Assembly (NCBI GenBank): GCA_965178125.1
Contig: OZ237740.1
Location: forward strand, 1,116,001-1,180,000
Length of the DNA: 64,000 nt
Reading direction: 5' to 3'
DNA from: Bilabrum cf. latius
Taxonomy: Eukaryota
Shown here: piece by piece, positions 1 to 64,000 of the stretch
Layout of the letters: every line of letters starts with the position of its first letter
Position numbering within the stretch: position 1 is the first letter of the stretch
The notes under the pieces: model-generated
Database searches by the model: none
Told to the model about the DNA's origin: nothing
The model's input: only the letters and a program-made list of their open reading frames with translations
Made by a program: the position numbers and the translations under genes

Positions 1-1707
1 TGTAAGAAGTACGGCCTCCCGAACGAAGTGTCTGCGACGACGCACTGGACGGGTCTTTCAAGCCGGGGGTAGGCCGGCAACTGCAGCGCGTGGGCTCCCT
101 GGTCCGAGCCCAGGATCCACTTCACGTCAAAGTGCTTGCAGCAGGGTGGCTGGCACGATATCGCGGCATCCATCTCGATCGATGCTGCGCACGAGCCGGG
201 TGCTTATGCCGGCCTCCGGCACCACGTGTTTCAAGGGTGTCCGCTCGCTGGAGGCTGGCACCACGCCTCCTCGAACGACTTTGTCCACTGGCAGGACCAA
301 GGCATGGCCGTGACCGAGTGGCCTGAGCCATGGGGAGAGTCGTCACCCTGCAGCGGGTTTGCCGCCCTGTTTCCCAGCTGGCAGCCGGGGCGGCCCAAGA
401 CATAGATTTGCGCGGGGTACCGTCAGTGCTAGAGCAAGCGTGGTATCGGGCCCAACCCATGGAACGTTCCCCTCGAGGTTCGCTGCACAGAAGGAAGCGA
501 GCCCGGGGGGAACACGTCATGGGGCGCGCCGGAATACCTCTTCGACGTCTTCTTCAACCGTGCACTCCCTTACGACCCGGTGCGGCCTTGGGTGGACGAG
601 GATGGGAGATGGTACACGGCTATCTCCATGGATGGCTGCAACGGGACCGCGCGCGGTGATTGCGCAAGCAAAGGGGGCCGCATGGTACTGTGGTCCGCAA
701 CGGTACCCAGGGGTCCAGCAGCTGACTGGGCACTGGTTGGCACGCTCTTCGAGTCGAACAAGACCGTGCTCACTCCCAAGGGGGAGGGGACCGTCCTGGA
801 CAAGGAGTTCGTGACTTCCAACTATTTCGGTGCCGTGCCCGGGGACCCGCTCGGTGGTCGCACTCGTGTGTTTACGAATAATGTGGGCGGGTTGGGCTGC
901 TGCAGTGGCACAACAGGGTATTTTTTGGGCACGCAGTCTGGCCCGGGCGCCCAGCTGCTGGTGAACGAGTCCTCGCCGCACCACATGGGCATGCTGGACT
1001 GGGCCGCGTTCCTACCTGATCAAGCCGCCATCGCGAAAGGAGCCAAGGGAGCAATGGCCCTGCTTGGCACTGGCACCCGCGGCTTCAGCATGGCCAGGAC
1101 GCTGGGCAGCCCCGACGCCGACCAGGTCCTGCACCCTGGGCGACGAGTCGTCGTGGGGTGGCTTGGCATGACGCCGGCCATGCAAAGTCTGCCCAGGGAC
1201 ATTTCGCTCTCGTCGGAAGGAGAGCTGCTGCAGGCATTCGTGCCTGAGCTCGTGACCCTGAGGAAGCAGGCAGAGCCAGATCCAGGACGTGGTGCGGGAG
1301 GAGCACTGGCGCTGTCCGAAGATGATGTGCTCGGCCAGGGCCTGCAGATGGAGCTGGTTGTGGACGTGCTGCCTGCGACAGCTAATGAGACAATGGGAAT
1401 CGTGGTGCAAGAAGACCCGACCAAGGAAGGAGCCAGCGGTGTCAAGATCCTAGTAGATCCCAAGACTGAGCTCCTTCACGTCCTCGACCGTGCCGGACCC
1501 CTGCCCCCGGCAGGCGGCAGTGGGGCTGCGGGATGGCGCCTGCACGTCTTCGTGGACGGCAGCTCGATCGAAGTCATATGCAACAACCGCACTGCCCTTG
1601 CGGTGCAGGTTCCTGCCCGCGAGGGGTGCATGGAGTGCAACCAGGCGCGGCTGCTCAAGGGCACCAAGGTGGCCAGCGCGGTGGCGTGGCCCCTCGATCC
1701 GATCTGA
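1..1707 (+). CDS. Glycoside hydrolase family 32-like (beta-fructofuranosidase-like), 5' end outside the window
   Basis: Frame 1 is open from base 1 to TGA 1705-1707 except for TAG at 70, 403 and 430. Motifs IHF..GWHDIA, WHHASSNDFVHW, PCSG, YDP, SLPRDISL and LHVFVDGSSIEV match the GH32 propeller plus beta-sandwich. Confidence 0.8.
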
Positions 1708-1874
1708 GGGACACCGGTGTGCGTCACTGCCGGGCTGCACAAGCAGCGCATGATTGCTGAATACTGATGATGAAAACTCAAATTGGACAGAACTAGATTG
1801 TGCCTGCAAAGCAAAGGAAGGGCTTACACACATTGTGGACCCGCCACGGAGCAGCTCGGCCTTGCTAGCGTTGC

Positions 1875-4844
1875 TCAGCTTTCCTGCGGGTCCGGCTTAG
1901 CTTCGGTCGCAGCCGCTGGCCCTTGCTGTCTCTGGGCCAGCACGCCTGCCAACCCGCCCGCGCTCGCACGAGCACCCCAAGCCCCGCCAGGCTTCGCGAC
2001 CGGTGCTTGCGCCTACGCCTGCTAGGCACCGGGTGGAGCCAACGATGCTCCGCCGCTAGGCTGCGCCGAGGCCGCTGCTGGCCCGCCCGCGCCAGCTCCC
2101 GATGCGGGCATCGTTGGCTCGGCCGGTTCCGCCAATCGGGTGCCGGGCATGGGCCCTCTGGCCCTGCCCGCGCCCGCGCCCGTGCCTGCTCCTGTCTTGG
2201 CCATGGCTTCCTCCGAAGCGCGCGGTGCGGCCGCCGCCTCCTCGGCAGCCTCCTCTTCCTCCCGGTCCAGCTCGGCTGCGAATGCAGCGGCATCCTCCCT
2301 GCGCCTGGCCTCCTCTTCTTCCTTCTCCACCGCGATGGCAGCGGCCAGGGCCTCCTTCAGCCTCTTCGTGACCGGGTCCTCGGGCCCTCCGACCGCAGCC
2401 GCGATGCCCTCATTGTTCGCCGCGCTCTCCTCGACCTCCGACTCGTCGTCGTCCTCCTCGGGGCCCAGCCCCTCCCCGTCGTCGTCGCGAGGGTACTCGA
2501 CCTCCCCGTCGTCATCCTCCTCCCAAGCAGATGTAGACCCACCCGCCGCGCGGCGGAAGGCCAGCTGCGCGCTGCGGGAGCGGAACACGGATCCCACGCT
2601 GGCATCCGTCACAAGAGAGGTCAGCTCCTCTTCGGGCAGGCAGCGCACGCCCTACCGCACAAAAAATGCCGTCACGTTGTGCACGTCCTTGGCCAGGTAT
2701 TCGTCAGCCTTGGGATGGTTCGTCTCCACCGCCTGCCCCACGTCGATCACCCAGACCCGCCCGTGTCCCCGCGCGTCCCACAGCAGGTTGTACTCTGACA
2801 GATCGGCGTGGACCATGCGGCAGCAGTTGTACATGCCGTGCATGATGGAAACCACCTGCGCGTAGCACCTCCGCCAGTCACGCTGCGATTCGAGAGACGC
2901 TGTCTTCAGCTGAGGGCACGCCTCGCCGGCTTGGCCCACAAAGTCCATCACCAGCACGTGCTGCCGAAGCATGCGGGGGCGCGGGCACGGCAGGCCGGCG
3001 CAGTAGAACCGCACCAGGTTTCGGAACTCCATCTTGGCCCACTCTCGGATGAATTTGTGGGTGTTGTGCCGGTTGAGGCGCGCCCTTCGAAGCCGCTGCT
3101 GGCCGTCGAGGTAGGCACCTCGGTTCGAGAATTCGCTGAGTGACGTGCGGTAGATCTTGATCGCCACCTCGCCGTGCCACTCGGGGGCCCAGTCCTCCGT
3201 GTCCGCGTCGTCTTCGCCCTCCCCGGACCACCGCTGCGAGTCTGCGATCGCGACACCAGAGCCGCCCCCAGCGGAACCTGCTGCGGTCTGGCCTCTCGCA
3301 GCGACGGAGGGGCCCGGCAAAACGGCATCGCCCGCGCCCGCGCGCCGCTGCAGCGCCCGAGTGGCTGGCAGCTCGGGAGGCACGGCCTTCTGCATGGCAT
3401 CCGAGCCCGGCAGTGCCAGCATGGCCTCGATCTGGCGGTCCGCCGCGCCATCGTCGTCCTCAATGCTCGCGCTCGCGGCATCGCCAGAGAGGCTGCTGCC
3501 GCCTGATACGGAGGGCCTGTCTGCAGGTCCCGCGACGCTCACGGCCCCGGGTCCCACCAGAGTCCCGTCTCCCGTGGACCAGACCCCAGGGGCGTCCTCC
3601 CATCCGCTCGCGTGGAACACGGCGGCCTCCTTGCCCGTCTTGATGACGCCGTGCACGCCTGCCAGTGCCCCCGCGTTCACGAGCTTGAACAGCACCAGGC
3701 GCGTGCGATCGTCCAGCACTCCCTCGCGAGTGGCGTGCTGCGACTTCTCCACCCTGCCTGACCGAGACTGCCCCTTGACCGTCTTCTTGTCGAATGCACG
3801 CCGCAGCCCCTGCGTGACGGAGGACCTCAGCCTCAGCTTGCCCCCGGAGGCACCCTTCACCTCCGCGAGGTCCCCCGTGAGATGCCAGTACTTGCGCTCC
3901 AGCTCGTGCACGTTGTGCCTCCCCTGGATCTTCTCGTCGTGCTTGGCCGCGGTCCCCTTGGCCATGTGGTACTCTAGCTCGTCCCTGAGTCTCTCCGCCT
4001 CTGCGCTCTTCCCCTGACTCTCTAGCAGCCGGATGATGGCCTGCGGATTGCCCGATTGCGCGTCTGCGATCAGCTTCTTGGCGGTGCGGTCCGCCGCTGC
4101 CATGGCCTCGGCGTCCGTGCTGGCCTCCACGAAGCCGCTGCGGACGAGCACACGAGCCAACTCACGCCGGCGATCGGCTGCCTCGTCGGCCAGTGCCCGC
4201 TCCCAGTCCTCTGCGGCGTATACCCGACGCCCCGAGTCACCCCCGCTCTCGGGAGCCAGCGGGTCCTTGAATCCGAATTGCATGCCGGCAGGCACCCTGG
4301 CAGCGGGCGCGCGCGACGAGACCAGCCTGACCTTGCCCTAGCCGGTCTGCAGGGCGCGCGCCGCTGCTGCGCTCCCCGGAGGAGGTGCTCGTAGAGGACC
4401 AGCCGCACGCGCAGCGGCCTCCTCCTCCTCCTGCAAAGCTCGCGCCAGCGCCAGGTCGTCCGTATACTGCTGCTGCGCGCCGGACTGTTCGCCATCTACG
4501 GAGGTTGGCGCAGCGTCAGATCCAGACTGCCCCGCTGCGGGCTCATCACGCAGCATTGTTTCCCCTGCTGCATCAGTCTAGGACTGTGGGGGTTCCGGCA
4601 AGTCCTCAAGGCCGGCGTCCAGCGCTGCTTGAAGTCGCAATGCGTACGCCACGTCCGGATCCACGTCTGGCTGTCCTGACATGTTTTTGCCAGTCCCGTC
4701 AGATTGAGAGGGGTGTGTTGCATCGTCAAGTGCAGACGCACGAGCTTCGGCAAGGTGAGCGGCTTGAAGTTCCAGCCTCTCGCGTTCTTCTCTTTCCTCC
4801 TTCTCTAGCTTCGCGGCAAGCAACTAATCTGCAAAGCTTGCCAT
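1875..4844 (-). CDS. RIO-family atypical kinase, RIOK3-like (~989 aa)
   Basis: ATG 4844 to TGA 1875-1877 in one frame, with TAG at 4824, 4578, 4338, 2652, 2022 and 2013. Motifs IKTGKEAAVFHA, VAIKIY, VHADLSEYNLL and IDVGQAV. N-terminal D.ALA..LQ motifs and KHDEKIQGRHN resemble RIOK3. Confidence 0.88.
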
Positions 4845-6532
4845 CGTTTCGATACAAACGCTCAAGCTTCGATCGGCTACTCTCTGATTGCTTCTTTTCT
4901 TGGCCTTACACTCAGCAAATACTGGCCACCAGAGGCGAATTGTGGTCAAGATGGATGTGGAAACTTCGGGCGAACGTAATTCCGGTTTGCACGTCATGAG
5001 AACGCTGCCACTCAGCGCGTTCCTGGAGCGGAACTAGCGGCCAGCAAAACGAATCATCGCTAGTGGCAGCAAGATTTCAATCAAGCAACAACGTTAAGCT
5101 CGCATCGATCAGCTCGTTACCCGGAAAAAGTACGTCTCGTTGCCCGGCAGGTCCGGGACCACGAAGCCGCCCGCTCGCTTGCCGGAACCCGCGGGGGGCA
5201 GCTGGTGCGTGGCCCTAAGACCATCCCAGCCGTGCACCTCCACCTTGGTGGTGCACGCCGGCAGCCTGCCCCCGGGAATCTTGAAGGAGGTCAGCGGCCT
5301 CACCGTGGTCCATGCCTCCAGCGCCTGCCACACGATCGTGAACTGGCACGGCTGCGCCGCGTACAGCCTGTCGCCGGGCAGCCCAGCCCTCGCGGTAAGT
5401 TCTCCATCCATCGATGCGTTCCTCGCGCAGACTGGCGCCTGCGGCATGAAGATGTGCGTGTTAGTGCGCCTGGGCTCATTTACCACCCACTGCTGCTGCA
5501 GCACAGGTGCAGCCGGCGGACCCACCGCGCTGCTCCCTTTGATCTTGTTCCCTGGGCTGTCCTCCAGCTCGGCCCCACCCGCCAGCGGCTGCAAATCCAC
5601 TTTGGTGCATCCGGCCTCTGCCAGCAGACGCGCCGCCGTGTCGCCATCGATCCGTCGACCGAGGCTGTCAGCCCACGCCACAGTACCCGCGCCCTCACCC
5701 TCGCCCTCGCCCTCGCCCTCGCCCTCGCCCTCGCCCTCGGCCCTGGCCCCGGCCCCATGGACCGCACCCATCCCATCGGAAAACCCAGAGCCAGTCAATG
5801 GAGACACCGGCACGGGCTTGGTCATGTTCAAGGCCCTCCAGAACACCTCCCCCTTCATGGACGGTCGGTACGGGGCGTCGCTCATGGCCATCCCAAACTC
5901 GGGGTCCTCGTCAACCGTGTGGAAGAGGTTCCAAGGCATGCTCATGCGAACTGCACTCGTGCAGATTGTGTTCCCTGGCGCACCGCTGAGCACCCCCTGC
6001 CCCACCTGGTCGCTGCACGTGCCGGGTGCCTCGTGCACCACGGTCCACTGGTCCACGATGGCCGTCAGGAGGCCGCGGGAGGCGTACTCGCGGGTCACGT
6101 TGCGCACCTTGAATCCAAATTCAGTGGTGAACAGCTGCAGGGGCACGTCTTCCAGCCCGCACCGGGAGCGCATCTGGTCGAAGCGGTACTGCATGCTGTT
6201 GTCTCTCGTGCCGAACAGGGGCTCGTATTGGACGTCGAACTCCGTGTGCATGTCAATCCCGTTGAGCAGCCCTGCCTTCCACATGTCGGCCACGCCGTGG
6301 CAAAGGCCAAGCATGGTGTAGTTGCCCCCTGCCTTGGCGTTCATGAACCCGCCGGGGTTCACCACACACGATGCCTGCGCGCCGATCTCGCCGCAGCCCA
6401 TCCTGACACCCAGCGCGAACCCCTGCAGGCTGTCGTAGTAGAGCTGTGGGCCTGCGGTTGAGTTCGGTCCGAAGTCGCCGTTGTTGTCAGGTTCGTTGAA
6501 TGCGGTGAACAAACGCACCCCGAAGGCAGGAT

Positions 6533-6556
6533 CCGTCTATCCGGAATCTGTCCACA
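6533..6556 (+). repeat. Left terminal inverted repeat
   Basis: ccgtctatccggaatctgtccaca matches the reverse complement of 9257-9280 at 18 of 24 positions. Confidence 0.85.
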
Positions 6557-6600
6557 CCGGGACATCTGTCCACACATTTCTCTCGGCCCTTCCTGCCCCC

Positions 6601-8964
6601 ATGTCGGGGGCAGCGGCAAGTGGAAGCAGCGAATCTGATAGTAAAACTTCACATCTATCAGAATCTCTGTACTAGCGGCTTAAGGACGATGTTCGTGCCG
6701 TCGGTTTTCTGCTTGCAAAAGGGGACGGCAGGGTCCCGGAGGAAAGCGCCCACACACGCTGGCTGCTAACACCTGTGAAGGTGTGGCAGCTTCACCTATA
6801 CCTTGAAAAACATAAAGCAAGGTTCAGGCCGCGGAAGAAGAAGCAAGCATGGTCACAAGCCGCTGCAATGACCGAGGGCGTCGCATCTGGGAACATCGGG
6901 TACAAGACGGTTGCGGCCGCCTAGAAGGCGTGGCGGCGCGAGATGATGCTACAGGAGCAGCCCTAGAAGCGGAAACTGAAGTCGTGTCTACCTGAGCGCC
7001 TTGAATTAGCGCTGGCGGAGCTAGTTCGGAGCAGAGCGAGGGAAAACATGCCGATGACCGATGACCAGGTGTTCCACTTTGCTACCTGTCTCCGTCGAAC
7101 GTACTTGCCCAAGCGCCTGAGGAAGGGCAGGCGCCCCAACAAAGAGTGGGTAAATGACTACATGAAGCGTAGAGAGCTGCATTCGTTGACTCCGGAGGAC
7201 AAATCCATCGATAGGAGCGCAGCGGAGTCCGCCCACGTCCTGATCAACTGGTTCATCGCCTTCGCTTCCATCCTCGGTATGTCGATTGACAAGTCCACCG
7301 GGAAGGCCATTGGTGAGCTGAAGAAGTATCATCCTAGTATGATTGCCAATGCGGATGAGACTGTCGTTTTAGTCGAATCCCCGCCTGGCTAGAACAAGTT
7401 TCGTGACCTCAAGGTGGTCGTCGACTCGAGCGACGACAGGGCCACCCTTCGCCGTTCGCGGTTCGCCAAGACCAACGTGGCCTACATCCCTTTCGTCACT
7501 GTAGACGGATTGGTAGCTGATGTAGTTATCTTTAAGTATGACGGCAAGGGAACGCACGATGAAGGATTTCGCTTGGAGAACGACCGGTTGAAGTAGATGC
7601 TCAAGGACCTGCCGAAGGAGCCCACCGACGAGCAGGTGCAGAAGGTGCTTGACTGCCAGGCCGTGGCACAGTGGGTGGCTTACCCGAGCCCCACGCAGCT
7701 TCTATTCGTGACAGACGTCCCTGAGGAGTTCAAGGAGGTCGTAACGACCAAGCGCACGAGCCTTGTCGCCACTCCCACGGGGTACAGCAACGCCACCACC
7801 TTCGGCGGGGGGGTGCGCCTGCTGGCCGACCACTTCGATACCGTGCGCACAAAGGAGAAACTAGGCAAGGATGCAAGGGGTCTACTGATCGTAGACGGGC
7901 ATACAACCCACCATACGGCAGCACTGAAGGCGCTGTGTGCGTAGAGGAACATCGACCTGGTCTTCCTCCCCCCCAACACCACCCACTTCATGCAGCCCCT
8001 GGACGTCGCATGCATGGCGTCCTTCAAGCGCGTGTTCGCCGCCGACAAGCCGTACTTTGGCGAGTTTATTGCAAGCCGGTACCGTATTGAGGAGTAGAAG
8101 GCCAAGACCATATCGACGAAGGAGCACTTGAAAGCAGCCGGGCTGGCGAAGAACTACGGGGAGGAGTACATCCTGCCGATGCTGATGTCGGCGTCCAGGC
8201 AGGCGTTCACAGCCAAGAACGCAACCAGTGGGTTCAGGAAGTGCGGCTTGCTTCCACTTGACCCGGTCTCGGTGATGAAGGGGCTCAAGATGAAGTATGA
8301 AGTGATCAAGGCGGCGCTAGCTGGGTTGGTGGAGGAGGGGGGGGAGGGGGCTGCCAGTGGGGCGGGTGCTGACGACCTCGAGCCCGGGGGTGCCATCGCT
8401 CTGGTGTGCATCATGTTGGGGATTGACAAGCCCCCTCCTTTGTGGCGAGATGCGCCAGCGCATGCAACGTGCACCCTTGAGTAGGTTACGGATGCTTTGG
8501 TGAAGTATGGGGAGAGGCTGAATGCGGACCAGGCCCGTGACATGCTTGTGGATCGGCGGCCTGGCATGGCCGGTACTGTTGATATGATCGCCTTGCACAT
8601 CGCCAAGGTGAGAGAGAGTGGTGACAGGGCCGAGCTAGCTGAGAAGGGTACTAGGAAGCCTCGGACAAAGACGCAGCTCTCGCGCAGGCTGGCTGGTGTG
8701 GGAGGGACGGCAGAAGAGGCTCGGGCGGCGACGCTTGAGGCTGCTTCGAACAAGCGGAAGAGGGCGGAGGAGGGGGGAGCTGGGGGGAGGAAGAAGCGGC
8801 CCAAGTCGCCCAAGAAGAAACGTAGGGTGGAGAAAGGCAAGAAGGGTCAAGAACGTGCGGGTGGAGGAGGAGAGCGTGCGAAGGCGGAAGCCATGCCCTC
8901 GGCAGCTCCTGGGGGGCGGACGCGATCACGAAAGAATGTGAAGAAGCCAAGCAGATATAATTAA
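6601..8964 (+). CDS. DDE_1/pogo-type transposase, DD35D, 787 aa
   Basis: One frame from ATG 6601 to TAA 8962-8964, with 8 TAGs (6673, 6922, 6964, 7390, 7594, 7942, 8095, 8482). Triad motifs NADET, LLIVDGHTTH and FLPPNTTHFMQPLDV, plus SGFRKCGLLPLDP and a basic NLS-like tail. Confidence 0.92.
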
Positions 8965-9256
8965 GCCTATTTACTTTTCACTAGTGAAATATCAGCCTGT
9001 ACGGTGCCATAGAGACGAAGATATCACCTGTCCAAAAAGTGTGGACACATTGCCGGAGTTGGACAGATTTCTAGGAATCCGCTGTACCCCGAACTCCCGC
9101 CGTCCATAGCTTATGAGCTAATCGTCACCATCGAGATGCAAAAGTATCGCTGGAAAGCGCTTCCGGAGCTCTATCGGCTGAAAAAGGATTCGCCAGCTGC
9201 GGGCGGTTCTGTGAGAAGGTTCGGCGGCTTGTAGTCCCGGTTTGGGGCGGATTTTC

Positions 9257-9280
9257 TGTGGACATTTCCCCGATCAACGG
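9257..9280 (-). repeat. Right terminal inverted repeat
   Basis: Reverse complement reads ccgttgatcggggaaatgtccaca. Confidence 0.85.
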
Positions 9281-10565
9281 ATCCGAGATGCCGCGCTGCT
9301 TGGCCAGCGTTCCACCAGGACCAAGGTGCACGGCAAGATCGTGACCAAGCTTCTACCATTCCGATTGAGTACCGATTCCAAATTTATCGATGAATTTTGA
9401 GTAGAACTCTACGAGGAGCATAAGATTCTTGACCCCATGTTTTTCCCATGCCTCCACATAAAGATCTGCAGAGAAGGGCGAGCAGCAGAAGCAATCAGTT
9501 CAGTATCCCAAGCCATGCAGATGCTTAGTTTCAATTGATTATGCGATACCTTACCGTCCATGGCCGAAACATTGAACTAAGTCCAATCCTTTGGCTTCAA
9601 AAGATACGTCCCAGGGCGGATGTTGACCCTGCCTGCGGTTGACCCTACTTGACTCAAAATTTGAAGTTGCTCTGTGTGGAGCTCCGAAACTGCGCCCTCA
9701 TCAAAATTTCCAGAGCCTGTTGCAAGACCAAGGCGCTCCGCAACTGGCGGCCATCGGGGTGGTTGCGCTTGGCTGCTGCCCACGATTGCAGTCGCGCACA
9801 ACGCAATTGCACAGAGCCTGCTGGATAGCATGCGTGTTATTGTTTGCTATTGCAGATCCAAGCTTCCAGAACTAGTTTGGAATGCAACTCAGGAACGCCG
9901 CCCGATGGCCGATGGATCCTATTGCGACTCCGGGCGGCCATGGATCGCAAAACAACAACCACTGGGCCACTGGCATGCTGCCAACACTACCTGTGACGAC
10001 TGCTGTGAGTGTAAAGCTGTGGCAACCCTCCGGTCTGACATACTGCACCAGCTCTGCCGAGCGCTCGGCTCTTTTGTGACCAAACTGCCGCAGCTCTGCT
10101 GCTGCCGCTTCATCCACCACGCTAGACTAGCGCATCTCCGGTGCGTCTGCCCGAGCCATGCTACCTGCGACTACCACCGGTGCATGGGCCACGACCCGTG
10201 TGACGGCTTGGTCTGTGAGGTCTTCTTTCGGCTGGACCACGCTCCCAGCGATACTGCACTCTACCTGACCGCGCGCTGGCTCGCATGTTGTCGATTCCCG
10301 GCTTGGGAGTCGTCACACGGCGCGCTTGGACCTACCGGTACATACACGTGCTGTTACACCTATGATGTGTCATGTTACAGACCGATCACCACGGCAGAGC
10401 CAGCATAGCCCACACAGCCGTGCAGGACGGTCCTGGCGGGACCTCTAACCTATATGCACGTTACAATCACTTTCTGTATTCGAGCATATCGTCAACTACC
10501 GCCCTTCCGGGCAGGTTGGTGGGTCATTTCGTCCGTTTGCTGACCTTCCTACCTATTTGAGTCTA

Positions 10566-13500
10566 ATGGATCGTTCCTAGGGCAGGCTCGGCCATGCAGG
10601 CCTTGTGGAATCGGATCTTCGAGCCCTAGCGACGGAAGCTGCCAGATCTCACCCGGCCGTGAAGGAAGCTGCGGAGCGTGCTCTCCTTAAACTTCGCTCC
10701 CAAGCATAGAAATAGGGACAATCAAAGCCAGGATCCGCTACTGGAACCCGATCTGGCCTTGGAATGCCCGCGATCCCGGAGCTTTCCAGGCCCTTTCTAC
10801 TTGCATGCAATCACCCAGATGCAGCACCCAGCCTTTTGGTTCGATCGCTATCCGCATTGTAGCGATTACTGTCACTTTAGGCAGTAGATCCTGCAGCAGA
10901 GTCAAATGTGATGCAGATTTTGTGGAAATTGGGTTCCAACGAGGACGCAGGCGTTCGAGTTCGCGTGATGCAAACGCTTCCAATGCTACTGCAGGGAGGT
11001 AGCAGGGCAGATGGGGACGAAGCTGCTGCTTTACGCGCAGCACTAGAGTTGTGCCTTAAGCTCCGGGGCTCTACTTCGCCCGGCATACCGACTTCTGGGA
11101 GCCAGGCGACCCAGGCTGCAAATGCGGCAGTCCACGCAACTGCCGAGGCCACGTTGCGCTCGACCATCGATGCGGTGTTTGAGCGGGCTGCATCCTCCCT
11201 GATGCATACGGGAGAACAGCAATATCGAACCAGTGACGCCGCAGACCAGCCACCTGCGCCGCCCAGGGCTGCCCCGAAGGCCTCGGCAGCTGCCAAGGAC
11301 GCCGCGGGCGGGGGCGTCCTTGGCACAGCCACCCTCCTTCTCAGAGACCTCGCGCTCGCTGCACGGGGCTCCAAGCCACGCTGGCTGCAGCGCGCAGTGC
11401 CCAGCCCCAGCGCCGCCCTCGCTCTCCTCGTGGGGGTCCTCGACACGCACACGGAGGTGCTGAGGCGCGCCGCGCCGCTTCGTGCCGCGGTGGCCGTGGC
11501 AGTCGTGCCAAGCATTACGCACGTGATCAAGACGGAGGGCGGCACCACTGCATCCCTCGAAAAGGTCGCTCTCGCTCTCAAAGCTGCAGTGGCAGTCGTG
11601 AGAGGCATATGCGTCGCGACAGCCGAAGAAGCGGAGGAGGAGAGAATCGGCGATGGTGCCGATGGTGCCGATGGTGCAGACCCAGGGCAGAGTGCTGCTG
11701 GCCGCAGCGCTGGCAGCGGCCCTGATGAACTAGGTAGACAGCAAGAAATATGCACCGTTGTGTTGCTGCCTAGCATGGAACGAGCGGCGCGCGCCATCCT
11801 GCTCGACCTAGCTGTCTGCCTCCGGCTGGCGGCAGCACGGACGCAAGGCGGTCCAGTGGCAGCGGAGGAGGCCGCGTATTGGCGAGACAGGGGCATCGCC
11901 GATTCGGATGATGACGAGGAGAGACTGGCCGAGGAAACGAGTGCTCACGCTGGGGCCACTTCGGACGGTCGCGGCGGCAGGCTGTCCGGCGATTCGTCGG
12001 TCGGTGAGGTCGGCAGGTTCGGCGACCGAGCCGCGGCCTTGTTGAGGGCAGCTCGAGCCGCGGTCTCTGGGCCGGGGAGCGGCGTGGGCGGGGCGGACTC
12101 TGCTGGTGTCCCAGTCGCCTCATCGGACGGAAGGGGCGTGGGTACGAGCGCGGCGCGAGGCCATTCGACGGGTCCCCTGGAGCTGCACTCCGACGGTGCT
12201 GAGCAGCACGCGATGATGCAGCACTCCGAGCCCAAGAGCGGGCTGTGCGCGGAGGCGCTCAGGCTGTGTCTCCTGGACCCCAGCTGCACCAGGGCTCTCG
12301 CGACCAGCTTCGACGGCAGAGGGGTGCCGGTGCTGGCGGCAGTGTGTCAGTCTGCGGCTGCGGCTGCCGTGGCCATCCCAGCGTGCAATGCGGCAGAGGG
12401 CGACGCAGACAGCGCGCTTCTACTATCATCTGCGCTGGTGACAGAGGCCCGTGTTGCAGCCGTGGCAGCATGGGAGGCAAACAGGAGACATGCGTGGCCG
12501 GCGCAGGGTGCGCTGGGGGATGCGCTGGCCGCGGCGTGGAGCTCTGGGGGTGGGGCAGGCAGTGCGGCACCTGCTGGCTGGTTGCCTGAATGGAGCGGGG
12601 AACCCGTGTCCCCGGAAGCTCTGGAGGCAACTGCGACCGCGTTTCGGCGCTAGCGGGCTGGCACGTCGGTTTTGCTTGCCAGAGCCGCGGGGGAGGCACA
12701 GCAGATCACGGGCAGGGCACGGTACGCGAGTGCCGTCAGCGCCTCTTCGTCCAAGGCAGTGGGGAAGGAGGGTGCCAAGGGCAGGGGAGGGGCTGGCTCA
12801 AGGGGTACTCCGGGCTCTGGCAAAGCACGGGGGGCTAGATCGCCCCGCAGCCCATCCCGGGAGGACTTGGACATGTCTCTGGTAACGCCGCAGGCCGAGG
12901 CCGTGTGGGCGTGCGTCGCGCTCGTGGCGAGCGTGGCATCCGCGGGGAACTTGTTACCAGGCGAGGAAGCTGAACCTGCACTGGATGCAAGCAAGCCGTC
13001 GGCCAGGCAGCACGCGCTCGCAGCGAGCTGGCGGGCCTGCTGCCTTCTGTACGGTTACGCATCGCAGTCGCTGGGAGGCGGTTCAGTGGAGACGCTGTCG
13101 TGGCTCTCGAGGAAGTGGGAGAGGCTGGTGGCCTCGCTGGCAGCAGCGGGCCTCGCGGCAGAGCGTGATGCTGCTGTGCTCGAGCTATGCCGAGCATCGG
13201 TGCCCGTTTGGAGACCGCAGCCGGCTGCGGCGCAGTCTGCGGTGCGAGTGATTCAGCGCATGGGTGAGCGTCCCTTTAGCTCAAGTCCTATCTTGGTGCC
13301 AACGGCCAGTGGCCGCATGTCGTCGAGGATTGCTCGGTCCGGTGGCGGAGTTCTGCTTCCTTGCGCCCCCGTTTCGGCCGGAGGCGACGGGGGCGGTGCG
13401 GGCAGCTGGTAGGACCGCCCCCCTCCCACTGCCAGCGACTCCAGGCTGCTGGGCACGAGGCATGTGGCCTGCTTGCGCTCCCTCCTGCTACTAGCGCACG

Positions 13501-16500
13501 GGACCGGTGAAGCGCTCGGACTTGGCTCATGGGTGCTGGTCTGCGATACTGCGAGGAGTGCGTCTCAGCTGCTAGCTCATGCGGGCGTGGACCTGCCGAT
13601 CGTGCCTCCCCGCAAGTCTGTACTGGATCGATTTGACGGCGGCCGGGACGCCATGGACCCAGAGGACGCCGCCGCGGCCCAGTCGGCCCTTTCGTCGATC
13701 GGCAAGCGCGCCAGGGATCAGTTCAAGGGGGCGCTATCCAGGCATTGTGCCTCGCTGGGAGGCTCCTTGCGAGACCAGGGCGCGCCTGCAGGGTGCCAGC
13801 TCAGCGACTTGGACACGGTGGCAACAGCGGTGGCCGGGCTGGCCGCGGCCGTGTCGTCACAGCCGGTCGGGGTGTGCGCGAGAGCTTGCTGGGCACTGGC
13901 TGCACTGGCCATCGACTCGATCGAGGGCGAGGAAACCGAGCTGCAGCCGAGCGACGAGGGCACTGAGGGCGAAGAGATCGGTGGCAGGAGCGGGTTCGGG
14001 GTAGTCGAGAAGCGCGGGGAGCTGGGGCGGGATGGAGTGGGCCGAAGCGCGGTCGGCGCTTCGAGAGGCAGCCCCGAGCAGGACAGCGGGTGGTTTGGCG
14101 GGGCTTTCAACACGGTGGCTCAGCTGGCTGCCACTGCACTGACGTTTGCTGGCGGGGAAGAGGGCGTTGCCGATGGCGACTAGACGGATCCAAATTCGCT
14201 GGGACGCCCGCCAAGCATCAGCTCTATGGTGCAGCGCGTGGACGAGATCACGACGAGTGGGGGCAGTGCGTGGGACGGCAAGAGGAGTGCGGAGGCTGTG
14301 CTTGCGACGGAGGACGCGTTCGGTGCATCAGCAACCGTGCTTGCCGCCTCACGCGGCGGCACGGGCGGGAGTTCGCGCGCTGGCAGCAGCCTGCAGGACT
14401 CGAACGACTCCTAGCATGGTACCCGAGGAATGGAGGGCGGCGATGACAGTGCAAGCAATGGTCAGTCGTTATCGGACACGCAGGACACGCAGGCAGACCT
14501 GGCCGCCGCCGTGATGCTGTGGCAGAGGTCCGCGTATGCACCCCTCAAGGGAGCCCCGCACCTGTCGCTGGCAGTCCTCATGGACACGGTGAGTCGCTGT
14601 CCCAAACATCTGACGGCCAACTGGCCTGCCCTCGAGGCTGTCTTCGTCCGAGGTGTGCTGGCCAGCACCGCGACGACGAGAGCCGTGTCCATCGGATTCG
14701 CGGGCGACGTGATCGCGGCGTGCGTCTCTACGCAGACGGGCCCGCCGCCGCTGCCAGGTGGGTTTGCGCGCTCGGAGCGCTTGGCAGCTCCCCTCGCCGT
14801 GGCGTGGCGAGCGTCTCTAGGGAACAGCAGGTCGCAGGTATGCGTCGCGCTGAGGCGCCTCGTGGAGGAGGTGGGGCACGCGCTGCATGCCGAGCTGCAT
14901 CGCGACGAGAACGAGCCGGCCACTGGGGGCGAAGCGGTGCCTGTGGCGAGCGGCGAGTCGGATGGGCTGTGGGGCGTGATCCTGCCCCTGGTCGCGCAAG
15001 CTGCCTCTGGTGAGCTGGGAGTGACGCAGGCCGACCAGGGCCTCCTCGAGGCGGCGGGTCGCGGGCACGACGCAGCGATCGTGGATGTGCGCCGGCGCCG
15101 GTATTCGAAGGATGCCTGCGACGCCGCTACTGCAGCAGACATGGATGAAGATGGCGCTGCGTGCGTCAAGCTCCTGGAACGAACTGAGCGCGATTCCGAG
15201 CTCGCGGCCGGACGCTTGACGGCCTCTCATGAGGCTGGTGCCGACGGGTTGGACGAGGGTGAAACAGCTCCCTCCCAGGTGCCTGTGCCTTCAGTACTGC
15301 TTCATGCCGCTGCGTGCCCCGCGCTAGCTTTAGTGCAGTCTCGTGGTGCTGCTGCAGAGGTCATCAAGTGTGCGGGCGCCCGAGCAGATTCGGACTCGGC
15401 GACTGCAGTGGAGCACCTGAGGGATGCCTCGGGATTCTCGTCTCCGACAGCCTGGTGCGGGGCAATGCGCGGAGAAACGGTGGCGTCAGCCATTGAGGAA
15501 GCCAGCCAGCGCGTCGCGGCCGTGCGCAAATCCGCCACCATGCGATCGGCTGCCGCTATCTCCTCCGACGGCAAGGATCCGGCCCGCGCTGCTGCAATGT
15601 CGTCCTCGCTGCAGGTGCTTCGCGTCGCGTGCGGGGAGCGTCGCCGCGCGCTGCCGCCCCGCTCGATAGGAATTGCTGCCATTGCCTGCGCGGCGCTGGC
15701 GCGGCAGCGACGCAACATGACCGCGTCTCTTGGTGCGCTGGATCTTCTGCAGAATCTGAGCGACGAGACTGGCCGCCGGCTGAAGGGCTACCGCGGTGTG
15801 CTGCAGGAAGGGCTGGATGCCACGGAGCAGGCGTGGGTGAGGATCCTTGCGTGTCTCAAAGGGCTCGTACTCGGCGGCGAAGGCGTGTCGCACGACCACG
15901 ACACGGTCGGTCCTGAGCTGGAGGGGCTGCCCCCAGGGATCGCAGACCTGTTGCGGCCCCCGGAGGCATCGATTCGGGATGCAGCAATGACGACCGCGTG
16001 CTCCGGAGTAGCCGCGCACGGCCCGGCCATGCGTCCGCAGCTTCTTCGTGCCAGTTTCAAGGGGAGGAGCGGGCTGCTGACCACCTGCGTGAGCGTGACG
16101 GCAAGCGCCATCGAGGCCCTCGAGAGCAAGGAAGCTGAGGACGGCGGGTCTGCGTCGAAGATAGCCAGGCAATCGGCAGAGACACGGAAAGGAACCACAG
16201 TCACGCACCACAGCCTCAACTCGGGAGTCAAGCAGTGGGCACAGACCCGGTCCCTGTCCCTGCGGGGAGCGACTAGAGCCGTGAGCGCTTGCTGGCCCGC
16301 GCTAGAGGCAGCACCCTGGTTCTCTGACGTCTGGGGCCAGCTCCTGGCTCTCCTGGAGCGGGCCGTTGTCGGCAGGTACGGCAGCGCCTCTGGGCTGTCA
16401 CACGGACAGCTAGCCAAGCTAGGCAAGGAGATCAAGGCTGGTGAAGTAAGCAGAAAGCTAGGAGTTGGATAGACTTGTGTCGGTTGCCTGGAACGGCTAG

Positions 16501-19487
16501 GTCTGCTGGTTTGCTGTCCGAACGGTGTGGGTGCTCCGCTGGGTGGCTTGGCCAAGGGTGGTAGGATGAAGGTGGTGGAAGGGGCGCTCGTTCGTGTGGC
16601 AGACAGCGAAGACGATGACGATGGTAGCAATGACGAGGCAGACGGGGATAGTTCCGCGCGAGCCGGTGAGGATGGGGACGGCAGCGACAGCGACGGGGAG
16701 TTTGGTGCACTTGAGACCGATGGAGAAGGGGCCACGGAGGGCCTGCTGGACGGTGGCGCGCTTCCAGACGCGACGCGTGCAACATCCCAGGCCCTCATAG
16801 AGAGGCGCATCCTGTTGTGGCGTGACCTCGTGTCTGTGCTGGCAGCCGCGGCAGCCAGCGCTAGCGTCGCATTGAGCAAGAGCGAGGATGTGGGCGCTGC
16901 CCTGCTTAAGTCCATTGGCAGCCTCATCGGGAGCCGAGCGGCGAGCGGAGCGGCTGCGACGGCAGGGGCTGGCGCTGCAGCGGGGGTCGAGAAAGACCGG
17001 TCAGCGAGCGGCTCTGCTCTGCTGGCCACAGCCGGCGGCATCGATGTGGGCGATACACCCATCAGCCAGGGCCGTGTGGGCGCTCTGCTCCGACTCGTTT
17101 GGGTGGTGATCGCGACGAGGCGAAGGGCGCGATGGGCAGAGGCGAATGAGGGCCGGCTGCTTGCCCCTGCAGCGTCGGGTGCATCATCCTCGAAGAAACG
17201 TAAGTCGGCCGAGGCCGTCGCAGCAGCTGACAACGTGCTTGTATGGGAAGAGCTACGGAGTCCTAGCGTTGGCACTGCATCTAGCCTGGATCGGGCTAGC
17301 ATGCGCTGCCTTGACGCTGCCTTGCGTGCGATCGGAAGACACACGGGAGCTATATTAGGAGGCTCTGATCCCGGTGAGGGAGTGCCAGACGAGCTCAAGG
17401 ACGTGTGGGAATCGACCCTTCGGCTGCTGCTCCGAGTTGCCACTGGTGGGGAGCAAGCGTTCGCCCCCGTCGCGACTGATCCTGAGTCAGACCAGGTGGC
17501 CCCGCGCAGGGACGGGTCCGTGCTTGCCCTGCCTGCCTCGGCCCTATCGTGCTCCGCGCTGCGAATGCTCAAGCAGATGCAAGCTGCAGATCGGATGCCG
17601 GATGACGCGAGCCGGGAGGGGACCGCCAACCCGCTCTGGTGCCCGACCTGGGCACTCAATTCCAACGGGTGGCAGCGGGCGATCGCACGGCTGGCCCGCC
17701 TGGCTTCCGGCTTCAGGGCCTCTTCTAAAGCAGCCCTGGACGCGCTGTCTAGTGCGCAGGATGCTGGTGCGCGGAGAGCAGCGGCCATCGCACGAGAGTC
17801 CAAGTCCTCAGTTGCCGGACTTGGTCTCAGGCTACATGACCTGGCAGTGGAGACCGGCACAGTCGCGGCTGCGTTGGATCCTGCCCAGGAGACGGGCTCA
17901 AGCAGACGGGAGCTGCTGGTGCTTCCACTTCGCGCGTGGGGGGTGGGGCTTGGGGGTGCCTACGGGACGAACGGGGGGGGGTAGCCTAGCGGTGGCCAGG
18001 CCGGGCCGGCGTCAGGCAGCAGCGGCGGCAGCGGCCAGCGAGGAATCGTTGCCGATGCGGGCAAAGCGAAGACGGCCATTCGCCACACCCGGGAAGGGGC
18101 AGCCTAGGCTGCCGAAGCGTTGCTGTCCATGGCCAAAGCAGGAACCACTGCTGAGGAAGCTCGCATGGTGCAGGTGGTGTCGGCCTCGGGGCATGGGAGC
18201 ATCGAGTCCGGCACGGCTGCACCGAGCCTGCTGCGGCCGCTGCAAGAGGCCACTGAGCTGCTGGTGGGCTGGTCCATTGCGGATCACCCCAGGTCTAGGG
18301 TTGCAGGGGTATCGCCTTCTGCGGGGGCACCCAGCCCAAGCGGTGTGACGCCGCCGACCCTCCCAGATGCAGCTGGATCGGTGCCTTCGCAAGGCAGCCG
18401 TGCCGGGTCCGCGCGGGAGAGCGCGTCGGGTTGCCGCCGGTCCCACGGGGCTGCACTCATTGCTGACAAGGACATGTGGGCAGTGACTGCTCGAGCAGAA
18501 TCCGATGCGAAAGCTAGGGCATCTGCGCCGACGTCGCCGGAAAAGCCCAGTCGCCGGCTCTCCGCGATTCGATCGCCCACTGCCTCGTCCTCATCTTCGT
18601 CCTCCACAGCGCTCGCGGCGCTCCGGCCAGCCCTTGAACCGACCGTGTACGTGACACCGAACTATGCACACCGCGTGTACAGGGGCATCGGGATTGCAGT
18701 GGCTGCCAGCGCGCTGGGCTGGCCGGTGCACCTCGAGGGCGCCGAGGAGGCGGCTGCTGGCTCGGGCGCTTCCATCCGGCATTCGGCTGAAATGGGGCTG
18801 CTGCGGCTCGCGGCAGAGGCAGTGGCGCGAGAGTCTAGCGTGCTAGCGGTTGGAGAAGGCCTTACGTCCCACATGGAGAGGCTGCTTGGGCTGGTTGCGA
18901 CTGGGGCGTCGGGGCTGACTGTCGACGCGCCCCAGGGGTCGGAGCTCGCAGTGAGCCCCACAGCCGCGGCTTCTGGCTCGCAAGCAGATGCGGCGCAGCA
19001 CTCTGAGGACCTGGCACTCTGGGAGAGGCGGAGGTAGTTCGGGAGGGCTTGTCTAGGACACTGGATCGGCATCGGAGTGCGGGCGCGGGGCCACGTGTCC
19101 AGAGCTGCGTGCACAGGGGTGCGAAGGAGCGTGGCCAAAGTGCTGCGGAAGGCGTCTGTGATCGAGGAGACGGTGCTTCGAACCATCGGTGCGGGGCAGG
19201 CACCTGGCAGCTGGGGAAGGGCAGACCCACCAAAGGGCCTGTGCGGCGTCGAATGCGTAGACGTGATTTGGCTTTGCTTGCAGGTAGCGCACATGGAGAG
19301 TGCTGCACGGGCCCAGGACGGCAAGGGGAGGGGTCGCTCGCGGGAGTTCTTCGAGTCTGAGGCCGGAGATGGCAGAGCTGATCTGTTTCGTGCGGCGGTG
19401 CGCTTGTCGCAGTCCAGTGCGGTGCCGCTTGTCAGACATGCTGCGGGGGAGCTGATGCTCGCGCTCACGGTGGGCAGGCATGAGTAA
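10566..19487 (+). CDS. MON2: MON2-like HEAT/ARM trafficking protein (~2973 aa, no intron needed)
   Basis: An 8.9-kb frame broken only by 13 TAGs and ending at TAA 19485-19487. N-terminus SDLRALATE..HPAVKEAAE..RPFLLAC..SAL[TAG]RLLS and C-terminal HHSLNSGVKQWAQT match MON2 motifs. Confidence 0.88.
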
Positions 19488-19596
19488 CTTACAAGCAGCA
19501 CAGCTGGCTTGAGCGACGTATAATCTTATTTTAGTTGCCTTCAGCAAAGCCTTTTTCACTAATTCCCCTCCTTCAGCACGCTACAGTGCACTGCAC

Positions 19597-22500
19597 TCAC
19601 ACGCAGCCCACCGCCACCGCGAAGCGGGGGGCCGTCTGGACAGAGCAAACCGAAACTCCAACCGGCGCCCCGCATCGAAACTGTACCAGGCCCTTCCAGA
19701 GGGTCGTTCCCAGCAGTAGCTTCCCGGCCATGTCGCCTTCCGTGGTACTGTGCTTCAATATCTCGACCCTGTCGGGCGAGCGGCAGCTCTTGCTCGCCGC
19801 TGGCGCAGCTCCATGCGAGCTGGCGTCTTCGGCCCTCGCACACTTGACTCCTGCGCGTACTGCCACAGTGACGACCCCAAGCTCAGGAACACTCATTACG
19901 GGCACCTCTGCCCCTTTGGCATGTGCTTGCCGCCGCTGATTGCCCCTTCTGGCGACTCTGGCAAGCAGCCTTCCCGTTTCATCGTGCAGCGCCGCGTGAG
20001 ACAGTCCTGCCATGCTGTCGAGAGGCACGGATCCATCCACTTCTGGAACTGTTTCCAGCGCGTCGGCTACCGCCTCGCAGCACGCTTTGCTGGTCTGCAT
20101 GCGAATGATGGCTTCCCCGCGTCCGGATGCCATGCCCGCGCACATGAGCTACGGCATGGGGTCTTGTCCGCCGGCTCTGCCTGCATCCAAGCGGCTGGAG
20201 CTCGCGCTCGAGCCGGCTGCACTGGATGAAGAGCTCTGCGGTACGTCGGACGGGCCGGTGTTTTCATCCTGCCTCCCAAGCAGGTCAATGACATCGATGT
20301 ATGTGCCGGCACCATAGATAGCAGCGCTGCCGATCCGACCAGAAGGCTTGAGAATGTGACCGCCGCTGCTGCTCGCGACTGCCATGACACCGTCAAGGTC
20401 GATGCAGGTGACTCCCACCGTATCAAGGCGACTATCGCGGTGCCGGTCAAGCTCTGCGTTAGCTTGTTTAAGAACCTCAGAGCGCCGCTTCTTGCGGCGC
20501 TGATCTGCGCAATCAGTCTAATGCGGACCGCGAGCATCGCACCGAGGACGCTTGCGTCCAATGGCATGCCCACTGGATGAATGACCCCGATCTTCAGATC
20601 CGTCAACGCAGCATCCGCGCACGGCTACCTGGCTGCATGGTTGTTCCGTCGGACCCAGAAACTCGAGCTCTCTGGCCCTGGGCCCCACCCTCTCTGCATC
20701 CACGATGGAGCGGTAGTGCCTCCACGCCCTCACGGCATCCGTCTCGGCGGAGGACTGCGCGCAGGCATCACGCGTTGTCCTAGCAGATGAGTGCGCGTAT
20801 GGATCTTGCCCGACACCCTCGCTGCCTGTATTGCGGCGCATGTGCACGTCGATGATAGCTACTCGCGGTGAGCTGTGAATCACTCCTTCGTCCTGAGCTT
20901 CGACATCTGGAGCACAAATGCTCAGCTTGCGGTTCGTGTCAGACCCCATGACCTGCTCCATTGATACCCTGCCGTGTCCGCCCAGCTTCCACTCTTCTGA
21001 ACTGCAATCGCTGCTGGCCGCCAGTGCCAGCGTGTCCATGCTGCGGTCTCTGGCTTGGCCAACAAACCCACGCTAGGCAGTCGCGCCGAATCTGCGCTGG
21101 ATGTGCCGCTCGTGCTACACCCTCAGTCGCTCGGCTTGCCTCCAGGGCTTCCATCGAGAGTCGGGCTTGGAATTGAGCCTGACCATGGCGTAGGGCAGCT
21201 ATTGTGGAACAGGCACTTGCTAGCTGCTGCTCGTGCTGCAACAGGCTCTCGACTTTGCCGGGCCCATGCGGGGCGGAGACTCTGCGTGCTTGGCTCTTGC
21301 TTTCACACCGAATCCGAGCGCTTCGCTGCGGGCAGTGAATGCAGATGGACTGACCACGGCCTCTTCAATGTCAGTGTTGTGCTCGTCAGCATCGCTGTCA
21401 GAGTCGTTGCCAAGATGCACTGCGGACGTCCGTGACAATGCAGTGCTCGGCCAGGCTGTCGTGCTCTCGGTGCGGGCACGGCCTCGCTGGGACTGCGACT
21501 GTTTCGGCACGGGGCTGGGCCCATCCGCTGCAGGGACCATGCCTTGGTTGAGCCGCCAGTGCCTCGAGGCTGCTCCCCTCGATGCCGCCGCCATGGACAC
21601 GATGCTGGGCATGCTCGACGCAGATCCATCGCCTTCAGAGGCTGTCCCGTCTTCAAGAGCCTATGAATGGAACCGCGGCACCTGGACTCGCAGACCCGCG
21701 ATGGAGCCGGCTGCGCTTGAATCGGTGCAGGACCCCGTGTTCCCCCTCGACCTCGACCTCGACCTCCTCTGCTCCCTGGACCTGGATCTAGATCGCGAAC
21801 GCGACAGAACGCGGGGCTGTCTCTCGCCTATGAACTCCTAGTAACGCCCATGTCCGAGGCCCATACGAGTCCCCGGATGGAACGAATCTGAGGAATGGTA
21901 TTCCTGCGCTATGCTGACGCGCTTGGCTGGGCCCCGCCCAAACCGAGAGGGGGCGCCACGATCATCCGATCTGGCCTATACTGCATCTCGCCAACGGCTC
22001 GCGACTAAAATTTCATTCTATTCACGGTTATCTTGCTCCATGTCTGGCTGGCGTACTACCTTGGTCGTAGAACTACGCGCCGTGCGAGGTTGCTGCGCGA
22101 CCTCACGTTGCGACCGGCCTCCACTGGGAGAGCAAAGTGGCTATCCTTGGGCTTCCGAGGAAAACGATTGCCCCCCATTGCTATCAAATAGTACCTGTGG
22201 TGGTTGGCTTGCAGGTGTTGCTTGCATGCTCGACGGTTTCACGCTACTAGCACTACGGGGGCTTCCAAGATGTCTATGAGGTTCTTTCTTGTCGGCCTCG
22301 GCACCCGTCCGCGGACTGCGATCCACCGAAGCTTCACGATTACCATTCATATCGTAGCGAGACCGGTTTTTTATACTTTTTAGTGCTTCTGGGTCGCTGG
22401 TTCTGCAGCTGAGCCCGGTGAGGCCAGCGCTCAGGTTACTAACCTTCCCACTCAGTTGCCTATCAGGTGCCGTTCCATCGGTGCTGAGGCGGCACGGCTC

Positions 22501-23243
22501 ATCGCAGAGCCACTGCGCGCCCCTACCACAAACAAAAACAGGAGGTTCAAGCCCGTGGCTGGATGGGCCCTCTTGGGCTCGCCTCAAAACACGCAATGCA
22601 CCAGCGACGGGGTGCTTGCCAACAACCCCGGCAACAGCTCCAAACAGGCCAGAACGAGCGCTATTCGAGTCTGATACGCAAGCGTCCAACTCAGAAATCC
22701 CATCCTACGTTCCAATTAACAATGTGGGCTCCTTTAATATGGAAAATAGAGTTTTTTAAGGAATGGGTTGCATACTTTTGATCGGCACGTCACAGCGGTC
22801 AAGCAGTAGTCGCGCTCCAAAATGGGACTCACATAGGTCAAATTGCTTCCCTGAGGGCCGCAGTTGCAACATGTTTGCTATTCTAAATACTCTACAGTGG
22901 CTGTTGCAACATCGGCAGCTGGATGTCCTCTCTATAAGGCAATGAATAGTTGAACGCGAAGAAATCGGACACAATTCGCGCAATTGAGGTGGAAAACGAG
23001 GCAGATGTCACTCAATGCTATAGACGATATAATTGCTAGAAGTGGGGCCATGCCACACGGTTGGATAAGTACGATAGCCAGCTGCACGTGCCGCAGTTGC
23101 ACCTGCTCGGCGAAGATGGGCGCGTTCAAACTCACACGAATTAGGCTCTTTCCAATGGCTAAGGCGCGCCTTAATGTCTATAGCACCACTATAGAGCGCT
23201 CCGGGCCGCCGTCGTACCCAGCACCTGCGTGGATTGCTATCAT
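19597..23243 (-). CDS. TASP1: Taspase-1-like type-2 asparaginase-family Ntn-hydrolase with a large insertion (~1100 aa)
   Basis: Motifs IAIHAGAG, GSNLT, ELDACVSD, FGAVAGV..HPV, the autocleavage site LD/TVG, SSSGG..KPSGRIG.AAIYGAG and SGRGEAIIR. Introns 22932-23135 and 22705-22832, about 13 TAGs, TGA 19597-19599. Confidence 0.8.
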
Positions 23244-23370
23244 TTTGTCGATGTGATTCTGATGGATAAATATCAGATTTGTTCAATTATGTGTTGCGAG
23301 TAGTTTTAAATATTTGAAAGAAGAAGACAAAAATTCCATCCTAAACGCACCTCTGGACCTTGTAGCAAGA

Positions 23371-25179
23371 ATGTTTCGGCTAAAGTGCCCTGTACAACAG
23401 TATGAGTGGGGAAAATTGGGATCGAGCAGTGCCGTTGCGAGTCTTGCGGTAAGTCTGCCCACATCATGATCACAGCCGCAATCGCCAAGCTTACATGCCG
23501 TGTAGGCAAATCGTACATGCATTTGTTTCAACGCAGTCGGACGGGCAAGGGATCAAGGTTGAAAATGACAGCCCATACGCTGAGTTCTGGTGAGCAGATC
23601 TTTGTTCTAGTGCCGGGCGCCAGCGCCATTGTGTTTTCGCGAAGCGGGAGGCAAGTTACATCGGAGCGATCCAGGACACCGCAGGTTCGGAACGCATCAA
23701 AAGGGACCGGCCCAAGTCGTTAGCGTAGATGGCAAAGAGAAGGAATTATAGGGTGTTTTGGAATCATCCTCCGCCATTGCAGGACTTGTAGTTGAACCCG
23801 GGAAAACCGCGCTTCCGTATCTGTTCAAGGTGCTGAGCGTCGCAAAGGCACTGTCGATTTAGGCTCACCCGGATAAGAAGCTTGCGGAAGAGTTACACGC
23901 TTCTCGCCCTGACGTGTACAAGGACGACAACCACAAGCCGGAGATGGCAATCGCAGTCACACCCTTCGAAGCCATGTGCGGCTTCCGGAGCGTCGCAGAG
24001 ATCGCAGCGTTCCTGAAAGAGGTGCCGGAGCTGGCAACTTTGATAGGAGAAGAAGGCTGCAAGGCTGTGCACGAAGCGGCGTCGTCATCGGAGACCGGCC
24101 CGGGTGCCTGCAGAGCTGCGCTCAAGGCAGCGTTCGGCGCTCTCGTGGCCCGGTCGGACGAGGAAGTGGGGAAGCAGGTCTCAGCCCTGGTCGGGCGGCT
24201 CACTGCTGTGGGCTTCAAGCCGTCCTCACCAGACGATTTGCTCGCAGACGGTGCGGCCCCGGATGCCTCGTGCATGGCACTGCGGCTCAACGAGCAGTTC
24301 CCCTTGGACGTCGGCGTCTTTGCACCCTTCCTCCTCAACCTCCTGAGGTTGCAACCGGGCCAGGGCGTGTTCCTTGCAGCGAACGAGCCGCACGCATACC
24401 TCGCGGGAGACTGCGTGGAGTGCATGGCATGCTCGGACAACGTGGTGCGGGCTGGTCTCACGCCCAAGCTCAAGGACAAGGACACGCTCGTGAGCATGCT
24501 CACCTATGCGGCGGGGAAGCCCCCCGTCTTTTCGGGGGGGCAGGCCGGACCCAACGGCGAGCCCTTGGGGGCCGGTCTGAGGCGGTACGCGCCTCCAGTG
24601 CCCGAGTTCGAGATTTTGCGGGCGGACGTGCGCAGCCCGGCGGCAGTGGCGGCTGTGGAGGGAGCTAAGGTTGGGGCTGCGGGCGGGGCTGGTGCTGGTG
24701 CAGGGGAAGGGGCTGGTGCTGGTGCAGGGGAAGGGGCTGGTGCTGGTGCAGGGGAAGGGGCTGGTGCTGGTGCAGGGGAAGGGGCAGCGACAGGGGGTGC
24801 TGGGGGTGCTGGTGCTGGGTCAGGTGGCTCCTCTATATTTGCTTGCGGTTCGCTGAAGCTGCCGAAGGTTCCCTCTGCGGCAATCGTGCTGGTGATCGAT
24901 GGGAGCGGAATGGCTCGAGCCAGCGCCACTGAGGGCGGTGGGGGTGAAGGGGCCAAGGCAGCTGGGGCAGCCGGAGCGCAAATGCTAGGGAAGTGGGGGC
25001 CCGTGTCTCGAGGTTAGGTGTGGCTGCAATCGGCTGGAACCGAACTGGAGATCAAGTGCGATGAGGTGGAAACAGCTGCTGCGAGTGCAGCCAGTGCGGA
25101 GGGGGGCCCCGTGGCGCACGGTGCAGGGGCCCTCGTGGTGTACCGGGTGCACGTGAATGCTGACAAGTGGGGCAAGTGA
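23371..25179 (+). CDS. MPI: Mannose-6-phosphate isomerase, type I
   Basis: Motifs QQYEWGK, PYAEFWFGTH, LFKVLSVAKALSI[TAG]AHPDK, YKDDNHKPEM, NEPHAY and SDNVVRAGLTPK. Introns 23449-23536 and 23590-23684, 3 TAGs, TGA 25177-25179. Confidence 0.96.
24685..24780 (+). repeat. 24-bp coding tandem repeat x4 (GAGAGAGE) in PMI
   Basis: ggggctggtgctggtgcaggggaa repeated four times exactly. Confidence 0.95.
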
Positions 25180-25349
25180 TTAGGGATGACTTCGACTTCA
25201 TATTGCTTCGAGCACCGGATGCGTTCAATTTCACGTCACTGCGCGGCCAACAGTGGCACTGCAGCGGGACTGCCTGCGGCACCGTCATCACGCGCGTGAT
25301 GATAGCTTTTGAAAGTTGCTGGAAATGGTGCACCCGCTGCAGCTACGCG

Positions 25350-26330
25350 ATGGACACGCCATACGACGAAGCAGATGTAATTGAAATCCTGGAAGCGGCT
25401 CAAAGCCTGTACTTGGTGCAGCACCCTGCAAGGGAAGGCACCGTCGAGAGCTACTACTTGGCCAGCTCAGTATTCGAAGACCCTTTAGTCTATGCAGCAG
25501 GCCAGCAAGACATTGCAGCGAATTTCAGAGCAATTGGGTGGCTAGCACATGCATCTTCGGTTCAAACCTGGGACTGGTTCTTTAGTGCTGAAGGCGGTGC
25601 AATGGACGAACCAACGTGCTGCAGATAGATGAAAATTGCCTCGTCTAGAAAGTCGAGTGGGCTCTCAGGAACGCTGAGGATAGACCACACTGTAACCTTC
25701 TATACACTGCTAGGGTTTTTGCCTGTCCCCCTCCGAATATTAGTGAGACCGCGCCGAGCCGTGATGCGTCCTTGACCGTCCCGGCTCGAAAATCCAGACC
25801 TTTTAAACCTGTGCTGTGAATGCTCCTCGCAGACAATTTTGTATGTTGTGAACGGCCAAATCGTTAAGCATAAAGACCTGTGGAGCGTGGCAGACCTCGC
25901 TGCACCGTTCAGTCTAGTTGCTGCTCTGTACATGCTAGCTAGGCAAGTGACAGGTGCAGCTGTTGGGCTCATCGCCTGGGTGCTCAGCATGAGTTCTCCC
26001 ACAACGCCACCATAGTACAAGCATGGAGGTCACGCCTACGAAACACCGGAACGGCGAAACCAGGACGAGGGCTCCAGTGGAAGCACGGGAGCCGCCAGCG
26101 GAAGCAGCGCCGCATCTCCTCGCTCTCCTCGCTTTGTCCTCCAGATGGAGCAGGACTCGAGAAAACGCCCGCGCGGCGCAATAGCGCGGCGGACGAAGGC
26201 AAGGGCGCCCTCAAGCCTTTCAGGTCCCGGAGACCCGACGCCAGCAGAAGCCCAGCCCAGCGTTCCGACACAGAGTCGCAGGGCGGTGCTCAGCCGCCGC
26301 AGACAGTCATCAGCGAGATCGAAAGAATGA
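25350..26330 (+). CDS. SnoaL/NTF2-fold-like protein
   Basis: YY..SSVFEDPLVYAAG..DIAANF and NGQIVKHKDLWS fit an NTF2-like fold. Intron 25743-25832 (GTGAG..CGCAG), 2 TAGs, TGA 26328-26330. Confidence 0.65.
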
Positions 26331-26454
26331 GTGGTCGCAGCTGATGCTCATGTTGTTTGATTGTTGACCTGTGCATTGATGTTGTTGCCTAGCGGCAGTA
26401 TTGCGATTGCTTTGCACCCCATGTCAACCCGTTCATCCACCCGACCGATCCGAT

Positions 26455-29400
26455 TCACATGTGAATGGACACTCCCTTGACCTTGACTCGCAGCTGCCTC
26501 CTCTCCTTCCTCGTCTCCTTGCGATGATCCCGCATCCTGGCGAGGTTCTCGGGGCGGAAACGCCACCCCAGGGGATGCTCGGGCACAAGCGGGTGCCAGA
26601 TATCCAGGTCCCGGCACCGGTGCCGCAGAAGCTTGGCGTAATGCTCCGGGCACTTGATGCCGCGGTCCTTCATCTCGCGCAAGACATCCACGGCGTCCGC
26701 GATGCGATAGTCCCTGGCATACCCGTGCACCAGGCAGCCGTATGTCACTGCCGACGGCTGCATGCCCACGGCCTTGGCAGTCTCGAGCAGGCTGTGGGCG
26801 TCTTCCATCCGCCTCAGCTTCATGTTCATCTTCACGAGGTGTTGCACCGTGTGCTCGTCAGGAGTCCTGTCCCACCGGGCGAACTCGGATTTGATAAAGC
26901 CGTATGCTTCGTGCGGCATGAGAGCATTCGCCAGCCCCAGAACCATGACGTTGAGCGTCACCGTGTCGGGCTGCAAGCCCTGCTCCACGAGCTCGTCGTA
27001 CACCTGCTGCATCCCAAGCACGAGCAGTTTGCGGGCCTTGGGCTCGTCGTGCTGCGGGAGGTCGATCTCCGACCACTCCATGCCTCCAAACGTATGCCTG
27101 CTCAGCTGCTGCAGTGCCTTGAGCCGCAGCTCGCCGGTCGAGCCGGGCTGCACGAGCTCTCCCAGCTGCTCTCTCGCACCCTTGATGCGCTTGCCGTGCG
27201 AGCTCAGCACCCCGGCCGCGTCGCCCGCACGCAAGAGCTCGTTCACCTCGGCATTGGATCCCCTCGCGTCCCCAGTGATCTCGAGCGCTTCCGTGTCTCC
27301 GCCCACCCGGGCAACAATGTCGCGGGTGCGGTCCACGGCGCGCACGATGGCGTCCAGTCGAGCGGGGTCGGCGGAGATCCCTGCGCTCCCGTCCGTGAAC
27401 CCCACTGCAACCTCCGCTCCCTTGCCGGTGTTCCCTGCTTGGAAGGCCTCGTTCTCGAGATCGTCGTGCTCGCCCCTGCGACTGCGACCAGCCCCCGCCT
27501 CCAGCTGCAGGGGAGCCGCCCCTCCGCCGGCACCTTCCTGCAGCAGCGTGTCCCCTCCAGTTGCACCCAGCAGTCCTTCCGTCCCGACCGCGCCGCTCCC
27601 TGCCAGCGCAGCCAACGACTCCCTGGGCTCCAGGCCCTGCTGCCGGCTCGCATCGATCACCGCCACGTGATGCGGCGCCGGCCTGCCACTCGAACCAGTG
27701 CCAGCCAATGCATCGAGCACTTCATTTCTGCCGGTCGGAGAGAGCAACCCCTGCAGGAGCGCCCGGGCCGTGGCTGAGTCGCCCCTGCGGTTCGCCTCGT
27801 CTGCGCGCCGCACCGCCTCGCGCACGTCCTTGCCCGTCGCCTTGTCTTCCAGCAGATGAGCGAGGTCAAGGTCATCGGCTTCCAGCCTACGGACGCCGAG
27901 CAGGGCGTCGATCAGGCTGTGCTGCTCACCGTGCTTCTTGCGCTTGCGGCGGTGCTCCAGCGATTCCGTGGCCCGAGATACGGCCTGCTCCACGGGCCCG
28001 ACGCTGGCGGGGTCGTGGTCAGCCTCGTACTCGCGGATCGCGTCCCCGTACTTGTCGTCGATGTCGCGCCGCTTCCTGGCGAGCTTCTCCGCCTCTCGCC
28101 GCTTGGCGTGGAACTCCTCGCGCTCGTCCTCACTGAGGTGCGAGTCCGCTGCATCGCTTAGGGACGCTTGCCCCATGCTGCCGATGCCAACTCGAGCGCC
28201 GTGCGTCCTGCCGCGCTTGCCATCCTCGCCCAGAGCATCGCGCTGCCGCCTGCGCTTCTCCGCCTCTGCGACCCCTTTGCTGATCCCGCTAATGTCGGCA
28301 AACTCGTCCAGGTCTGAGTCGATGTCAGAGGGGATGCTTGCGGCTGAATTCGCACCGGGACCCTCCCGAGCGACGGCGAACACGTCCTCCGAGCCAGACG
28401 AAGCGGTCCCGTCGGTCTCCGCCCCATCCATCGCGTCGTCCCCGGACGAGGCCTCACTCTCTCTGTCTACCGGGGCTCGGTAGCTGGCCTCGAGCTCGGC
28501 CATCCTTTGCATGGACTCGAGCTCCTCGTCCGCTTTGATTTCCGCCCGTGTCTCCATCTTCTGCCGCGAGGTTTGCTCCCCCGACATGGCGGCACTCAAC
28601 CGCTCCAACTCGCTGTCGTGAGCCATTAAATCCTAATCCTCCGCATCGGAAGCGCCGCGCTTCGCCTGCTGCTCGCCCCCGAGCACAACAGTGCCGTCCT
28701 CCAGCGCCTGCCTGGCACCGGCACCCATGGGCACTTCGCCCTGCGTCTCTGGCACGTCGACTTTGTACCCGCTCCTCCTCGACTTGCTGCTGCCGCTCGC
28801 TGCCGCTGCGTCGGGATTCACGGAGAGCAGTCTGTGCACGCCAGGCTGCAGCTTGGGCTCCTCGCCGCCAGTACTTGCCTCGGGCTCCAAGTCTGGCTGG
28901 TCCTGCTTGTCTTCGCGCCGCGTCTGGCTCGCAGCGACGCGCGATCTTTTCTTCTTGGCTAGCTTGGGGGACGGTTTTGCAGCTTTCTCTCCAAAGAAGG
29001 TTCGCATCGCTTCGTCCTTCTCGAAGCTGAGCCCGTCACTTTCGCCCGTCTGACCTTCTTCGCTGAGCCCTGCCTCGTCCCGCACCTTCACCATCGCCAT
29101 GCGAGTCTCGACCGGGGTGTCGCTGTTCCGCACCTGGAACCCCTTTCTCTTCAGGAGAGCTTGCTTCTCCTCCGGCTGCAGCTGGCCGTCTCTGGTGAGC
29201 CCTGCCTTCGACATGAGCCGGTCCAGGTATGCCTGCGCCGTGGGGTTGAGTCCTGAGCTCGCCGAGCGATCCGCGCTGTCTGCATCGTGCACGCCACCCA
29301 AGTGAGACGGTGAGTCCCGGCGGGGGCGATCCACGGAGCTACCAGATCCGCCATCGGCCGATTTCTTCGTCGCGCTCGCAGTGGTGCTGACTCCAACCCC

Positions 29401-32400
29401 ACCTGCAGTGGAGCTTCCTGCTTCCTGCGGTGCAGCCTCCTCCCCTAGTGCTCGACTCACGAGCATTTGCGACAGCTCCACTCTTCGCCTGGCCTCCGCG
29501 GCGATATCCCTCAGGCGAGCTCGGTCCCCCCTGGCCAACCGCTGCGCCTTCTGGGCAGTCACAGGGTCGAGCCTCGCCGCCGCCTTGGGCCGCTCGCCCT
29601 TGGATCGGGTCAGGGACTTGGGGCGGGGCACCAGCTTCTGCTCCAGCGGGGCCCGGCCGCTCCTTCGCCGGCGCACAAGCCCCGGGGCCCCGGCCTGCGT
29701 GGGGCGCGCCACCGTCTCAAACACGTACCCGTTCTGATCCACGACCTGCAGGGGGTCGTAACCGGCCCAAGGCAGCTCAGAGTCAAAGCACGCGCCGTGG
29801 AGGGCATCTCCGTCCGCCACGCCCACGTCACCCCGCACGGCCGGCAGGATGGATTCCGTTGAGTCCCACAGCGTAGGCGGTGTCAAGTCGGCGGCATGTA
29901 GCGTTGCCACTGCGTTCATGCGGCGCTCTATTGCCATGGATGGCTGTGCGTCCTTGTCACCATCGGCAGAGCCCGCTTCTTCGCCCAGCTCGGGCGGCAC
30001 GACTGACACGTTGTCAGCGACAGGCACCTTATCTGCTCGGCGCCGTGCGGAGCGCATGCCCGCACCTTCCCAGTCCTGGCGCGCATCACCCTCACTGTCG
30101 CTGACACTCGACACCGCCTGCACCTTAGACCTAGGATCCGTGCTTGCTGTTGGAGACGAATCCACGGAGCTGCGCTGGCCCGGCGTGCTGCCCTCACGCT
30201 AGGGCCCCGATCCCACCGATTCGACACCCTCCACTTCAATGACCCGCGAACGGCCCGCTGCAACAGATGCCCGCATGGACTGCGTTCTTGCAGTCATGGC
30301 CGCGCCTGTAGCCTCTTTGTCCACCAGTTCGGCCATGGAGCTCATCGTTCCGTGCTGCAGGTCGTCCTGCATCGCAGCCGCGAAGGCCTTGGGGTCAGAG
30401 GGGAGCGAGTCGAGGTCAGCCAGCTCTTGCTGCACCTGGACCCCCGACAGCATATCGGCAGCCTCCTACGATGGAGATGCGGAGGGCCGCTGGGGAGGCA
30501 TGGGGTCGAGCGGGGCTCCGGGCACTACCTCGATCGGCACCGGGGGCAGCATGTGGTTGGGCATCTCCTCGATGGGGGGCAGCTCATAGGCAAGGACCTC
30601 AGCAAGGGTCATTGTCTCAGCGCCGGGGACCTGTAGATCCACGAGTGCCTGCCGCATGCTGGCTACAGCGGAGGAGGACCGCATCACGTCTCTCAGCTTG
30701 TCTTCCTTGTACTCTGCAGCAGGGTCCAGACCTTGGAAATCGTCGTTGCGGCGCCCTCTGACAACGTCCTGCACGAGCTCCCGCACCTCCCGCATGGCCG
30801 GGGTCAGCGCCTCGGCGGATCGCAGGCCGGTCCTCGGGTCTCCCACGCCCATCACTGCGTCCAACACGTAGGATGAGTCCGACATGACCGGGTCCTCGTA
30901 GTCGGTCGTGACGTCGGACTCGTCGGCTAGTTTCAGCTGCTGCCTCTTCCGCTCCAGCTCCAGCATCTCCTGCAAGCCTGACCCTTTCTTTCCAGAGGCG
31001 AGCTGGTGCTGCAGCTGCGCCGCGTGAGGGTCAATTTGGCCGCCCGTGCTACCCCCTGCGAAGCCGCTCATGGCGCTGGAGGCGTGGTCGGCCATCGCCG
31101 CCACGGTGCCAAAGTCAGGGGCCAGCGCCTCGATAGCCATCATCAGCCTCTCCTGCTCGTTCACGCTCGTCTGCTGCCGCAGCAGCTCCTCGGCCATGGG
31201 GTTCTCCGGGGTCAGGTCCTGCATCTTCCTTGGGTTGAGAGCCTCGACGTCGCCATCGAGGAAGTCCGCCAGCGGGATCCCGTTGATCATCACCCTGGAC
31301 GCGAACTCTGCCATCCTCTCCGTGGCACTGTGCGAGTGCTCGTCCGCCCCGAGCTGCAGCTCCCGCATTGAGTCCCTGGCCCACGTGAGGATCTCCATCT
31401 TGACCTCGTCGGGAACATCCCGGTTGCTGGCTTCCAGCGCGGCTGCGGCCGGGCGGCTGTAGGTGGTGGGCACATTGGAGAGGCCGGCAAGGGCTGGGTT
31501 TCCCGCAGCCGCGATGGGAGCAGGGTCGGACCGATCCACTGGCTGTGCTTCAACCACCGCACCATCGAGTGGGGTGTTCTGCGGCATGCCTGCGTGCACA
31601 CTGCCATCTCCAACCGGCCGCGACACGTGCAGTATCCTGGGTGCGTTTGTGGCCCCGTCTCTTGACAGGTGCGATACCACGACCTCGGGGTGAAGTTCGC
31701 GGTTGGTAGCAACGGGCCGAGAAGATCGCTCGCTTACCTGTCCACCTACTGAGGCGCCATGCGCTGGCTGCTCCTGCAGCTCCGTCGCACCCGGGACGGC
31801 AGTCCCCCGCTTGCCGAGCATGGCGGCCAGCACCTCCAGCCGGCGACGGATGGCAGCCTCCCTTCTATCTTCAACCGACCCAACGCGTGCACCGGCAGCC
31901 TGGTCGGACTCATGGTGCATGCCATCGGTCTCTGAGGATGCCACCCGTGCAGAGGTGGCGTCGGTGCCACCCCTGCCCCCCACCTCACCGGAGGAACCCA
32001 GTGCCTCTGCCGGAGTCATGCCCGGCCTGTCGTTCCCCAGGACCTCTTGGGCCACCTCCGGCTCCAGCTCGCCTGCCTGTGCCAGCAGCACGGCAATGTC
32101 CTTCTCCCGCTGCCCGAACTGCCCCTTTGGAGCCGCCTTGATGGCGCGCTGGAGAGACTCTCCGACTGCACCCAGCTTCGAGGCGGCTTCTCGCACGCTG
32201 TCGGCAACGGCCGCATCCAGTCCTCCGGCCGACTCCTGCAGCTGCTCTATCTCCTTGAGCTCGAGGCCCAGCGGCTCCCCGTCGGCGGACCGCGCGCCCT
32301 CCGCGCTGCCGTAGGCCCCCTCGTCGTCCCTGACCTTGAGGAGCCCTTCCCGCTCCCTGTCCGCCTCGTCCATGGCACGGCGGTCCTGCAGCTTCTGCGC

Positions 32401-35400
32401 GCCGCCGGGGACCAGTGCGGACACCCGCTCGTGCTCCCTGATCCTGGACTCCTCCAGCTCTTTGTCCTCCCGGTCCCACTGCCGGTGCGAGAGCTGTTCC
32501 TCCAAGCCCTCCACCTCGAGCGCGAGGGTGCCGTCCGCAGGGTGGTCCAGGCTCATGGCCATGGCGGGCTTGCCACCGAACACACTAGGAGAAGCCTCGC
32601 TGTCGCTGGCCCCCGCTGGCGTGGCCAAAGTGGGCATCTCCCACCCGGTGGTGGCGTGGGCAAACGGAATGCGATCTTCCTGCAGCACTTCTCGGGCCAC
32701 GGCTGCCTGCCGCTCCTCCTCCGACACGTTTCCGTCCGAGGCGGGGGCCTTGGCGATTGCGTCGATGATGTCGGGCGCCCTCTCCGCGCGGCCCCCGTCC
32801 TCGCGCACCCCGAATCGGTCTTCCCTGCTTGCCAGCCTGGTGGCTTCGTCTTCCATCCCCTCGACGATTCTGGAGCGCATCTCCATGGTCTTGCGGCGCG
32901 CGTCCACGCTGTACTCAGCGCCGGGCAGCAGGTGCGGCCTGGGCCTTTCAGCGTCAGATCCGCTGCTGCCGTCCTCAGAATCTCCCACCAGAGGGCCGAT
33001 GGTGGAAGCAGAGAGCGACTCGAGCACGTGCGCCGGGGCGATGCGCGACACCGCGCGAGAGCCGATGGCACTGGCAGCGTCTGAGCCAACATCGCCCAAG
33101 CTTGGCCCTTCCTCCTGCTGCGAGGACCCCAGCGAGCTCTCGCCCGCCCGAGCCAGACGGAGCGCCGCCCTCGCCGCCCTCCGCCGGTCAGCCGCCGAGA
33201 CGCTCTCGGCCGTGGCTGGGTTGGCCCTGCCCTCGGCCACCCTCCTCACGGCTTCTTCGTACCTGGCTGTGCTCTGCTCGCGGACGAGCCGACTCGCCAG
33301 CTGCATCATCAGGCGCTCCTCCTCGGCGTCCACGTCGGGGAAAAAGCCGCGAGGCAGGCCCAGGATCTTCTCGGCGGCGCCCCTGGCCTTTTCCGCAGAG
33401 GCCTCTCCGTCCGAGGTGGTGGCTGTTTCGTACCCCGTGACGCCCGCTCGCTTGCGCCTCTTGTTGCGCTGCCTCCTCAGGACCTCCTCGGTGCTGATGG
33501 GCTGCTCCCCTTCCATGACCCTGTGCACCATCTCCATGTGGGCCTCCAGCCGCTGCCGCTTGGCCCTCCGCCGAAGCAGGGCGGCCACGTCGGGGTCGTC
33601 CGACGAGTCGTACTCCGTCTCCGTGTTGGGCCGCCCGTTCACCTGCTCCCACTCGTAGTCACCGATCGCGCCCTCGCTGAACCCCGCCTCCTCCAGCCGC
33701 TTGCGTGCCTCCTTGTGCCTGGGGTCCAGCAGCACCTCGTGGTACGACTGCAGCCCGTCCGAGTCCGAGGCCCAGCGGTCTCGGCCCGGCTCGCGGATTG
33801 AAAGGTCCGCGGGGCCATCCCTGGGCTTGCCGTTGATGAGCTCGTCCGTGTCGGTCGAGTCCGACTGGTCCGCCTTGACCCTGCCGTTGCGGTCCCTCTT
33901 CATGTCCGGCTCCAGGCCCAGCTTCTGCCGCTGCGAGGCGGACAGCTGCATGTCCACCGCCTGCTCCTTGTCGTAGTAGTAGTGCACGAGCCGCTGCGCA
34001 AGCTCGGCCGCGCCCTGCCTCGTGCCCGGCATGCGAAACGACGTGATCTGTCCCCGCTCCCGCTCCAGGTCCGAGGCCGCCTCCGTCTCGCCGCCCACGA
34101 TGTTGCCCTCAGAGTCCACCTCCACCAGGCCGGACCGCCCATTCTCGCCGTGCTGCAGGCTCAGCAACCTCTCCCCTGCGCCCCTATCCCTCACAAGATC
34201 CCTCATCTCGTTCCACTTCTCCTTGGCGTCCTTGTGCTCCAGCTGCGGCCCCTTGCCCACCTTGTCCACCCCGCGGGCGTACGTGGTCAGCAGCGTATTG
34301 AAGGTCTCCCTGTTCGGCCTTAAGCCCTCCACCGCCATCTTGCGTAGGTAGCCCCTGGCCCTGTTCACGTCCCCGCGGTGGGTGCACGCCAGCAGCACAG
34401 CTCGGAAGGCACGCTGGTCGTGCTTGAAGCCGGCCTCCTCCATCTGGTTGAACAGCTCGTGCGCTCGCATGTAGTGCCTGTAGGAGCGGGCCGCCGCGTA
34501 TATCATCGCGCCGTACGTGCTGTGCGTGGGCTGCACGCCGCTGAACTTCATGTCCTCGAACAGCTTCAGAGCCAGCTCAACGCGGTCCTGCCTGCCGAGC
34601 CCGTATATCATGGTCGTGTACACGGCTGCGTCTGGACTGACATCGACCGAGTCCATCTGACGGAAGAGAGTCAGGGCATCGTCCACACGCCGGTGCTGGA
34701 TGAGTCCGTGCAGCGCGGTGTTGTACATGCCAGGAGTGGGCATGACCCCCTCCTGCCTAGCCTGGGACAGCAGCTTGAGGGCAGCGTCAGGCTGCCCCGC
34801 TCGGTTCGCCGCGTGCATCAGTGTGCCGTAGGTGACGGCGTCCGGCTCGATGCTCGCTTCCCGCATCGAATCCAGCACGGACAGGGCAGCCTCAAGGTTG
34901 CGCTGCCCGGCGCACGCGTTGACGAGAGAGTTGTACATGGCTGCGGTTGGGTTCCTGCCGTGCTCCAGGAAGCGGCGAACCAGGTCAATGGCGTCTTCGA
35001 ATCGGCCGTGCACGCCCAATGCGTGGATGGCATTAAGATACAGAGCGTCGGTTCGGCTATCGTAGGGCCGGGTGCTCGCTGCTTCGGCCAGCGCCCGGTC
35101 GGGGTCTACATTGAGCCAGCCTACGATGCACGGGGGACCGCGACAATAATGCAGATTTCAGTGAAACGGACAAATGGACGCGATACCAAGAGGCGAGACA
35201 AAGGTTGTAGCACAAACTCACGTTCGCGGGAGCGTGGGTCGGCATGCTTTGGTTTTACGAGCAGGTCGATTGCCATGTTGGTCCTCCTGTCCACCTCCTC
35301 TTGCTCTGCTTTACTGCGTTCTGGAAGCTATAGAGCGGGTCGGGGAGCCGGATTAGCCTCTCTATATTCTTGTAGTTCTTTTCTGCGCCTTCTCTTTGCC

Positions 35401-35702
35401 TTTTTGCTCCTGTGCTTTTTCCACTACACCTGCCTCTGCGGCTTCCCGGTCGTGTGGCGCTTTTCTGATCTCGCTGATGTATGAATACCAGAAGATTGCG
35501 ACATTTGTCTACGACTGGTCATGTGCGAAGTCGAATTTCCCGCGGGTGCAAGCCTCAGGCCTGTTATGCTTGCAGTCGGCTGCGTGATTGCAGTTGTTTG
35601 ACATGCTGCCCGGTGCGACCGCCGTACCGACGGCTCCAACAATATTTCAACTGATCGGATCCCCGTGGAGGTCAAGAATCTAGACCTTAACCCCGAATGC
35701 AT
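26455..35702 (-). CDS. Giant pentatricopeptide-repeat protein (~3048 aa), probably mitochondrial
   Basis: Four track ORFs join through TAG at 30466, 30199 and 28633. A 5' exon has TAG at 35424 and 35328, followed by intron 35121-35221. PPR blocks near both ends (e.g. PDAVTYGTLMHA, PSAVTYGCLVHGY). R/S/T-rich N-terminus. TGA 26455-26457. Confidence 0.85.
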
Positions 35703-35830
35703 CGCCAGTCGATTCAATAATTGTTGCGTGCCAGGCACACGTCGGTGCTCCAACAGGGATGATGTGCTCCGAATCGGATGCCTCACACCGCGATTTCTCT
35801 CGCCATCTTCTCCAGACACAGCAAGCAGCA

Positions 35831-36128
35831 ATGCTTGACTGGATTCGAAATCAGTTTCTGTACTACGAGGTTATCACTGGAGCTTACTCCCTGTCGCTCG
35901 GAGAGAAGATTTGTTTCAGTGAGAATGAGCAAAGGAATTGTCGCTCTCGGCATCGTTTTCGCCGCACCGACGGCACTGACGGCCGCCTTTTCATCCGCTG
36001 TCGCAGACGGAGTTGTACTGGTATGCACAGGAGTGGCAGTTTATTCGACGTATGCTGTCCTGGCACCTGTCGTTGGCCTTGAAGCTGACATCGGACTGTT
36101 TGGTGGCACTATCGCCGGTGAAACATGA
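35831..36128 (+). CDS. Serine palmitoyltransferase small subunit-like protein
   Basis: MLDWIRNQFLYYEVITGAYSLSLGEKICFN|GVVLVCTGVAVYSTY matches the SPTss pattern. Intron 35919-36006, TGA stop. Confidence 0.7.
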
Positions 36129-36350
36129 CCCCACGAAGCAATGAAAGCCGCGTTTCTAGCGGAAATGAGCCAAATGCTAATACCTAGCAGTCATTGTTCG
36201 CGGCATTTGCTTCCTATTCGAGACGGAACGATCTGGTTGGCAATTTCGAATCCGTTGGAAGCAGCAATTCCAATCACGCCAGCAGGTTGCGGAAGGAAAA
36301 TTTGGGTATAGTATTAAATGAAATGCAAGCGTAATTTTACATATTTAGGA

Positions 36351-37280
36351 TCAAGCGCTCTTTCTTGTGCCCATGTACCGCCACATGTGCAAGACCTGCC
36401 ACACGGCGCACAAGACAAGCACAACAATCTGAGCTATCGACCACCACTTCACCCTGTCATTCGTTTTCTCCGTCTCGTCCCGGAACTCGATTTCCCTAGA
36501 CCTCTGATACTGCTGTTCTCGCTGGATGTCTACGGCTTTGTCGTTCAACTTTCTCATCTCGACTTCGAGGCTGGACAGGTGCTCCGTCTTCGCAACCTCG
36601 CTGTAGTCGATGGCCATCTCTCCGATATTGATGGTGAGATCAAACCTCTGCGCGCGCAAGGAATCGTAAAGCAAGGGATGCTGGGGACTTGCACTCGGTT
36701 GAGGCGCGCCGAGAGTCTGAACGCGACCCGAATGCGGATACTTACGAATGTTCGAGGAGACGACATCCATCGTGAGCTTCTCGTAGAAATGCAGATGGTG
36801 TGTTCACCCTGTTTCTGCGACGTAAACGCCACTTTTCCCTGCGAGACAGCGCACTACGAGCAGGTGACCACCAACCAATGCAACTAGCGACGCCCAAGCA
36901 CGGAGCATTCCGCAGCTCGACCCCTCCTCACCTTTGAATCAGCTTCTCTTGAAAGAACTTCGACCCCACTAGGATCCGAGACGGTCACCAAAACTGTCTG
37001 TGGGGGCCGAGGTGACGCATTGCTAGTGCTTGAAGCATGCAACTCAGTACAGGAGACACGAGGGATCAGCGGTGCGGCCACACGGGAAGCTACTCACGAC
37101 CTTTGAATCTGGGGATGCATTCGAAGCGTCAGGATTCTCGTACATGGCTACAACGAGCGTATCCATCGGTACCTCCTCGAGAAAACAGCGTCGCTTGCCC
37201 TCCTCGAGCTTAAAATACATGCCGTCCGCAAATGTCAGAGCACACGCAGCTAAAACAGCAATGCATAACCGGACCTACAT
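36351..37280 (-). CDS. p24/TMED (emp24/gp25L) cargo receptor, 212 aa
   Basis: Signal peptide starting ATG-TAG, then MYFKLEEGKRRCFLEEVP, GEHTIC and EQQYQRSREIEFRDETEKTNDRVKWWS plus a TM segment. Introns 36998-37097, 36839-36931 and 36648-36745. TGA stop. Confidence 0.93.
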
Positions 37281-37569
37281 TTTTGGAGATGTTTTGGTCC
37301 GTAAGTTTTGCGTGCCCGGAAGTAAAAATCGGAAGTCAAATTCAGTTTAGTAGAAACTACACGTTACATGACACCAGCCTGGTGCGCACAAAAGAATCCA
37401 AAAACGATAGTCATATTGATGCAACTGAAACTGGTTCGTAGTAGGAACGTGGGAATGGAATAGCTGCCACAAGGCTTGGCCCGCCGATATTGCTTCTAAG
37501 CGGCTGGCTTGCCATGCCAGCCAGCGGACCAGGCACCCTTAACCTGGTCGTGAGAAGGAGGGCTTCAGA

Positions 37570-38959
37570 TCAGGACGACATCCCCGATGCCGCCCCGCCT
37601 GTGGCTGCTCCCGATCCAGCGCCCGATCCACCCGCACTTGCCCCGACACTGCGCGGCGCCTCCACCCCGAAGCCGGGCACCACCACGACGCCATCAGTCC
37701 CAGCCAGCTCGCCGGGCCTGCACGAGTCCTGCAACCCGCCCGCGTCTGCCCTCCCGAAGAGCTGTTCCATGCACTTCATGATGGACTCCTTGTTGGAGCA
37801 GTCGGTCGCGAACTGCACCCTGCAACCCTCGCTCTTGGTCGACTCGCACCTACACTCCTTGATCTTGCCGTCCACGCCCCGCACGCTTCGCTTGGCGTCA
37901 CACAGGAACCCCAGGGCCCCCTTGCGTCGGACCTGCGGAAACTCCGGGTCCGGATACTCCTCGCCGTCCCGCTTTTTGCATATCCCGCAGAGCACTTGCA
38001 TGTCCAGCAGGTCCCTCCACCCCGTCCTGCGCTTGTCAAACCCACGGCTGCCATCTGCCATGCACGCCTCGGCCTTCTTGAGCCACATCGACTCGGAGTC
38101 GGGGTCTGCAGCTGCCTTTTTCAGGCACTCGGCGCACAGGGGCCGCGGCTGGAACTCGGCCCCGGGCGTGTTGCAGATGGTGCAGTTGCCTTGGACGCAC
38201 CTGCCGATGGGGCCGGCCGGAGGGGGCCACGCCGCGCGCATCACCAGATGCATGCAGGACGACGCGTTGAACCCGACCTCACGCATCGTGGTCTTGTCTC
38301 CTAGCGCGAGTCCTCGGAAGATGACCTGGATGAGGTGCAGCGCAATGCCGCGCTGCTCGCTCAGCGCCTTCTTGAGCTCGCCTACTGTGTGGTCCTTGTG
38401 CACGCTTACGGTGATTGTATGCCCGATATTCGTCTTGATGCCCCCGCGAATGCGCCCGGGAGCCAGAGTAGCGTCCAATGGTGGTGTACTTGATCCCGGT
38501 GTTGCGTCTATGGGGCTCGCCGCAGTCGAGCCTGCCGGATCACCTGAGGCAGCAGTGGACTGGAACGCCTTGCCTTCGTCTCCTACCCCATCCCAAGCTG
38601 GGATTATTCCGTCAGGCCACAGGGGGGATCTATCACGGGCAATCACTACCATTGTCGATATGTTGCCCAGCCGTAGGCTTCGTATGGTCACACTATCATC
38701 CAATTTGTTTTGGTGGTGGACGAACATCATGTCTACATCTCGGCGGAGAGCCCTCTGCGCATTGCAATGGATTATTAACTCAATGATAATCTTGAAGTAT
38801 GAGCACCCAAGAATGGATTTGAGACGCTGGTATCGATCTTGTAGCAACGTACCGTAATTGCCTTTCTCAGTCCCCCAATCGTCCCATCCTTTAAATAAGT
38901 GAAGGTACCCGAGACCGCGCCACCTATCGGATCTTTCAAGGCGATGCTCTAAGTCCCCA
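37570..38959 (-). CDS. Tandem ubiquitin-like domains plus a Cys-rich parkin RING0-like zinc domain (start uncertain)
   Basis: Ubl1 (TIGGLRKAIT|..KLDDSVTIRSL) spans intron 38755-38852. Ubl2 reads HTVGELKKALSEQRGI..VIFRG.LGD. Then CTIC..RPLCAEC..WRDLL..CGIC..FLC. TGA 37570-37572. The ATG may be split by an intron at 38960-39058. Confidence 0.65.
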
Positions 38960-39700
38960 CTGCGGCACACATGTTGCAGGTGTATTTGTGCTGGCGTTCT
39001 GGCGAAAATACGGAACTGGCCGCTACAGGCTGCGCGGCGTTGCACATTGACCACCCACTGCCCTGATGAAGTGGCAAAGCCAAGTACGGTTAGGGCGTTG
39101 ACGCGCCAAGGCAACCAGCCAATTCAAAAATACCACTCTTCCATATGATTTAGGAACATTACAGCAATGCTCATTCCGACCCAAGTCTCTTGGCAGGGCG
39201 ATTCCGGACCGGCGGCTAGAAGAAGTGGTACTTGCGGAGGCAACTTGTACAGCTCGCCGACGAGCTAGCTCGTGCAACTGCATCCAGAGTAATAGTGCGG
39301 GCTGGATCAAGAGCCGTGATTTATGGTGCAAAGAGCATCGCCACAGCCGAGCTGCAGCTTGAGGTGGCAGTGAGGTGCACTGCAAGCAACTGCAAAGATG
39401 ATAGTCTACACTGTGGTACAATTGGCCGTCATCTAGCCGGTGCGAGCGTTGCCTTCTCATGCATGCTCTATTTACTACATCAGCCGCCACCGCCGCCACA
39501 ACCAACATTAAACAAAGAAGATCGCTTCGCAAGGATCGTCCGGAGCAACTAAACTTGCATCGCCTCACCGCCACCACCCAAACAATGGCTAAGACAATTT
39601 CAAGCTCTTGAACCTTTTTCTTTTGTTGATTCAGTTTAAGACAGGCCGAAAAAACCACGGTAAATCCTCGAGCAACCGCTGCCGAGGTGTCACAAGTCAT

Positions 39701-42616
39701 ATGGCTCAAATGGAAGACGACTCCAGAGACAGCAGCGACTTGAAATGCGACGCGATCGCATTTTGTCTTCAGTGCTTATGTTTAGACGCAACCGAACCCG
39801 AGAGAGCGAGTCTCGTGAACTGTGCATCTCCCGAATGGATTCGTGCGCTTGAGTTTAAAACTGGCTGGCCAAGCTATCTGGATTCGGTGGGGAGTTTCTT
39901 AGCACATGCATCAAGACAGAAGGTTCACGACGAGTAGAGCTGCCTTGGGTTGCACGCGCTTGCTTTAGTCTCCATGCTGCGACTGCAAGCTGTCATTGCT
40001 GATGCGTGCACCCGACTAGACTATGCGGTGCATGCAACGTTTGGATTAGACCAGAACAAATCAGGAACGGATTCAGAAACAGCTCACAGCCTAGACATTA
40101 GTGTAGAGCCCGGCTGGTTGTCGATCGTCGTAGCTGAGTCTAGAACCGGAGACCTCATTCGATCGGCAGCAAGGCAGCTGCTCGCAAGGTCACATGCTAG
40201 TGGCCACCACACCCGATCCAGCACCACTTTCAGGCCAGATATCGCATAGGATGCTGACATGCAGGCAAGCCCTAATTAGCCCACGGGAAGCAGCAGCCTC
40301 GCGGACCGCCGCGCGGCTGGACGGAGCGCCCTCGCTCTTTGGCTCGCGAGCTGCGAGGCGCTCGAGCAGGCAGCCATCGGCTCTAACGGCCACGGAAGTG
40401 CCGCACCGACACAAGGCAGCAAACGTACCCCCAGGCATGCCATGCTCGCCGCCGCCCAGGCCCCCGCATTGGCGAGCAGGGGAGAGTGGGATGCATCCAG
40501 GCCTGCACCTGTCGGCTCCATACGGCGGAGGGTCGGCGCACCGCTGCCACTGCCACTGCCACTGGCGGTGGGCTCTTCCGCGGCAGCTTCGGCAGGTCCT
40601 AGCGGTGCCACCGCATCGTCCGCTTCTTCATCGTCATCATCTTCCTCTGCTGGTGCTGGTGCTGGTGCTGGTGCTGGTGCTGGTGCTGGTGCTGGTGCTG
40701 GTGCTGGTGCTGGTGCTGGTGCTGGTGCTGGTGCTGGTGCTGGTGCTGGTGCTGGTGCTGGTGCTGGTGCTGGTGCTGGTGCTGGTGCTGGTGCCGGTGC
40801 TGGTGCTCATAGGGCAGGTTCCTTTGAGTACACCCAGGCCCTGCCTGCCACAGGTGCGAGCCACGGGTCCCGCGGCACTCCGGACAGAGCACATGCTGCT
40901 GTCGGAGGCACCGCTGGCAAGAAGAGAAGCAGCTCTCCCTCGATGGCTGAGCCTGCTGCAGTCGGGGCTAGCGATTGCGTGGAGGCGGGTTCCGATGCGC
41001 GGGCTCGAGAAGCTGATGATGGGGGTAGGAACGTCGATATAAGTGGGGGTGTCGATGGGGAGGAGGTTGGTGCTTCTGCTGGCGCACTGGACGGTGGGGT
41101 GGTGGAGCTAGCTACTGGTGGGGATATCATCCACCTCGGGCTGGTCGCACCCCTGGACCGGCCTTCGGGATTATCGCCACACGGCACTGCCTCAGCCCCG
41201 GTAGACGAGTAGGGGCCAAGAGCCAACGCGGGCAGACCCATGAGGAGCGGGAGGGGGGGTGGTAGGCCGCGGACTAGCCCCAGGGGGGGTGGTAGGCCGC
41301 GGACTAGCCCCAGGGGGGGTGGTAGGCCGCAGACTAGCCCCAGGGGGGGTGGTAGGCCGCAGACTAGCCCCAGGCTGTCCAAGCGGAGACGGACCGGAAA
41401 TGGAGAGGCCGTGGAGGCACAGAAGGAAAGGGGTGCTCCCGTGAGTTCGGATGCAGGGCACGGTGGTGCACCATCAGCCGGTGCCGTGGTCACGCTTGGG
41501 ATGGTGGACCACCTGGTGACCCACGCGGCTGCCGCAAGGGCGCTGGCGAGAGGGGCTAGCTCCGGTCCAGGGCAGGAAGGGGCCTCCCAGGAGGCGTGGA
41601 GCCAGGTTGCGATGGAGGCGATGTCAATGGGCGCTGGATCGGCGCCTGCAGCTCTTGGAGGGTCAAGCCCAGCCAGCGGACTCGACTCTTCACCCAAGGG
41701 CAAATAGGCAGCCAGCAGCCAGCGCACCGGAGTGAGCGGCTCGCAGCCCGCCCTCGCGCACCTGTCTCCGTCCCTGTCCCCCTCTGGCAGGGGGAGGGAT
41801 AACAGCGACGACGGCAACGATGGTACTGAAGGAGCAAGTCCCAATGGCGCTGGTGGCATCTAGGCTGGTCGCAAGCGTCCCAGGGAACAGCGTTAGCTGG
41901 CCAGCGCTCCGGCCGCTGCTCCTCTCGATGCCTCGTAGCCAGGCGATGATTTTGACTCCGAGTTCTGTGCGGGTCGGCTGGGGCCGGTCCTGAGCGTGGA
42001 GCATGCCGCACTGGTGGCCAAGCACGCTCTGGCGCTGCATGAGAGTGACGAGTGCGGGTCGGACGGAGCAGGCCGCGGGCAGGCAAGCAGCCAGGACGGC
42101 GCCGAAGCCGCTTGGGGGGGGCGTGCACGGGGGAGAAGAAGGCGCAATGGAAGCAGCAGTGGTGGCAGCGAGGACAGCGGCGGTGAGGAGCAGCGCGGAG
42201 AGGCCCAGCGCGGTGTTGGGGCCTCCTCGGAGGGACACGAAGTGGGGGGGCGGTTCCGCTGGCTGGATGAGAACGGCGCCGCGCTTTGCCTCGTGGACGC
42301 CTGGGTGTTCGCGATCGAGGGCACGCTGCTGTCGAGGCATGTGGCTGGGCGACGGGTGGCTGCTGGTCGTTGCAACGGGGGGGCACATGGTGTCGGATTG
42401 TCAGGGCCTGCTGGTGGCAAGGCGGGGGGTCTGTCTCCCGGCGAGCTGGATCGGCTGCGGTCCATGGCGGGGCTGATGCAGGCGCAGGTGCCCTTGCTGT
42501 GGGGGCTCGCGGCGGGGCGACTGGGGGTGGAGGTGGAGAGGAGGATGGCGCTTGGGGGTGGAGATGGGGACGGAATTGGAGATGGGGACAGGGGTGATGG
42601 CAGTGTCGAGAAGTGA
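39701..42616 (+). CDS. Hypothetical low-complexity protein (~971 aa)
   Basis: One frame from ATG 39701 to TGA 42614-42616, broken only by 8 TAGs. No family recognised. Confidence 0.65.
40649..40807 (+). repeat. (GCTGGT)n coding microsatellite, ~26 units (Ala-Gly)
   Basis: 24 perfect units, one gccggt variant, then gctggtgct. Confidence 0.97.
41252..41371 (+). repeat. 30-bp coding tandem repeat x4, RGGGRP(R/Q)TSP
   Basis: agggggggtggtaggccgc(g/a)gactagcccc four times, two copies of each variant. Confidence 0.95.
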
Positions 42617-42760
42617 CGTGCTTGAGGTGCCGTGCGCGGAGGAGGGGGGGGGGGGGGGGGTGGCTCCTTGGTTGAGGACCGAGGCACCTGTTCCTCGGGA
42701 GGTAGCACGCAGGGGTAATGGTGCTTGCTTGAATCCATGAATCTGGCCCGTCTGCATTCG

Positions 42761-43435
42761 TCACATCTCGTCCTCCCCGATCTCGTCCTCGGCATCGGCC
42801 GCTGCAGGGGCCGCCGCTACGGGGGCTGCGGCAGGGGCGGCAGCTGCTGGGTCCGCGGCAGAGCCATCCCCAGATCCACCTGCAGCCGCGCCGGCGGCCA
42901 CAGGTGCGGCCGCGGCGGCGGCCGGCGATGGGGCCGCAGCTGCAGGTGCGCCGGCCTCCTCTGGCTTGATGCCCGCTGCTACTTCAGCCAAGATTGCCTT
43001 TGCCTTCGTCAAAGCTTCTGTTCCAGCAACTCCGGCCTCCTCTTCGACATCCTCCACGGTTTCTCGCAGCTATCTTGTGAATTGTTTCAGCCTGCGCTGC
43101 GTGTCAGGTACCATCATCTCGCTTTCGTCGAGCACCTCGCCGTACTTCTTGATGTCGTACTCGTCCGCCCCTTCCATTCTCATCTTCTCGATCTTTGCTC
43201 GATTCTCATCGACTTCCTTGAAATAGCCTCTCAATTCTTTGACAAGCCTGCGAGGAAAACCTGGAGCACGCCGTGCACGGTACGGTTACACTGTGGAGTA
43301 TGCTGCCGGCGACGCCGCCCGGTGGCGGCAGCGATCTCACCGCTCTACAGTTCTTGTCTGGATCACAAGTTTCTTCGTAGGGTCGGCAGCAGCCTTTGTC
43401 TTGCCAAACTTTCTTTTTGGGGCCGCAGATGCCAT
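42761..43435 (-). CDS. TBCA: Tubulin-specific chaperone A
   Basis: KLVIQTRTVER|LVKE..KIEKMR.EGADEYDIKK..EVLDESEMMVPDTQRRL. Intron 43248-43340, TAG 43070, TGA 42761-42763. Confidence 0.92.
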
Positions 43436-43575
43436 GTTTATGCCGGTATGTGGGCGTCTTGAGCCGGGTTCGAAACGGCAAGGCAGCAAAACCCGGAACC
43501 CACAAACCAGAGTTGAGGCGGGATCGAGCGCGCAGTAGGTTCAATAGAATCACTCATTGCACATCATGCATTATA

Positions 43576-45807
<2,232 letters not shown>

Positions 45808-45887
45808 ATTTTGCTTGTACGCAGCTGCCCCGAGTGCCCCGACAATAAACCACATTTCTCCATCCGTCGCAATAATCACTCGCAACA

Positions 45888-47278
45888 ATGGGACGAAAAG
45901 CAACTCCCAGACTATTCGGGCGGGCCTCTGTGGCCATGGAAGACCAGGCTGCGAATGATGGGACGCAGTCTCTAATTCGAGGGCGTCGAGGGGCTGCTGC
46001 ACCCGGCCTTGCGACGGAAGATGCGCACGACGTGGAGAATGGCGGTCGACGTGGGCAAGCTGCAGACGCTACGCCTGCAGCCAGAATTGTAATCACACCA
46101 GTCGATATAGAGTTGGACCAGCAATAGACATATGATTATGTCAGAGATGGTCTGGCGAAAGCGTGGCGCGTCAGTGCTCGGCTGGTCCGTCACCGAACAG
46201 CCATGCCAGTCATTCTGATGCTATTCTCGGCTGGGTTCGCTGGCCTGATAGGCTACATCGGCTTGACGCACGACACTACAGGGGCAATCATTGCAGGATG
46301 TGTCTTGATTGGTAAGCGCTGCTTGCAGTTTAATTGAACGGGCCAGGGCCCGCCGGCCCACGGTCACTCGTACAGCAATCCTATCAATCCTCTCGCCCAA
46401 CAAACCTCGCAGTGTTATTGCTTGCGCTAGTTGCGGTACGAATATATGTTCACTTTGTAGGAGGAGCTGGGGGCAGGTAGCGATACGGGGGCATGGGCGG
46501 GGACGATGTGTTTGACGCGGCCGGCGGACTGGATCTGACCAATCCAGACATTCGGCGGCAGGTGGAGCTGGCGCAGGCCATGGCACGAGGTGGCAGGGGG
46601 GTACCGGGCTTCGGCCCCATGATGGGTCGAATGGACGCGCAGCACATGCAGCTGATGCGGCGCGAGGGCGATTTCCGTCCGGAAGACTACGAGAGGCTGC
46701 TGGCCCTGGACGATGGTGACACGCCTACGCGCAGGCTAAGGGCCGCGAGCGCGATGGAGCTGTCCAGGCTGCCAGTGTTCCGATACAGCCCGCCGGACGC
46801 GGGCCGGGAGAAACCGACGAAGCCGCCGAGCCTTCCCCCTCCTGGCGGGCCCTCGACAAGCGGGACAAGTGCGAGTGGGACAAGTGGGACAAGTGCGAGT
46901 GGGACAAGCGGCGGGGCGGTGGCAGCGAGAGGCGCGCCCAAGTCTTCGTCCTCGCCCTCCTCGTCACTCTCCGCGAGTAGCAAAAGCAATGGCAATAGCA
47001 GAGCCAAGGGCGAGGGCGAGGACGAGTCGAAGGGCAAGTGCATGGTGTGCCTGGAGCACTTCGAGGCGGGCGAGCAGCTCAAGATGCTCCCCTGCCTCCA
47101 CTACTTCCACGAGGACTGCGCGGACAAATGGCTCGTGGAGAAGGCGGTGTGCCCGGTGTGCATGAACTCGATCAGGGGCGAGGAGGAGGAATAGGACGGG
47201 GACACGAGGGCGCTGGAAGCCAGAGGGGCCGCGGCCGCTGCAGTCGGCGGAGCTGCACCCCCCGCGGAAGGCCCGTGA
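45888..47278 (+). CDS. Membrane-anchored RING-H2 E3 ligase (SDIR1-like layout)
   Basis: Two TM segments, DFRPEDYERLLALD, and CMVC..LPCLHYFH..C..W..CPVC. Intron 46312-46412, 3 TAGs, TGA 47276-47278. Alternative start at 45936. Confidence 0.82.
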
Positions 47279-47459
47279 GTTGAAGAGGGACGTAGCACGC
47301 CATGGGTAACGCAGATAAATTTAGTAACCTTGAGATGACACTAGTACTCTGTGCATCCGCTTGATCCGACCCCACGTTCGTGGCCGAGAGGGTGTGACGA
47401 GCTCGCTCCAGACTTCTCTCCGGTGGGCCAGTCAGTCACAAATTCGAGCGCATTTCGCG

Positions 47460-49238
47460 ATGCATCGCGGATTTTCCCGTTGTTTGTCATAGCTAGCATC
47501 CAGATGCATCCGCCAGACCTCAGTATGCTCGCGCACAAACCTCCCTTAGCTTCCTAAGCTTCGGGTACAGTCGCTCCACGCAAGCAAGCCAACGTCTGCC
47601 ATGTCTACGTCAGCCGCGACTTCTGCGGATGCAGAGTCGGCCGAAGTGGTAGCAGACAAGAAGTATTATGATGTGCTAGTGGTTGGCGGCGGCGTTGCTG
47701 GCAGTCTCGTGGCAGCCCTGGCGGGATCGCAGACAAGCCTCCGAGTTGGTATCGTAGATCCGAAGCCTCTGCCGGACTTGAACGCCGTTCGCGAGATGGA
47801 ACAGCCGGATATTAGAGTGTTTGCCATAACACCAACGTCTGCCGGGATAATTGATAAGGCAGGTGCTTGGGAGACGGTGCAAGGCGTCCGGGCGCCTCGT
47901 TTCACCGAGATGCAGGTTTGGGAATCCACCGGCGGAGGCCACGTGCGATGGCAGCAGGATGACTCGCCCGAGGGATACTTGGGTTACATTGCTGAGAATC
48001 GATTGCTGCACGCCGCAATCTCGGACCGGCTGCAGGAGCTGCAGGCGGAGGGCCGAGTGGACGTCCTCCCGCCGGCCAGCCTCTCCAGCCTCAGCCTGCC
48101 GGGGGCGGAGGGCGACGGCAGCACCGCTGCCCCGTTCGCAGAGGTCGAACTGGACAGCGGCGACCAGATCCAAGCGGCCCTGGTGGTGGGCTGCGACGGC
48201 GGCAACTCCCAGGTGCGTCGCCTGGCCGGGGTGGGCACTTGGGGCTTCGACTACGAGCAGCGAGGGGTGGTTGCAACCGTCAAGACGCTGCGCCCGCACT
48301 CCACGGCCTGGCAGCGATTCCTACCCTCGGGTCCCCTGGCCCTGCTGCCCCTGTGGGACGAGTACAGCTCAATCGTGTGGAGCTGTCCCCCCGAGCAAGC
48401 CAAGGAGCTGTCCTCCCTCGAGGGGCCAGAGCTGGCGGATCGGATCAACGCCGCTTTCGCCACCCCGCCCGCGTCCCAGCGACAGCTGGAGGAAGAGGCG
48501 GAGAAGCAGCGGCGGGAACTCGCCCAGCTGCAGCAGATGCTTCAGATGGCCGGGCGGTTCATGGGGCAGGCAGACAACAAGCTGCAGCAGATGGCGAGCA
48601 TGCTCGGGGGCACAGCCGTGCCTGCCTTCCAGCAGCCGCCTACGGTGGACGAAGTGGTGGGCAAAGCGGCGTCCTTCCCCCTGCGGATGCAGGGCTCTGT
48701 GGAGTACGCCCGCCCGCGGCTGGCTCTGGTGGGCGACGCCGCTCACACAGTGCACCCCCTCGCGGGGCAGGGCCTAAACCTGGGCATTGCCGACGCCGAC
48801 AGCCTCGTGCGTGCGCTGGCGCAGGCCCAGAGCGAGGGCGCGGACGTGGGCACCATGGGAGTGCTGGGTGGGTATGACAAGGAGCGGCGCGCGCAGGTGC
48901 AGACGATCCAGTTCCTGCTGGACACGATCAAGCGGATGTTCGCAGCTGGAGGCGGTGACGCTGGGCCGGCCAGCCTGGTGCGATCCATGGGCATGCTCAT
49001 GCTGAACTCGACCAAGCCGATCAAGACAGAGATGGCGCGGCTGGCCATGGGCGGGGGCGACCCCCGGATGGTGGGCAAGCTGCAGGACGCGATGGAGAAG
49101 GCGCAGCAGGGGATGGGCAAGCTCGGGGGGCTGGCCAGCATGCTGGGAGGGGGGCCGGGGGGCAGCCAGCAGGGCGGGGCGGGAGGCCTCGGGGGGCTGC
49201 TCGGCAAGATGGGAGACATGCTGGGCAAACGCAAGTGA
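47460..49238 (+). CDS. COQ6: Ubiquinone biosynthesis FAD monooxygenase COQ6
   Basis: Motifs DVLVVGGGVAG, VGCDGGNS, TAWQRFLPSGPLALLP and GDAAHTVHPLAGQGLNLG. A 47-aa mitochondrial-type presequence appears from ATG 47460 through TAG at 47490 and 47547. TGA stop. Confidence 0.92.
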
Positions 49239-49287
49239 GTGAGTGGTCCGGCTGGCTGACTGCAGCATAGACTGGTGTGTTGGTAGA

Positions 49288-49319
49288 TTGGTTGGTTGGT
49301 TGGTTGGTTGGTTGGTTGG
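49288..49319. repeat. (TTGG)n microsatellite between convergent genes
   Basis: About 8 tandem ttgg units. Confidence 0.9.
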
Positions 49320-49523
49320 CTTGCACGGGCTGCCGAGCGAGGCCTTCATGACCGGATATAATAAACGAAAAAAAGACATGCACTGCACCGGCTCCCCGGG
49401 CTCCCTGACGCACACACATGCATGGATGGACCCAAACAGATCTAGCGGCGTGTCGCCGACCACATTGGCCACCCCTATCGGGCCCCACTCTCTCCTCTCT
49501 CCTCTCTCTCGCCCTCCTCTCCC

Positions 49524-51203
49524 TCACCTCCGTGCTCCCCCTTGGAAGAGGGGCTCATCGTTGCTGGAGGCCTCCCCGCTCACCACGTCCCCCCTCAGCA
49601 CCGCGGGGGCACCTCTCTTGTTCCCTGGCTGTCCCTGCCTGTGCTCCGCCTCGTCGAACCTCTGCACGAACAGATCGGCCACGATCAGACAGGTCCCCTA
49701 CAGCACGTGCAGGCCGAGCAAGATCCAGATCTTCACCCACAGGCCCAGGGAGCCCAGCGAGGCGGACCCGATGCCGATGCCCATCTGCACCGCGAAGCCG
49801 ACGCTCTGCCACATCTTGAGGTTGCCCATGGCCGCCTCGCGGTCCGACTCACGGGGCAGGTAGTGCGATGACTGCAGCGTGGCAGGGACCTGCGACTCCC
49901 ACACGGCATCTCCGATCGCAAACAGCACCGCAGGCCCGAACGCCTGGGCCCATGCCTCCCAGCTGCCCTCCTTGGGGTTGTCCATGCTGAGCAGCACGAG
50001 CATGAGAGCGAAGAAGAGCACGTGGGCTCCCACCGCGATGTAGACGGTGCCCCTGCGGCCCACGATCGCAGCCACGTTGCCCAGGAACCACGAGAAGACC
50101 GCGTTCACGAGGTAGAAGGAAGCGGTCACGTACCCGACGTTCGACTTGGGCAGCAGGTCGCGCGCGGTCCCGTTGGCAGTGTAGAACGAGGCAAAGTCGC
50201 CGAAGAAGAAACCAAGGGACATGCCGTTGTAGAGAATATTGGGGAGCAGCAGCCCCATCCGCGGGTCTGTCATGGCAAGCATGAGTGTCTGCACGAGCCC
50301 GACCTGCTGGGTACCCTCGTCCTTGCCCTGCTGCTGCTGCTGCTTGCGCAGGTTTTCAGGGGAGAATGCGTCGGACATGGGCCCGTCCGGGGCCCCAATC
50401 GAGCCGCCGTCCGAGCCGATGGAACCCACGCGGTTGCCGCCTCCGCGGCGCTGGATGCTGCCGGCCTGGGACGGGGCTGTGGCGGCCGCCGTCCCAGAGC
50501 CCGGCGGGCCGGGGGCGTCCAGGAGAGAAGCTGCCTCGGTGCTTTTGGCGGCGTGCTCGGTCGCCTCTCCCGCGCCGGCAATGTCGGGCAGCAGCAGGAA
50601 GATGAGCACGCCCAGTCCAGCCGCGCATCCCAGGACAATAAACAGAATATCGTTGATTTTGTGCTCGTCGCCCGGGCCGTAGTGCTTGGTGAGGCCCTGC
50701 TGGATAGCGCTCGCAAGCACAGTCCCAGTGAAACCGTTGAACTGAAAGGATCCGAAGAATATGCTATTGTACCGCCCCGTCTCAACCACGTCCGACGTTC
50801 CCCATGAACGGGACTGGAGGATGGCAGAGGCTCCGACAAACATGCCCTGGCCAGTCCACACCAGCCCCGCACCGAGTCCGACCAAAATCCAGAAGGGCAG
50901 AGAGAGTCCCCAGCTTGGCTTCAGGTTGGTGAAAACCAGTGCCACATACGGAATGGCACCGAGGATGACGGCCCACTTGGGGCTCATATACCGCACAATC
51001 GCCGGCGCGAACACGCAAGTCAACGCGAACGTAAAGTACAGCAAACCAATGCATGCGCGGGCCAAATCCTTGTCAAGAAGGGATGTAGCAAGCGCCTAAG
51101 CGGTGTTGTAAGCCATAAATACGCCGAAGAAGCCGACAGAGATTACGATGACGCCCCAGGTGTAGCTTTTGGGCGCATCGGAAGCCTTGCTTGTCTGCGC
51201 CAT
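49524..51203 (-). CDS. UNC-93-like MFS membrane protein (559 aa)
   Basis: FMAYNTA[TAG]ALATSLL, LVGLGAGLVWTGQG, GDAVWESQ and AMGNLKMWQSVGFA, with many TM helices. TAG at 51096 and 49698, TGA 49524-49526. Confidence 0.9.
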
Positions 51204-51497
51204 ACCTTCAAGATCCTACCCGGTCCGGATCGGGAGTGCCAGATTTTGCGCGCGACGCCGCAGTTTGTATTGCTACAAGCAACTGGGGAGGTTTATAGGG
51301 TTGGCTCGGACTGCCTTTTTCAGACGGACAATATGAAGCCTAAAATCATCATGTCTATCCGGATTGGGCGCGTGAAATGTGCTCGCAACAATGACGCGGC
51401 GCGATACGGTTGCGAAGTGCGTGAATGAAACGCCACACGGAGCAACAAGTGCGTTGAGTCCGCCCGCAGCGCAGCAGCGATCGGCTTGCGCGCGCTC

Positions 51498-53478
51498 TCA
51501 CTGGTGCTGCATGCTGCGGGCCAAGGCGAGGTCGATGTCAGCCTGCTCCGCGCTCCCAGCCCCCGACGGCGCGACTGCATCTGCCGAGTCCAGCACGTAC
51601 CCACCCGAGGCACCCCCCCCTTCCCCGCGCAAGGCCTTCTTGCCGTGTCTCGACGCCAAGAACCCCCTGCTGGATGCCACCCTCGCCTCGGCCTCCGAGA
51701 CCCGCTCGGCCATATCTGCCGCCGCCACGATCTTCTTCTGAAGCGCGGCCAGCGAGGCGGGGTCGTCGAACGTGGGCATGGGCGCGTCAAAGTTAACGGT
51801 GCCAGTGGCCCGGTCCACCCTCGCGAAGATGCTCCGCTTGGCGCACATGTCGAGGATGACCCGCTCGGCAGCCTGGGGGGACTCCAGGCCCGTCCGCGCG
51901 GCGATATCGGACAGATCCAGCCGGAGGTACGTCCTCGTCAGCTTGCGGATAGACGTGCGCTCCAGCTGGGAAATGGCCAGCTTGACCATCCCCAAGGTCC
52001 CGTCCTCCCGGAACTCGTCCAGGTTGCGCCGCACCACCTCGTCCAGGGGCATGGACCCGTGGCCGCCCCGCCCACCGCGGGGTCCCCCGCCACCACCGGA
52101 CCTGCCGGTTCCCGAGGCGGAATCAGCCCCACTCCCACCCGCACTCGCCCCCGCACCCGCGCCCGCGCCCGCGCCTTTACCGCCCTCCGCGCCCCCCTTG
52201 CCCCCCTCTGCCGACTCGGGGTCCACCAGCGTCGCCTCTCGCGCCTTGCGTGCGATCGCGGTGGCCCCTGCACCCGCCCCGGCCGCAGACCTGTACGCCG
52301 CCGCAAACTGGTAGTACGCCTGGTTGGCCTTCTCGAGGTTGTACGAGACCGGCTTGGACATGAGATCGCTAGGCAGGGTGGGCACGCTGCCCGTCGCGAT
52401 GATGCTGCCCAGCATCCACTTGGCGTGCGCGCCCACGACGAGCTTGGAGAGGCCCCTCCCCGGCAGCTCCATGCACCTCTGGAAGAGCTCCACGGCCTCC
52501 TCCCATCGCTCCAGACCCGCGAGGGCCGTGCCCCCGAAGTAGTGAAACTCGAGGAACTCCAGAGGGGTCAGCCCCGTCCGCTTGGGGTCGATGTCCAGCT
52601 TCGGGTGCTCAGCAAAGGAGGCGGCTAGCTTGAAGTGGGACCGCCCCACGCTCTCCCGGACTGCAGTGCACTGTAGCGGCCACAGGGTGGCAGAGTCGGC
52701 GGGGTGCACCTCGCGGGCGCACCGCAGGATGAGCGGGAACACCTCCCCGCCGCGGTTGCGCTCGCGGAGAGACTTTGCGGCGCACTGGCAGCACGCGTCA
52801 GCTGCGGTAAGATATAAAGAAATTCGGTGGGATGTGCAAGCGCTCGTTGTCGAAGTGTGCAGATAGCGAGCGTCGCCGATCCGGGCGATGATGGGCATCT
52901 GCAACAAAGACTCACTCGCTCCACCCGCCCGCCTCAAATCGCCAACCGGTGCGTCTCGCAGCACACGAAGCAGCAGCTCCAAGATCCACGCTTTATCGCC
53001 CTTGCGCTCCCACCGAGCCACTTCCAGCTTTTCCTTATGCTCTGGCTTCATCTTTGCGGGAGGCTTCAATGCCATCGTTTTCTCGTAGATCGCAGGCCTG
53101 TGATCCAAGTAAACAACTAAACGCGCGAATAGAAATGTGGTTAACTGGGCAGCGAAGGCCGCTCGCGTACCAGGCGCCAAGGGCTCACAAGAAATGCGCC
53201 AGAAGCTCCGCGTGTCTATCTACACGCAAGCGTTCGACCTTGTCGGTCAAATAGAATGGATGATCCGCGATTGCCTTCCTAGTCGATTCGTGTCGAATCA
53301 TTCTGCTAAGTTGCGCAACGTCCTCTGGCTCTGTAACAGAGCAAGCCGCGGCAACGAGCGAATCAATTTGCTCGATGCTCGCCTAAATTCGATCAGTCAC
53401 CTTAACATCGCGGGCTCGAGCAGGCCCATCTACACGAATATCAAGCGTGCGAACTCCTCCCAAAAATGTAGGAAACAT
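51498..53478 (-). CDS. COPS3: COP9 signalosome subunit 3-like PCI protein
   Basis: FLEFHYFGG, FREDGTLGMVK, IRKLTRTYLRLDLSDIA and IFARVD..GTVNF. Intron 53098-53188 and a probable intron 52802-52915. One TAG, TGA stop. Confidence 0.85.
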
Positions 53479-53623
53479 GGTCAGTGCTTATTGTTCGCTC
53501 GAGAACGCATGCCTCGGATCTCACCTGTCGCCGCGCATACCTGCGGAACCGCCGGGCGACTGCTGCGTGGCCCTACTCTTGGCTTGCCTCAAGTACCCTC
53601 AAAAAACCTAAATTGCACGTTTA

Positions 53624-55654
53624 TCAAGTCAAATTAATGTGCTGCAGCAGTAGGCGACCGGGAGACGGCCTACCCCGAGCTGCCGCGCGGCCGAAGCCCC
53701 CCGCCGGGCCGGGCCCAACAGCAGGCGGGGTGGCGCCAGCACCAGCACCAGCTCCAGCACCAGCACCAGCACCAGCACCAGCACCAGCACCAGCGGCGGC
53801 CGATACCCCTCTCCACCCCCCTGCCCCAGCAGGAGGGGCACGCTCGGGAGTGGGGACACCGGGGCGTGGCGGTGGCACCCCCACCGGCGGCCTCACGGTC
53901 GCCAGCGCCGCGTCGATCTGTCCCCGCAGGAAGGGCGGCACCAGCCTCGCGCCCCTGTCGATGAGCACACCCGCCACGGCGTGCTCGCCCTGAGCACGAG
54001 CAACGAACAGAGGGGTGCGCTGTGCGTGGTTCGGCCTGTTCAGCAGACCAGGACACGCGTCCCCCAGCTAGGCCCCCAGCTCCACCCACCCCTTCCTCGC
54101 GCACACGTGGAGAGCGTTGTCCCCCGAGGCAGGATCCCGCGCCGCGGCACCTTCTAGCTCGCCGGCCTGCAGCCAGCCTCTGGCCAGCCACCGCCTCGCC
54201 TGCGACTCGCTGACGTCACTGTGCTGCAGAGCCCGCAAGGCCCACCGGCTGGGGTCACCCCCAAGCGCAGGGCCGGGCCGTCCGGTGCTCTCATCCACCA
54301 CTGTCCAGCTCCCCAGCCCGGGCACGTGATCCTCATCCTCGTCCTCGTCCGCAGGCTGCCCCGCGTGTCCATCCCTGGTGGGTGCCACAGTGGACGTTCC
54401 CCGGCTCGGCGCGGGGTCTTCCTCGGCGGGTCCTGCCGCTTCCAAAGCCCCGGTTGCAACCGCCTGCCCACTCGCTGCACTTGTCACGCCATTCTCACCC
54501 GCTGCACACAGTATCCCAGGTCCTGGCGCCCCACTACTGGCGTACGGAGGGGGGGCCTGGGGCACCTCTCCGGTCTCCTCCATGGCCTCCCTTCCGCCTG
54601 CCTCAGCACTGCCGACTGGTGCAGCAGGTGGCGTGCATGCAGCTTCCTCCTCCAGCCCTCTCCTGCTCGCCTCGTCTGCCTGCTGCTGCAGCGCCACCGC
54701 CACGTCCATGGACTCCTGCGGGCTGGGCGATGCAGGCCCGCCGTAGTCCCGTCCACTGGCAGGCACATCTACGAAAGAGCCAGCTGCCATCAAGTCTTCT
54801 CCAGCACTTGGTAAGGCAGTCGGCCGCCCCTCGTCAACTGCACCTCCGAGCTGTCGGCTCTCGGGACCGGCTGTAGGTGAGGCACCCGCGGGTGTGCCTG
54901 CGCCTGCAAACTCGGCGTCGCCTTCAGGAGAGTGCGTGTTATCGGACATGGTCGGAGCACTGGGCACGCCCTGATACCCGGCTGCGTCGCTAATTTCGTC
55001 TTCCGTGAAAGTTGCACCCTCTGCGACGCCACTGGCAGTGTGGTTCGGAGCTGGGAGCAGGTGCTCTTGTCCGAGCACCGCGGCGTGCGTCTAGCTGGTC
55101 GCCCACTCGCTCTCGGTCCCCCTGTGCCAGTACAAATACCCAGAAGACGGATCGTGGGATAGCACCCAGCCGTTTGGTCCATCAAGAATGGCTCCATGTT
55201 CCTGTTGGCCTGCTAAAGCCAGCGTGCCGTGATCGACCTCGCCAATGGCGGCAGAACGGCGCGACCACGCGTGCGAGATTCCCTAGTTCGCTTCGCAAAT
55301 CTTGTGTAAGCAAGCGACCAGCATGCCTGGCAAGCACGTGTTGGACAGAGATGATGGAGAGCACTACCATATAGTCACGAGGTCCTGGGCAGTGCCAATC
55401 TCGTCCTCGTCCCGCAGCGTTGAGGCCCATTCCAAAATTGCTTCTTCGTCGGTAAACTTTGATGGAAGCAAGCTCGCTGCAAGCAAAATCGCCACATGAA
55501 CGGGATCATTAGCTTCTAGACTTGGTAATGCCTCCATTCCTGCTCGGCAACACGTTTCTCGCTGCGATATCGATAATGCCGGGTACTTGCTCAGGTGCTC
55601 GCCACACACGAATAGCTCGGACTGCGTGCTTTGCAACAGACAGTGCCGCAGCAT
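53624..55654 (-). CDS. WW-like plus ankyrin-repeat protein (start uncertain)
   Basis: Frame joined through 4 TAGs. WW-like PNGWVLSHDPSSGYLYW..SEW and ankyrin-like SGDNALHVCARKG and RTPLFVA..LIDRGA. TGA 53624-53626. Confidence 0.68.
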
Positions 55655-56004
55655 CAATTCAACTGCCCGTTGGAGTTGATTTGATACGCTGAGGGCGCGC
55701 AGAAAGGGCGCATTCTCACCAGACGAAGTGCAGAGAGCGGTCCCTCAACTCCAATTATCTTCTTCAAGTTGCCCTAGATACAAGTTCCTGAATGCTAAAC
55801 TCAGTCACTGCGCCATTTCATTACAATTGACTTCACGAATCAAGACGTGACAACAGTATACTGCCGTATGTTTTGGATGTGCGCATCGAGTGGCGTCGTC
55901 GTCACCGCTTGTTCCGGTGGTTCTGGCTTTGCTGCGGCGAGCTGGCCGCTGTGCTAGCACGCAGGGCACTGCCTCCAGTTGCTGCCTCTCGAGCACGGCT
56001 GCAA

Positions 56005-58280
56005 TCAGCCGCTTCCGACCCCTCTCTACTCCCCTCCACTCCCATCTCCACCGGACACGGACCCAGACGTCCTGCCACTCCTTCGGCCGTGCAGCACCTG
56101 GTCCAGCGAGACCCCCCCCTTGTCCCCCACCAAGTGCGAAAAGTCGGGCTTCGGTCTGCCGAGCAGGTGCCTGCTAGACTTGGGTGTCACGTCCATGTAG
56201 ATGCGCCCGACTTCCATGTTATCCACCGCGCGCTGCAGGTGGGCAGGCAGAGGCCTACCACCACCGTGCCCATCAGCATAGGTCTACCCCTGCTGCTGGA
56301 CCCCCTGCTGCTAGTAGCCACCCGGCCCTGGCCCTGCATTACCCCCCTCGGGCCCCTGACCCCCAGCCCCCGCTTCACCCCCCGCATCGTATCCCCCCAC
56401 GTGATCCCCACTCCCTCTCCCACCACCTCCCCCCATCAGCGCCGCAGCCCCCGCCTCGCCTATCTGCTGCGCCACCTCCCTGCGAGCCTAGTGGAACTCA
56501 AGAGCCCGCGCCCCGTACCCCTGCCCCACTGCTTCCTGCCTCCTCCTCTCCGCCGCCACCTTCTCCCTCTCTAGTCGCATCTTCTCCGCCCGCACCTGGG
56601 AACGGGCAAACAGCCTGTCGAAGGCGGTGTCCGTGTCGCCGCCGGCCTCCGCCCCGCTGCTCACTCCCCCGCTCCCGCGACGCCCGCCCTTCCGACCCCT
56701 ACCCTTTTCCTTCTTACCACGGGCCCCGCCCCCCACTGTTCCCCGGCTCCGCTTGCCCTCCGTGACCGGATCCCCGGCCCGCGCTCCGTATCCCCCGAAG
56801 TTGGCGTGATATCCCCCAGCCGGCATGCCCTGCTGCTGCTGCTGCTGCGAACCCATCGCACTGCGGAACTGGTTCTGCTCGTCCGCGGCGGCGCCCGGCT
56901 GCCAATATGCCTGTGGTGGAACTACCCCGCTCCCCTGCGCGGCGCCCGGCGGAACCGGATTCCGGTGACCTCTCGCACTCAGCGAGCCCGGGGGCATGCC
57001 GTACGCGTCGCCCTGGCCCAACGAGAGCCCATGACCATGACCATGACCACGAGCATGCCCGCTCCCATACCCCGCATTGCCGCCCGGCGGACCCGGCAGT
57101 GAACGAGCCAACGGATCTCTATCGTCACCCCCAGCACCCCTGCGGGACCCCCCCACGCGCGCCGATAGCGGCACCTTCCCCCCGATGCCCCCACCCGGGG
57201 GGAGCCGACCCGTCGCCGAGGCCCCTCCCAGGCCAAGCCCGGGCACCCGAGGCCGCGGGAACCGCCGTCCTCCTGCTCCTGCTCCTGCTCCTCCCGTGCC
57301 CTGCCCTGGGCCTTGGGGTTGAGCGAGCACGGCCCCGGCAGCCGCCAGCCGCTTGCGGTTGGGTCCCAGCCCCAGCTCCCTGAACTGCTGCTTGGCTGTT
57401 TCGTGCGCCCTGTGGAGCCGCTCCACATCATTCTTCAGCTGCAGATTCTCCTGCTTCATCCGCACGTAGTCACCGAACGCCGAGGAACCTTCCTTGAGCC
57501 CCTCTTGGAGCCGCTGCCGCAGATCGTCGAGAGCGGCGGCTAGCTGGGCAAGCTCTGTCTTCTGCTGCCCGATCTGCGCGCGGGCTTCCCGCAGGGCCGT
57601 GGCCTGGGTTGCGTTCTTGTCTCTCAGCGCGATTATTTCCAGCTCGGCCACGCGCAGCTGCTCCCTGCCTCGCTTCAGCTCGGACTCCATGTCGTTGTGC
57701 TTGGCGTGCCACCCCGCAGCCTCCGCGCGGGCCGCGCGGGCAGCCGCCTCTGCTCGTTTCTAGTGACTCGCTGCGTTCGCCGTCGATGAGCGCTCGCGCC
57801 GGAGATCTGCCTCCAGGCTCTCTCGCTCTTCCCTTCGCTCGGCATGCTCCCGCTCAAGCTTCTCGCGGAGATCCTCCAGCTCAAACGTGCTTGCACCGCC
57901 CTGTCCCTCGCCCTGGCCACCACCCCCTTTTGCTCTGCTGGCTAGCTCCTCTCGCAGTTGGAACGCCTCGGCGCGCGATTCGTCCCGCTACTTGCTCACC
58001 TGCGCAACAGCAACCCACCAGCGCTAGAGCGAACGTGCGGGGCATAACACATAAACCTGGGCTTGCACTACACACTTTTCCTTACCTTAGAAAGCTATTC
58101 TTGCAGATCAGCGACCCTGGCATTGCTAGTAGTCCCCCCCGACCCCTCGCTCAGCCCTGCTGCCTCTCTAAGAGCTGCCTCAGATCTCAGGGCAACTTCA
58201 AGACGCTCAAGGCAACGTCGATGCCGCTTTTTTAACAAGGAGAGCTCCTTTGCTACCAGCTGCTACCCATCCTGAGCCAT
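56005..58280 (-). CDS. Coiled-coil, Gly/Gln-rich hypothetical protein
   Basis: ATG 58280, intron 58000-58085 (GTAAG..CGCAG), 8 TAGs, TGA 56005-56007. Long E/R/L/Q-rich heptad segments. Confidence 0.72.
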
Positions 58281-58969
58281 TGGTACAACGATTCCAGAGA
58301 TATTCGTTGCGATAAAGTTGCTCCGAACGGATCGTCCCGCCGCCGAACGAATCCAGCATGTCGATTGCCGAAGGTTCACTGCCGCGGTCGCACGACGCCG
58401 TGACGACGGCCTGTTGGTGGTCGCACGGCACCCTTGGACCAGACTATCGCATGGGGTCCCTGAGGTTGGAGTGGTCAGTCCCAAGTTTGGGTGGTGCCAT
58501 TCGCAAGCCAGGCTTGCGTAGTGAGGTGACATGCGCCATGCCTAGCAGCTACAGGCTGCAGCAGATCGAAATAGTGAAGGCTTGCTCATAGGCCGTGTGT
58601 CACAGCCATTTGGGACTAAGATTGGCGTTATCATGGCAAGGTGCATAGATGCACGTGCTGATACAGAGGATACCAAGAGTGCAGGCTCCCATGCCTGCCT
58701 AGCAGCCGGTGCGCTGCCATCACCCAATCCGATCCTGGTCGAGGCCTCCAGCCCAACAGCAGCGCCGAGTGTCCTCCCGCCTATGCGGAGAGGATCGTGA
58801 GAGCCCTTGGACATGGATGCTCTACACTTGTGTCGCTGCATGATCGCCATGATTGGCGTTTTGGCCTCGTCGGGCCACGCAAGTGAGATCGCACAGGTGC
58901 CGCGGCGCCATCGTCATCGCTGTCAACCGGTGTCTTGCCGCCCCCGAACAACTCGTATCACGAAACGGG

Positions 58970-60303
58970 ATGCTATCGGCAAGTTCTGACAAGCATTTCA
59001 GAGAATGGATTGGACAGAATCCCAGCAGTGTTGCACTATTCTCTGCACCCTGGTGCAAGGCCTGCAAGAGGGCAAAACCAGAGGTGGCCCAAACTTTGCA
59101 ACAGCAATCTGTGCCTTCCATTGAGGTAGATGCTGACACCATGGAGGAAATTACCGAGGAGCACAAAGTGACAAAACTGCCCACTGTGCTAGTATTCAAG
59201 AATGGAGCACCGGTGGGCAGAGCTTCGGGCCCGAACGCTTCGGATCTGATTGCCATTGTCGTCTCCTGCGGGTTGCTCGAAAATATCGAGAAATCTGCGG
59301 CAGATAGCGATGCGCCGCCCGCCAAACGTGCACGCGTAGATGGAAAAGAGCATTCTCAGGCTGTCCCCATCCAGGGCGCTGCGAGTGGCGCTGGGGCCGA
59401 CGGAGTTGCAGCAGTCAGTTGTTCCAACGGGCAGGCGCACGTTGGGAGCAAGCGCAGCGAACCTGATGCCTCCAGCCCACCGGTTCCCACTTTGACTGAT
59501 AAGATCATACCGGATGGATTCGAAGGCGTGGTAAAGACGGACTGGACTCCGTCGGAGGCCTCCTTGTTTGTGAAGGCAACTGAGTTGCAGGTTGGGGCAC
59601 CGGTAAGTACAATTGGACACAAGCTGGACAAGTCGCATCAAGATATTGTTGGAAATGCATTTGCATCTAGCCCAGGGGCGCTTCCAAGCGACGAACTTGA
59701 GAGCATGCTGCGGTACAGAATCCCAAACCTGACGGACGACGGCACTTGTGGGGTCGGCCTGCAGGCGCAGCCATTCGATTTGGGCGCCGAGATCCTGGGC
59801 CTGTCTCCAGGCACTATACTGCCGCCTACTGACCCGAGGATAATCCGTCTGTGGCGCCTGCGCCAGATCGTCCAGGCGCTCGCTCGGGCCACGGGTGCCG
59901 AATGGGTGGGACTGTACCGCAAGGTGGACCGGCAGCAGGCGCAGGAGCAGGAGAGCGAGGCCGCCGCCGCGAAGCGAACCGCGGCAGAGGCCCGCGCGAG
60001 AGCGGGCCGCGGCCCCGCCGGCGCAGACAAGCCCACTGCTATCGGGGGCCACGAGGACGCCCCCGTGGTGCTGGTCAAGGAGGCCTACGTGGGGTCTGCC
60101 AGCCGCCCCTACTTCCCGCTGACCGAGGCATTCGCTGCCAAGAGCAACAACAGCACCGTGGCCATGACGAAGAAGACCATGGTGTACCACCACGTAGATG
60201 CAGTGCACGACGGCGCGGGGAAGGGCGAGGAGGCCAACGGCGAGGCCACGGGGGCAGCCAGCGGGCAACACGAAGAAACCCCTTCCAGCAAGGCAGCCTC
60301 CTT

Positions 60304-60337
<34 letters not shown>

Positions 60338-60604
60338 CCTGCTCCCTCTTCTTCTTCGTCTGCTACCGCTGCTGCGGACGGCCGGTCAGGTGCCAGTCCG
60401 TACTACGTGTGCGACACGCGCGTGCAGTTCGAGCTCTGCGCGCCCATCCTGGACAGCCGCACGGGGGAGGTGCTCGGCATCCTCGACCTAGAGGCGTGGA
60501 GGCCCAGGCACCTCGCGCGGGCCGGGGTGGCACTGGCCCTGCAGGTGTGCTAGCGGTTAGGAGAGATGGGCCCTGCTTTCTCGGGTGAGGCGGGCTCGGT
60601 GTGA
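58970..60604 (+). CDS. Thioredoxin domain fused to an fRMsr/MsrC-like GAF domain
   Basis: FSAPWCKACK..LPTVLVFKNG, then EWVGLY..LVKEAYVG..SNNSTVAM..YYVCD..ELCAPI..VLGILDLEA. TAG 60551, TGA 60602-60604. Confidence 0.78.
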
Positions 60605-60755
60605 CAGCGGGTCCGGCTTGAACAGATGGATGGATTTTTTGCGTGTTTGCGGCAAAGTGATCGCAACAATGCCCCCATGCGTTGACGATCGTTTTGACAC
60701 TATATCTGCCATTCCGGTCTGTTCTTTACAATTAAAACATCTTTCCTACACTTCC

Positions 60756-63700
60756 ATGGATGTTGACTTGACGGATGCCGCACTTGGCCGTGAAGAGAAG
60801 CACATCGCAGGACAGAGAGCAGTCAGCCCCCCACCAACAGCTAGCGGCAACTACAATGCCCAAAAGGACAGCCATGGCGCAGCGACTGGAGCCAACACTG
60901 GGTATGAAAGTGCATCTACGCAACCGCAAACTTTAGGGAGCGAAGGGGCCGTCGGAAGGGGCTCGACCAATGATAGTCCTACCAGTAGCCTGCGGGACGC
61001 AGGTATGGACCCGGTCGAAGCAGCGGAATCCAGCTCATCAAGCAGTCAGCAAGACAGGGCTAGTGGTAGAATAGCAAGTGTGCGGTAGCCTCCCCTTCCA
61101 GACCACCAAGTCGGATTCTCCTCTCCTGCAACTGCCTCGGCAACCCAGCAAGCGCAAGACGCTCTCTCCGAGTATGCCCAGGATTCCCACGCATGGATCG
61201 AGTTGCAAAGCCCGGAGGGGTGGGCCTACTACGAAAATCAATCCACTGGCGAGACCAAGTGGGCAGGCGAAGGCGATTGGGAGCGGCTCTCGACCGAGGA
61301 GGGCCACCCGTATTGGTTCAACGCAACGACTGCGGTCTCGGTCTGGGACGACCCTGACGAGATCGCCGCGGGACCCGTTTCGCTGCAACAAATGCACGGA
61401 ATGGTCACAGGGGCACAAAGTGCCGGCGACGAGGCAGAGCAGCCGGGCGCCGGAGTGCTCGGCCCCGCGGGAAGCACGGAACAGGCGCCCCCGCCGATCG
61501 CCCCTGGTCATCATCGCGCCACAGAGCAGCACGACCCGGAGCGATTGCCATCAGACGCCCAGCCGCCGACTTTGCCCTCCGCCAGGGATCCCCCGCTGCC
61601 GCCGCAGTCTCCCTTCGGGCTGGCATCTGCTGCATCCGCGGCCAGCTCCGGGATGCAGTCCCTGAGGACCCCGGTTGCAACCCCCCTGCCCGACTCCCTT
61701 GCCTACCACGAGCACGACCAGATGAGCCCAATGCCCCGGCGCTCGCTCGCTGCGGCGCTTGATGCCGGCTCCACCCCCGTGGGAGGGCGGGGGGGAGCAT
61801 CTTACGCCCACACCCACCCTCAAGCCCAAGCGGTGGGCGGAAGGGTGGGGTCTCGGTCCGCCGCCCCGCTGCAGCGCACGGGATCTGGGATCAACCCCCG
61901 GACTCCCCTCGACACCGCGCAGGCGCGTTCTCGCGGACCCGCTGTTCCCCACACGACCAAGGTCAGGGCAAGAGGCAGGGACACTCACTCGCAGCCCAAG
62001 TCTAGGAGTGGTCGCAAGAGGAGAGAGCGCGCCCTCTCGGCGGACATGGGGGCCTACGAGGCGGCGAGGGCGTAGGGGCTGCTGCACGGCGAGGAGCTGC
62101 AGGTGGGACCCGCGGGGCTGTACGCCGAGGACGAGGGGGGGGTGGGTGGCGGTCGCGGGGCCAGGCGAGACAGGCGTAGGAGGAGGCACCGCCGGGGTGG
62201 CAGCGGGGGGGTTAGCGACAGGGGCAGGGCCAGGGGTATTGGATCTCGTGATGAACACTATGTGCGCTCGCTCGCTGGAGGTAGCCTGGGTTCCATGGAT
62301 GGGCTGCAGGGACAGGGGCAGGGGTTGGGGTTGGGACGCATTGGCGGGTTGCATGGCGGTGTAGATCATCGGCACGGCGTGAAATAGGGGGGTTTCGTGG
62401 ATAACGACGACGACGAGGAGGAGGAGGACGGTTCAGGGTCGGTCCGATCCCGGCTCTCCTTCCGGGACGATCGCACGAGGGAGGGGGGCTCGAGGCGGGG
62501 GCAGCTGATGCTGGACGAGCATGCGGGTGAGGGCAGGGGGCGGTGGGGGGCGCGGAGGACTCGATCCCAGCGCGCGGGGGAGGGCACCGACCGGTGGTCC
62601 CCCGTGCAGCACAGAGGAGGTTTCTTCGAGGGGGGTAGGCGAGGCGGCGAGTTGGGAGGGGCTCGGTTGGGGCTGGGGCGAGGGGGTCAGTTCGACGAGT
62701 ACGGTGACCTCGATGGCAGCCCAGGCGGCGGGTCGCTTGGACGAGCCGGCGATCGGTACGAGGCCGGGCCAGGCAGTGCCAACGGGCGCCGCCGAGGGAG
62801 GGCGATGACTCGCGAGGAGCGGGCTAGGGCCTCGCTGGAGGAGGAAGCAGCCATCCACAGAGCTGCAGCGAGGCACGCGCGGGCTGCTGCCGAGGCCATG
62901 GATCGGCGGGCCATGGAACACGCCCGGCTTCTCCTCGCGGGGCAGCTGGGTATGGGCGGCAGCATGGGTATGGGTATGGGCATGGGAGGGTTCGGCGCCG
63001 CAGGCAGCCAGGCCGCTGCTGCCGCAGCCGCGGCCGCTGCAGCCGCTGTGACGGCCCGCGGCGGGGGAGCGGGGTCACAGCACGCGGCAATGGCGGCCGC
63101 GGCGGCGGCAGCTGCGGCTGCAGCCAGTCCACGCCCCGGTGCAGGTATGGGCATGGGCGGGGGCATGGGCGGGGGCCTGCTGGGTGGCCCTGCGGCAGAC
63201 CCACGCATGCTGCGAGGTGATAGGGGCGGGGGTGGGGGCGTGGGCGCGCGGGAGCAAGAGGGCATGACGTCTCTGCGCAAAGGGGGTCGATCGAGGACCA
63301 GGAGTCGCGGGATGGGGCGGTCGGCCAGAGGCAGGAACAAGCGCAGGGGCATGGACAGGGGCATGGACAGGAGCATGGACAGTGGCAGGGGCAGGGGCAG
63401 GGGCAAGGCGGCGGCCACGTCAGGGAGCTCGAGCGAAGGCGGCCAGGGGCAGGGGCTGCGAGCGGGGGACAAGCAGTCCAGGAGGGATCGAGCGAGCCAT
63501 GGCCAGGGCAGGGGCCGGGGCCGGGGCCGGGGTCGCCGTGATTTCGACTCCGAGTCCGACAGCGAGGAGAGCAGCGATGACAGCGAGCTGGAGGAGTACG
63601 CGGAGGAGCTGCTGCAGGACGCGGGCAAGGGTCCTGCGGCGAGGCTGTTGGAGGCACTGTCTGGTGGGGTAAACACTCTCTGGTCCTCGGTGCAGGGGGC

Positions 63701-64000
63701 CTGCGCCCGGCCGAAAGGGGGTGCCCTGCCGCGGACGCAGGCCGAGGCAGAGGCGGCAGAGGAAGCGGCTCGCGCGGAGGGTGGCAGCATCGCGGGATAG
63801 GGCCCGTCCGGGGCGGGCGCCCACCGCGTGGTGCAGGGGGTGAGGGAGGCCGTCGGGGCAGACAACACCGTGATGGTGCTGGGGAACAGCGGCAGCGGCA
63901 GGGGGGGGGGGGGTGCTCAGGAATCGGGAACCGGTGGCAAGGGCGGGGACGGGTTCGCACCGCAGAGCCGGGCGGCCAAGGGATAGGAAGGAGAGGAGGA
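60756..64000 (+). CDS. Tandem WW-domain, Gly/Arg-rich protein, 3' end outside the window
   Basis: Frame from ATG 60756 is broken only by TAG (61086, 62073, 62385, 63798, 63984). WW motifs WIEL.SPEGWAYYEN.STGETKW and WERL.TEEGHPYWFN..SVWDDP. Confidence 0.78.

Follow-up and report, generated by a model that had tools for sequence, protein, structure and literature searches.

In the fornicate Iotanema spirale UAG is read as Gln while UAA and UGA are retained as stops, according to Panek et al. 2017 (PMC5304391). McGowan et al. 2024 (PMC11687900) list further cases in which UAG alone has changed, among ciliates in phyllopharyngeans (Leu, Gln) and Protocruzia tuzeti (Gln), and elsewhere in a rhizarian, exLh (Leu), and a green alga, Scotinosphaera (Ser), together with the ciliate PL0344, in which UAG encodes Glu and UAA Lys, and the UAR = Gln codes (NCBI table 6 type) of many ciliates, hexamitid diplomonads, ulvophycean algae, Streblomastix, and Amoeboaphelidium.

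The DNA analysed here is a 64,000-nt stretch, referred to at its whole length as the window. It resembles Iotanema in that UAG alone is reassigned, probably to Gln, with UAA kept as a stop and a predicted mechanism that involves a tRNA(CUA) and an altered eRF1. Iotanema is an unrelated anaerobic metamonad with UAA as its primary stop, whereas the window is 63% GC and TGA is its main stop (15 of 18 closed frames; the other three end with TAA, and one further frame is open). The listed ciliate UAG cases share with the window the decoupling of UAG from UAA and include Gln among their outcomes, but the window groups with stramenopiles in a DHX15 tree, has spliceosomal introns of ~90–115 nt, and is high in GC. 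The UAR = Gln codes likewise turn a stop into Gln, presumably by a mutated tRNA-Gln, but none of 327 TAAs in the window passes the flank test described below and DHX15 is among the three frames that end with TAA. UAR is read as Glu in peritrich ciliates and Blastocrithidia nonstop, and UAG as Glu in one oligohymenophorean ciliate; the several window TAGs at acidic residues are a likeness to these codes, whereas the TAGs at invariant Gln positions speak against a Glu reading and UAA keeps its role as a stop here. We consider it likely that cytoplasmic ribosomes of this organism read UAG as a sense codon, Gln being the best candidate, and that genes end mainly with UGA but also with UAA, an assignment that we take to match NCBI table 15.

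Reading frames and stop triplets

Under the standard code no frame in the window exceeds 1563 codons and 13 frames have at least 500. When TAG is read as sense there are 25 such frames, the largest of 3012, 2900, 1288, 1277, 1072, 1052, and 1007 codons, and releasing TAA instead gives nearly the same result as the standard code (13 frames, the longest again 1563 codons). Release of TGA also lengthens frames, 43 of them then having at least 500 codons. TGA outnumbers the other stop triplets in this DNA of 63% GC, which makes the control unclean, and a flank test was therefore added. Across the six frames, the 40 codons on either side of each stop triplet were scored with a codon model for which Pfam-supported stretches served as training data, at least 5 bits being required of each side. 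Both sides are coding-like for 30 of 798 TAGs, compared with none of 327 TAAs and one of 1355 TGAs (Fisher p = 2.5e-14). The lone TGA that passes is antisense to a known gene, as are three of the 30 passing TAGs, and is an antisense artefact.

In-frame TAGs number 91 in 19 frames, or 99 in a second count over 24 frames, and both totals are upper bounds because some TAGs lie in 5′ leaders (two in UNC-93 and one upstream of the DHX15 start are among those counted) or in a possible intron. Seventeen TAGs have homologue alignments on both flanks. The coding sequence of the MON2-like gene (~2970 codons in one frame) lies within the 3012-codon open frame, and the random chance of a run of this length without TAA or TGA is ~5e-18. 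In the genes with recognisable C-termini (PMI, TBCA, DHX15, CSN3, COQ6, p24, and UNC-93) the frame runs on beyond the last TAG and closes at a TGA or TAA; the DHX15 TAA is ~30 residues beyond the conserved C-terminal motif, and the homologues end alike. These gene ends support UGA as the main stop with UAA also retained. Rare sense TAAs elsewhere in the genome are possible, as TAA codons are few in GC-rich DNA and a single window was analysed. The preliminary description of this DNA had reported about 90 internal TAGs, nearly all genes affected, and a MON2 frame with 13 TAGs but neither TAA nor TGA, and the recount agrees on each point. Its central claim, that UAG is sense while UAA and UGA are stops, is upheld by the frame statistics and homology, and by the transcript-like contigs and the relative described below.

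Table 1. Genes and other features of the window, with coordinates, strand, and in-frame TAGs.
Feature	Coordinates	Strand	Remarks
GH32-like frame, truncated by window start	1..1707	+	3 TAGs; ends TGA; weak Pfam Glyco_hydro_32C match; its TAGs are outside the PDB alignments
RIO1-type kinase	1875..5093	-	RIO1 E = 1.7e-54; 7 TAGs; ends TGA
pogo-like DDE_1 transposase	6868..8964	+	7 TAGs after ATG at 6868, 6 of which pass the flank test; ends TAA
MON2-like gene	10566..19487	+	DCB domain; 13 TAGs, no TAA/TGA; ends TAA
Taspase/asparaginase_2-like gene	19597..23282	-	Human taspase E = 1.5e-7; two or more frames (19597-22755 and 22734-23282); up to 15 TAGs, many of them probably intronic or in sequence of low complexity
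Phosphomannose isomerase (PMI), last exon	23584..25179	+	Coding TAGs 23749, 23860, 25015; ends TGA
Pentatricopeptide-repeat protein, 2900 codons	26455..35157	-	PPR families E down to 6.5e-55; 3 TAGs; ends TGA
p24/emp24 cargo receptor, several exons	36351..37346	-	EMP24_GP25L E = 8.5e-29; TAG 37275-37277
Ubiquitin-domain gene	37570..39123	-	Sole gene frame without TAG
Low-complexity protein, family not assigned	39593..42616	+	8 in-frame TAGs, putative; weak coding score; no Pfam match
Tubulin cofactor A (TBCA)	42761..43285	-	E = 1.7e-23; TAG 43070-43072 mid-domain, alignment extends 46 residues beyond it
DHX15/Prp43 helicase	43576..45807	-	TAG 45757-45759 (codon 17); TAA stop 43576-43578
RING-finger protein	46334..47278	+	TAG 47192, beyond RING domain
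COQ6 monooxygenase	47460..49238	+	TAGs 47490, 47547 in N-terminal presequence; ends TGA
UNC-93-like membrane protein	49524..51206	-	Coding TAGs 51096-51098, 49698-49700; two more in 5′ leader
COP9 signalosome subunit 3 (CSN3)	51498..53478	-	TAG 53383-53385 in exon 1; ends TGA
Protein, family not assigned	53624..55744	-	4 in-frame TAGs; ankyrin-like stretch in our reading, no Pfam match
Coiled-coil, Gln/Gly-rich protein	56005..58086	-	7 TAGs, two inside Gln-rich motif
Thioredoxin-GAF protein	58853..60604	+	TAG 60551, 17 codons ahead of TGA; stop or sense
WW-domain protein, runs off window	60168..63998	+	8 in-frame TAGs

The amino acid read at UAG

As judged from alignments, Gln is most likely the best single assignment of UAG, with Glu as a live rival; the informative columns number only ~16 and several contain one to three homologues. 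PMI TAG 23860 ('LSI-TAG-AHPDK') corresponds to a zinc-ligand position that is Gln in the Candida and Salmonella structures and in all 80 metagenome homologues (CAA 49, CAG 31). Among the 150 homologues used for the MON2 columns, TAG 10860 (column 98) aligns with Gln in 117 of 149 (79%), with Glu in two and Leu in three, and the first coding TAG of UNC-93 aligns with Gln in both available homologues. In these alignments UAG thus occupies invariant or near-invariant Gln positions. Other columns behave differently: the DHX15 TAG aligns with Leu, Ile, or Val in 100 of 116 homologues and with Asp/Glu in the two Cafeteria-clade sequences, the second coding TAG of UNC-93 with Ser (1/1), and TAG 2652-2654, where the RIO domain of the RIO1-type kinase ends, with a variable column (Gly in RIOK3, His in RIOK1). 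Pooled emission scores over 12 columns are 6.5 bits for Gln, 1.8 for Glu, 0.7 for Asp, -9.9 for Ser, and -22.6 for Leu. Leu was rejected on this score, and exLh and Scotinosphaera, which PMC11687900 gives as non-ciliate nuclei with UAG alone reassigned, differ from the window in the amino acid (Leu and Ser, respectively).

A reading of UAG as Glu, by way of a tRNA-Glu(CUA), is unlikely but draws on several observations. The TAG within the DDE_1 domain of the transposase aligns with Glu in three of three distant homologues, that of TBCA with Asp in three of three TBCA structures, and MON2 TAG 10878 (column 104) with Asp in 74 of 148 (50%); Glu also ranks second in the pooled score. Acidic positions hold more TAGs than expected for Gln, and Glu- or Asp-dominated columns hold the ordinary Gln codons of the window in just 3 of 50 cases. 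A metagenome relative, L001, whose PMI is 60–64% identical and which has the same head-to-head taspase–PMI order, divides evenly: window TAGs align with Gln four times, Glu twice, and TAG once, and L001 TAGs with window Glu three times and Gln once, giving five TAG–Glu and five TAG–Gln pairs over both directions. Four window TAGs in the taspase exons orthologous on L001 align with Gln, Gln, Glu, and Glu. The PMI and UNC-93 columns argue against Glu, as does its presence in just 2 of 149 sequences at MON2 column 98. Moreover, Gln-dominated columns contain 19 of 50 window Gln codons and 2 of 6 TAGs but 2 of 90 Glu codons, and if UAG were Glu, two or more of the six TAGs would fall in such columns with a probability of 0.007. 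The context of some TAGs would also favour Gln: the 56-residue mitochondrial presequence of COQ6 has no Asp or Glu and nine Arg/Lys, with two TAGs within it, TAG 37275-37277 is the second codon of the p24 signal peptide, and another is in the last membrane helix of UNC-93. With several TAGs opposite Asp or Glu, Gln is less secure than the preliminary description assumed; it is supported by the PMI, MON2, and UNC-93 columns, and Glu is still a rival on the evidence of a single window.

The division between Gln-type and acidic-type columns fits neither pure Gln nor pure Glu well and could reflect a dual meaning, which we regard as improbable: UAG would either stand for both Gln and Glu (through mischarging or a pair of CUA tRNAs) or be sense inside genes while terminating some of them. 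Stops are context-dependent in Condylostoma, as is UAA in Blastocrithidia, and we know of no nuclear stop codon that is read as two amino acids. In the thioredoxin-GAF gene, the 56005-58086 gene, and the RIO1-type kinase the last TAG is 7–50 codons before TGA in unconserved sequence, where it could act as a stop. However, the numbers are small, exchanges among Gln, Glu, and Asp are common at surface positions, and none of the seven genes with a recognisable C-terminus ends with TAG.

Decoding of UAG and transcript-like contigs

With UAG as Gln, and following the mechanism in PMC5304391, decoding would be performed by a tRNA with anticodon CUA, which would pair with UAG and not with UAA. Its simplest source would be a duplicated tRNA-Gln(CUG) with one anticodon change, and the N-domain of eRF1 would have become blind to the G of UAG while still recognising UAA and UGA. 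No tRNA genes are present within the 64,000-nt window.

That a tRNA(CUA) is absent within the window would suit a UAG that is formally still a stop and is efficiently read through by near-cognate tRNAs with a weakened eRF1 and no dedicated tRNA. When near-cognate tRNAs read through UAG, the residues inserted are chiefly Gln, Tyr, and Lys, a mixture that could blur the column signal. We regard this as very improbable, as MON2 with its 13 internal UAGs could not reach a useful yield, UAG is missing from recognisable gene ends, and the presence of the trait in a relative at ~60% PMI identity argues for a fixed, efficient system.

Two contig sets from other studies, X5 and X6, are termed transcript-like on the basis of their spliced, gene-sized contigs, and show no differences from the window across 12 coding TAGs. 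These are one in DHX15 (X5 contig matching 43620-45814), two in COQ6 (X5, 47448-49113), two in UNC-93 (X5, 49331-51321), one in CSN3, all four in the 53624-55744 gene (X5, 53805-55561), and two in the WW gene (X6, 60721-62126; TAGs 61086 and 62073). At TAG codons the contigs of X1, a source-like run, agree fully with the window, as do those of X5 and X6, and no difference is listed at the TBCA TAG codon in related organism D. Both CSN3 introns (52802-52915 and 53097-53187; 114 and 91 nt) are removed in X5 and X6 contigs, the first joint being found also in X10, and their CT..AC ends correspond to GT..AG on the minus strand; TAGs are kept in the spliced contigs. Editing and sequence error are excluded at the 12 covered TAGs because these contigs match the DNA exactly. 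UAG is present, unedited, within conserved, transcribed, and spliced genes from which UAA and UGA are absent. An unchanged code, with the TAGs due to pseudogenes, assembly or sequencing errors, or mRNA editing or splicing, is scarcely credible and, to the extent that contigs bear on it, refuted: nothing was found in its favour, and the only errors that could in principle produce such a pattern are C-to-T changes at CAG, but the in-frame triplet is only ever TAG, housekeeping genes are affected, contigs from X1, X5, and X6 are identical at TAG codons with TAGs retained after splicing, and L001, a different organism, carries in-frame TAGs of its own. 

Phylogenetic position

In a DHX15 tree, based on this one gene with taxa picked by similarity, the window is sister to a Cafeteria clade (support 99/97), which probably makes its source a heterotrophic stramenopile close to the Cafeteria-type bicosoecids. 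This fits the earlier suggestion of a non-ciliate host and an independent origin, at the level of a single gene. The L001 PMI has three in-frame TAGs, one of them matching the window codon at position 25015, and ends with TGA, supporting the view that the UAG trait extends to at least one more distant relative. No report of UAG reassignment in stramenopiles was found in the literature searched, the coverage of which is incomplete. We conclude that the UAG-only reassignment is real and that the lineage is probably a new one for it; code changes of this kind are rare.

In-frame TAG codons and the stop codons in use

Read with the standard code, the window has no stop-to-stop frame longer than 1563 codons, and 13 frames have at least 500 codons. 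When TAG is released the longest frames are 3012, 2900, 1288, 1277, 1072, 1052, and 1007 codons, and 25 have at least 500. Frame lengths are almost unchanged if TAA is released instead. Releasing TGA also gives longer frames, because TGA is the most frequent stop triplet in DNA this rich in GC (63%; there are 1357 TGA, 800 TAG, and 328 TAA triplets on the two strands). This is a compositional effect and not a clean control, and we therefore used a flank test, in which 40 codons on each side of all stop triplets in six frames were scored with a codon log-odds model trained on stop-free stretches with Pfam support (cut-off 5 bits per flank). Both flanks are coding-like at 30 of 798 TAGs, 0 of 327 TAAs, and 1 of 1355 TGAs (Fisher p = 2.5e-14); the sole TGA is antisense to CSN3, in agreement with the preliminary description, in which the genes are interrupted in frame by TAG only. 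Three of the 30 TAGs are likewise antisense to known genes, and the other 27 lie in the frames of RIO1, the transposase, MON2, taspase, phosphomannose isomerase (PMI), the PPR protein, TBCA, DHX15, UNC-93, the WW gene, and the genes at 53624-55744 and 56005-58086.

The frames opened at TAG include those of a RIO1 kinase, a DDE_1 transposase, a MON2 DCB domain, asparaginase_2/taspase, phosphomannose isomerase, a 2900-codon PPR protein, DHX15/Prp43, COQ6 (an identity borne out by a protein atlas match, which was uninformative as to the taxon), UNC-93, CSN3, thioredoxin-GAF (Trx-GAF), WW and ubiquitin-domain proteins, p24, TBCA, and a RING protein. Homologue alignments lie on both sides of 17 TAGs, with the same frame continuing in conserved genes. 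The earlier hand count of about 90 in-frame TAGs affecting nearly all genes is borne out: there are 91 in 19 frames or 99 in 24 frames, totals that are an upper bound because some fall in leaders or possible introns, and they are absent from just one gene frame, that of the ubiquitin-domain gene. A codon-bias score of single TAGs is too weak for counting, as the MON2 N-terminal TAGs proven by homology come out negative.

Coordinates of genes, open frames, and repeats in the window
Feature	Position	Strand	Description
Unnamed frame	5109-6791	-	560 codons, 2 TAGs, no Pfam match
Transposase	6868-8964	+	intact, pogo-like, DDE_1
MON2	10566-19487	+	
Taspase	19597-23282	-	
PMI, last exon	23584-25179	+	
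Repeat in PMI	24685-24818		microsatellite
PPR protein	26455-35157	-	one frame, PPR repeats at both ends, long acidic low-complexity middle
39593-42616 gene	39593-42616		
Repeat in 39593-42616 gene	40648-40807		microsatellite
Region compared with public contigs	42650-62600		
DHX15	43576-45807	-	
CSN3, first skipped stretch	52802-52915	-	114 nt
CSN3, second skipped stretch	53097-53187	-	91 nt
53624-55744 gene	53624-55744		
Repeat in 53624-55744 gene	53736-53794		microsatellite
56005-58086 gene	56005-58086		
Low-complexity repeat	56829-56849		Ser/Glu/Asp-coding
Low-complexity repeat	60293-60346		Ser/Glu/Asp-coding

Eighteen frames are closed, and UGA is kept as a stop, ending 15 of them; the other three (transposase, MON2, and DHX15) end in TAA. 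UAA is also kept as a stop and not as a sense codon, as none of its triplets passes the flank test and its release lengthens no frames, although few TAAs were available to judge by, the triplet being rare in such GC-rich DNA. The TAA stop of DHX15 is about 30 residues past the conserved C-terminal motif, as in homologues. UAG may sometimes be read as a stop near the ends of three genes (Trx-GAF, the 56005-58086 gene, and RIO1), where a TAG is close to the gene end in unconserved sequence; none of the window genes whose C-terminus can be recognised stops at TAG, and the alignments of PMI, TBCA, and UNC-93 extend beyond the last TAG of each gene. Pseudogenes are rejected as the source of the in-frame TAGs.

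Several features of the open frames are of separate note. Long antisense open frames are common across the GC-rich window and swell ORF lists. The unnamed frame, which lies opposite the long open frame preceding the transposase, in part resembles a secreted enzyme and may therefore be a genuine gene. The PPR frame has three TAGs (about one per 970 codons) compared with 13 in the 3012-codon MON2 frame, and GC3 is 0.81 in the former and 0.69 in the latter; TAG density may drop with codon bias. Three genes, PMI among them, contain hexamer and 24-mer microsatellites that translate as (Ala-Gly)n and (Gly-Ala-Gly-Ala-Gly-Glu)n.

The transposase contains seven in-frame TAGs, six of them between strongly coding flanks, and ends in TAA; this indicates that the element has been exposed to the altered code of its host for some time. 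There is no second transposase copy in the window, and no obvious terminal repeats.

TAG codons in other contigs and in relatives

Contigs of four public runs (X1, X5, X6, and X10) were compared with about 20 kb of the window. Long contigs of X1 are identical to it, and X1 is probably the source sample and hence not independent. X5 and X6, from two other studies, have gene-sized contigs with 0 differences from the window, and these skip two stretches in CSN3, both ending CT..AC (GT..AG on the minus strand). Because the contigs are gene-sized and spliced, we read both runs as transcript-derived; the run records carry no RNA label, X5 was automatically guessed to be DNA, and contigs rather than raw reads were compared. 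Twelve coding TAGs are unchanged in X5 and X6 (DHX15 1, COQ6 2, UNC-93 2, CSN3 1, the 53624-55744 gene 4, and the WW gene 2). Comparison of transcripts with DNA had been proposed in the preliminary description as a check on editing, and with these codons identical in spliced contigs both RNA editing and sequencing error are rejected. The two low-complexity repeats draw very many contigs from all four runs, with summed depths of up to 557-5835 and many joints that look chimeric, and in the Trx-GAF and WW genes they interrupt the transcript contigs.

The fourth run, X10, derives from a related organism (organism D), in which 95 of 2201 bases of DHX15 (~4.3%) differ from the window. Organism D also has the 114-nt CSN3 intron, and its TBCA TAG is unchanged among the differences listed (40 of 617). 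Small in-frame insertions and deletions are present in its CSN3 and WW genes.

A more distant relative is represented by L001, a metagenome contig of 5790 nt (54% GC) that has the best PMI locus, 60-64% identical to the window PMI over 443-472 residues. Taspase is upstream of PMI and head-to-head with it both in L001 and in the window (19597-25179). The L001 PMI has three in-frame TAGs, one of them at the window's TAG codon 25015, and ends in TGA; no TAG lies inside the PMI match in any of the other 79 metagenome loci. L001 also has a Gly-rich insert at the same site as the repeat run in the window PMI; its 5′ end carries a tandem repeat, and downstream there is a frame for a Rab-like GTPase that is missing at that place in the window.

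The amino acid at UAG

UAG is almost certainly a sense codon in this genome, and if so we consider glutamine its likely meaning. The clearest position is in PMI, where the TAG of LSI-TAG-AHPDK aligns, in the enzymes of Candida (1pmi, 5nw7) and Salmonella (3h1m), to a Gln that is reported to be one of the zinc ligands (Cleasby et al. 1996). A scan of metagenome contigs has Gln at this codon in 80 of 80 loci (CAA 49, CAG 31). In MON2, for which a full HMMER search with the N-terminus recovered 150 homologues, the column at the TAG at 10860 (n=149) has Gln 117, His 9, Lys 7, Arg 5, Leu 3, Glu 2, and Ala 1. Both UNC-93 homologues (2/2) have Gln opposite the first TAG; the word-indexed protein searches gave two matches for UNC-93 and three for the transposase. 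As a calibration, Gln-dominated columns hold 19 of 50 of the window's Gln codons and 2 of 90 Glu codons, and two of six well-sampled TAGs fall in such columns. An outcome of at least two in six has a probability of 0.007 if TAG means Glu and of 0.73 if it means Gln.

Not all columns are of this kind. Those under the PMI TAG at 23749, in MON2 columns 47 and 49, and in RIO1 (Gly/His) are variable, and at the DHX15 TAG 100 of 116 homologues have Leu, Ile, or Val, with Asp or Glu in two Cafeteria-clade proteins. Acidic residues are found at the TAGs of TBCA (Asp in 3/3 structures), the transposase (Glu in 3/3 homologues), and MON2 column 104 (Asp 74/148). Asp or Glu stands opposite about six of the roughly 16 informative TAGs, compared with 3 of 50 well-sampled columns for the window's ordinary Gln codons. 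The surplus may come from the small sample, from TAGs of recent origin at tolerant sites, or from mixed decoding.

Pooled over 12 columns, a Codetta-like emission score gives log-odds of 6.5 bits for Gln, 1.8 for Glu, 0.7 for Asp, -3.1 for His, -9.9 for Ser, and -22.6 for Leu, and understates PMI, only two sequences of which entered. The preliminary reading of UAG as Gln stands as regards a sense codon, and for the residue it is favoured rather than fixed. Glutamate as the meaning would account for the acidic columns in TBCA, MON2, and the transposase, and for some of the pairs between the window and L001, but the strong Gln columns of PMI, MON2, and UNC-93 speak against it; given a sense codon, we regard Glu as improbable. 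In the orthologous pairs, window TAGs correspond in L001 to Gln four times, Glu twice, and TAG once, and L001 TAGs correspond in the window to Glu three times, Gln once, and TAG once, with two more in a poorly aligned stretch. Where the window has an ordinary Gln or Glu codon (57 positions in these alignments), exchange between the two occurs just once, so that a 5:5 Gln:Glu split is odd under either pure reading; small numbers and variable columns are the sole explanations we can offer. Among such variable columns, two L001 PMI TAG columns (n=79) have Lys 24, Arg 24, Gln 19, and Glu 4, and Lys 34, Thr 11, Glu 8, and Gln 3, respectively. Dual reading of UAG, or some other meaning, likewise seems unlikely. 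Leu, Ser, and Tyr are rejected on the pooled column score.

The contexts of further TAGs would favour an uncharged residue. Two TAGs lie within the first 56 residues of COQ6 (an X5 contig begins 12 nt upstream of its ATG), in a stretch with nine Arg/Lys and no Asp or Glu that looks like a typical mitochondrial presequence. In p24 a TAG is codon 2 of the signal peptide, UNC-93 has one in its last membrane helix, and two are inside a Gln-rich motif of the 56005-58086 gene. PDB searches gave 0 matches for UNC-93 and for the MON2 N-terminus, the GH32 PDB alignments and the taspase alignment stop short of the TAGs, and the PDB matches of taspase exon 1 are to LRR-kinases only and were discarded as spurious. 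Full-length MON2 has no alignable column for the remaining eight TAGs among 64 long homologues. Gln is the probable meaning of UAG, favoured but unsettled from one window. UAG as Gln with UAA and UGA as stops is the assignment of NCBI table 15.

Lineage, decoding, and significance of the code

A protein search with DHX15 found no protein of more than 73% identity, and the best named full-length matches are from Cafeteria roenbergensis and 'Bicosoecida sp. CB-2014'. A maximum likelihood tree (LG+C20) was built from 26 rows picked by similarity, among which alveolates, rhizarians, oomycetes, and labyrinthulids are absent. In it the window branches beside a clade of Cafeteria and two unnamed proteins, as their sister (99/97). 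This group is nested in a nine-row heterotrophic-stramenopile-like group that includes 'Bicosoecida sp.' (99/99), apart from ochrophytes, green plants, a glaucophyte, and Balamuthia. The organism is thus more probably than otherwise a stramenopile near Bicosoecida, a placement we put no more firmly because it comes from a single gene and similarity-chosen taxa.

Following the scheme of Panek et al. 2017 (PMC5304391), a UAG-only sense codon would require a tRNA whose CUA anticodon is unable to pair with UAA; a Gln-type tRNA(CUA) would be one anticodon change from tRNA-Gln(CUG), and a GlnRS that accepts it would also be required. Changes in the eRF1 N-domain that weaken recognition of a third-position G would be expected; that of Iotanema has T32G in the GTS motif (Panek et al. 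2017, PMC5304391). ARAGORN found no tRNA genes in the window or L001, Rfam at the gathering threshold gave 0 matches in the window, which has no rRNA, and the eRF1 gene is absent from these 64 kb.

To our knowledge UAG and UAA nearly always change meaning jointly. Lineages that split the two indicate that the decoding of one codon by eRF1 and tRNA is separable from that of the other (Panek 2017, PMC5304391; McGowan 2024, PMC11687900). The UAG-only nuclear codes listed by McGowan et al. 2024 (PMC11687900) are those of the rhizarian exLh (Leu), Iotanema (Gln), Scotinosphaera (Ser), the PL0344 ciliate, phyllopharyngean ciliates, and Protocruzia, with stramenopiles absent among them. We found no report of nuclear stop-codon reassignment in a stramenopile or bicosoecid in the full-text literature searched, outside which most subscription journals lie. 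The code is of a known kind, and its lineage, apparently a clade, is probably new; the genome is GC-rich, with TGA as the dominant stop. Whether this is the first nuclear code change in stramenopiles, in a clade of bicosoecid-related heterotrophic flagellates containing the window organism, organism D, and the organism of L001, with UAG as sense and maybe as both Gln and Glu, and with UAA and UGA as stops, we consider evenly balanced. On that reading the trait would be so old that organisms with ~60% PMI identity share it and that a resident transposon has been shaped by it, and the unusual mixture of Gln-type and acidic UAG positions might point to a codon read, now or until recently, as both Gln and Glu.

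Annotation with the standard code truncates or splits nearly every protein of this organism and its relatives, including those in metagenomes and in contaminant bins of cultures, and TAG needs to be translated as sense. A stramenopile case would bring a new supergroup to the codes that split UAG from UAA. Ciliates are AT-rich, whereas here GC is high and TGA provides most stops, making this genome a useful test of codon-capture versus ambiguous-intermediate scenarios. Our data point to a culturable, transcribed organism for which there are public DNA and RNA runs, so that its tRNA(CUA), GlnRS, and eRF1 would be open to direct study.

Follow-up and report, generated by a model that had tools for sequence, protein, structure and literature searches.

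A probable intact pogo-type DNA transposon with eight in-frame TAG codons in a eukaryote that reads UAG as glutamine

The transposase gene and the ends of the element

The window, that is, the whole 64-kb stretch of DNA that was analysed, carries a transposase ORF at positions 6601..8964 of the plus strand, which forms a single frame of 787 codons closed by a TAA stop when TAG is read as glutamine. Under the standard or the bacterial code the same plus-strand frame breaks up, the longest pieces being 155, 118, 115 and 114 amino acids in length. Division into nine pieces results from eight in-frame TAG codons (codons 25, 108, 122, 264, 332, 448, 499 and 628, starting at 6673, 6922, 6964, 7390, 7594, 7942, 8095 and 8482), which together span 6673..8484 of the plus strand and make up 8 of the 24 glutamine codons (33%), the others being CAG (13) and CAA (3). 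The frame holds no internal TGA, TAA or frameshift across its 787 codons, whereas TGA and TAA together occur 29 and 31 times in the remaining two plus-strand frames of the same DNA. A preliminary description of this locus had held that what looks like a dead element in about nine pieces is an intact ORF of 787 amino acids in which, by hand count, about 8 of 24 glutamine codons are TAG; with TAG read as glutamine the intact frame is confirmed, and the hand count was exact. The frame is open upstream to 5095, and the choice of the ATG at 6601 as initiation codon is backed by P0006, a relative that shares the first five residues and has 47% identity over residues 1-190.

The encoded protein is a pogo-type Tc1/mariner transposase, a member of the IS630-Tc1-mariner superfamily. 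Residues 410-481 (7828..8043, plus strand) match the Pfam family DDE_1 (PF03184; cut-off, 22 bits) at 48.7 bits and E = 8.4e-13, the match covering only positions 64-132 of the 177 in the profile. Further upstream, residues 133-194 (6997..7182, plus strand) resemble the Tc5/CENP-B-type helix-turn-helix HTH_Tnp_Tc5 (PF03221) below the Pfam threshold of 22.2 bits (17.3 bits, E = 0.0048), with profile positions 3-63 of 66 spanned, and this region is helical in an AlphaFold model with a pLDDT of about 90. The predicted catalytic residues are D252 (7354..7356), which aligns with the N-DET stretch of the pogo consensus, D432 (7894..7896) and D468 (8002..8004), all on the plus strand, and the motifs around each of the three match the consensus from an alignment of 60 relatives. 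A gap of 179 residues separates the first aspartate from the second, and D432 and D468 are spaced by 35 residues, in agreement with the DD35D assignment made earlier. Beside D468 lies Q465, a residue that is almost invariant over the 60 sequences and is coded here by CAG.

The AlphaFold model, built with the 60 aligned relatives, has a mean pLDDT of 74.4 and is mainly above 80 over residues 50-580, with disorder in the N-terminal 20 residues and in the C-terminal tail. The C-terminal extension of about 200 residues is basic and without a known domain. When the model was compared with solved structures using Foldseek, the top match, with E = 3.4e-6 and a probability of 1.00, was the mariner transposase Mos1 in full length, followed by the catalytic domains of Sleeping Beauty (9.1e-3) and Metnase (2.4e-2); the predicted fold is thus an RNase-H-like transposase fold akin to those of solved Tc1/mariner transposases. 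Because six of the eight TAG codons precede the third catalytic aspartate, D468, a ribosome halting at UAG would not yield an active enzyme, and by the logic of the coding sequence the transposase would be unable to work in hosts that use the standard code.

On the basis of an alignment of the inverted repeats, and of the left junctions assembled from a public sequencing run (see below), the whole element is placed at 6525..9085, a length of about 2.56 kb with ends uncertain by about 5 nt. The terminal inverted repeats were found by a repeat search and by gapped local alignment, the left one at 6529..6579 on the plus strand, aligned against 9080-9035, and the right one at 9035..9080 on the minus strand. 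They are imperfect and 46-51 nt in length, with a 35-nt core that is 77% complementary. In this one copy, with its ends known to within about 5 nt on either side, a TA directly follows the right end (9085-9086), with no counterpart at the left. When the two 40-nt flanks were compared for direct matches, the longest was an 8-nt direct repeat (6517..6524 on the left and 9086..9093 on the right), a length that was reached in 64 of 5000 shuffles and in 17 of 633 genomic control pairs, such that this repeat is no more than suggestive of a target-site duplication.

The element apparently lies between two halves of a host gene on the minus strand. Searches of Pfam and of PDB sequences returned no match for this flanking gene, and atlas features resembling GH39/GH5 (0.94) provide a lead only. 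An attempt to rebuild the uninterrupted minus-strand gene calls for an extra intron, and at least 30 choices of GT..AG restore the frame, such that the reconstruction proves nothing.

Genetic code and affinity of the host

The host reads TAG as glutamine, with UAA and UGA remaining as stops. Of the 15 long host ORFs within the window, 14 contain in-frame TAG codons, and the glutamine-type codons pooled over all 15 comprise 73 TAG, 500 CAG and 102 CAA (73/675, or 10.8% TAG), counted in frames that begin at the first ATG, GTG or TTG after a stop, with some 5' TAGs possibly outside the true genes. The same ORFs end in TGA (12) or TAA (2), the remaining one running past the window edge. For instance, codon 91 of the phosphomannose isomerase (PMI) gene is a TAG that aligns with a conserved glutamine of the PMI structures from Candida and Salmonella; the TAG in the RIO1 gene lies at a site that varies (H or G), and is uninformative as to the code. 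In the case of the transposase, TAG264 corresponds to glutamine in three of five aligned relatives, namely P0007 (84% identical), P0010 and P0012. Codon 264 thereby provides independent, within-family support for reading UAG as glutamine in this host, a code variant known from very few eukaryotes. A scan of the 64-kb window for tRNA genes found none.

The G+C content of the window ranges from 0.52 to 0.72 per 2 kb, and both strands are full of long frames that stay open only with TAG as a sense codon. Host genes that could be named from Pfam include those for a RIO1 kinase, a Mon2/DCB protein, an Asparaginase_2 protein, phosphomannose isomerase, a PPR protein of 2854 amino acids and DHX15/Prp43, and, in addition, a COQ6-like monooxygenase, CSN3, a thioredoxin-GAF protein and a WW protein. 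The host has the appearance of a GC-rich, intron-poor eukaryote. The best named matches of DHX15 are from Cafeteria (69%) and a bicosoecid (71%), and by gene content and best hits the host is stramenopile-like and not a ciliate.

Reassignment of UAG alone to glutamine, with UAA and UGA as stops, is known from Iotanema spirale, and very few lineages with this code are reported, according to PMC5304391. The pattern in the window is like that of Iotanema in that TAG is a sense codon aligned with glutamine and TAA and TGA terminate translation. Iotanema spirale, however, is an anaerobic metamonad, and the host described here differs from it in having PPR proteins, a COQ6-like monooxygenase and a DHX15 that is nearest to those of stramenopiles (about 70%); the host is therefore not that anaerobic metamonad. 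A limited literature search found no paper on a stramenopile-like host in which UAG encodes glutamine.

Copies, relatives and alternative explanations

Half or more of the words sampled from the stretch examined are present in each of eight public sequencing runs from four studies, and the contigs of four of these runs (X1, X5, X6 and X7) were compared. In X1, the likely source, an unbranched contig of 18,107 nt covers 6608 to beyond 10000, including the ORF and the right end, and a single full-length copy of the ORF was assembled. The left end, at 6529..6637 on the plus strand, takes in the inverted repeat and the leader together with 37 nt from the start of the ORF, and forms a separate contig of 109 nt in this run. 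Three contigs (845, 35884 and 24321 nt) adjoin it with different left continuations that converge at 6529, and a different continuation is also found past 6637. The left end of the element is thus present at two or more further loci. Within the 64-kb window, no other copies of the element were found by tblastn or blastn, and the low-GC stretches of the window yielded no further transposase, the only ORF there being one with a ubiquitin domain (37573-39114).

In addition, X1 contains a contig of 2776 nt, at far higher depth, that shares 7980-8027, around a catalytic motif, with three other letters (45/48 nt), and similar contigs are present in X5 and X6. This resemblance points to a related family that is probably more abundant than the element itself, and the amino-acid differences of the relative P0005 at the same motif would fit such a family.

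The remaining runs reproduce the ORF at 99.85-100% identity in contigs from three other studies. In X5 the element sits at the same locus, where a contig bridging 6529-9286 differs in 4 letters out of 2758 nt, giving the changes F158L, W358R and Y566D and one silent change; at a depth of 2.94 some of these are possibly errors, and X7 shares only that at 7074. With three amino-acid changes to one silent, there is no sign of purifying selection, four sites having no power in this regard. The contigs of X6 (6592-8295 and 8431-8966, with a gap at 8296-8430 and no other letters) and X7 (6860-8312 and 8373-8755, with a gap at 8313-8372 and one other letter) span parts of the ORF without the left flank or the inverted repeats. 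That X6 and X7 are RNA is a guess, X6 being labelled 'probably DNA', and depths and uncovered parts were left out of account as regards transcription and copy number. All eight TAG codons are covered in X5 and in X6, and seven of the eight in X7, and none is altered; because they are kept unchanged in these three runs, the TAGs are not assembly errors.

Among database proteins, the only full-length matches in a word-based search were three weak pogo proteins (E of about 1e-3). The closer relatives, which came from a search for shorter proteins and from an all-against-all HMMER search, are all fragments, the ten closest being 93-479 amino acids in length: P0005 (371 aa, 54%), P0007 (103 aa, 84%), P0009 and P0006, and further P0010, P0011, P0012, P0014, P0015 and P0016. 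The earlier statement that standard pipelines would see an inactive element is in keeping with both observations, as the standard code fragments the ORF and 10 of the 10 closest relatives are likewise fragments. Three of about 17 internal fragment ends adjoin a glutamine of the window protein, with P0005 beginning after Q366, P0012 stopping before Q353 and P0015 stopping before the TAG-coded Q628, which hints that standard-code gene calling may have cut the relatives at TAG codons too. Apart from codon 264, the relatives have no glutamine at the TAG sites or at most one (a doubtful Q at 628), which tells against the preliminary interpretation. Overall, glutamine occupies 4 of 30 aligned cells at TAG-coded sites versus 18 of 48 at sites coded by CAG or CAA, and TAG therefore tends toward variable positions. 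Scans of JGI metagenome contigs with P0001 and P0005 gave 176 and 492 pattern stretches, respectively, none of which was confirmed by tblastn.

The explanation that best accommodates these observations, to which we assign a rough probability of three in four, is that of a structurally intact pogo-type DD35D DNA transposon of about 2.56 kb residing in a eukaryote that reads UAG as glutamine, the eight TAGs being ordinary glutamine codons. How long the element has resided there is a separate question, on which codon usage bears. The relative synonymous codon usage (RSCU) of the transposase correlates with that of the pooled host ORFs at 0.83, within the range of individual host ORFs (0.72-0.98), and out-of-frame controls give 0.38 and 0.08. 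Its TAG share of 8/24 exceeds the pooled host share of 0.108 (binomial P = 0.0028), and the preliminary description had set this share against the single TAG in the 743-residue DHX15. The counts stand, the DHX15 frame (808 codons, with the 743-residue protein beginning at codon 66) containing 1 TAG, 35 CAG and 2 CAA, but the implied specificity to the transposon does not, as the contrast is largely a host-wide gradient in GC3 with the transposase above the trend. Across the host ORFs the TAG share of glutamine codons varies from 0 to 31% (4/13 in PMI) and falls with GC3 (Spearman -0.81, P = 0.0003). GC3 is 0.81 in DHX15 and 0.71 in the transposase, the TAG share of which is at or above that of the low-GC3 host genes and somewhat above the host trend.

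The excess over the host trend would be expected if the element had arrived recently from another organism in which UAG encodes glutamine, or had gained its TAGs quickly, and had thus resided in the host for a short time only. Such a recent arrival is also favoured by the G+C content of the transposase ORF (0.584), which is below that of every one of the 15 host ORFs (0.608-0.686), and by the residues other than glutamine that most relatives have at seven of the eight TAG sites. It is nevertheless unlikely, given that codon usage falls within the host range, that a related and more abundant family, matching at 45 of 48 nt around the catalytic motif, is present in the same runs, that the fragment ends adjoining glutamine positions hint at relatives cut at TAG, and that donors would be scarce, very few lineages with UAG alone as glutamine being known (PMC5304391). 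The preliminary description had taken the element to be long-resident in a lineage with this code. Host-like codon usage and relatives found only as fragments support that claim indirectly; TAG share and codon usage are compatible with long residence or with a donor of the same code and composition, and so cannot tell the two apart. Long residence in the lineage is plausible.

Some of the same observations could instead be accounted for by domestication, whereby the host retains a pogo-derived gene in single copy to serve some cellular function, its mobility having been lost. The one full-length copy assembled in X1, the near-identity of the ORF in the three other studies and its presence at the same locus in X5, the imperfect inverted repeats, the lack of an observed TA duplication and the long basic C-terminal extension with no known domain all lean in this direction. 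Yet inverted repeats of 46-51 nt are still recognisable on both sides, an identical left end occurs at two or more loci besides this one, all three catalytic aspartates are in place, and the apparent position between the halves of a minus-strand gene is unexpected for a recruited gene. Moreover, near-identity across runs may simply mean that the same species or strain was sequenced, as the flanks are identical too, and we consider domestication a distinctly improbable account of the locus.

Hardly credible, finally, is a dead copy, its TAGs genuine nonsense mutations and its long frame a matter of chance: the nine pieces under the standard code, the rarity of glutamine at most TAG sites in relatives and the status of TAG as the commonest one-step nonsense outcome in the ORF would suit it (because 66% of such paths lead to TAG, the fact that all eight are TAG, with a chance of 0.037 under pure decay, is a weak argument alone), but decay is excluded because TAG is a sense codon host-wide (14 of 15 long ORFs, including the conserved PMI glutamine), because 787 codons contain no TGA, TAA or frameshift against about 30 such stops in the other frames, and because the catalytic triad and predicted fold are intact, with codon usage that is host-like in frame (0.83) and not out of frame (0.38 and 0.08).

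For the structurally intact transposon, the analysis demonstrates the frame, the code, the domains, the predicted fold, the inverted repeats and a left end in common with other loci, and translation, mobility and length of residence are inferred. A single 787-codon gene would encode a protein composed of an N-terminal helix-turn-helix region, an RNase-H-like DDD core and a basic C-terminal tail, and the full-length enzyme would be made only where UAG is decoded, six TAGs lying ahead of the third catalytic aspartate. By analogy with the family, the terminal inverted repeats, 46-51 nt in length, would then be bound by the enzyme, which would move the element by a cut-and-paste mechanism. A more far-reaching and rather doubtful proposal is that a pogo-like lineage may have diversified within a clade of protists in which UAG alone encodes glutamine, with TAGs shared at glutamine positions, with the variant code confining the family to this clade as a one-way barrier, and perhaps with a duplication of about 8 bp replacing that of TA. 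Such a lineage would comprise the single-copy element, its more abundant sister family in the same genome and the relatives seen as fragments.

Comparison with known transposons and variant-code hosts

Several pogo groups are DD35D, and a TA target duplication defines the superfamily, according to passages of a Tc1/mariner classification (PMC7325037). The window element resembles pogo, Tigger and Fot1 elements in its DDE_1 domain, in a DDD triad with a spacing of 35 and the motifs around the aspartates, in its terminal inverted repeats and single intron-less ORF, and possibly in a Tc5/CENP-B-type helix-turn-helix upstream of the catalytic core, the match to which is below threshold. By most of the features tested it is a pogo-type Tc1/mariner transposon. 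It differs in being only about 20-35% identical to named or full-length pogo proteins, in the 179-residue gap between the first two aspartates, the C-terminal extension of about 200 residues and the eight TAG glutamine codons, and in that no TA duplication was seen on the left flank.

The best structural match is Mos1 (PDB 4u7b, 3hot, 3hos and 5hoo), with E values of 3.4e-6 to 8e-4 and with both the DNA-binding and the catalytic parts matched. Sequence identity, however, is 9-11%, the TM-score on the target is 0.35-0.38, and Mos1 has less than half the length of the window protein. Mos1 is also a DD34D transposase (PMC7325037), in contrast to the DD35D window protein.

The presence of TAGs in an intact transposase is what is expected of any gene in a host that reads UAG as glutamine, and the element is in this respect a tidy example and not a surprise. 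It does provide a clean worked example of how annotation with the standard code can mislabel a mobile element, here as nine fragments, its close relatives being fragments likewise. A limited literature search returned no study in which transposases carrying reassigned stop codons in frame are considered a barrier to transfer.

Transposons in variant-code hosts have a precedent in ciliates. Oxytricha reads UAA and UAG as glutamine, and ciliate transposon ORFs are read in the ciliate code. The TBE elements and their kin are described, in a passage of PMC9942806, as autonomous Tc1/mariner-type elements in hosts with reassigned stop codons, and the TBE genes of Oxytricha are under purifying selection according to PMC4724952. 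The window element is like the TBEs in being a Tc1/mariner-type element within a variant-code host. In contrast, the host here is not a ciliate and has reassigned UAG alone, one full-length copy was assembled as opposed to thousands of TBE copies, and the element has no link to programmed DNA elimination. Variant-code transposons, and the idea of the genetic code as a barrier, are thus already known from ciliates, and the gain made here is incremental. If the family is confined to hosts that read UAG as glutamine, it would represent a natural test of whether changes in the code wall off mobile DNA.

A minus-strand gene flanking the element

The pogo-like element (~6525-9085) appears to sit between the two halves of a single minus-strand gene, represented by 9094-9861 and 5112-6524 on either side of it. 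A signal-peptide-like start at ~9831 and a GT..AG intron (9554-9466) mark the N-terminal part, and the C-terminal part carries an NEP-type motif together with GH39/GH5-like features (atlas score 0.94). When the element is removed in silico, the frame across the junction stays open, but an uninterrupted gene would require one more intron, and hence the single split gene remains an apparent one. A second secreted-glycosidase-like gene lies nearby, in the form of an ORF cut by the window start (1-1704, plus strand), with weak matches to the glycoside hydrolase family 32 N-terminal (E = 0.0057) and C-terminal (E = 0.00062) domains, both of which fall below threshold.

Related elements in the public runs

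The transposase catalytic-motif stretch (7980-8027) recurs, with three other letters, on a 2776-nt contig in the public runs whose depth is far higher, which points to a related, more abundant transposon family in the same organism. The left 109 nucleotides of the element (6529-6637) adjoin three different flanks in these runs, which shows that further loci in this organism carry the end of the window's element.

TAG usage and composition of the host ORFs

Among the 15 long host ORFs, the TAG share of Gln codons falls steeply as third-position G+C rises (Spearman -0.81). For instance, the share is 0-7% for the DHX15, PPR, CSN3 and glycosidase-like ORFs, and 22-31% for the Asparaginase_2, PMI and 39608-42613 ORFs. 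Two possible causes of such a gradient are mutation bias and selective pressure against TAG.

Long Gly-Glu or Gly-Ala dipeptide runs are present in many host ORFs and are coded by simple G+C-rich microsatellites, as found at 5681-5759 and within 23590-25176, 39608-42613, 51501-53225 and 53627-55657. The first of these sites was treated as a repeat and left out of the comparison with the public runs. In the case of the ubiquitin-family domain ORF (37573-39114, minus strand; 514 aa; E = 3.2e-11), any TAG is lacking, the stretch is low in G+C (0.55), and an ORF of equal length overlaps it on the opposite strand.

Genetic code and affinity of the host

Throughout the window (1-64000), which is G+C-rich and has long genes mostly without introns, TAG encodes Gln, with gene ends at TAA and TGA. 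Because no description of UAG=Gln with TAA/TGA stops in a stramenopile-like organism was found in the literature searched, the host code may merit a separate report in its own right. The host DHX15 is without a close named relative, its top named matches being to Cafeteria (69%) and a bicosoecid (71%).

Follow-up and report, generated by a model that had tools for sequence, protein, structure and literature searches.

Probable reassignment of UAG to glutamine, with UAA kept as a stop, in a GC-rich nuclear genome grouping with bicosoecids

Codes that separate UAG from UAA

UAA and UAG are as a rule reassigned as a pair. Codes in which both UAR codons specify glutamine (NCBI table 6) occur in many ciliates, Hexamita, ulvophytes and oxymonads, and the same source, in the part drawn on here, also names lineages in which UAG alone has been reassigned and termination at UAA persists: a rhizarian, Iotanema, Scotinosphaera, Protocruzia and five phyllopharyngean ciliates (PMC11687900). 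The initial annotation of the locus described here therefore overstated the novelty of such a split. In Iotanema spirale (Fornicata), UAG specifies glutamine and UAA and UGA are stops; the available portion of that report did not evidence in-frame UAA, predicted a tRNA-Gln(CUA) together with an altered eRF1, and reported a change in the eRF1 GTS motif, T32G (PMC5304391). Among the ciliates, Hartmannula sinica, Trochilia petrani and Protocruzia tuzeti are described as independent cases of UAG-only reassignment to glutamine with a UAA stop, inferred, as here, from in-frame UAG at conserved glutamine positions (PMC11687900).

We analysed 64 kb of one genome (the window), which is intron-poor eukaryotic nuclear DNA with a GC content of 63%. 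Its nuclear code is probably one in which UAG specifies glutamine and UAA and UGA are the stops. This is NCBI table 15, whose codon table is identical (TAG = Q, TAA and TGA = stop) and whose name, 'Blepharisma Macronuclear', serves here as a label only; the consulted part of PMC5304391 credits the Blepharisma attribution to 'some sources'.

In a single-gene tree, the DHX15 protein encoded in the window groups with bicosoecid stramenopiles and not with ciliates. Its best match in the protein collection searched has 75% identity, with no near-identical protein there, and the closest named relative by DHX15 is Cafeteria roenbergensis. That species is likewise a GC-rich (~70%) heterotrophic stramenopile, but in the available part of its genome description a non-standard code is mentioned for the mitochondrion only, and no nuclear reassignment is described (10.1101/751586). 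The literature searched, whose coverage stops at subscription journals, contained no nuclear UAG reassignment in a stramenopile or bicosoecid. A UAG-only glutamine code is rare but already described, and in this lineage it appears to be without an earlier report.

The likeness to Iotanema lies in the reassignment of UAG alone to glutamine, the retention of UAA and UGA, and the same predicted mechanism (PMC5304391, as far as consulted). The lineages are unrelated, however, and UAA is the predominant stop in Iotanema, whereas here UGA closes 17 of 20 ORFs and UAA three, at 63% GC. The ciliate species described above have UAG in 78-91% of genes and UAA as the stop in 87-98% (PMC11687900, in the part drawn on), compared with 16 of 21 ORFs with TAG, TAG at 0.38% of codons and UGA as the main stop in the window. 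Lineage and the use of UGA rather than UAA as the main stop therefore set this case apart from the known UAG-only ones. The table 6 codes share UAG = Gln with it, but UAA is also glutamine there, whereas here it closes genes and is never in frame.

UAG inside reading frames

The 21 coding ORFs of the window (16,204 codons) contain 61 in-frame TAG codons, no TAA and no TGA, the absence of TGA being a matter of ORF definition. TAG is carried by 16 of these ORFs, housekeeping genes included; it is sparse relative to CAG (3.2% of codons) and almost missing from the most codon-biased genes. When TAG was opened to translation, ORFs of at least 400 codons rose from 26 (14,691 codons) to 40 (29,809 codons), about twice the long-ORF content, and opening TAA instead gave 27 ORFs and 15,138 codons, almost no gain. 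Pfam domains span in-frame TAGs.

Thirteen TAG positions could be aligned to homologues, and the three that fall in conserved columns all correspond to glutamine:

7390..7392, plus strand: in-frame TAG, codon 244 of a transposase; of four aligned relatives, three have Q and one has H
23860..23862, plus strand: in-frame TAG in phosphomannose isomerase (PMI); conserved Gln that is a zinc ligand, LSI-Q-AHP; Q in 1pmi, 5nw7 and 3h1m
51096..51098, minus strand: in-frame TAG in an UNC-93-like transporter; conserved Gln, AFNTA-Q-AL; Q in 15 of 15 homologues covering the column

The remaining ten are in variable columns, and at two of these positions Ser is present in two related transposases; the RIO TAG, likewise in a variable column, has G or H as its counterpart in human RIOK3 and RIOK1. 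TAG was not enriched beside glutamine residues (0.038 versus a background of 0.037), and this measure was dropped as evidence. A PDB search for more TAG columns gave no match for the GAF/thioredoxin protein, nor did one with the MON2 N-terminus; the TAGs of the GH32 gene lie outside the coverage of its PDB alignments, and the taspase alignment spans residues 437-494 only, a segment without TAG.

The PMI codon is covered by a spliced, RNA-derived contig that shows no letter differences. Two introns precede it:

23449..23536, plus strand: intron 1 of the PMI gene, GT..AG; joints in X6 and X7 contigs, missing from DNA run X1
23590-23684, plus strand: intron 2 of the PMI gene; joints in X6 and X7 contigs, missing from DNA run X1

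Removal of both yields an open frame starting MFRLKCPVQQYEWGK and brings FGTHQKGPAQ, a stretch that aligns to solved PMI chains, into frame with that start codon.

Contig evidence bears on whether the TAG codons are genuine. Between 5500 and 25400, 23 of 26 in-frame TAGs are covered by pieces of X6 or X8 contigs, and these pieces differ by one letter in total (X8 record 22), at 7074 and outside any TAG. Two contigs with TAGs also show GT..AG splice joints. X6, X7 and X8 are presumed to be RNA, no run being on record as RNA, and two X6 contigs were taken as RNA-derived solely for GT..AG joints that are missing from DNA run X1; interpretation was confined to the parts that contigs cover. It is scarcely credible that UAG is unreassigned, with its in-frame occurrences explained by introns, RNA editing, pseudogene lesions, assembly errors or low-level read-through. 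Code changes are rare in general, and introns are indeed present near gene 5' ends. However, 61 TAGs in 16 ORFs that include housekeeping genes, three of them on conserved glutamine positions, speak against this explanation, as do spliced RNA-derived contigs that keep the TAGs unchanged, a DNA run (X1) showing no difference at any TAG of the same interval, and the freedom of the same genes from in-frame TGA or TAA lesions.

A subtler alternative is that UAG has a double meaning set by context, as in Condylostoma or Blastocrithidia, read as glutamine within genes and as a stop where some genes end, alongside UAA and UGA. In two genes the TGA taken as the end is preceded by a TAG, 7 and 17 codons earlier (56026-56028 and 60551-60553), tails this short cannot be scored reliably (a 6-codon tail gave -0.18), and the sparseness of TAG, together with the fact that the most codon-biased genes avoid it, is what would be seen for a codon competing with a release factor. 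Against this, TAG is needed as the end of none of the 20 ORFs that end in the window, in agreement with the initial annotation, and about 1.5 of 20 genes would have a TAG in the last 20 codons by chance at the observed density, with 2 seen. Coding score past the last TAG is positive in 14 of 15 genes, and in all 14 with tails of at least 16 codons, and it is negative past each of the 20 true stops. TAG is also spread along genes (17, 9, 7, 12 and 12 by fifths). UAG is thus not both frequent in frame and a regular terminator. We regard the double meaning as improbable, though UAG may have a minor or occasional stop role.

UAA and UGA as terminators

Of the ORF ends in the window, 17 are TGA and three are TAA, and the 21st ORF runs off the window. 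UGA therefore remains a terminator; for example, the C-terminus of the emp24 family protein matches profile positions 90-180 of 182 just before its TGA. The initial annotation counted nineteen TGA ends, the gap arising from gene calling. The three TAA ends that it named were confirmed, and belong to the following features:

6545..6579, no strand: left terminal inverted repeat of a transposon, 35 nt, 77% complementary to 9035-9069
6601..8964, plus strand: CDS of a DDE_1 (pogo-like) transposase, Pfam DDE_1 E=2.9e-12; 8 in-frame TAG; TAA at 8962-8964
9035..9069, no strand: right terminal inverted repeat of the transposon, 70 nt after the transposase TAA
10566..19487, plus strand: MON2-like CDS; DCB domain, Pfam E=5.9e-18; 13 in-frame TAG; TAA at 19485-19487
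19488..19847, plus strand: 119 codons between the MON2 TAA and the following in-frame TGA; LLR -0.38, GC3 0.56; no coding signal; two further in-frame TAA
43576..45807, minus strand: DHX15/Prp43 helicase CDS; Pfam helicase, HA2 and OB domains; 67-75% identity to DHX15 homologues; TAA at 43576-43578

TAA closes these three ORFs, and in the MON2-like and transposase genes the coding signal ends there. Among 696 coding windows the lowest score was -0.126, and the extensions that reach from TAA to the following TGA fall below all of them (-0.38 over 119 codons for MON2-like, -0.23 over 142 codons for the transposase). DNA after each TAA was said to be AT-richer, and GC in the 150 nt upstream and downstream does fall, from 0.57 to 0.47, 0.65 to 0.55 and 0.69 to 0.52, as at TGA ends.

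The MON2-like CDS is colinear with RNA-like contigs, and its TAA is crossed without a joint by a spliced X6 contig (record 12) that is unbroken over 17989-22703 and has its joints in the taspase-like gene:

22705..22832, minus strand: intron of the taspase-like gene, CT..AC joint in X6 contig record 12
22932-23135, minus strand: second intron of the taspase-like gene, CT..AC joint in X6 contig record 12

An extension past the MON2 TAA would run antisense into the CDS of a convergent neighbour, whose stop is at 19597-19599. The MON2-like C-terminus (residues 2560-2976) had no homologue among 8000 candidates.

In the transposase gene, the ATG at 6601 is directly 3' of the left inverted repeat, the CDS is covered by RNA-like contigs, and the next TGA past the TAA (9391-9393) is outside the element. 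The left repeat lies in a DNA-run contig piece (6529-6637) with a depth of 55 versus ~15. A first metagenome scan with the transposase gave no match, and a scan with a smaller alignment gave 18 loci, all distant matches of 23-56% over short segments; the scans thus contained no close relative with which to enlarge the sample.

Related transposase proteins in public collections are fragmentary and, judged from the proteins alone, look like the products of breakage under standard-code annotation.

The DHX15 gene, which has one in-frame TAG (45757-45759), does not add to the case for UAA. With a TGA only 4 codons downstream (43564-43566), its TAA is uninformative, and the tail past the last conserved motif, 48 residues versus 24-56 in 77 homologues, is compatible with an end at either codon and was set aside as evidence. 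The earlier caveat that there are only three TAA ends consequently stands, one of the three being unable to discriminate.

These genes also bear on the possibility that both UAR codons are glutamine, as in table 6, with TAA missing only through GC-richness and the true ends lying at the next TGA. The sample is small, A-ending codons are disfavoured (CAA 80 versus CAG 520 among the glutamine codons of the coding ORFs), and the nearby TGA in DHX15 would suit this explanation. At the CAA/CAG ratio, however, the expectation is about 9.4 in-frame TAA, and the count was zero (P of 0 TAA among 61 UAR = 1.6e-4, or 3e-7 to 1.5e-3 with other A/G codon pairs). As the initial annotation had noted, TAA is never internal although CAA is used, and the same coding DNA has 23 and 37 TAA in its other two frames; this count of 0 in 16,204 codons is partly by construction, the ORFs having been delimited with TAA as a stop, and its control consists of the coding-potential tests only, with a codon table whose training set was 9 of the genes being tested. 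Those tests place both extensions below every coding window, and the table 6 explanation would further require the MON2 extension to carry two more TAA and overlap a convergent gene, and the transposase to exit its transposon. With in-frame TAA at no glutamine position, against 61 TAG, we consider this explanation very improbable. UAA is missing from the reading frames and serves as a terminator, in a small sample of 3 of 20 ends.

The initial annotation's central claim, that the two UAR codons are decoupled with UAG as sense and UAA as stop, is borne out by TAG at conserved glutamines, the lack of in-frame TAA and the loss of coding signal after TAA, and is supported by all tests possible within the window.

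Mechanism, origin and consequences

What mechanism might separate the two codons? General knowledge of termination and wobble suggests that UAG would be decoded by a tRNA-Gln with a CUA anticodon, which a single base change in tRNA-Gln(CUG) could produce and which would not pair with UAA. On the same grounds, the N-domain of eRF1 may have lost or weakened its recognition of UAG and would still read UAA and UGA. The 64-kb window contains no tRNA genes and no eRF1 gene. Sparse TAG, near-absent from the most codon-biased genes, would fit either less efficient decoding or a recent reassignment.

It is possible, and we propose it tentatively, that this is the first non-standard nuclear code in stramenopiles, arising by an independent reassignment of UAG to glutamine in a bicosoecid relative with a GC-rich genome and UGA as the dominant stop. 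An AT-driven 'codon capture' would then be an unlikely route, because a genome so rich in GC would have made frequent use of UAG stops before the reassignment. That UAG is sparse, and avoided by the genes with the strongest codon bias, may mark a reassignment that is young or partly ambiguous and still in progress.

Each independent split of UAA from UAG helps to show how eRF1 can cease to read one of the two yet retain the other, and by what route a reassignment proceeds. Where stop usage is described for UAG-only codes, in Iotanema and the phyllopharyngean ciliates, UAA predominates (PMC5304391 and PMC11687900, in the parts consulted), and a UGA-dominant case at 63% GC would provide a contrast for codon-capture and ambiguous-intermediate models. 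For the organism itself the consequence is practical as well, since TAG occurs in 16 of the 21 ORFs here and annotation of the genome under the standard code would therefore break most of its genes.

Reading frames with TAG as a sense codon

Frames in the window, which has a G+C content of 63% and eukaryotic nuclear genes, lengthen markedly when TAG is read through. With all three standard stops in force, 26 ORFs of at least 400 codons total 14,691 codons; opening TAG yields 40 such ORFs and 29,809 codons, and opening TAA instead yields 27 and 15,138. At least one Pfam family was matched in 14 of 23 candidate ORF translations in a first set, and matches were found in four of six in a second, one of the four being weak.

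Genes of the window matched to Pfam (a selection among others)
RIO kinase
DDE_1 transposase
MON2-like protein with DCB domain
Taspase-like Ntn hydrolase
Phosphomannose isomerase (PMI)
26455-35106 (-), PPR protein, single ORF of 2,884 codons
Ubiquitin-domain protein
DHX15/Prp43
RING protein
COQ6-like flavoprotein
UNC-93-like transporter
CSN3
Thioredoxin/GAF protein
emp24
TBCA

The coding parts of 21 non-overlapping ORFs chosen by codon-usage score (16,204 codons) contain 61 in-frame TAG codons spread over 16 ORFs, a count that omits further TAG in N-terminal parts dropped by automatic trimming; the MON2-like CDS, counted from the ATG at 10566, holds 13. TAG occurs 61 times in frame and 83 and 75 times in the other two frames, and the corresponding counts for TGA are 0, 258 and 252. 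Downstream of the last TAG, the in-frame coding score stays positive up to the stop in 14 of 15 genes; only a tail of six codons departs from this. The 40 codons 3' of the stop score negative at all 20 stops.

TAG density drops with rising codon bias in per-gene counts across the window. Four genes with GC3 (G+C at third codon positions) of at least 0.80 (PPR, DHX15, COQ6-like and CSN3) have 4 TAG in 4,741 codons, and the transposase, the taspase-like gene and ORF 40238-42616 (GC3 0.62-0.71) have 22 in 2,308, which suggests a codon that is disfavoured or young. TAG may also serve as an occasional stop, as two genes have a TAG 7 and 17 codons ahead of their TGA, but by our own arithmetic chance alone would yield about 1.5 such genes per 20 at this density of TAG.

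The PPR protein is unusually large for its kind and has only three TAG; its PPR repeats lie at the two ends, on either side of a long middle part that is acidic and of low complexity. Several unrelated proteins contain long runs of the Ala-Gly dipeptide, which GC-rich, microsatellite-like repeats encode, at approximately 41150-41400 (ORF 40238-42616), 24850-24960 (PMI) and 53700-53800 (ORF 53624-55114).

TAG in RNA and its meaning

Four public sequencing runs were compared over 5500-25400. Run X1 has even depth and no splice joints and behaves as DNA, and contigs of runs X6, X7 and X8 carry splice joints with GT..AG ends (CT..AC on the minus strand).

Introns in the RNA-like contigs
23449-23536 (+), PMI intron 1, joint 23447>23536
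23590-23684 (+), PMI intron 2, joint 23588>23684
22705-22832 (-), taspase-like gene intron, joint 22703>22832
22932-23135 (-), taspase-like gene second intron, joint 22931>23136

Taking out both PMI introns gives an open frame starting MFRLKCPVQQYEWGK, whose N-terminal residues we take to resemble other PMI N-termini, and puts FGTHQKGPAQ, which aligns to solved PMI chains, in frame with the start codon. Because of the GT..AG joints and the PMI frame restored by splicing, we take the joint-bearing contigs to be RNA-derived; the runs themselves are labelled RNA only by guess. The contig pieces listed for X6 or X8 cover 23 of the 26 in-frame TAG of 5500-25400 (all except 6539, 17982 and 25015), and their single differing letter, in X8 at 7074, is not at a TAG position.

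The introns are short (88-204 nt, GT..AG) and are concentrated at the 5' ends of genes that otherwise lack them. Four are supported by RNA-like contigs, and a GTAAGG donor together with a change of frame points to a probable fifth (about 58010-58085, (-)). On inspection, ORF 56005-58086, which adjoins an upstream TAA and has no ATG, seems to have a 5' intron whose GTAAGG donor lies at that TAA, preceded by an exon in a different frame with two more TAG.

Thirteen TAG positions were alignable to homologues. Three are in conserved columns, and the residue is Gln in each. The PMI TAG falls within LSI-Q-AHP, where the Candida and Salmonella enzymes have Q, a Gln that we take to be a zinc ligand. 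The UNC-93 TAG lies in the N-terminal motif AFNTA-Q-AL, with Q in all 15 homologues covering the column (16 aligned), and transposase codon 244 (ESPPG-Q-NKFRD) is matched by Q in three of four relatives and by H in the fourth. The remaining ten lie in variable columns, where homologues carry, among others, E, S, D, K, L, A, G, H and V, and where two related transposases have Ser at two of the positions; judged from these alignments, the ten are uninformative on the meaning of TAG. No Gln enrichment was found beside TAG codons.

TAA at the ends of genes

That TAA closes genes and is absent in frame, as the initial annotation had it, is confirmed within this single window: three genes end in TAA, and the 16,204 coding codons contain 0 in frame, compared with 23 and 37 in the other two frames, TAA having been treated as a stop when ORFs were delimited. 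CAA accounts for 13.3% of CAR codons, so that synonymous UAR codons (UAA and UAG) would predict about 9.4 in-frame TAA; the probability of finding no TAA among 61 UAR codons is then 1.6e-4, and GAR, AAR and TTR ratios give 3e-7 to 1.5e-3. Nine genes of the same set served to train the codon table, and the TAA-to-TGA extensions lay outside the training.

The MON2-like gene has its TAA at 19485 and the next in-frame TGA 120 codons on. The 119 codons after the TAA score -0.38 (GC3 0.56), lower than any of 696 equally long coding windows (minimum -0.126), include two further in-frame TAA and would enter the convergent neighbour antisense (neighbour stop 19597-19599). A terminal intron excising the TAA is unlikely, since an RNA-derived contig runs across it with no joint. 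A search for homologues of the MON2-like C-terminus detected none. One spliced RNA-derived contig (17989-23244) joins the MON2-like 3' end (+) to the whole convergent taspase-like gene (-); the two stops are only 110 nt apart, and thus the transcripts probably overlap in their 3' UTRs.

In the transposase gene, the stretch from the TAA at 8962 to the next TGA, 143 codons on, scores -0.23. The transposon is bounded by 35-nt imperfect inverted repeats (6545-6579 and 9035-9069), its ATG lying 22 nt past the left repeat and its TAA 70 nt ahead of the right, and therefore a frame that ignored the TAA would exit the element. The element itself (6545-9069) is a complete-looking 2.5 kb pogo-like (DDE_1) transposon with one 787-codon ORF that has eight in-frame TAG and RNA-like contigs over it. 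The piece of DNA contig that carries its left end has a raised depth (55, against about 15), which suggests several copies. Related transposases in public protein collections are short fragments (up to 83% identity) that look like putative ORFs broken by standard-code gene calling.

In DHX15, the TAA at 43576 is followed by TGA four codons later. The tail past the last conserved motif has 48 residues, the range being 24-56 in the 77 of 120 homologues where the motif was found; the end fits both TAA and TGA and therefore adds no evidence. In three genes TAA follows the TGA stop in frame, at +1, +2 and +5 codons (53621-53626, 36345-36353 and 5094-5111, all (-)); these may be back-up stops, although the numbers are small.

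The code among known UAG reassignments

The reading of UAG as sense and UAA as stop offered by the initial annotation is supported by the 61 in-frame TAG, the Gln in three of three conserved columns and an absence of TAA that is improbable for synonymous UAR codons (P=1.6e-4). The code equals NCBI table 15. UAG would be decoded by a tRNA with anticodon CUA, since a UUA anticodon would read both UAG and UAA by wobble, and an eRF1 with altered N-domain recognition would terminate at UAA and UGA and not at UAG. In the portions consulted, both arguments are made for Iotanema and the rhizarian exLh (PMC5304391) and for ciliates (PMC11687900). The 64-kb window contains no tRNA genes and no eRF1 gene.

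The source lineage is probably a bicosoecid-related stramenopile, judging from a single-gene placement. In a DHX15 tree of 33 rows (the window and 32 of 120 matches, selected by having names or high scores; 88 were left out), the window protein groups with Cafeteria roenbergensis and Bicosoecida sp. in a clade of nine rows (support 98/95), and Cafeteria plus one unnamed sequence forms its sister group (94/95). Full-text searches, largely outside subscription journals, turned up no stramenopile or bicosoecid for which a nuclear reassignment of UAG is described; the source data appear recent, with runs dated 2025, and an earlier report may exist. In the passages seen, the Cafeteria genome paper (10.1101/751586) mentions a non-standard code for the mitochondrion only.

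UAG-only changes with UAA still a stop are described, in the sections seen of PMC11687900, for an uncultured rhizarian (Leu), Iotanema spirale (Gln), Scotinosphaera (Ser), Protocruzia tuzeti (Gln) and five phyllopharyngean ciliates (Leu in three, Gln in two), and decoupled UAR codons are therefore not new in kind. Stop usage differs: according to the passages seen, UAA is the dominant stop in Iotanema (PMC5304391) and ends 87-98% of genes in the ciliates of that set (PMC11687900), whereas here TGA ends 17 of 20 genes and TAA three, as expected of a GC-rich genome. What differs here is the lineage, for which an existing report is possible, and the stop usage; the code of the window joins the known UAG-only reassignments rather than forming a new kind.
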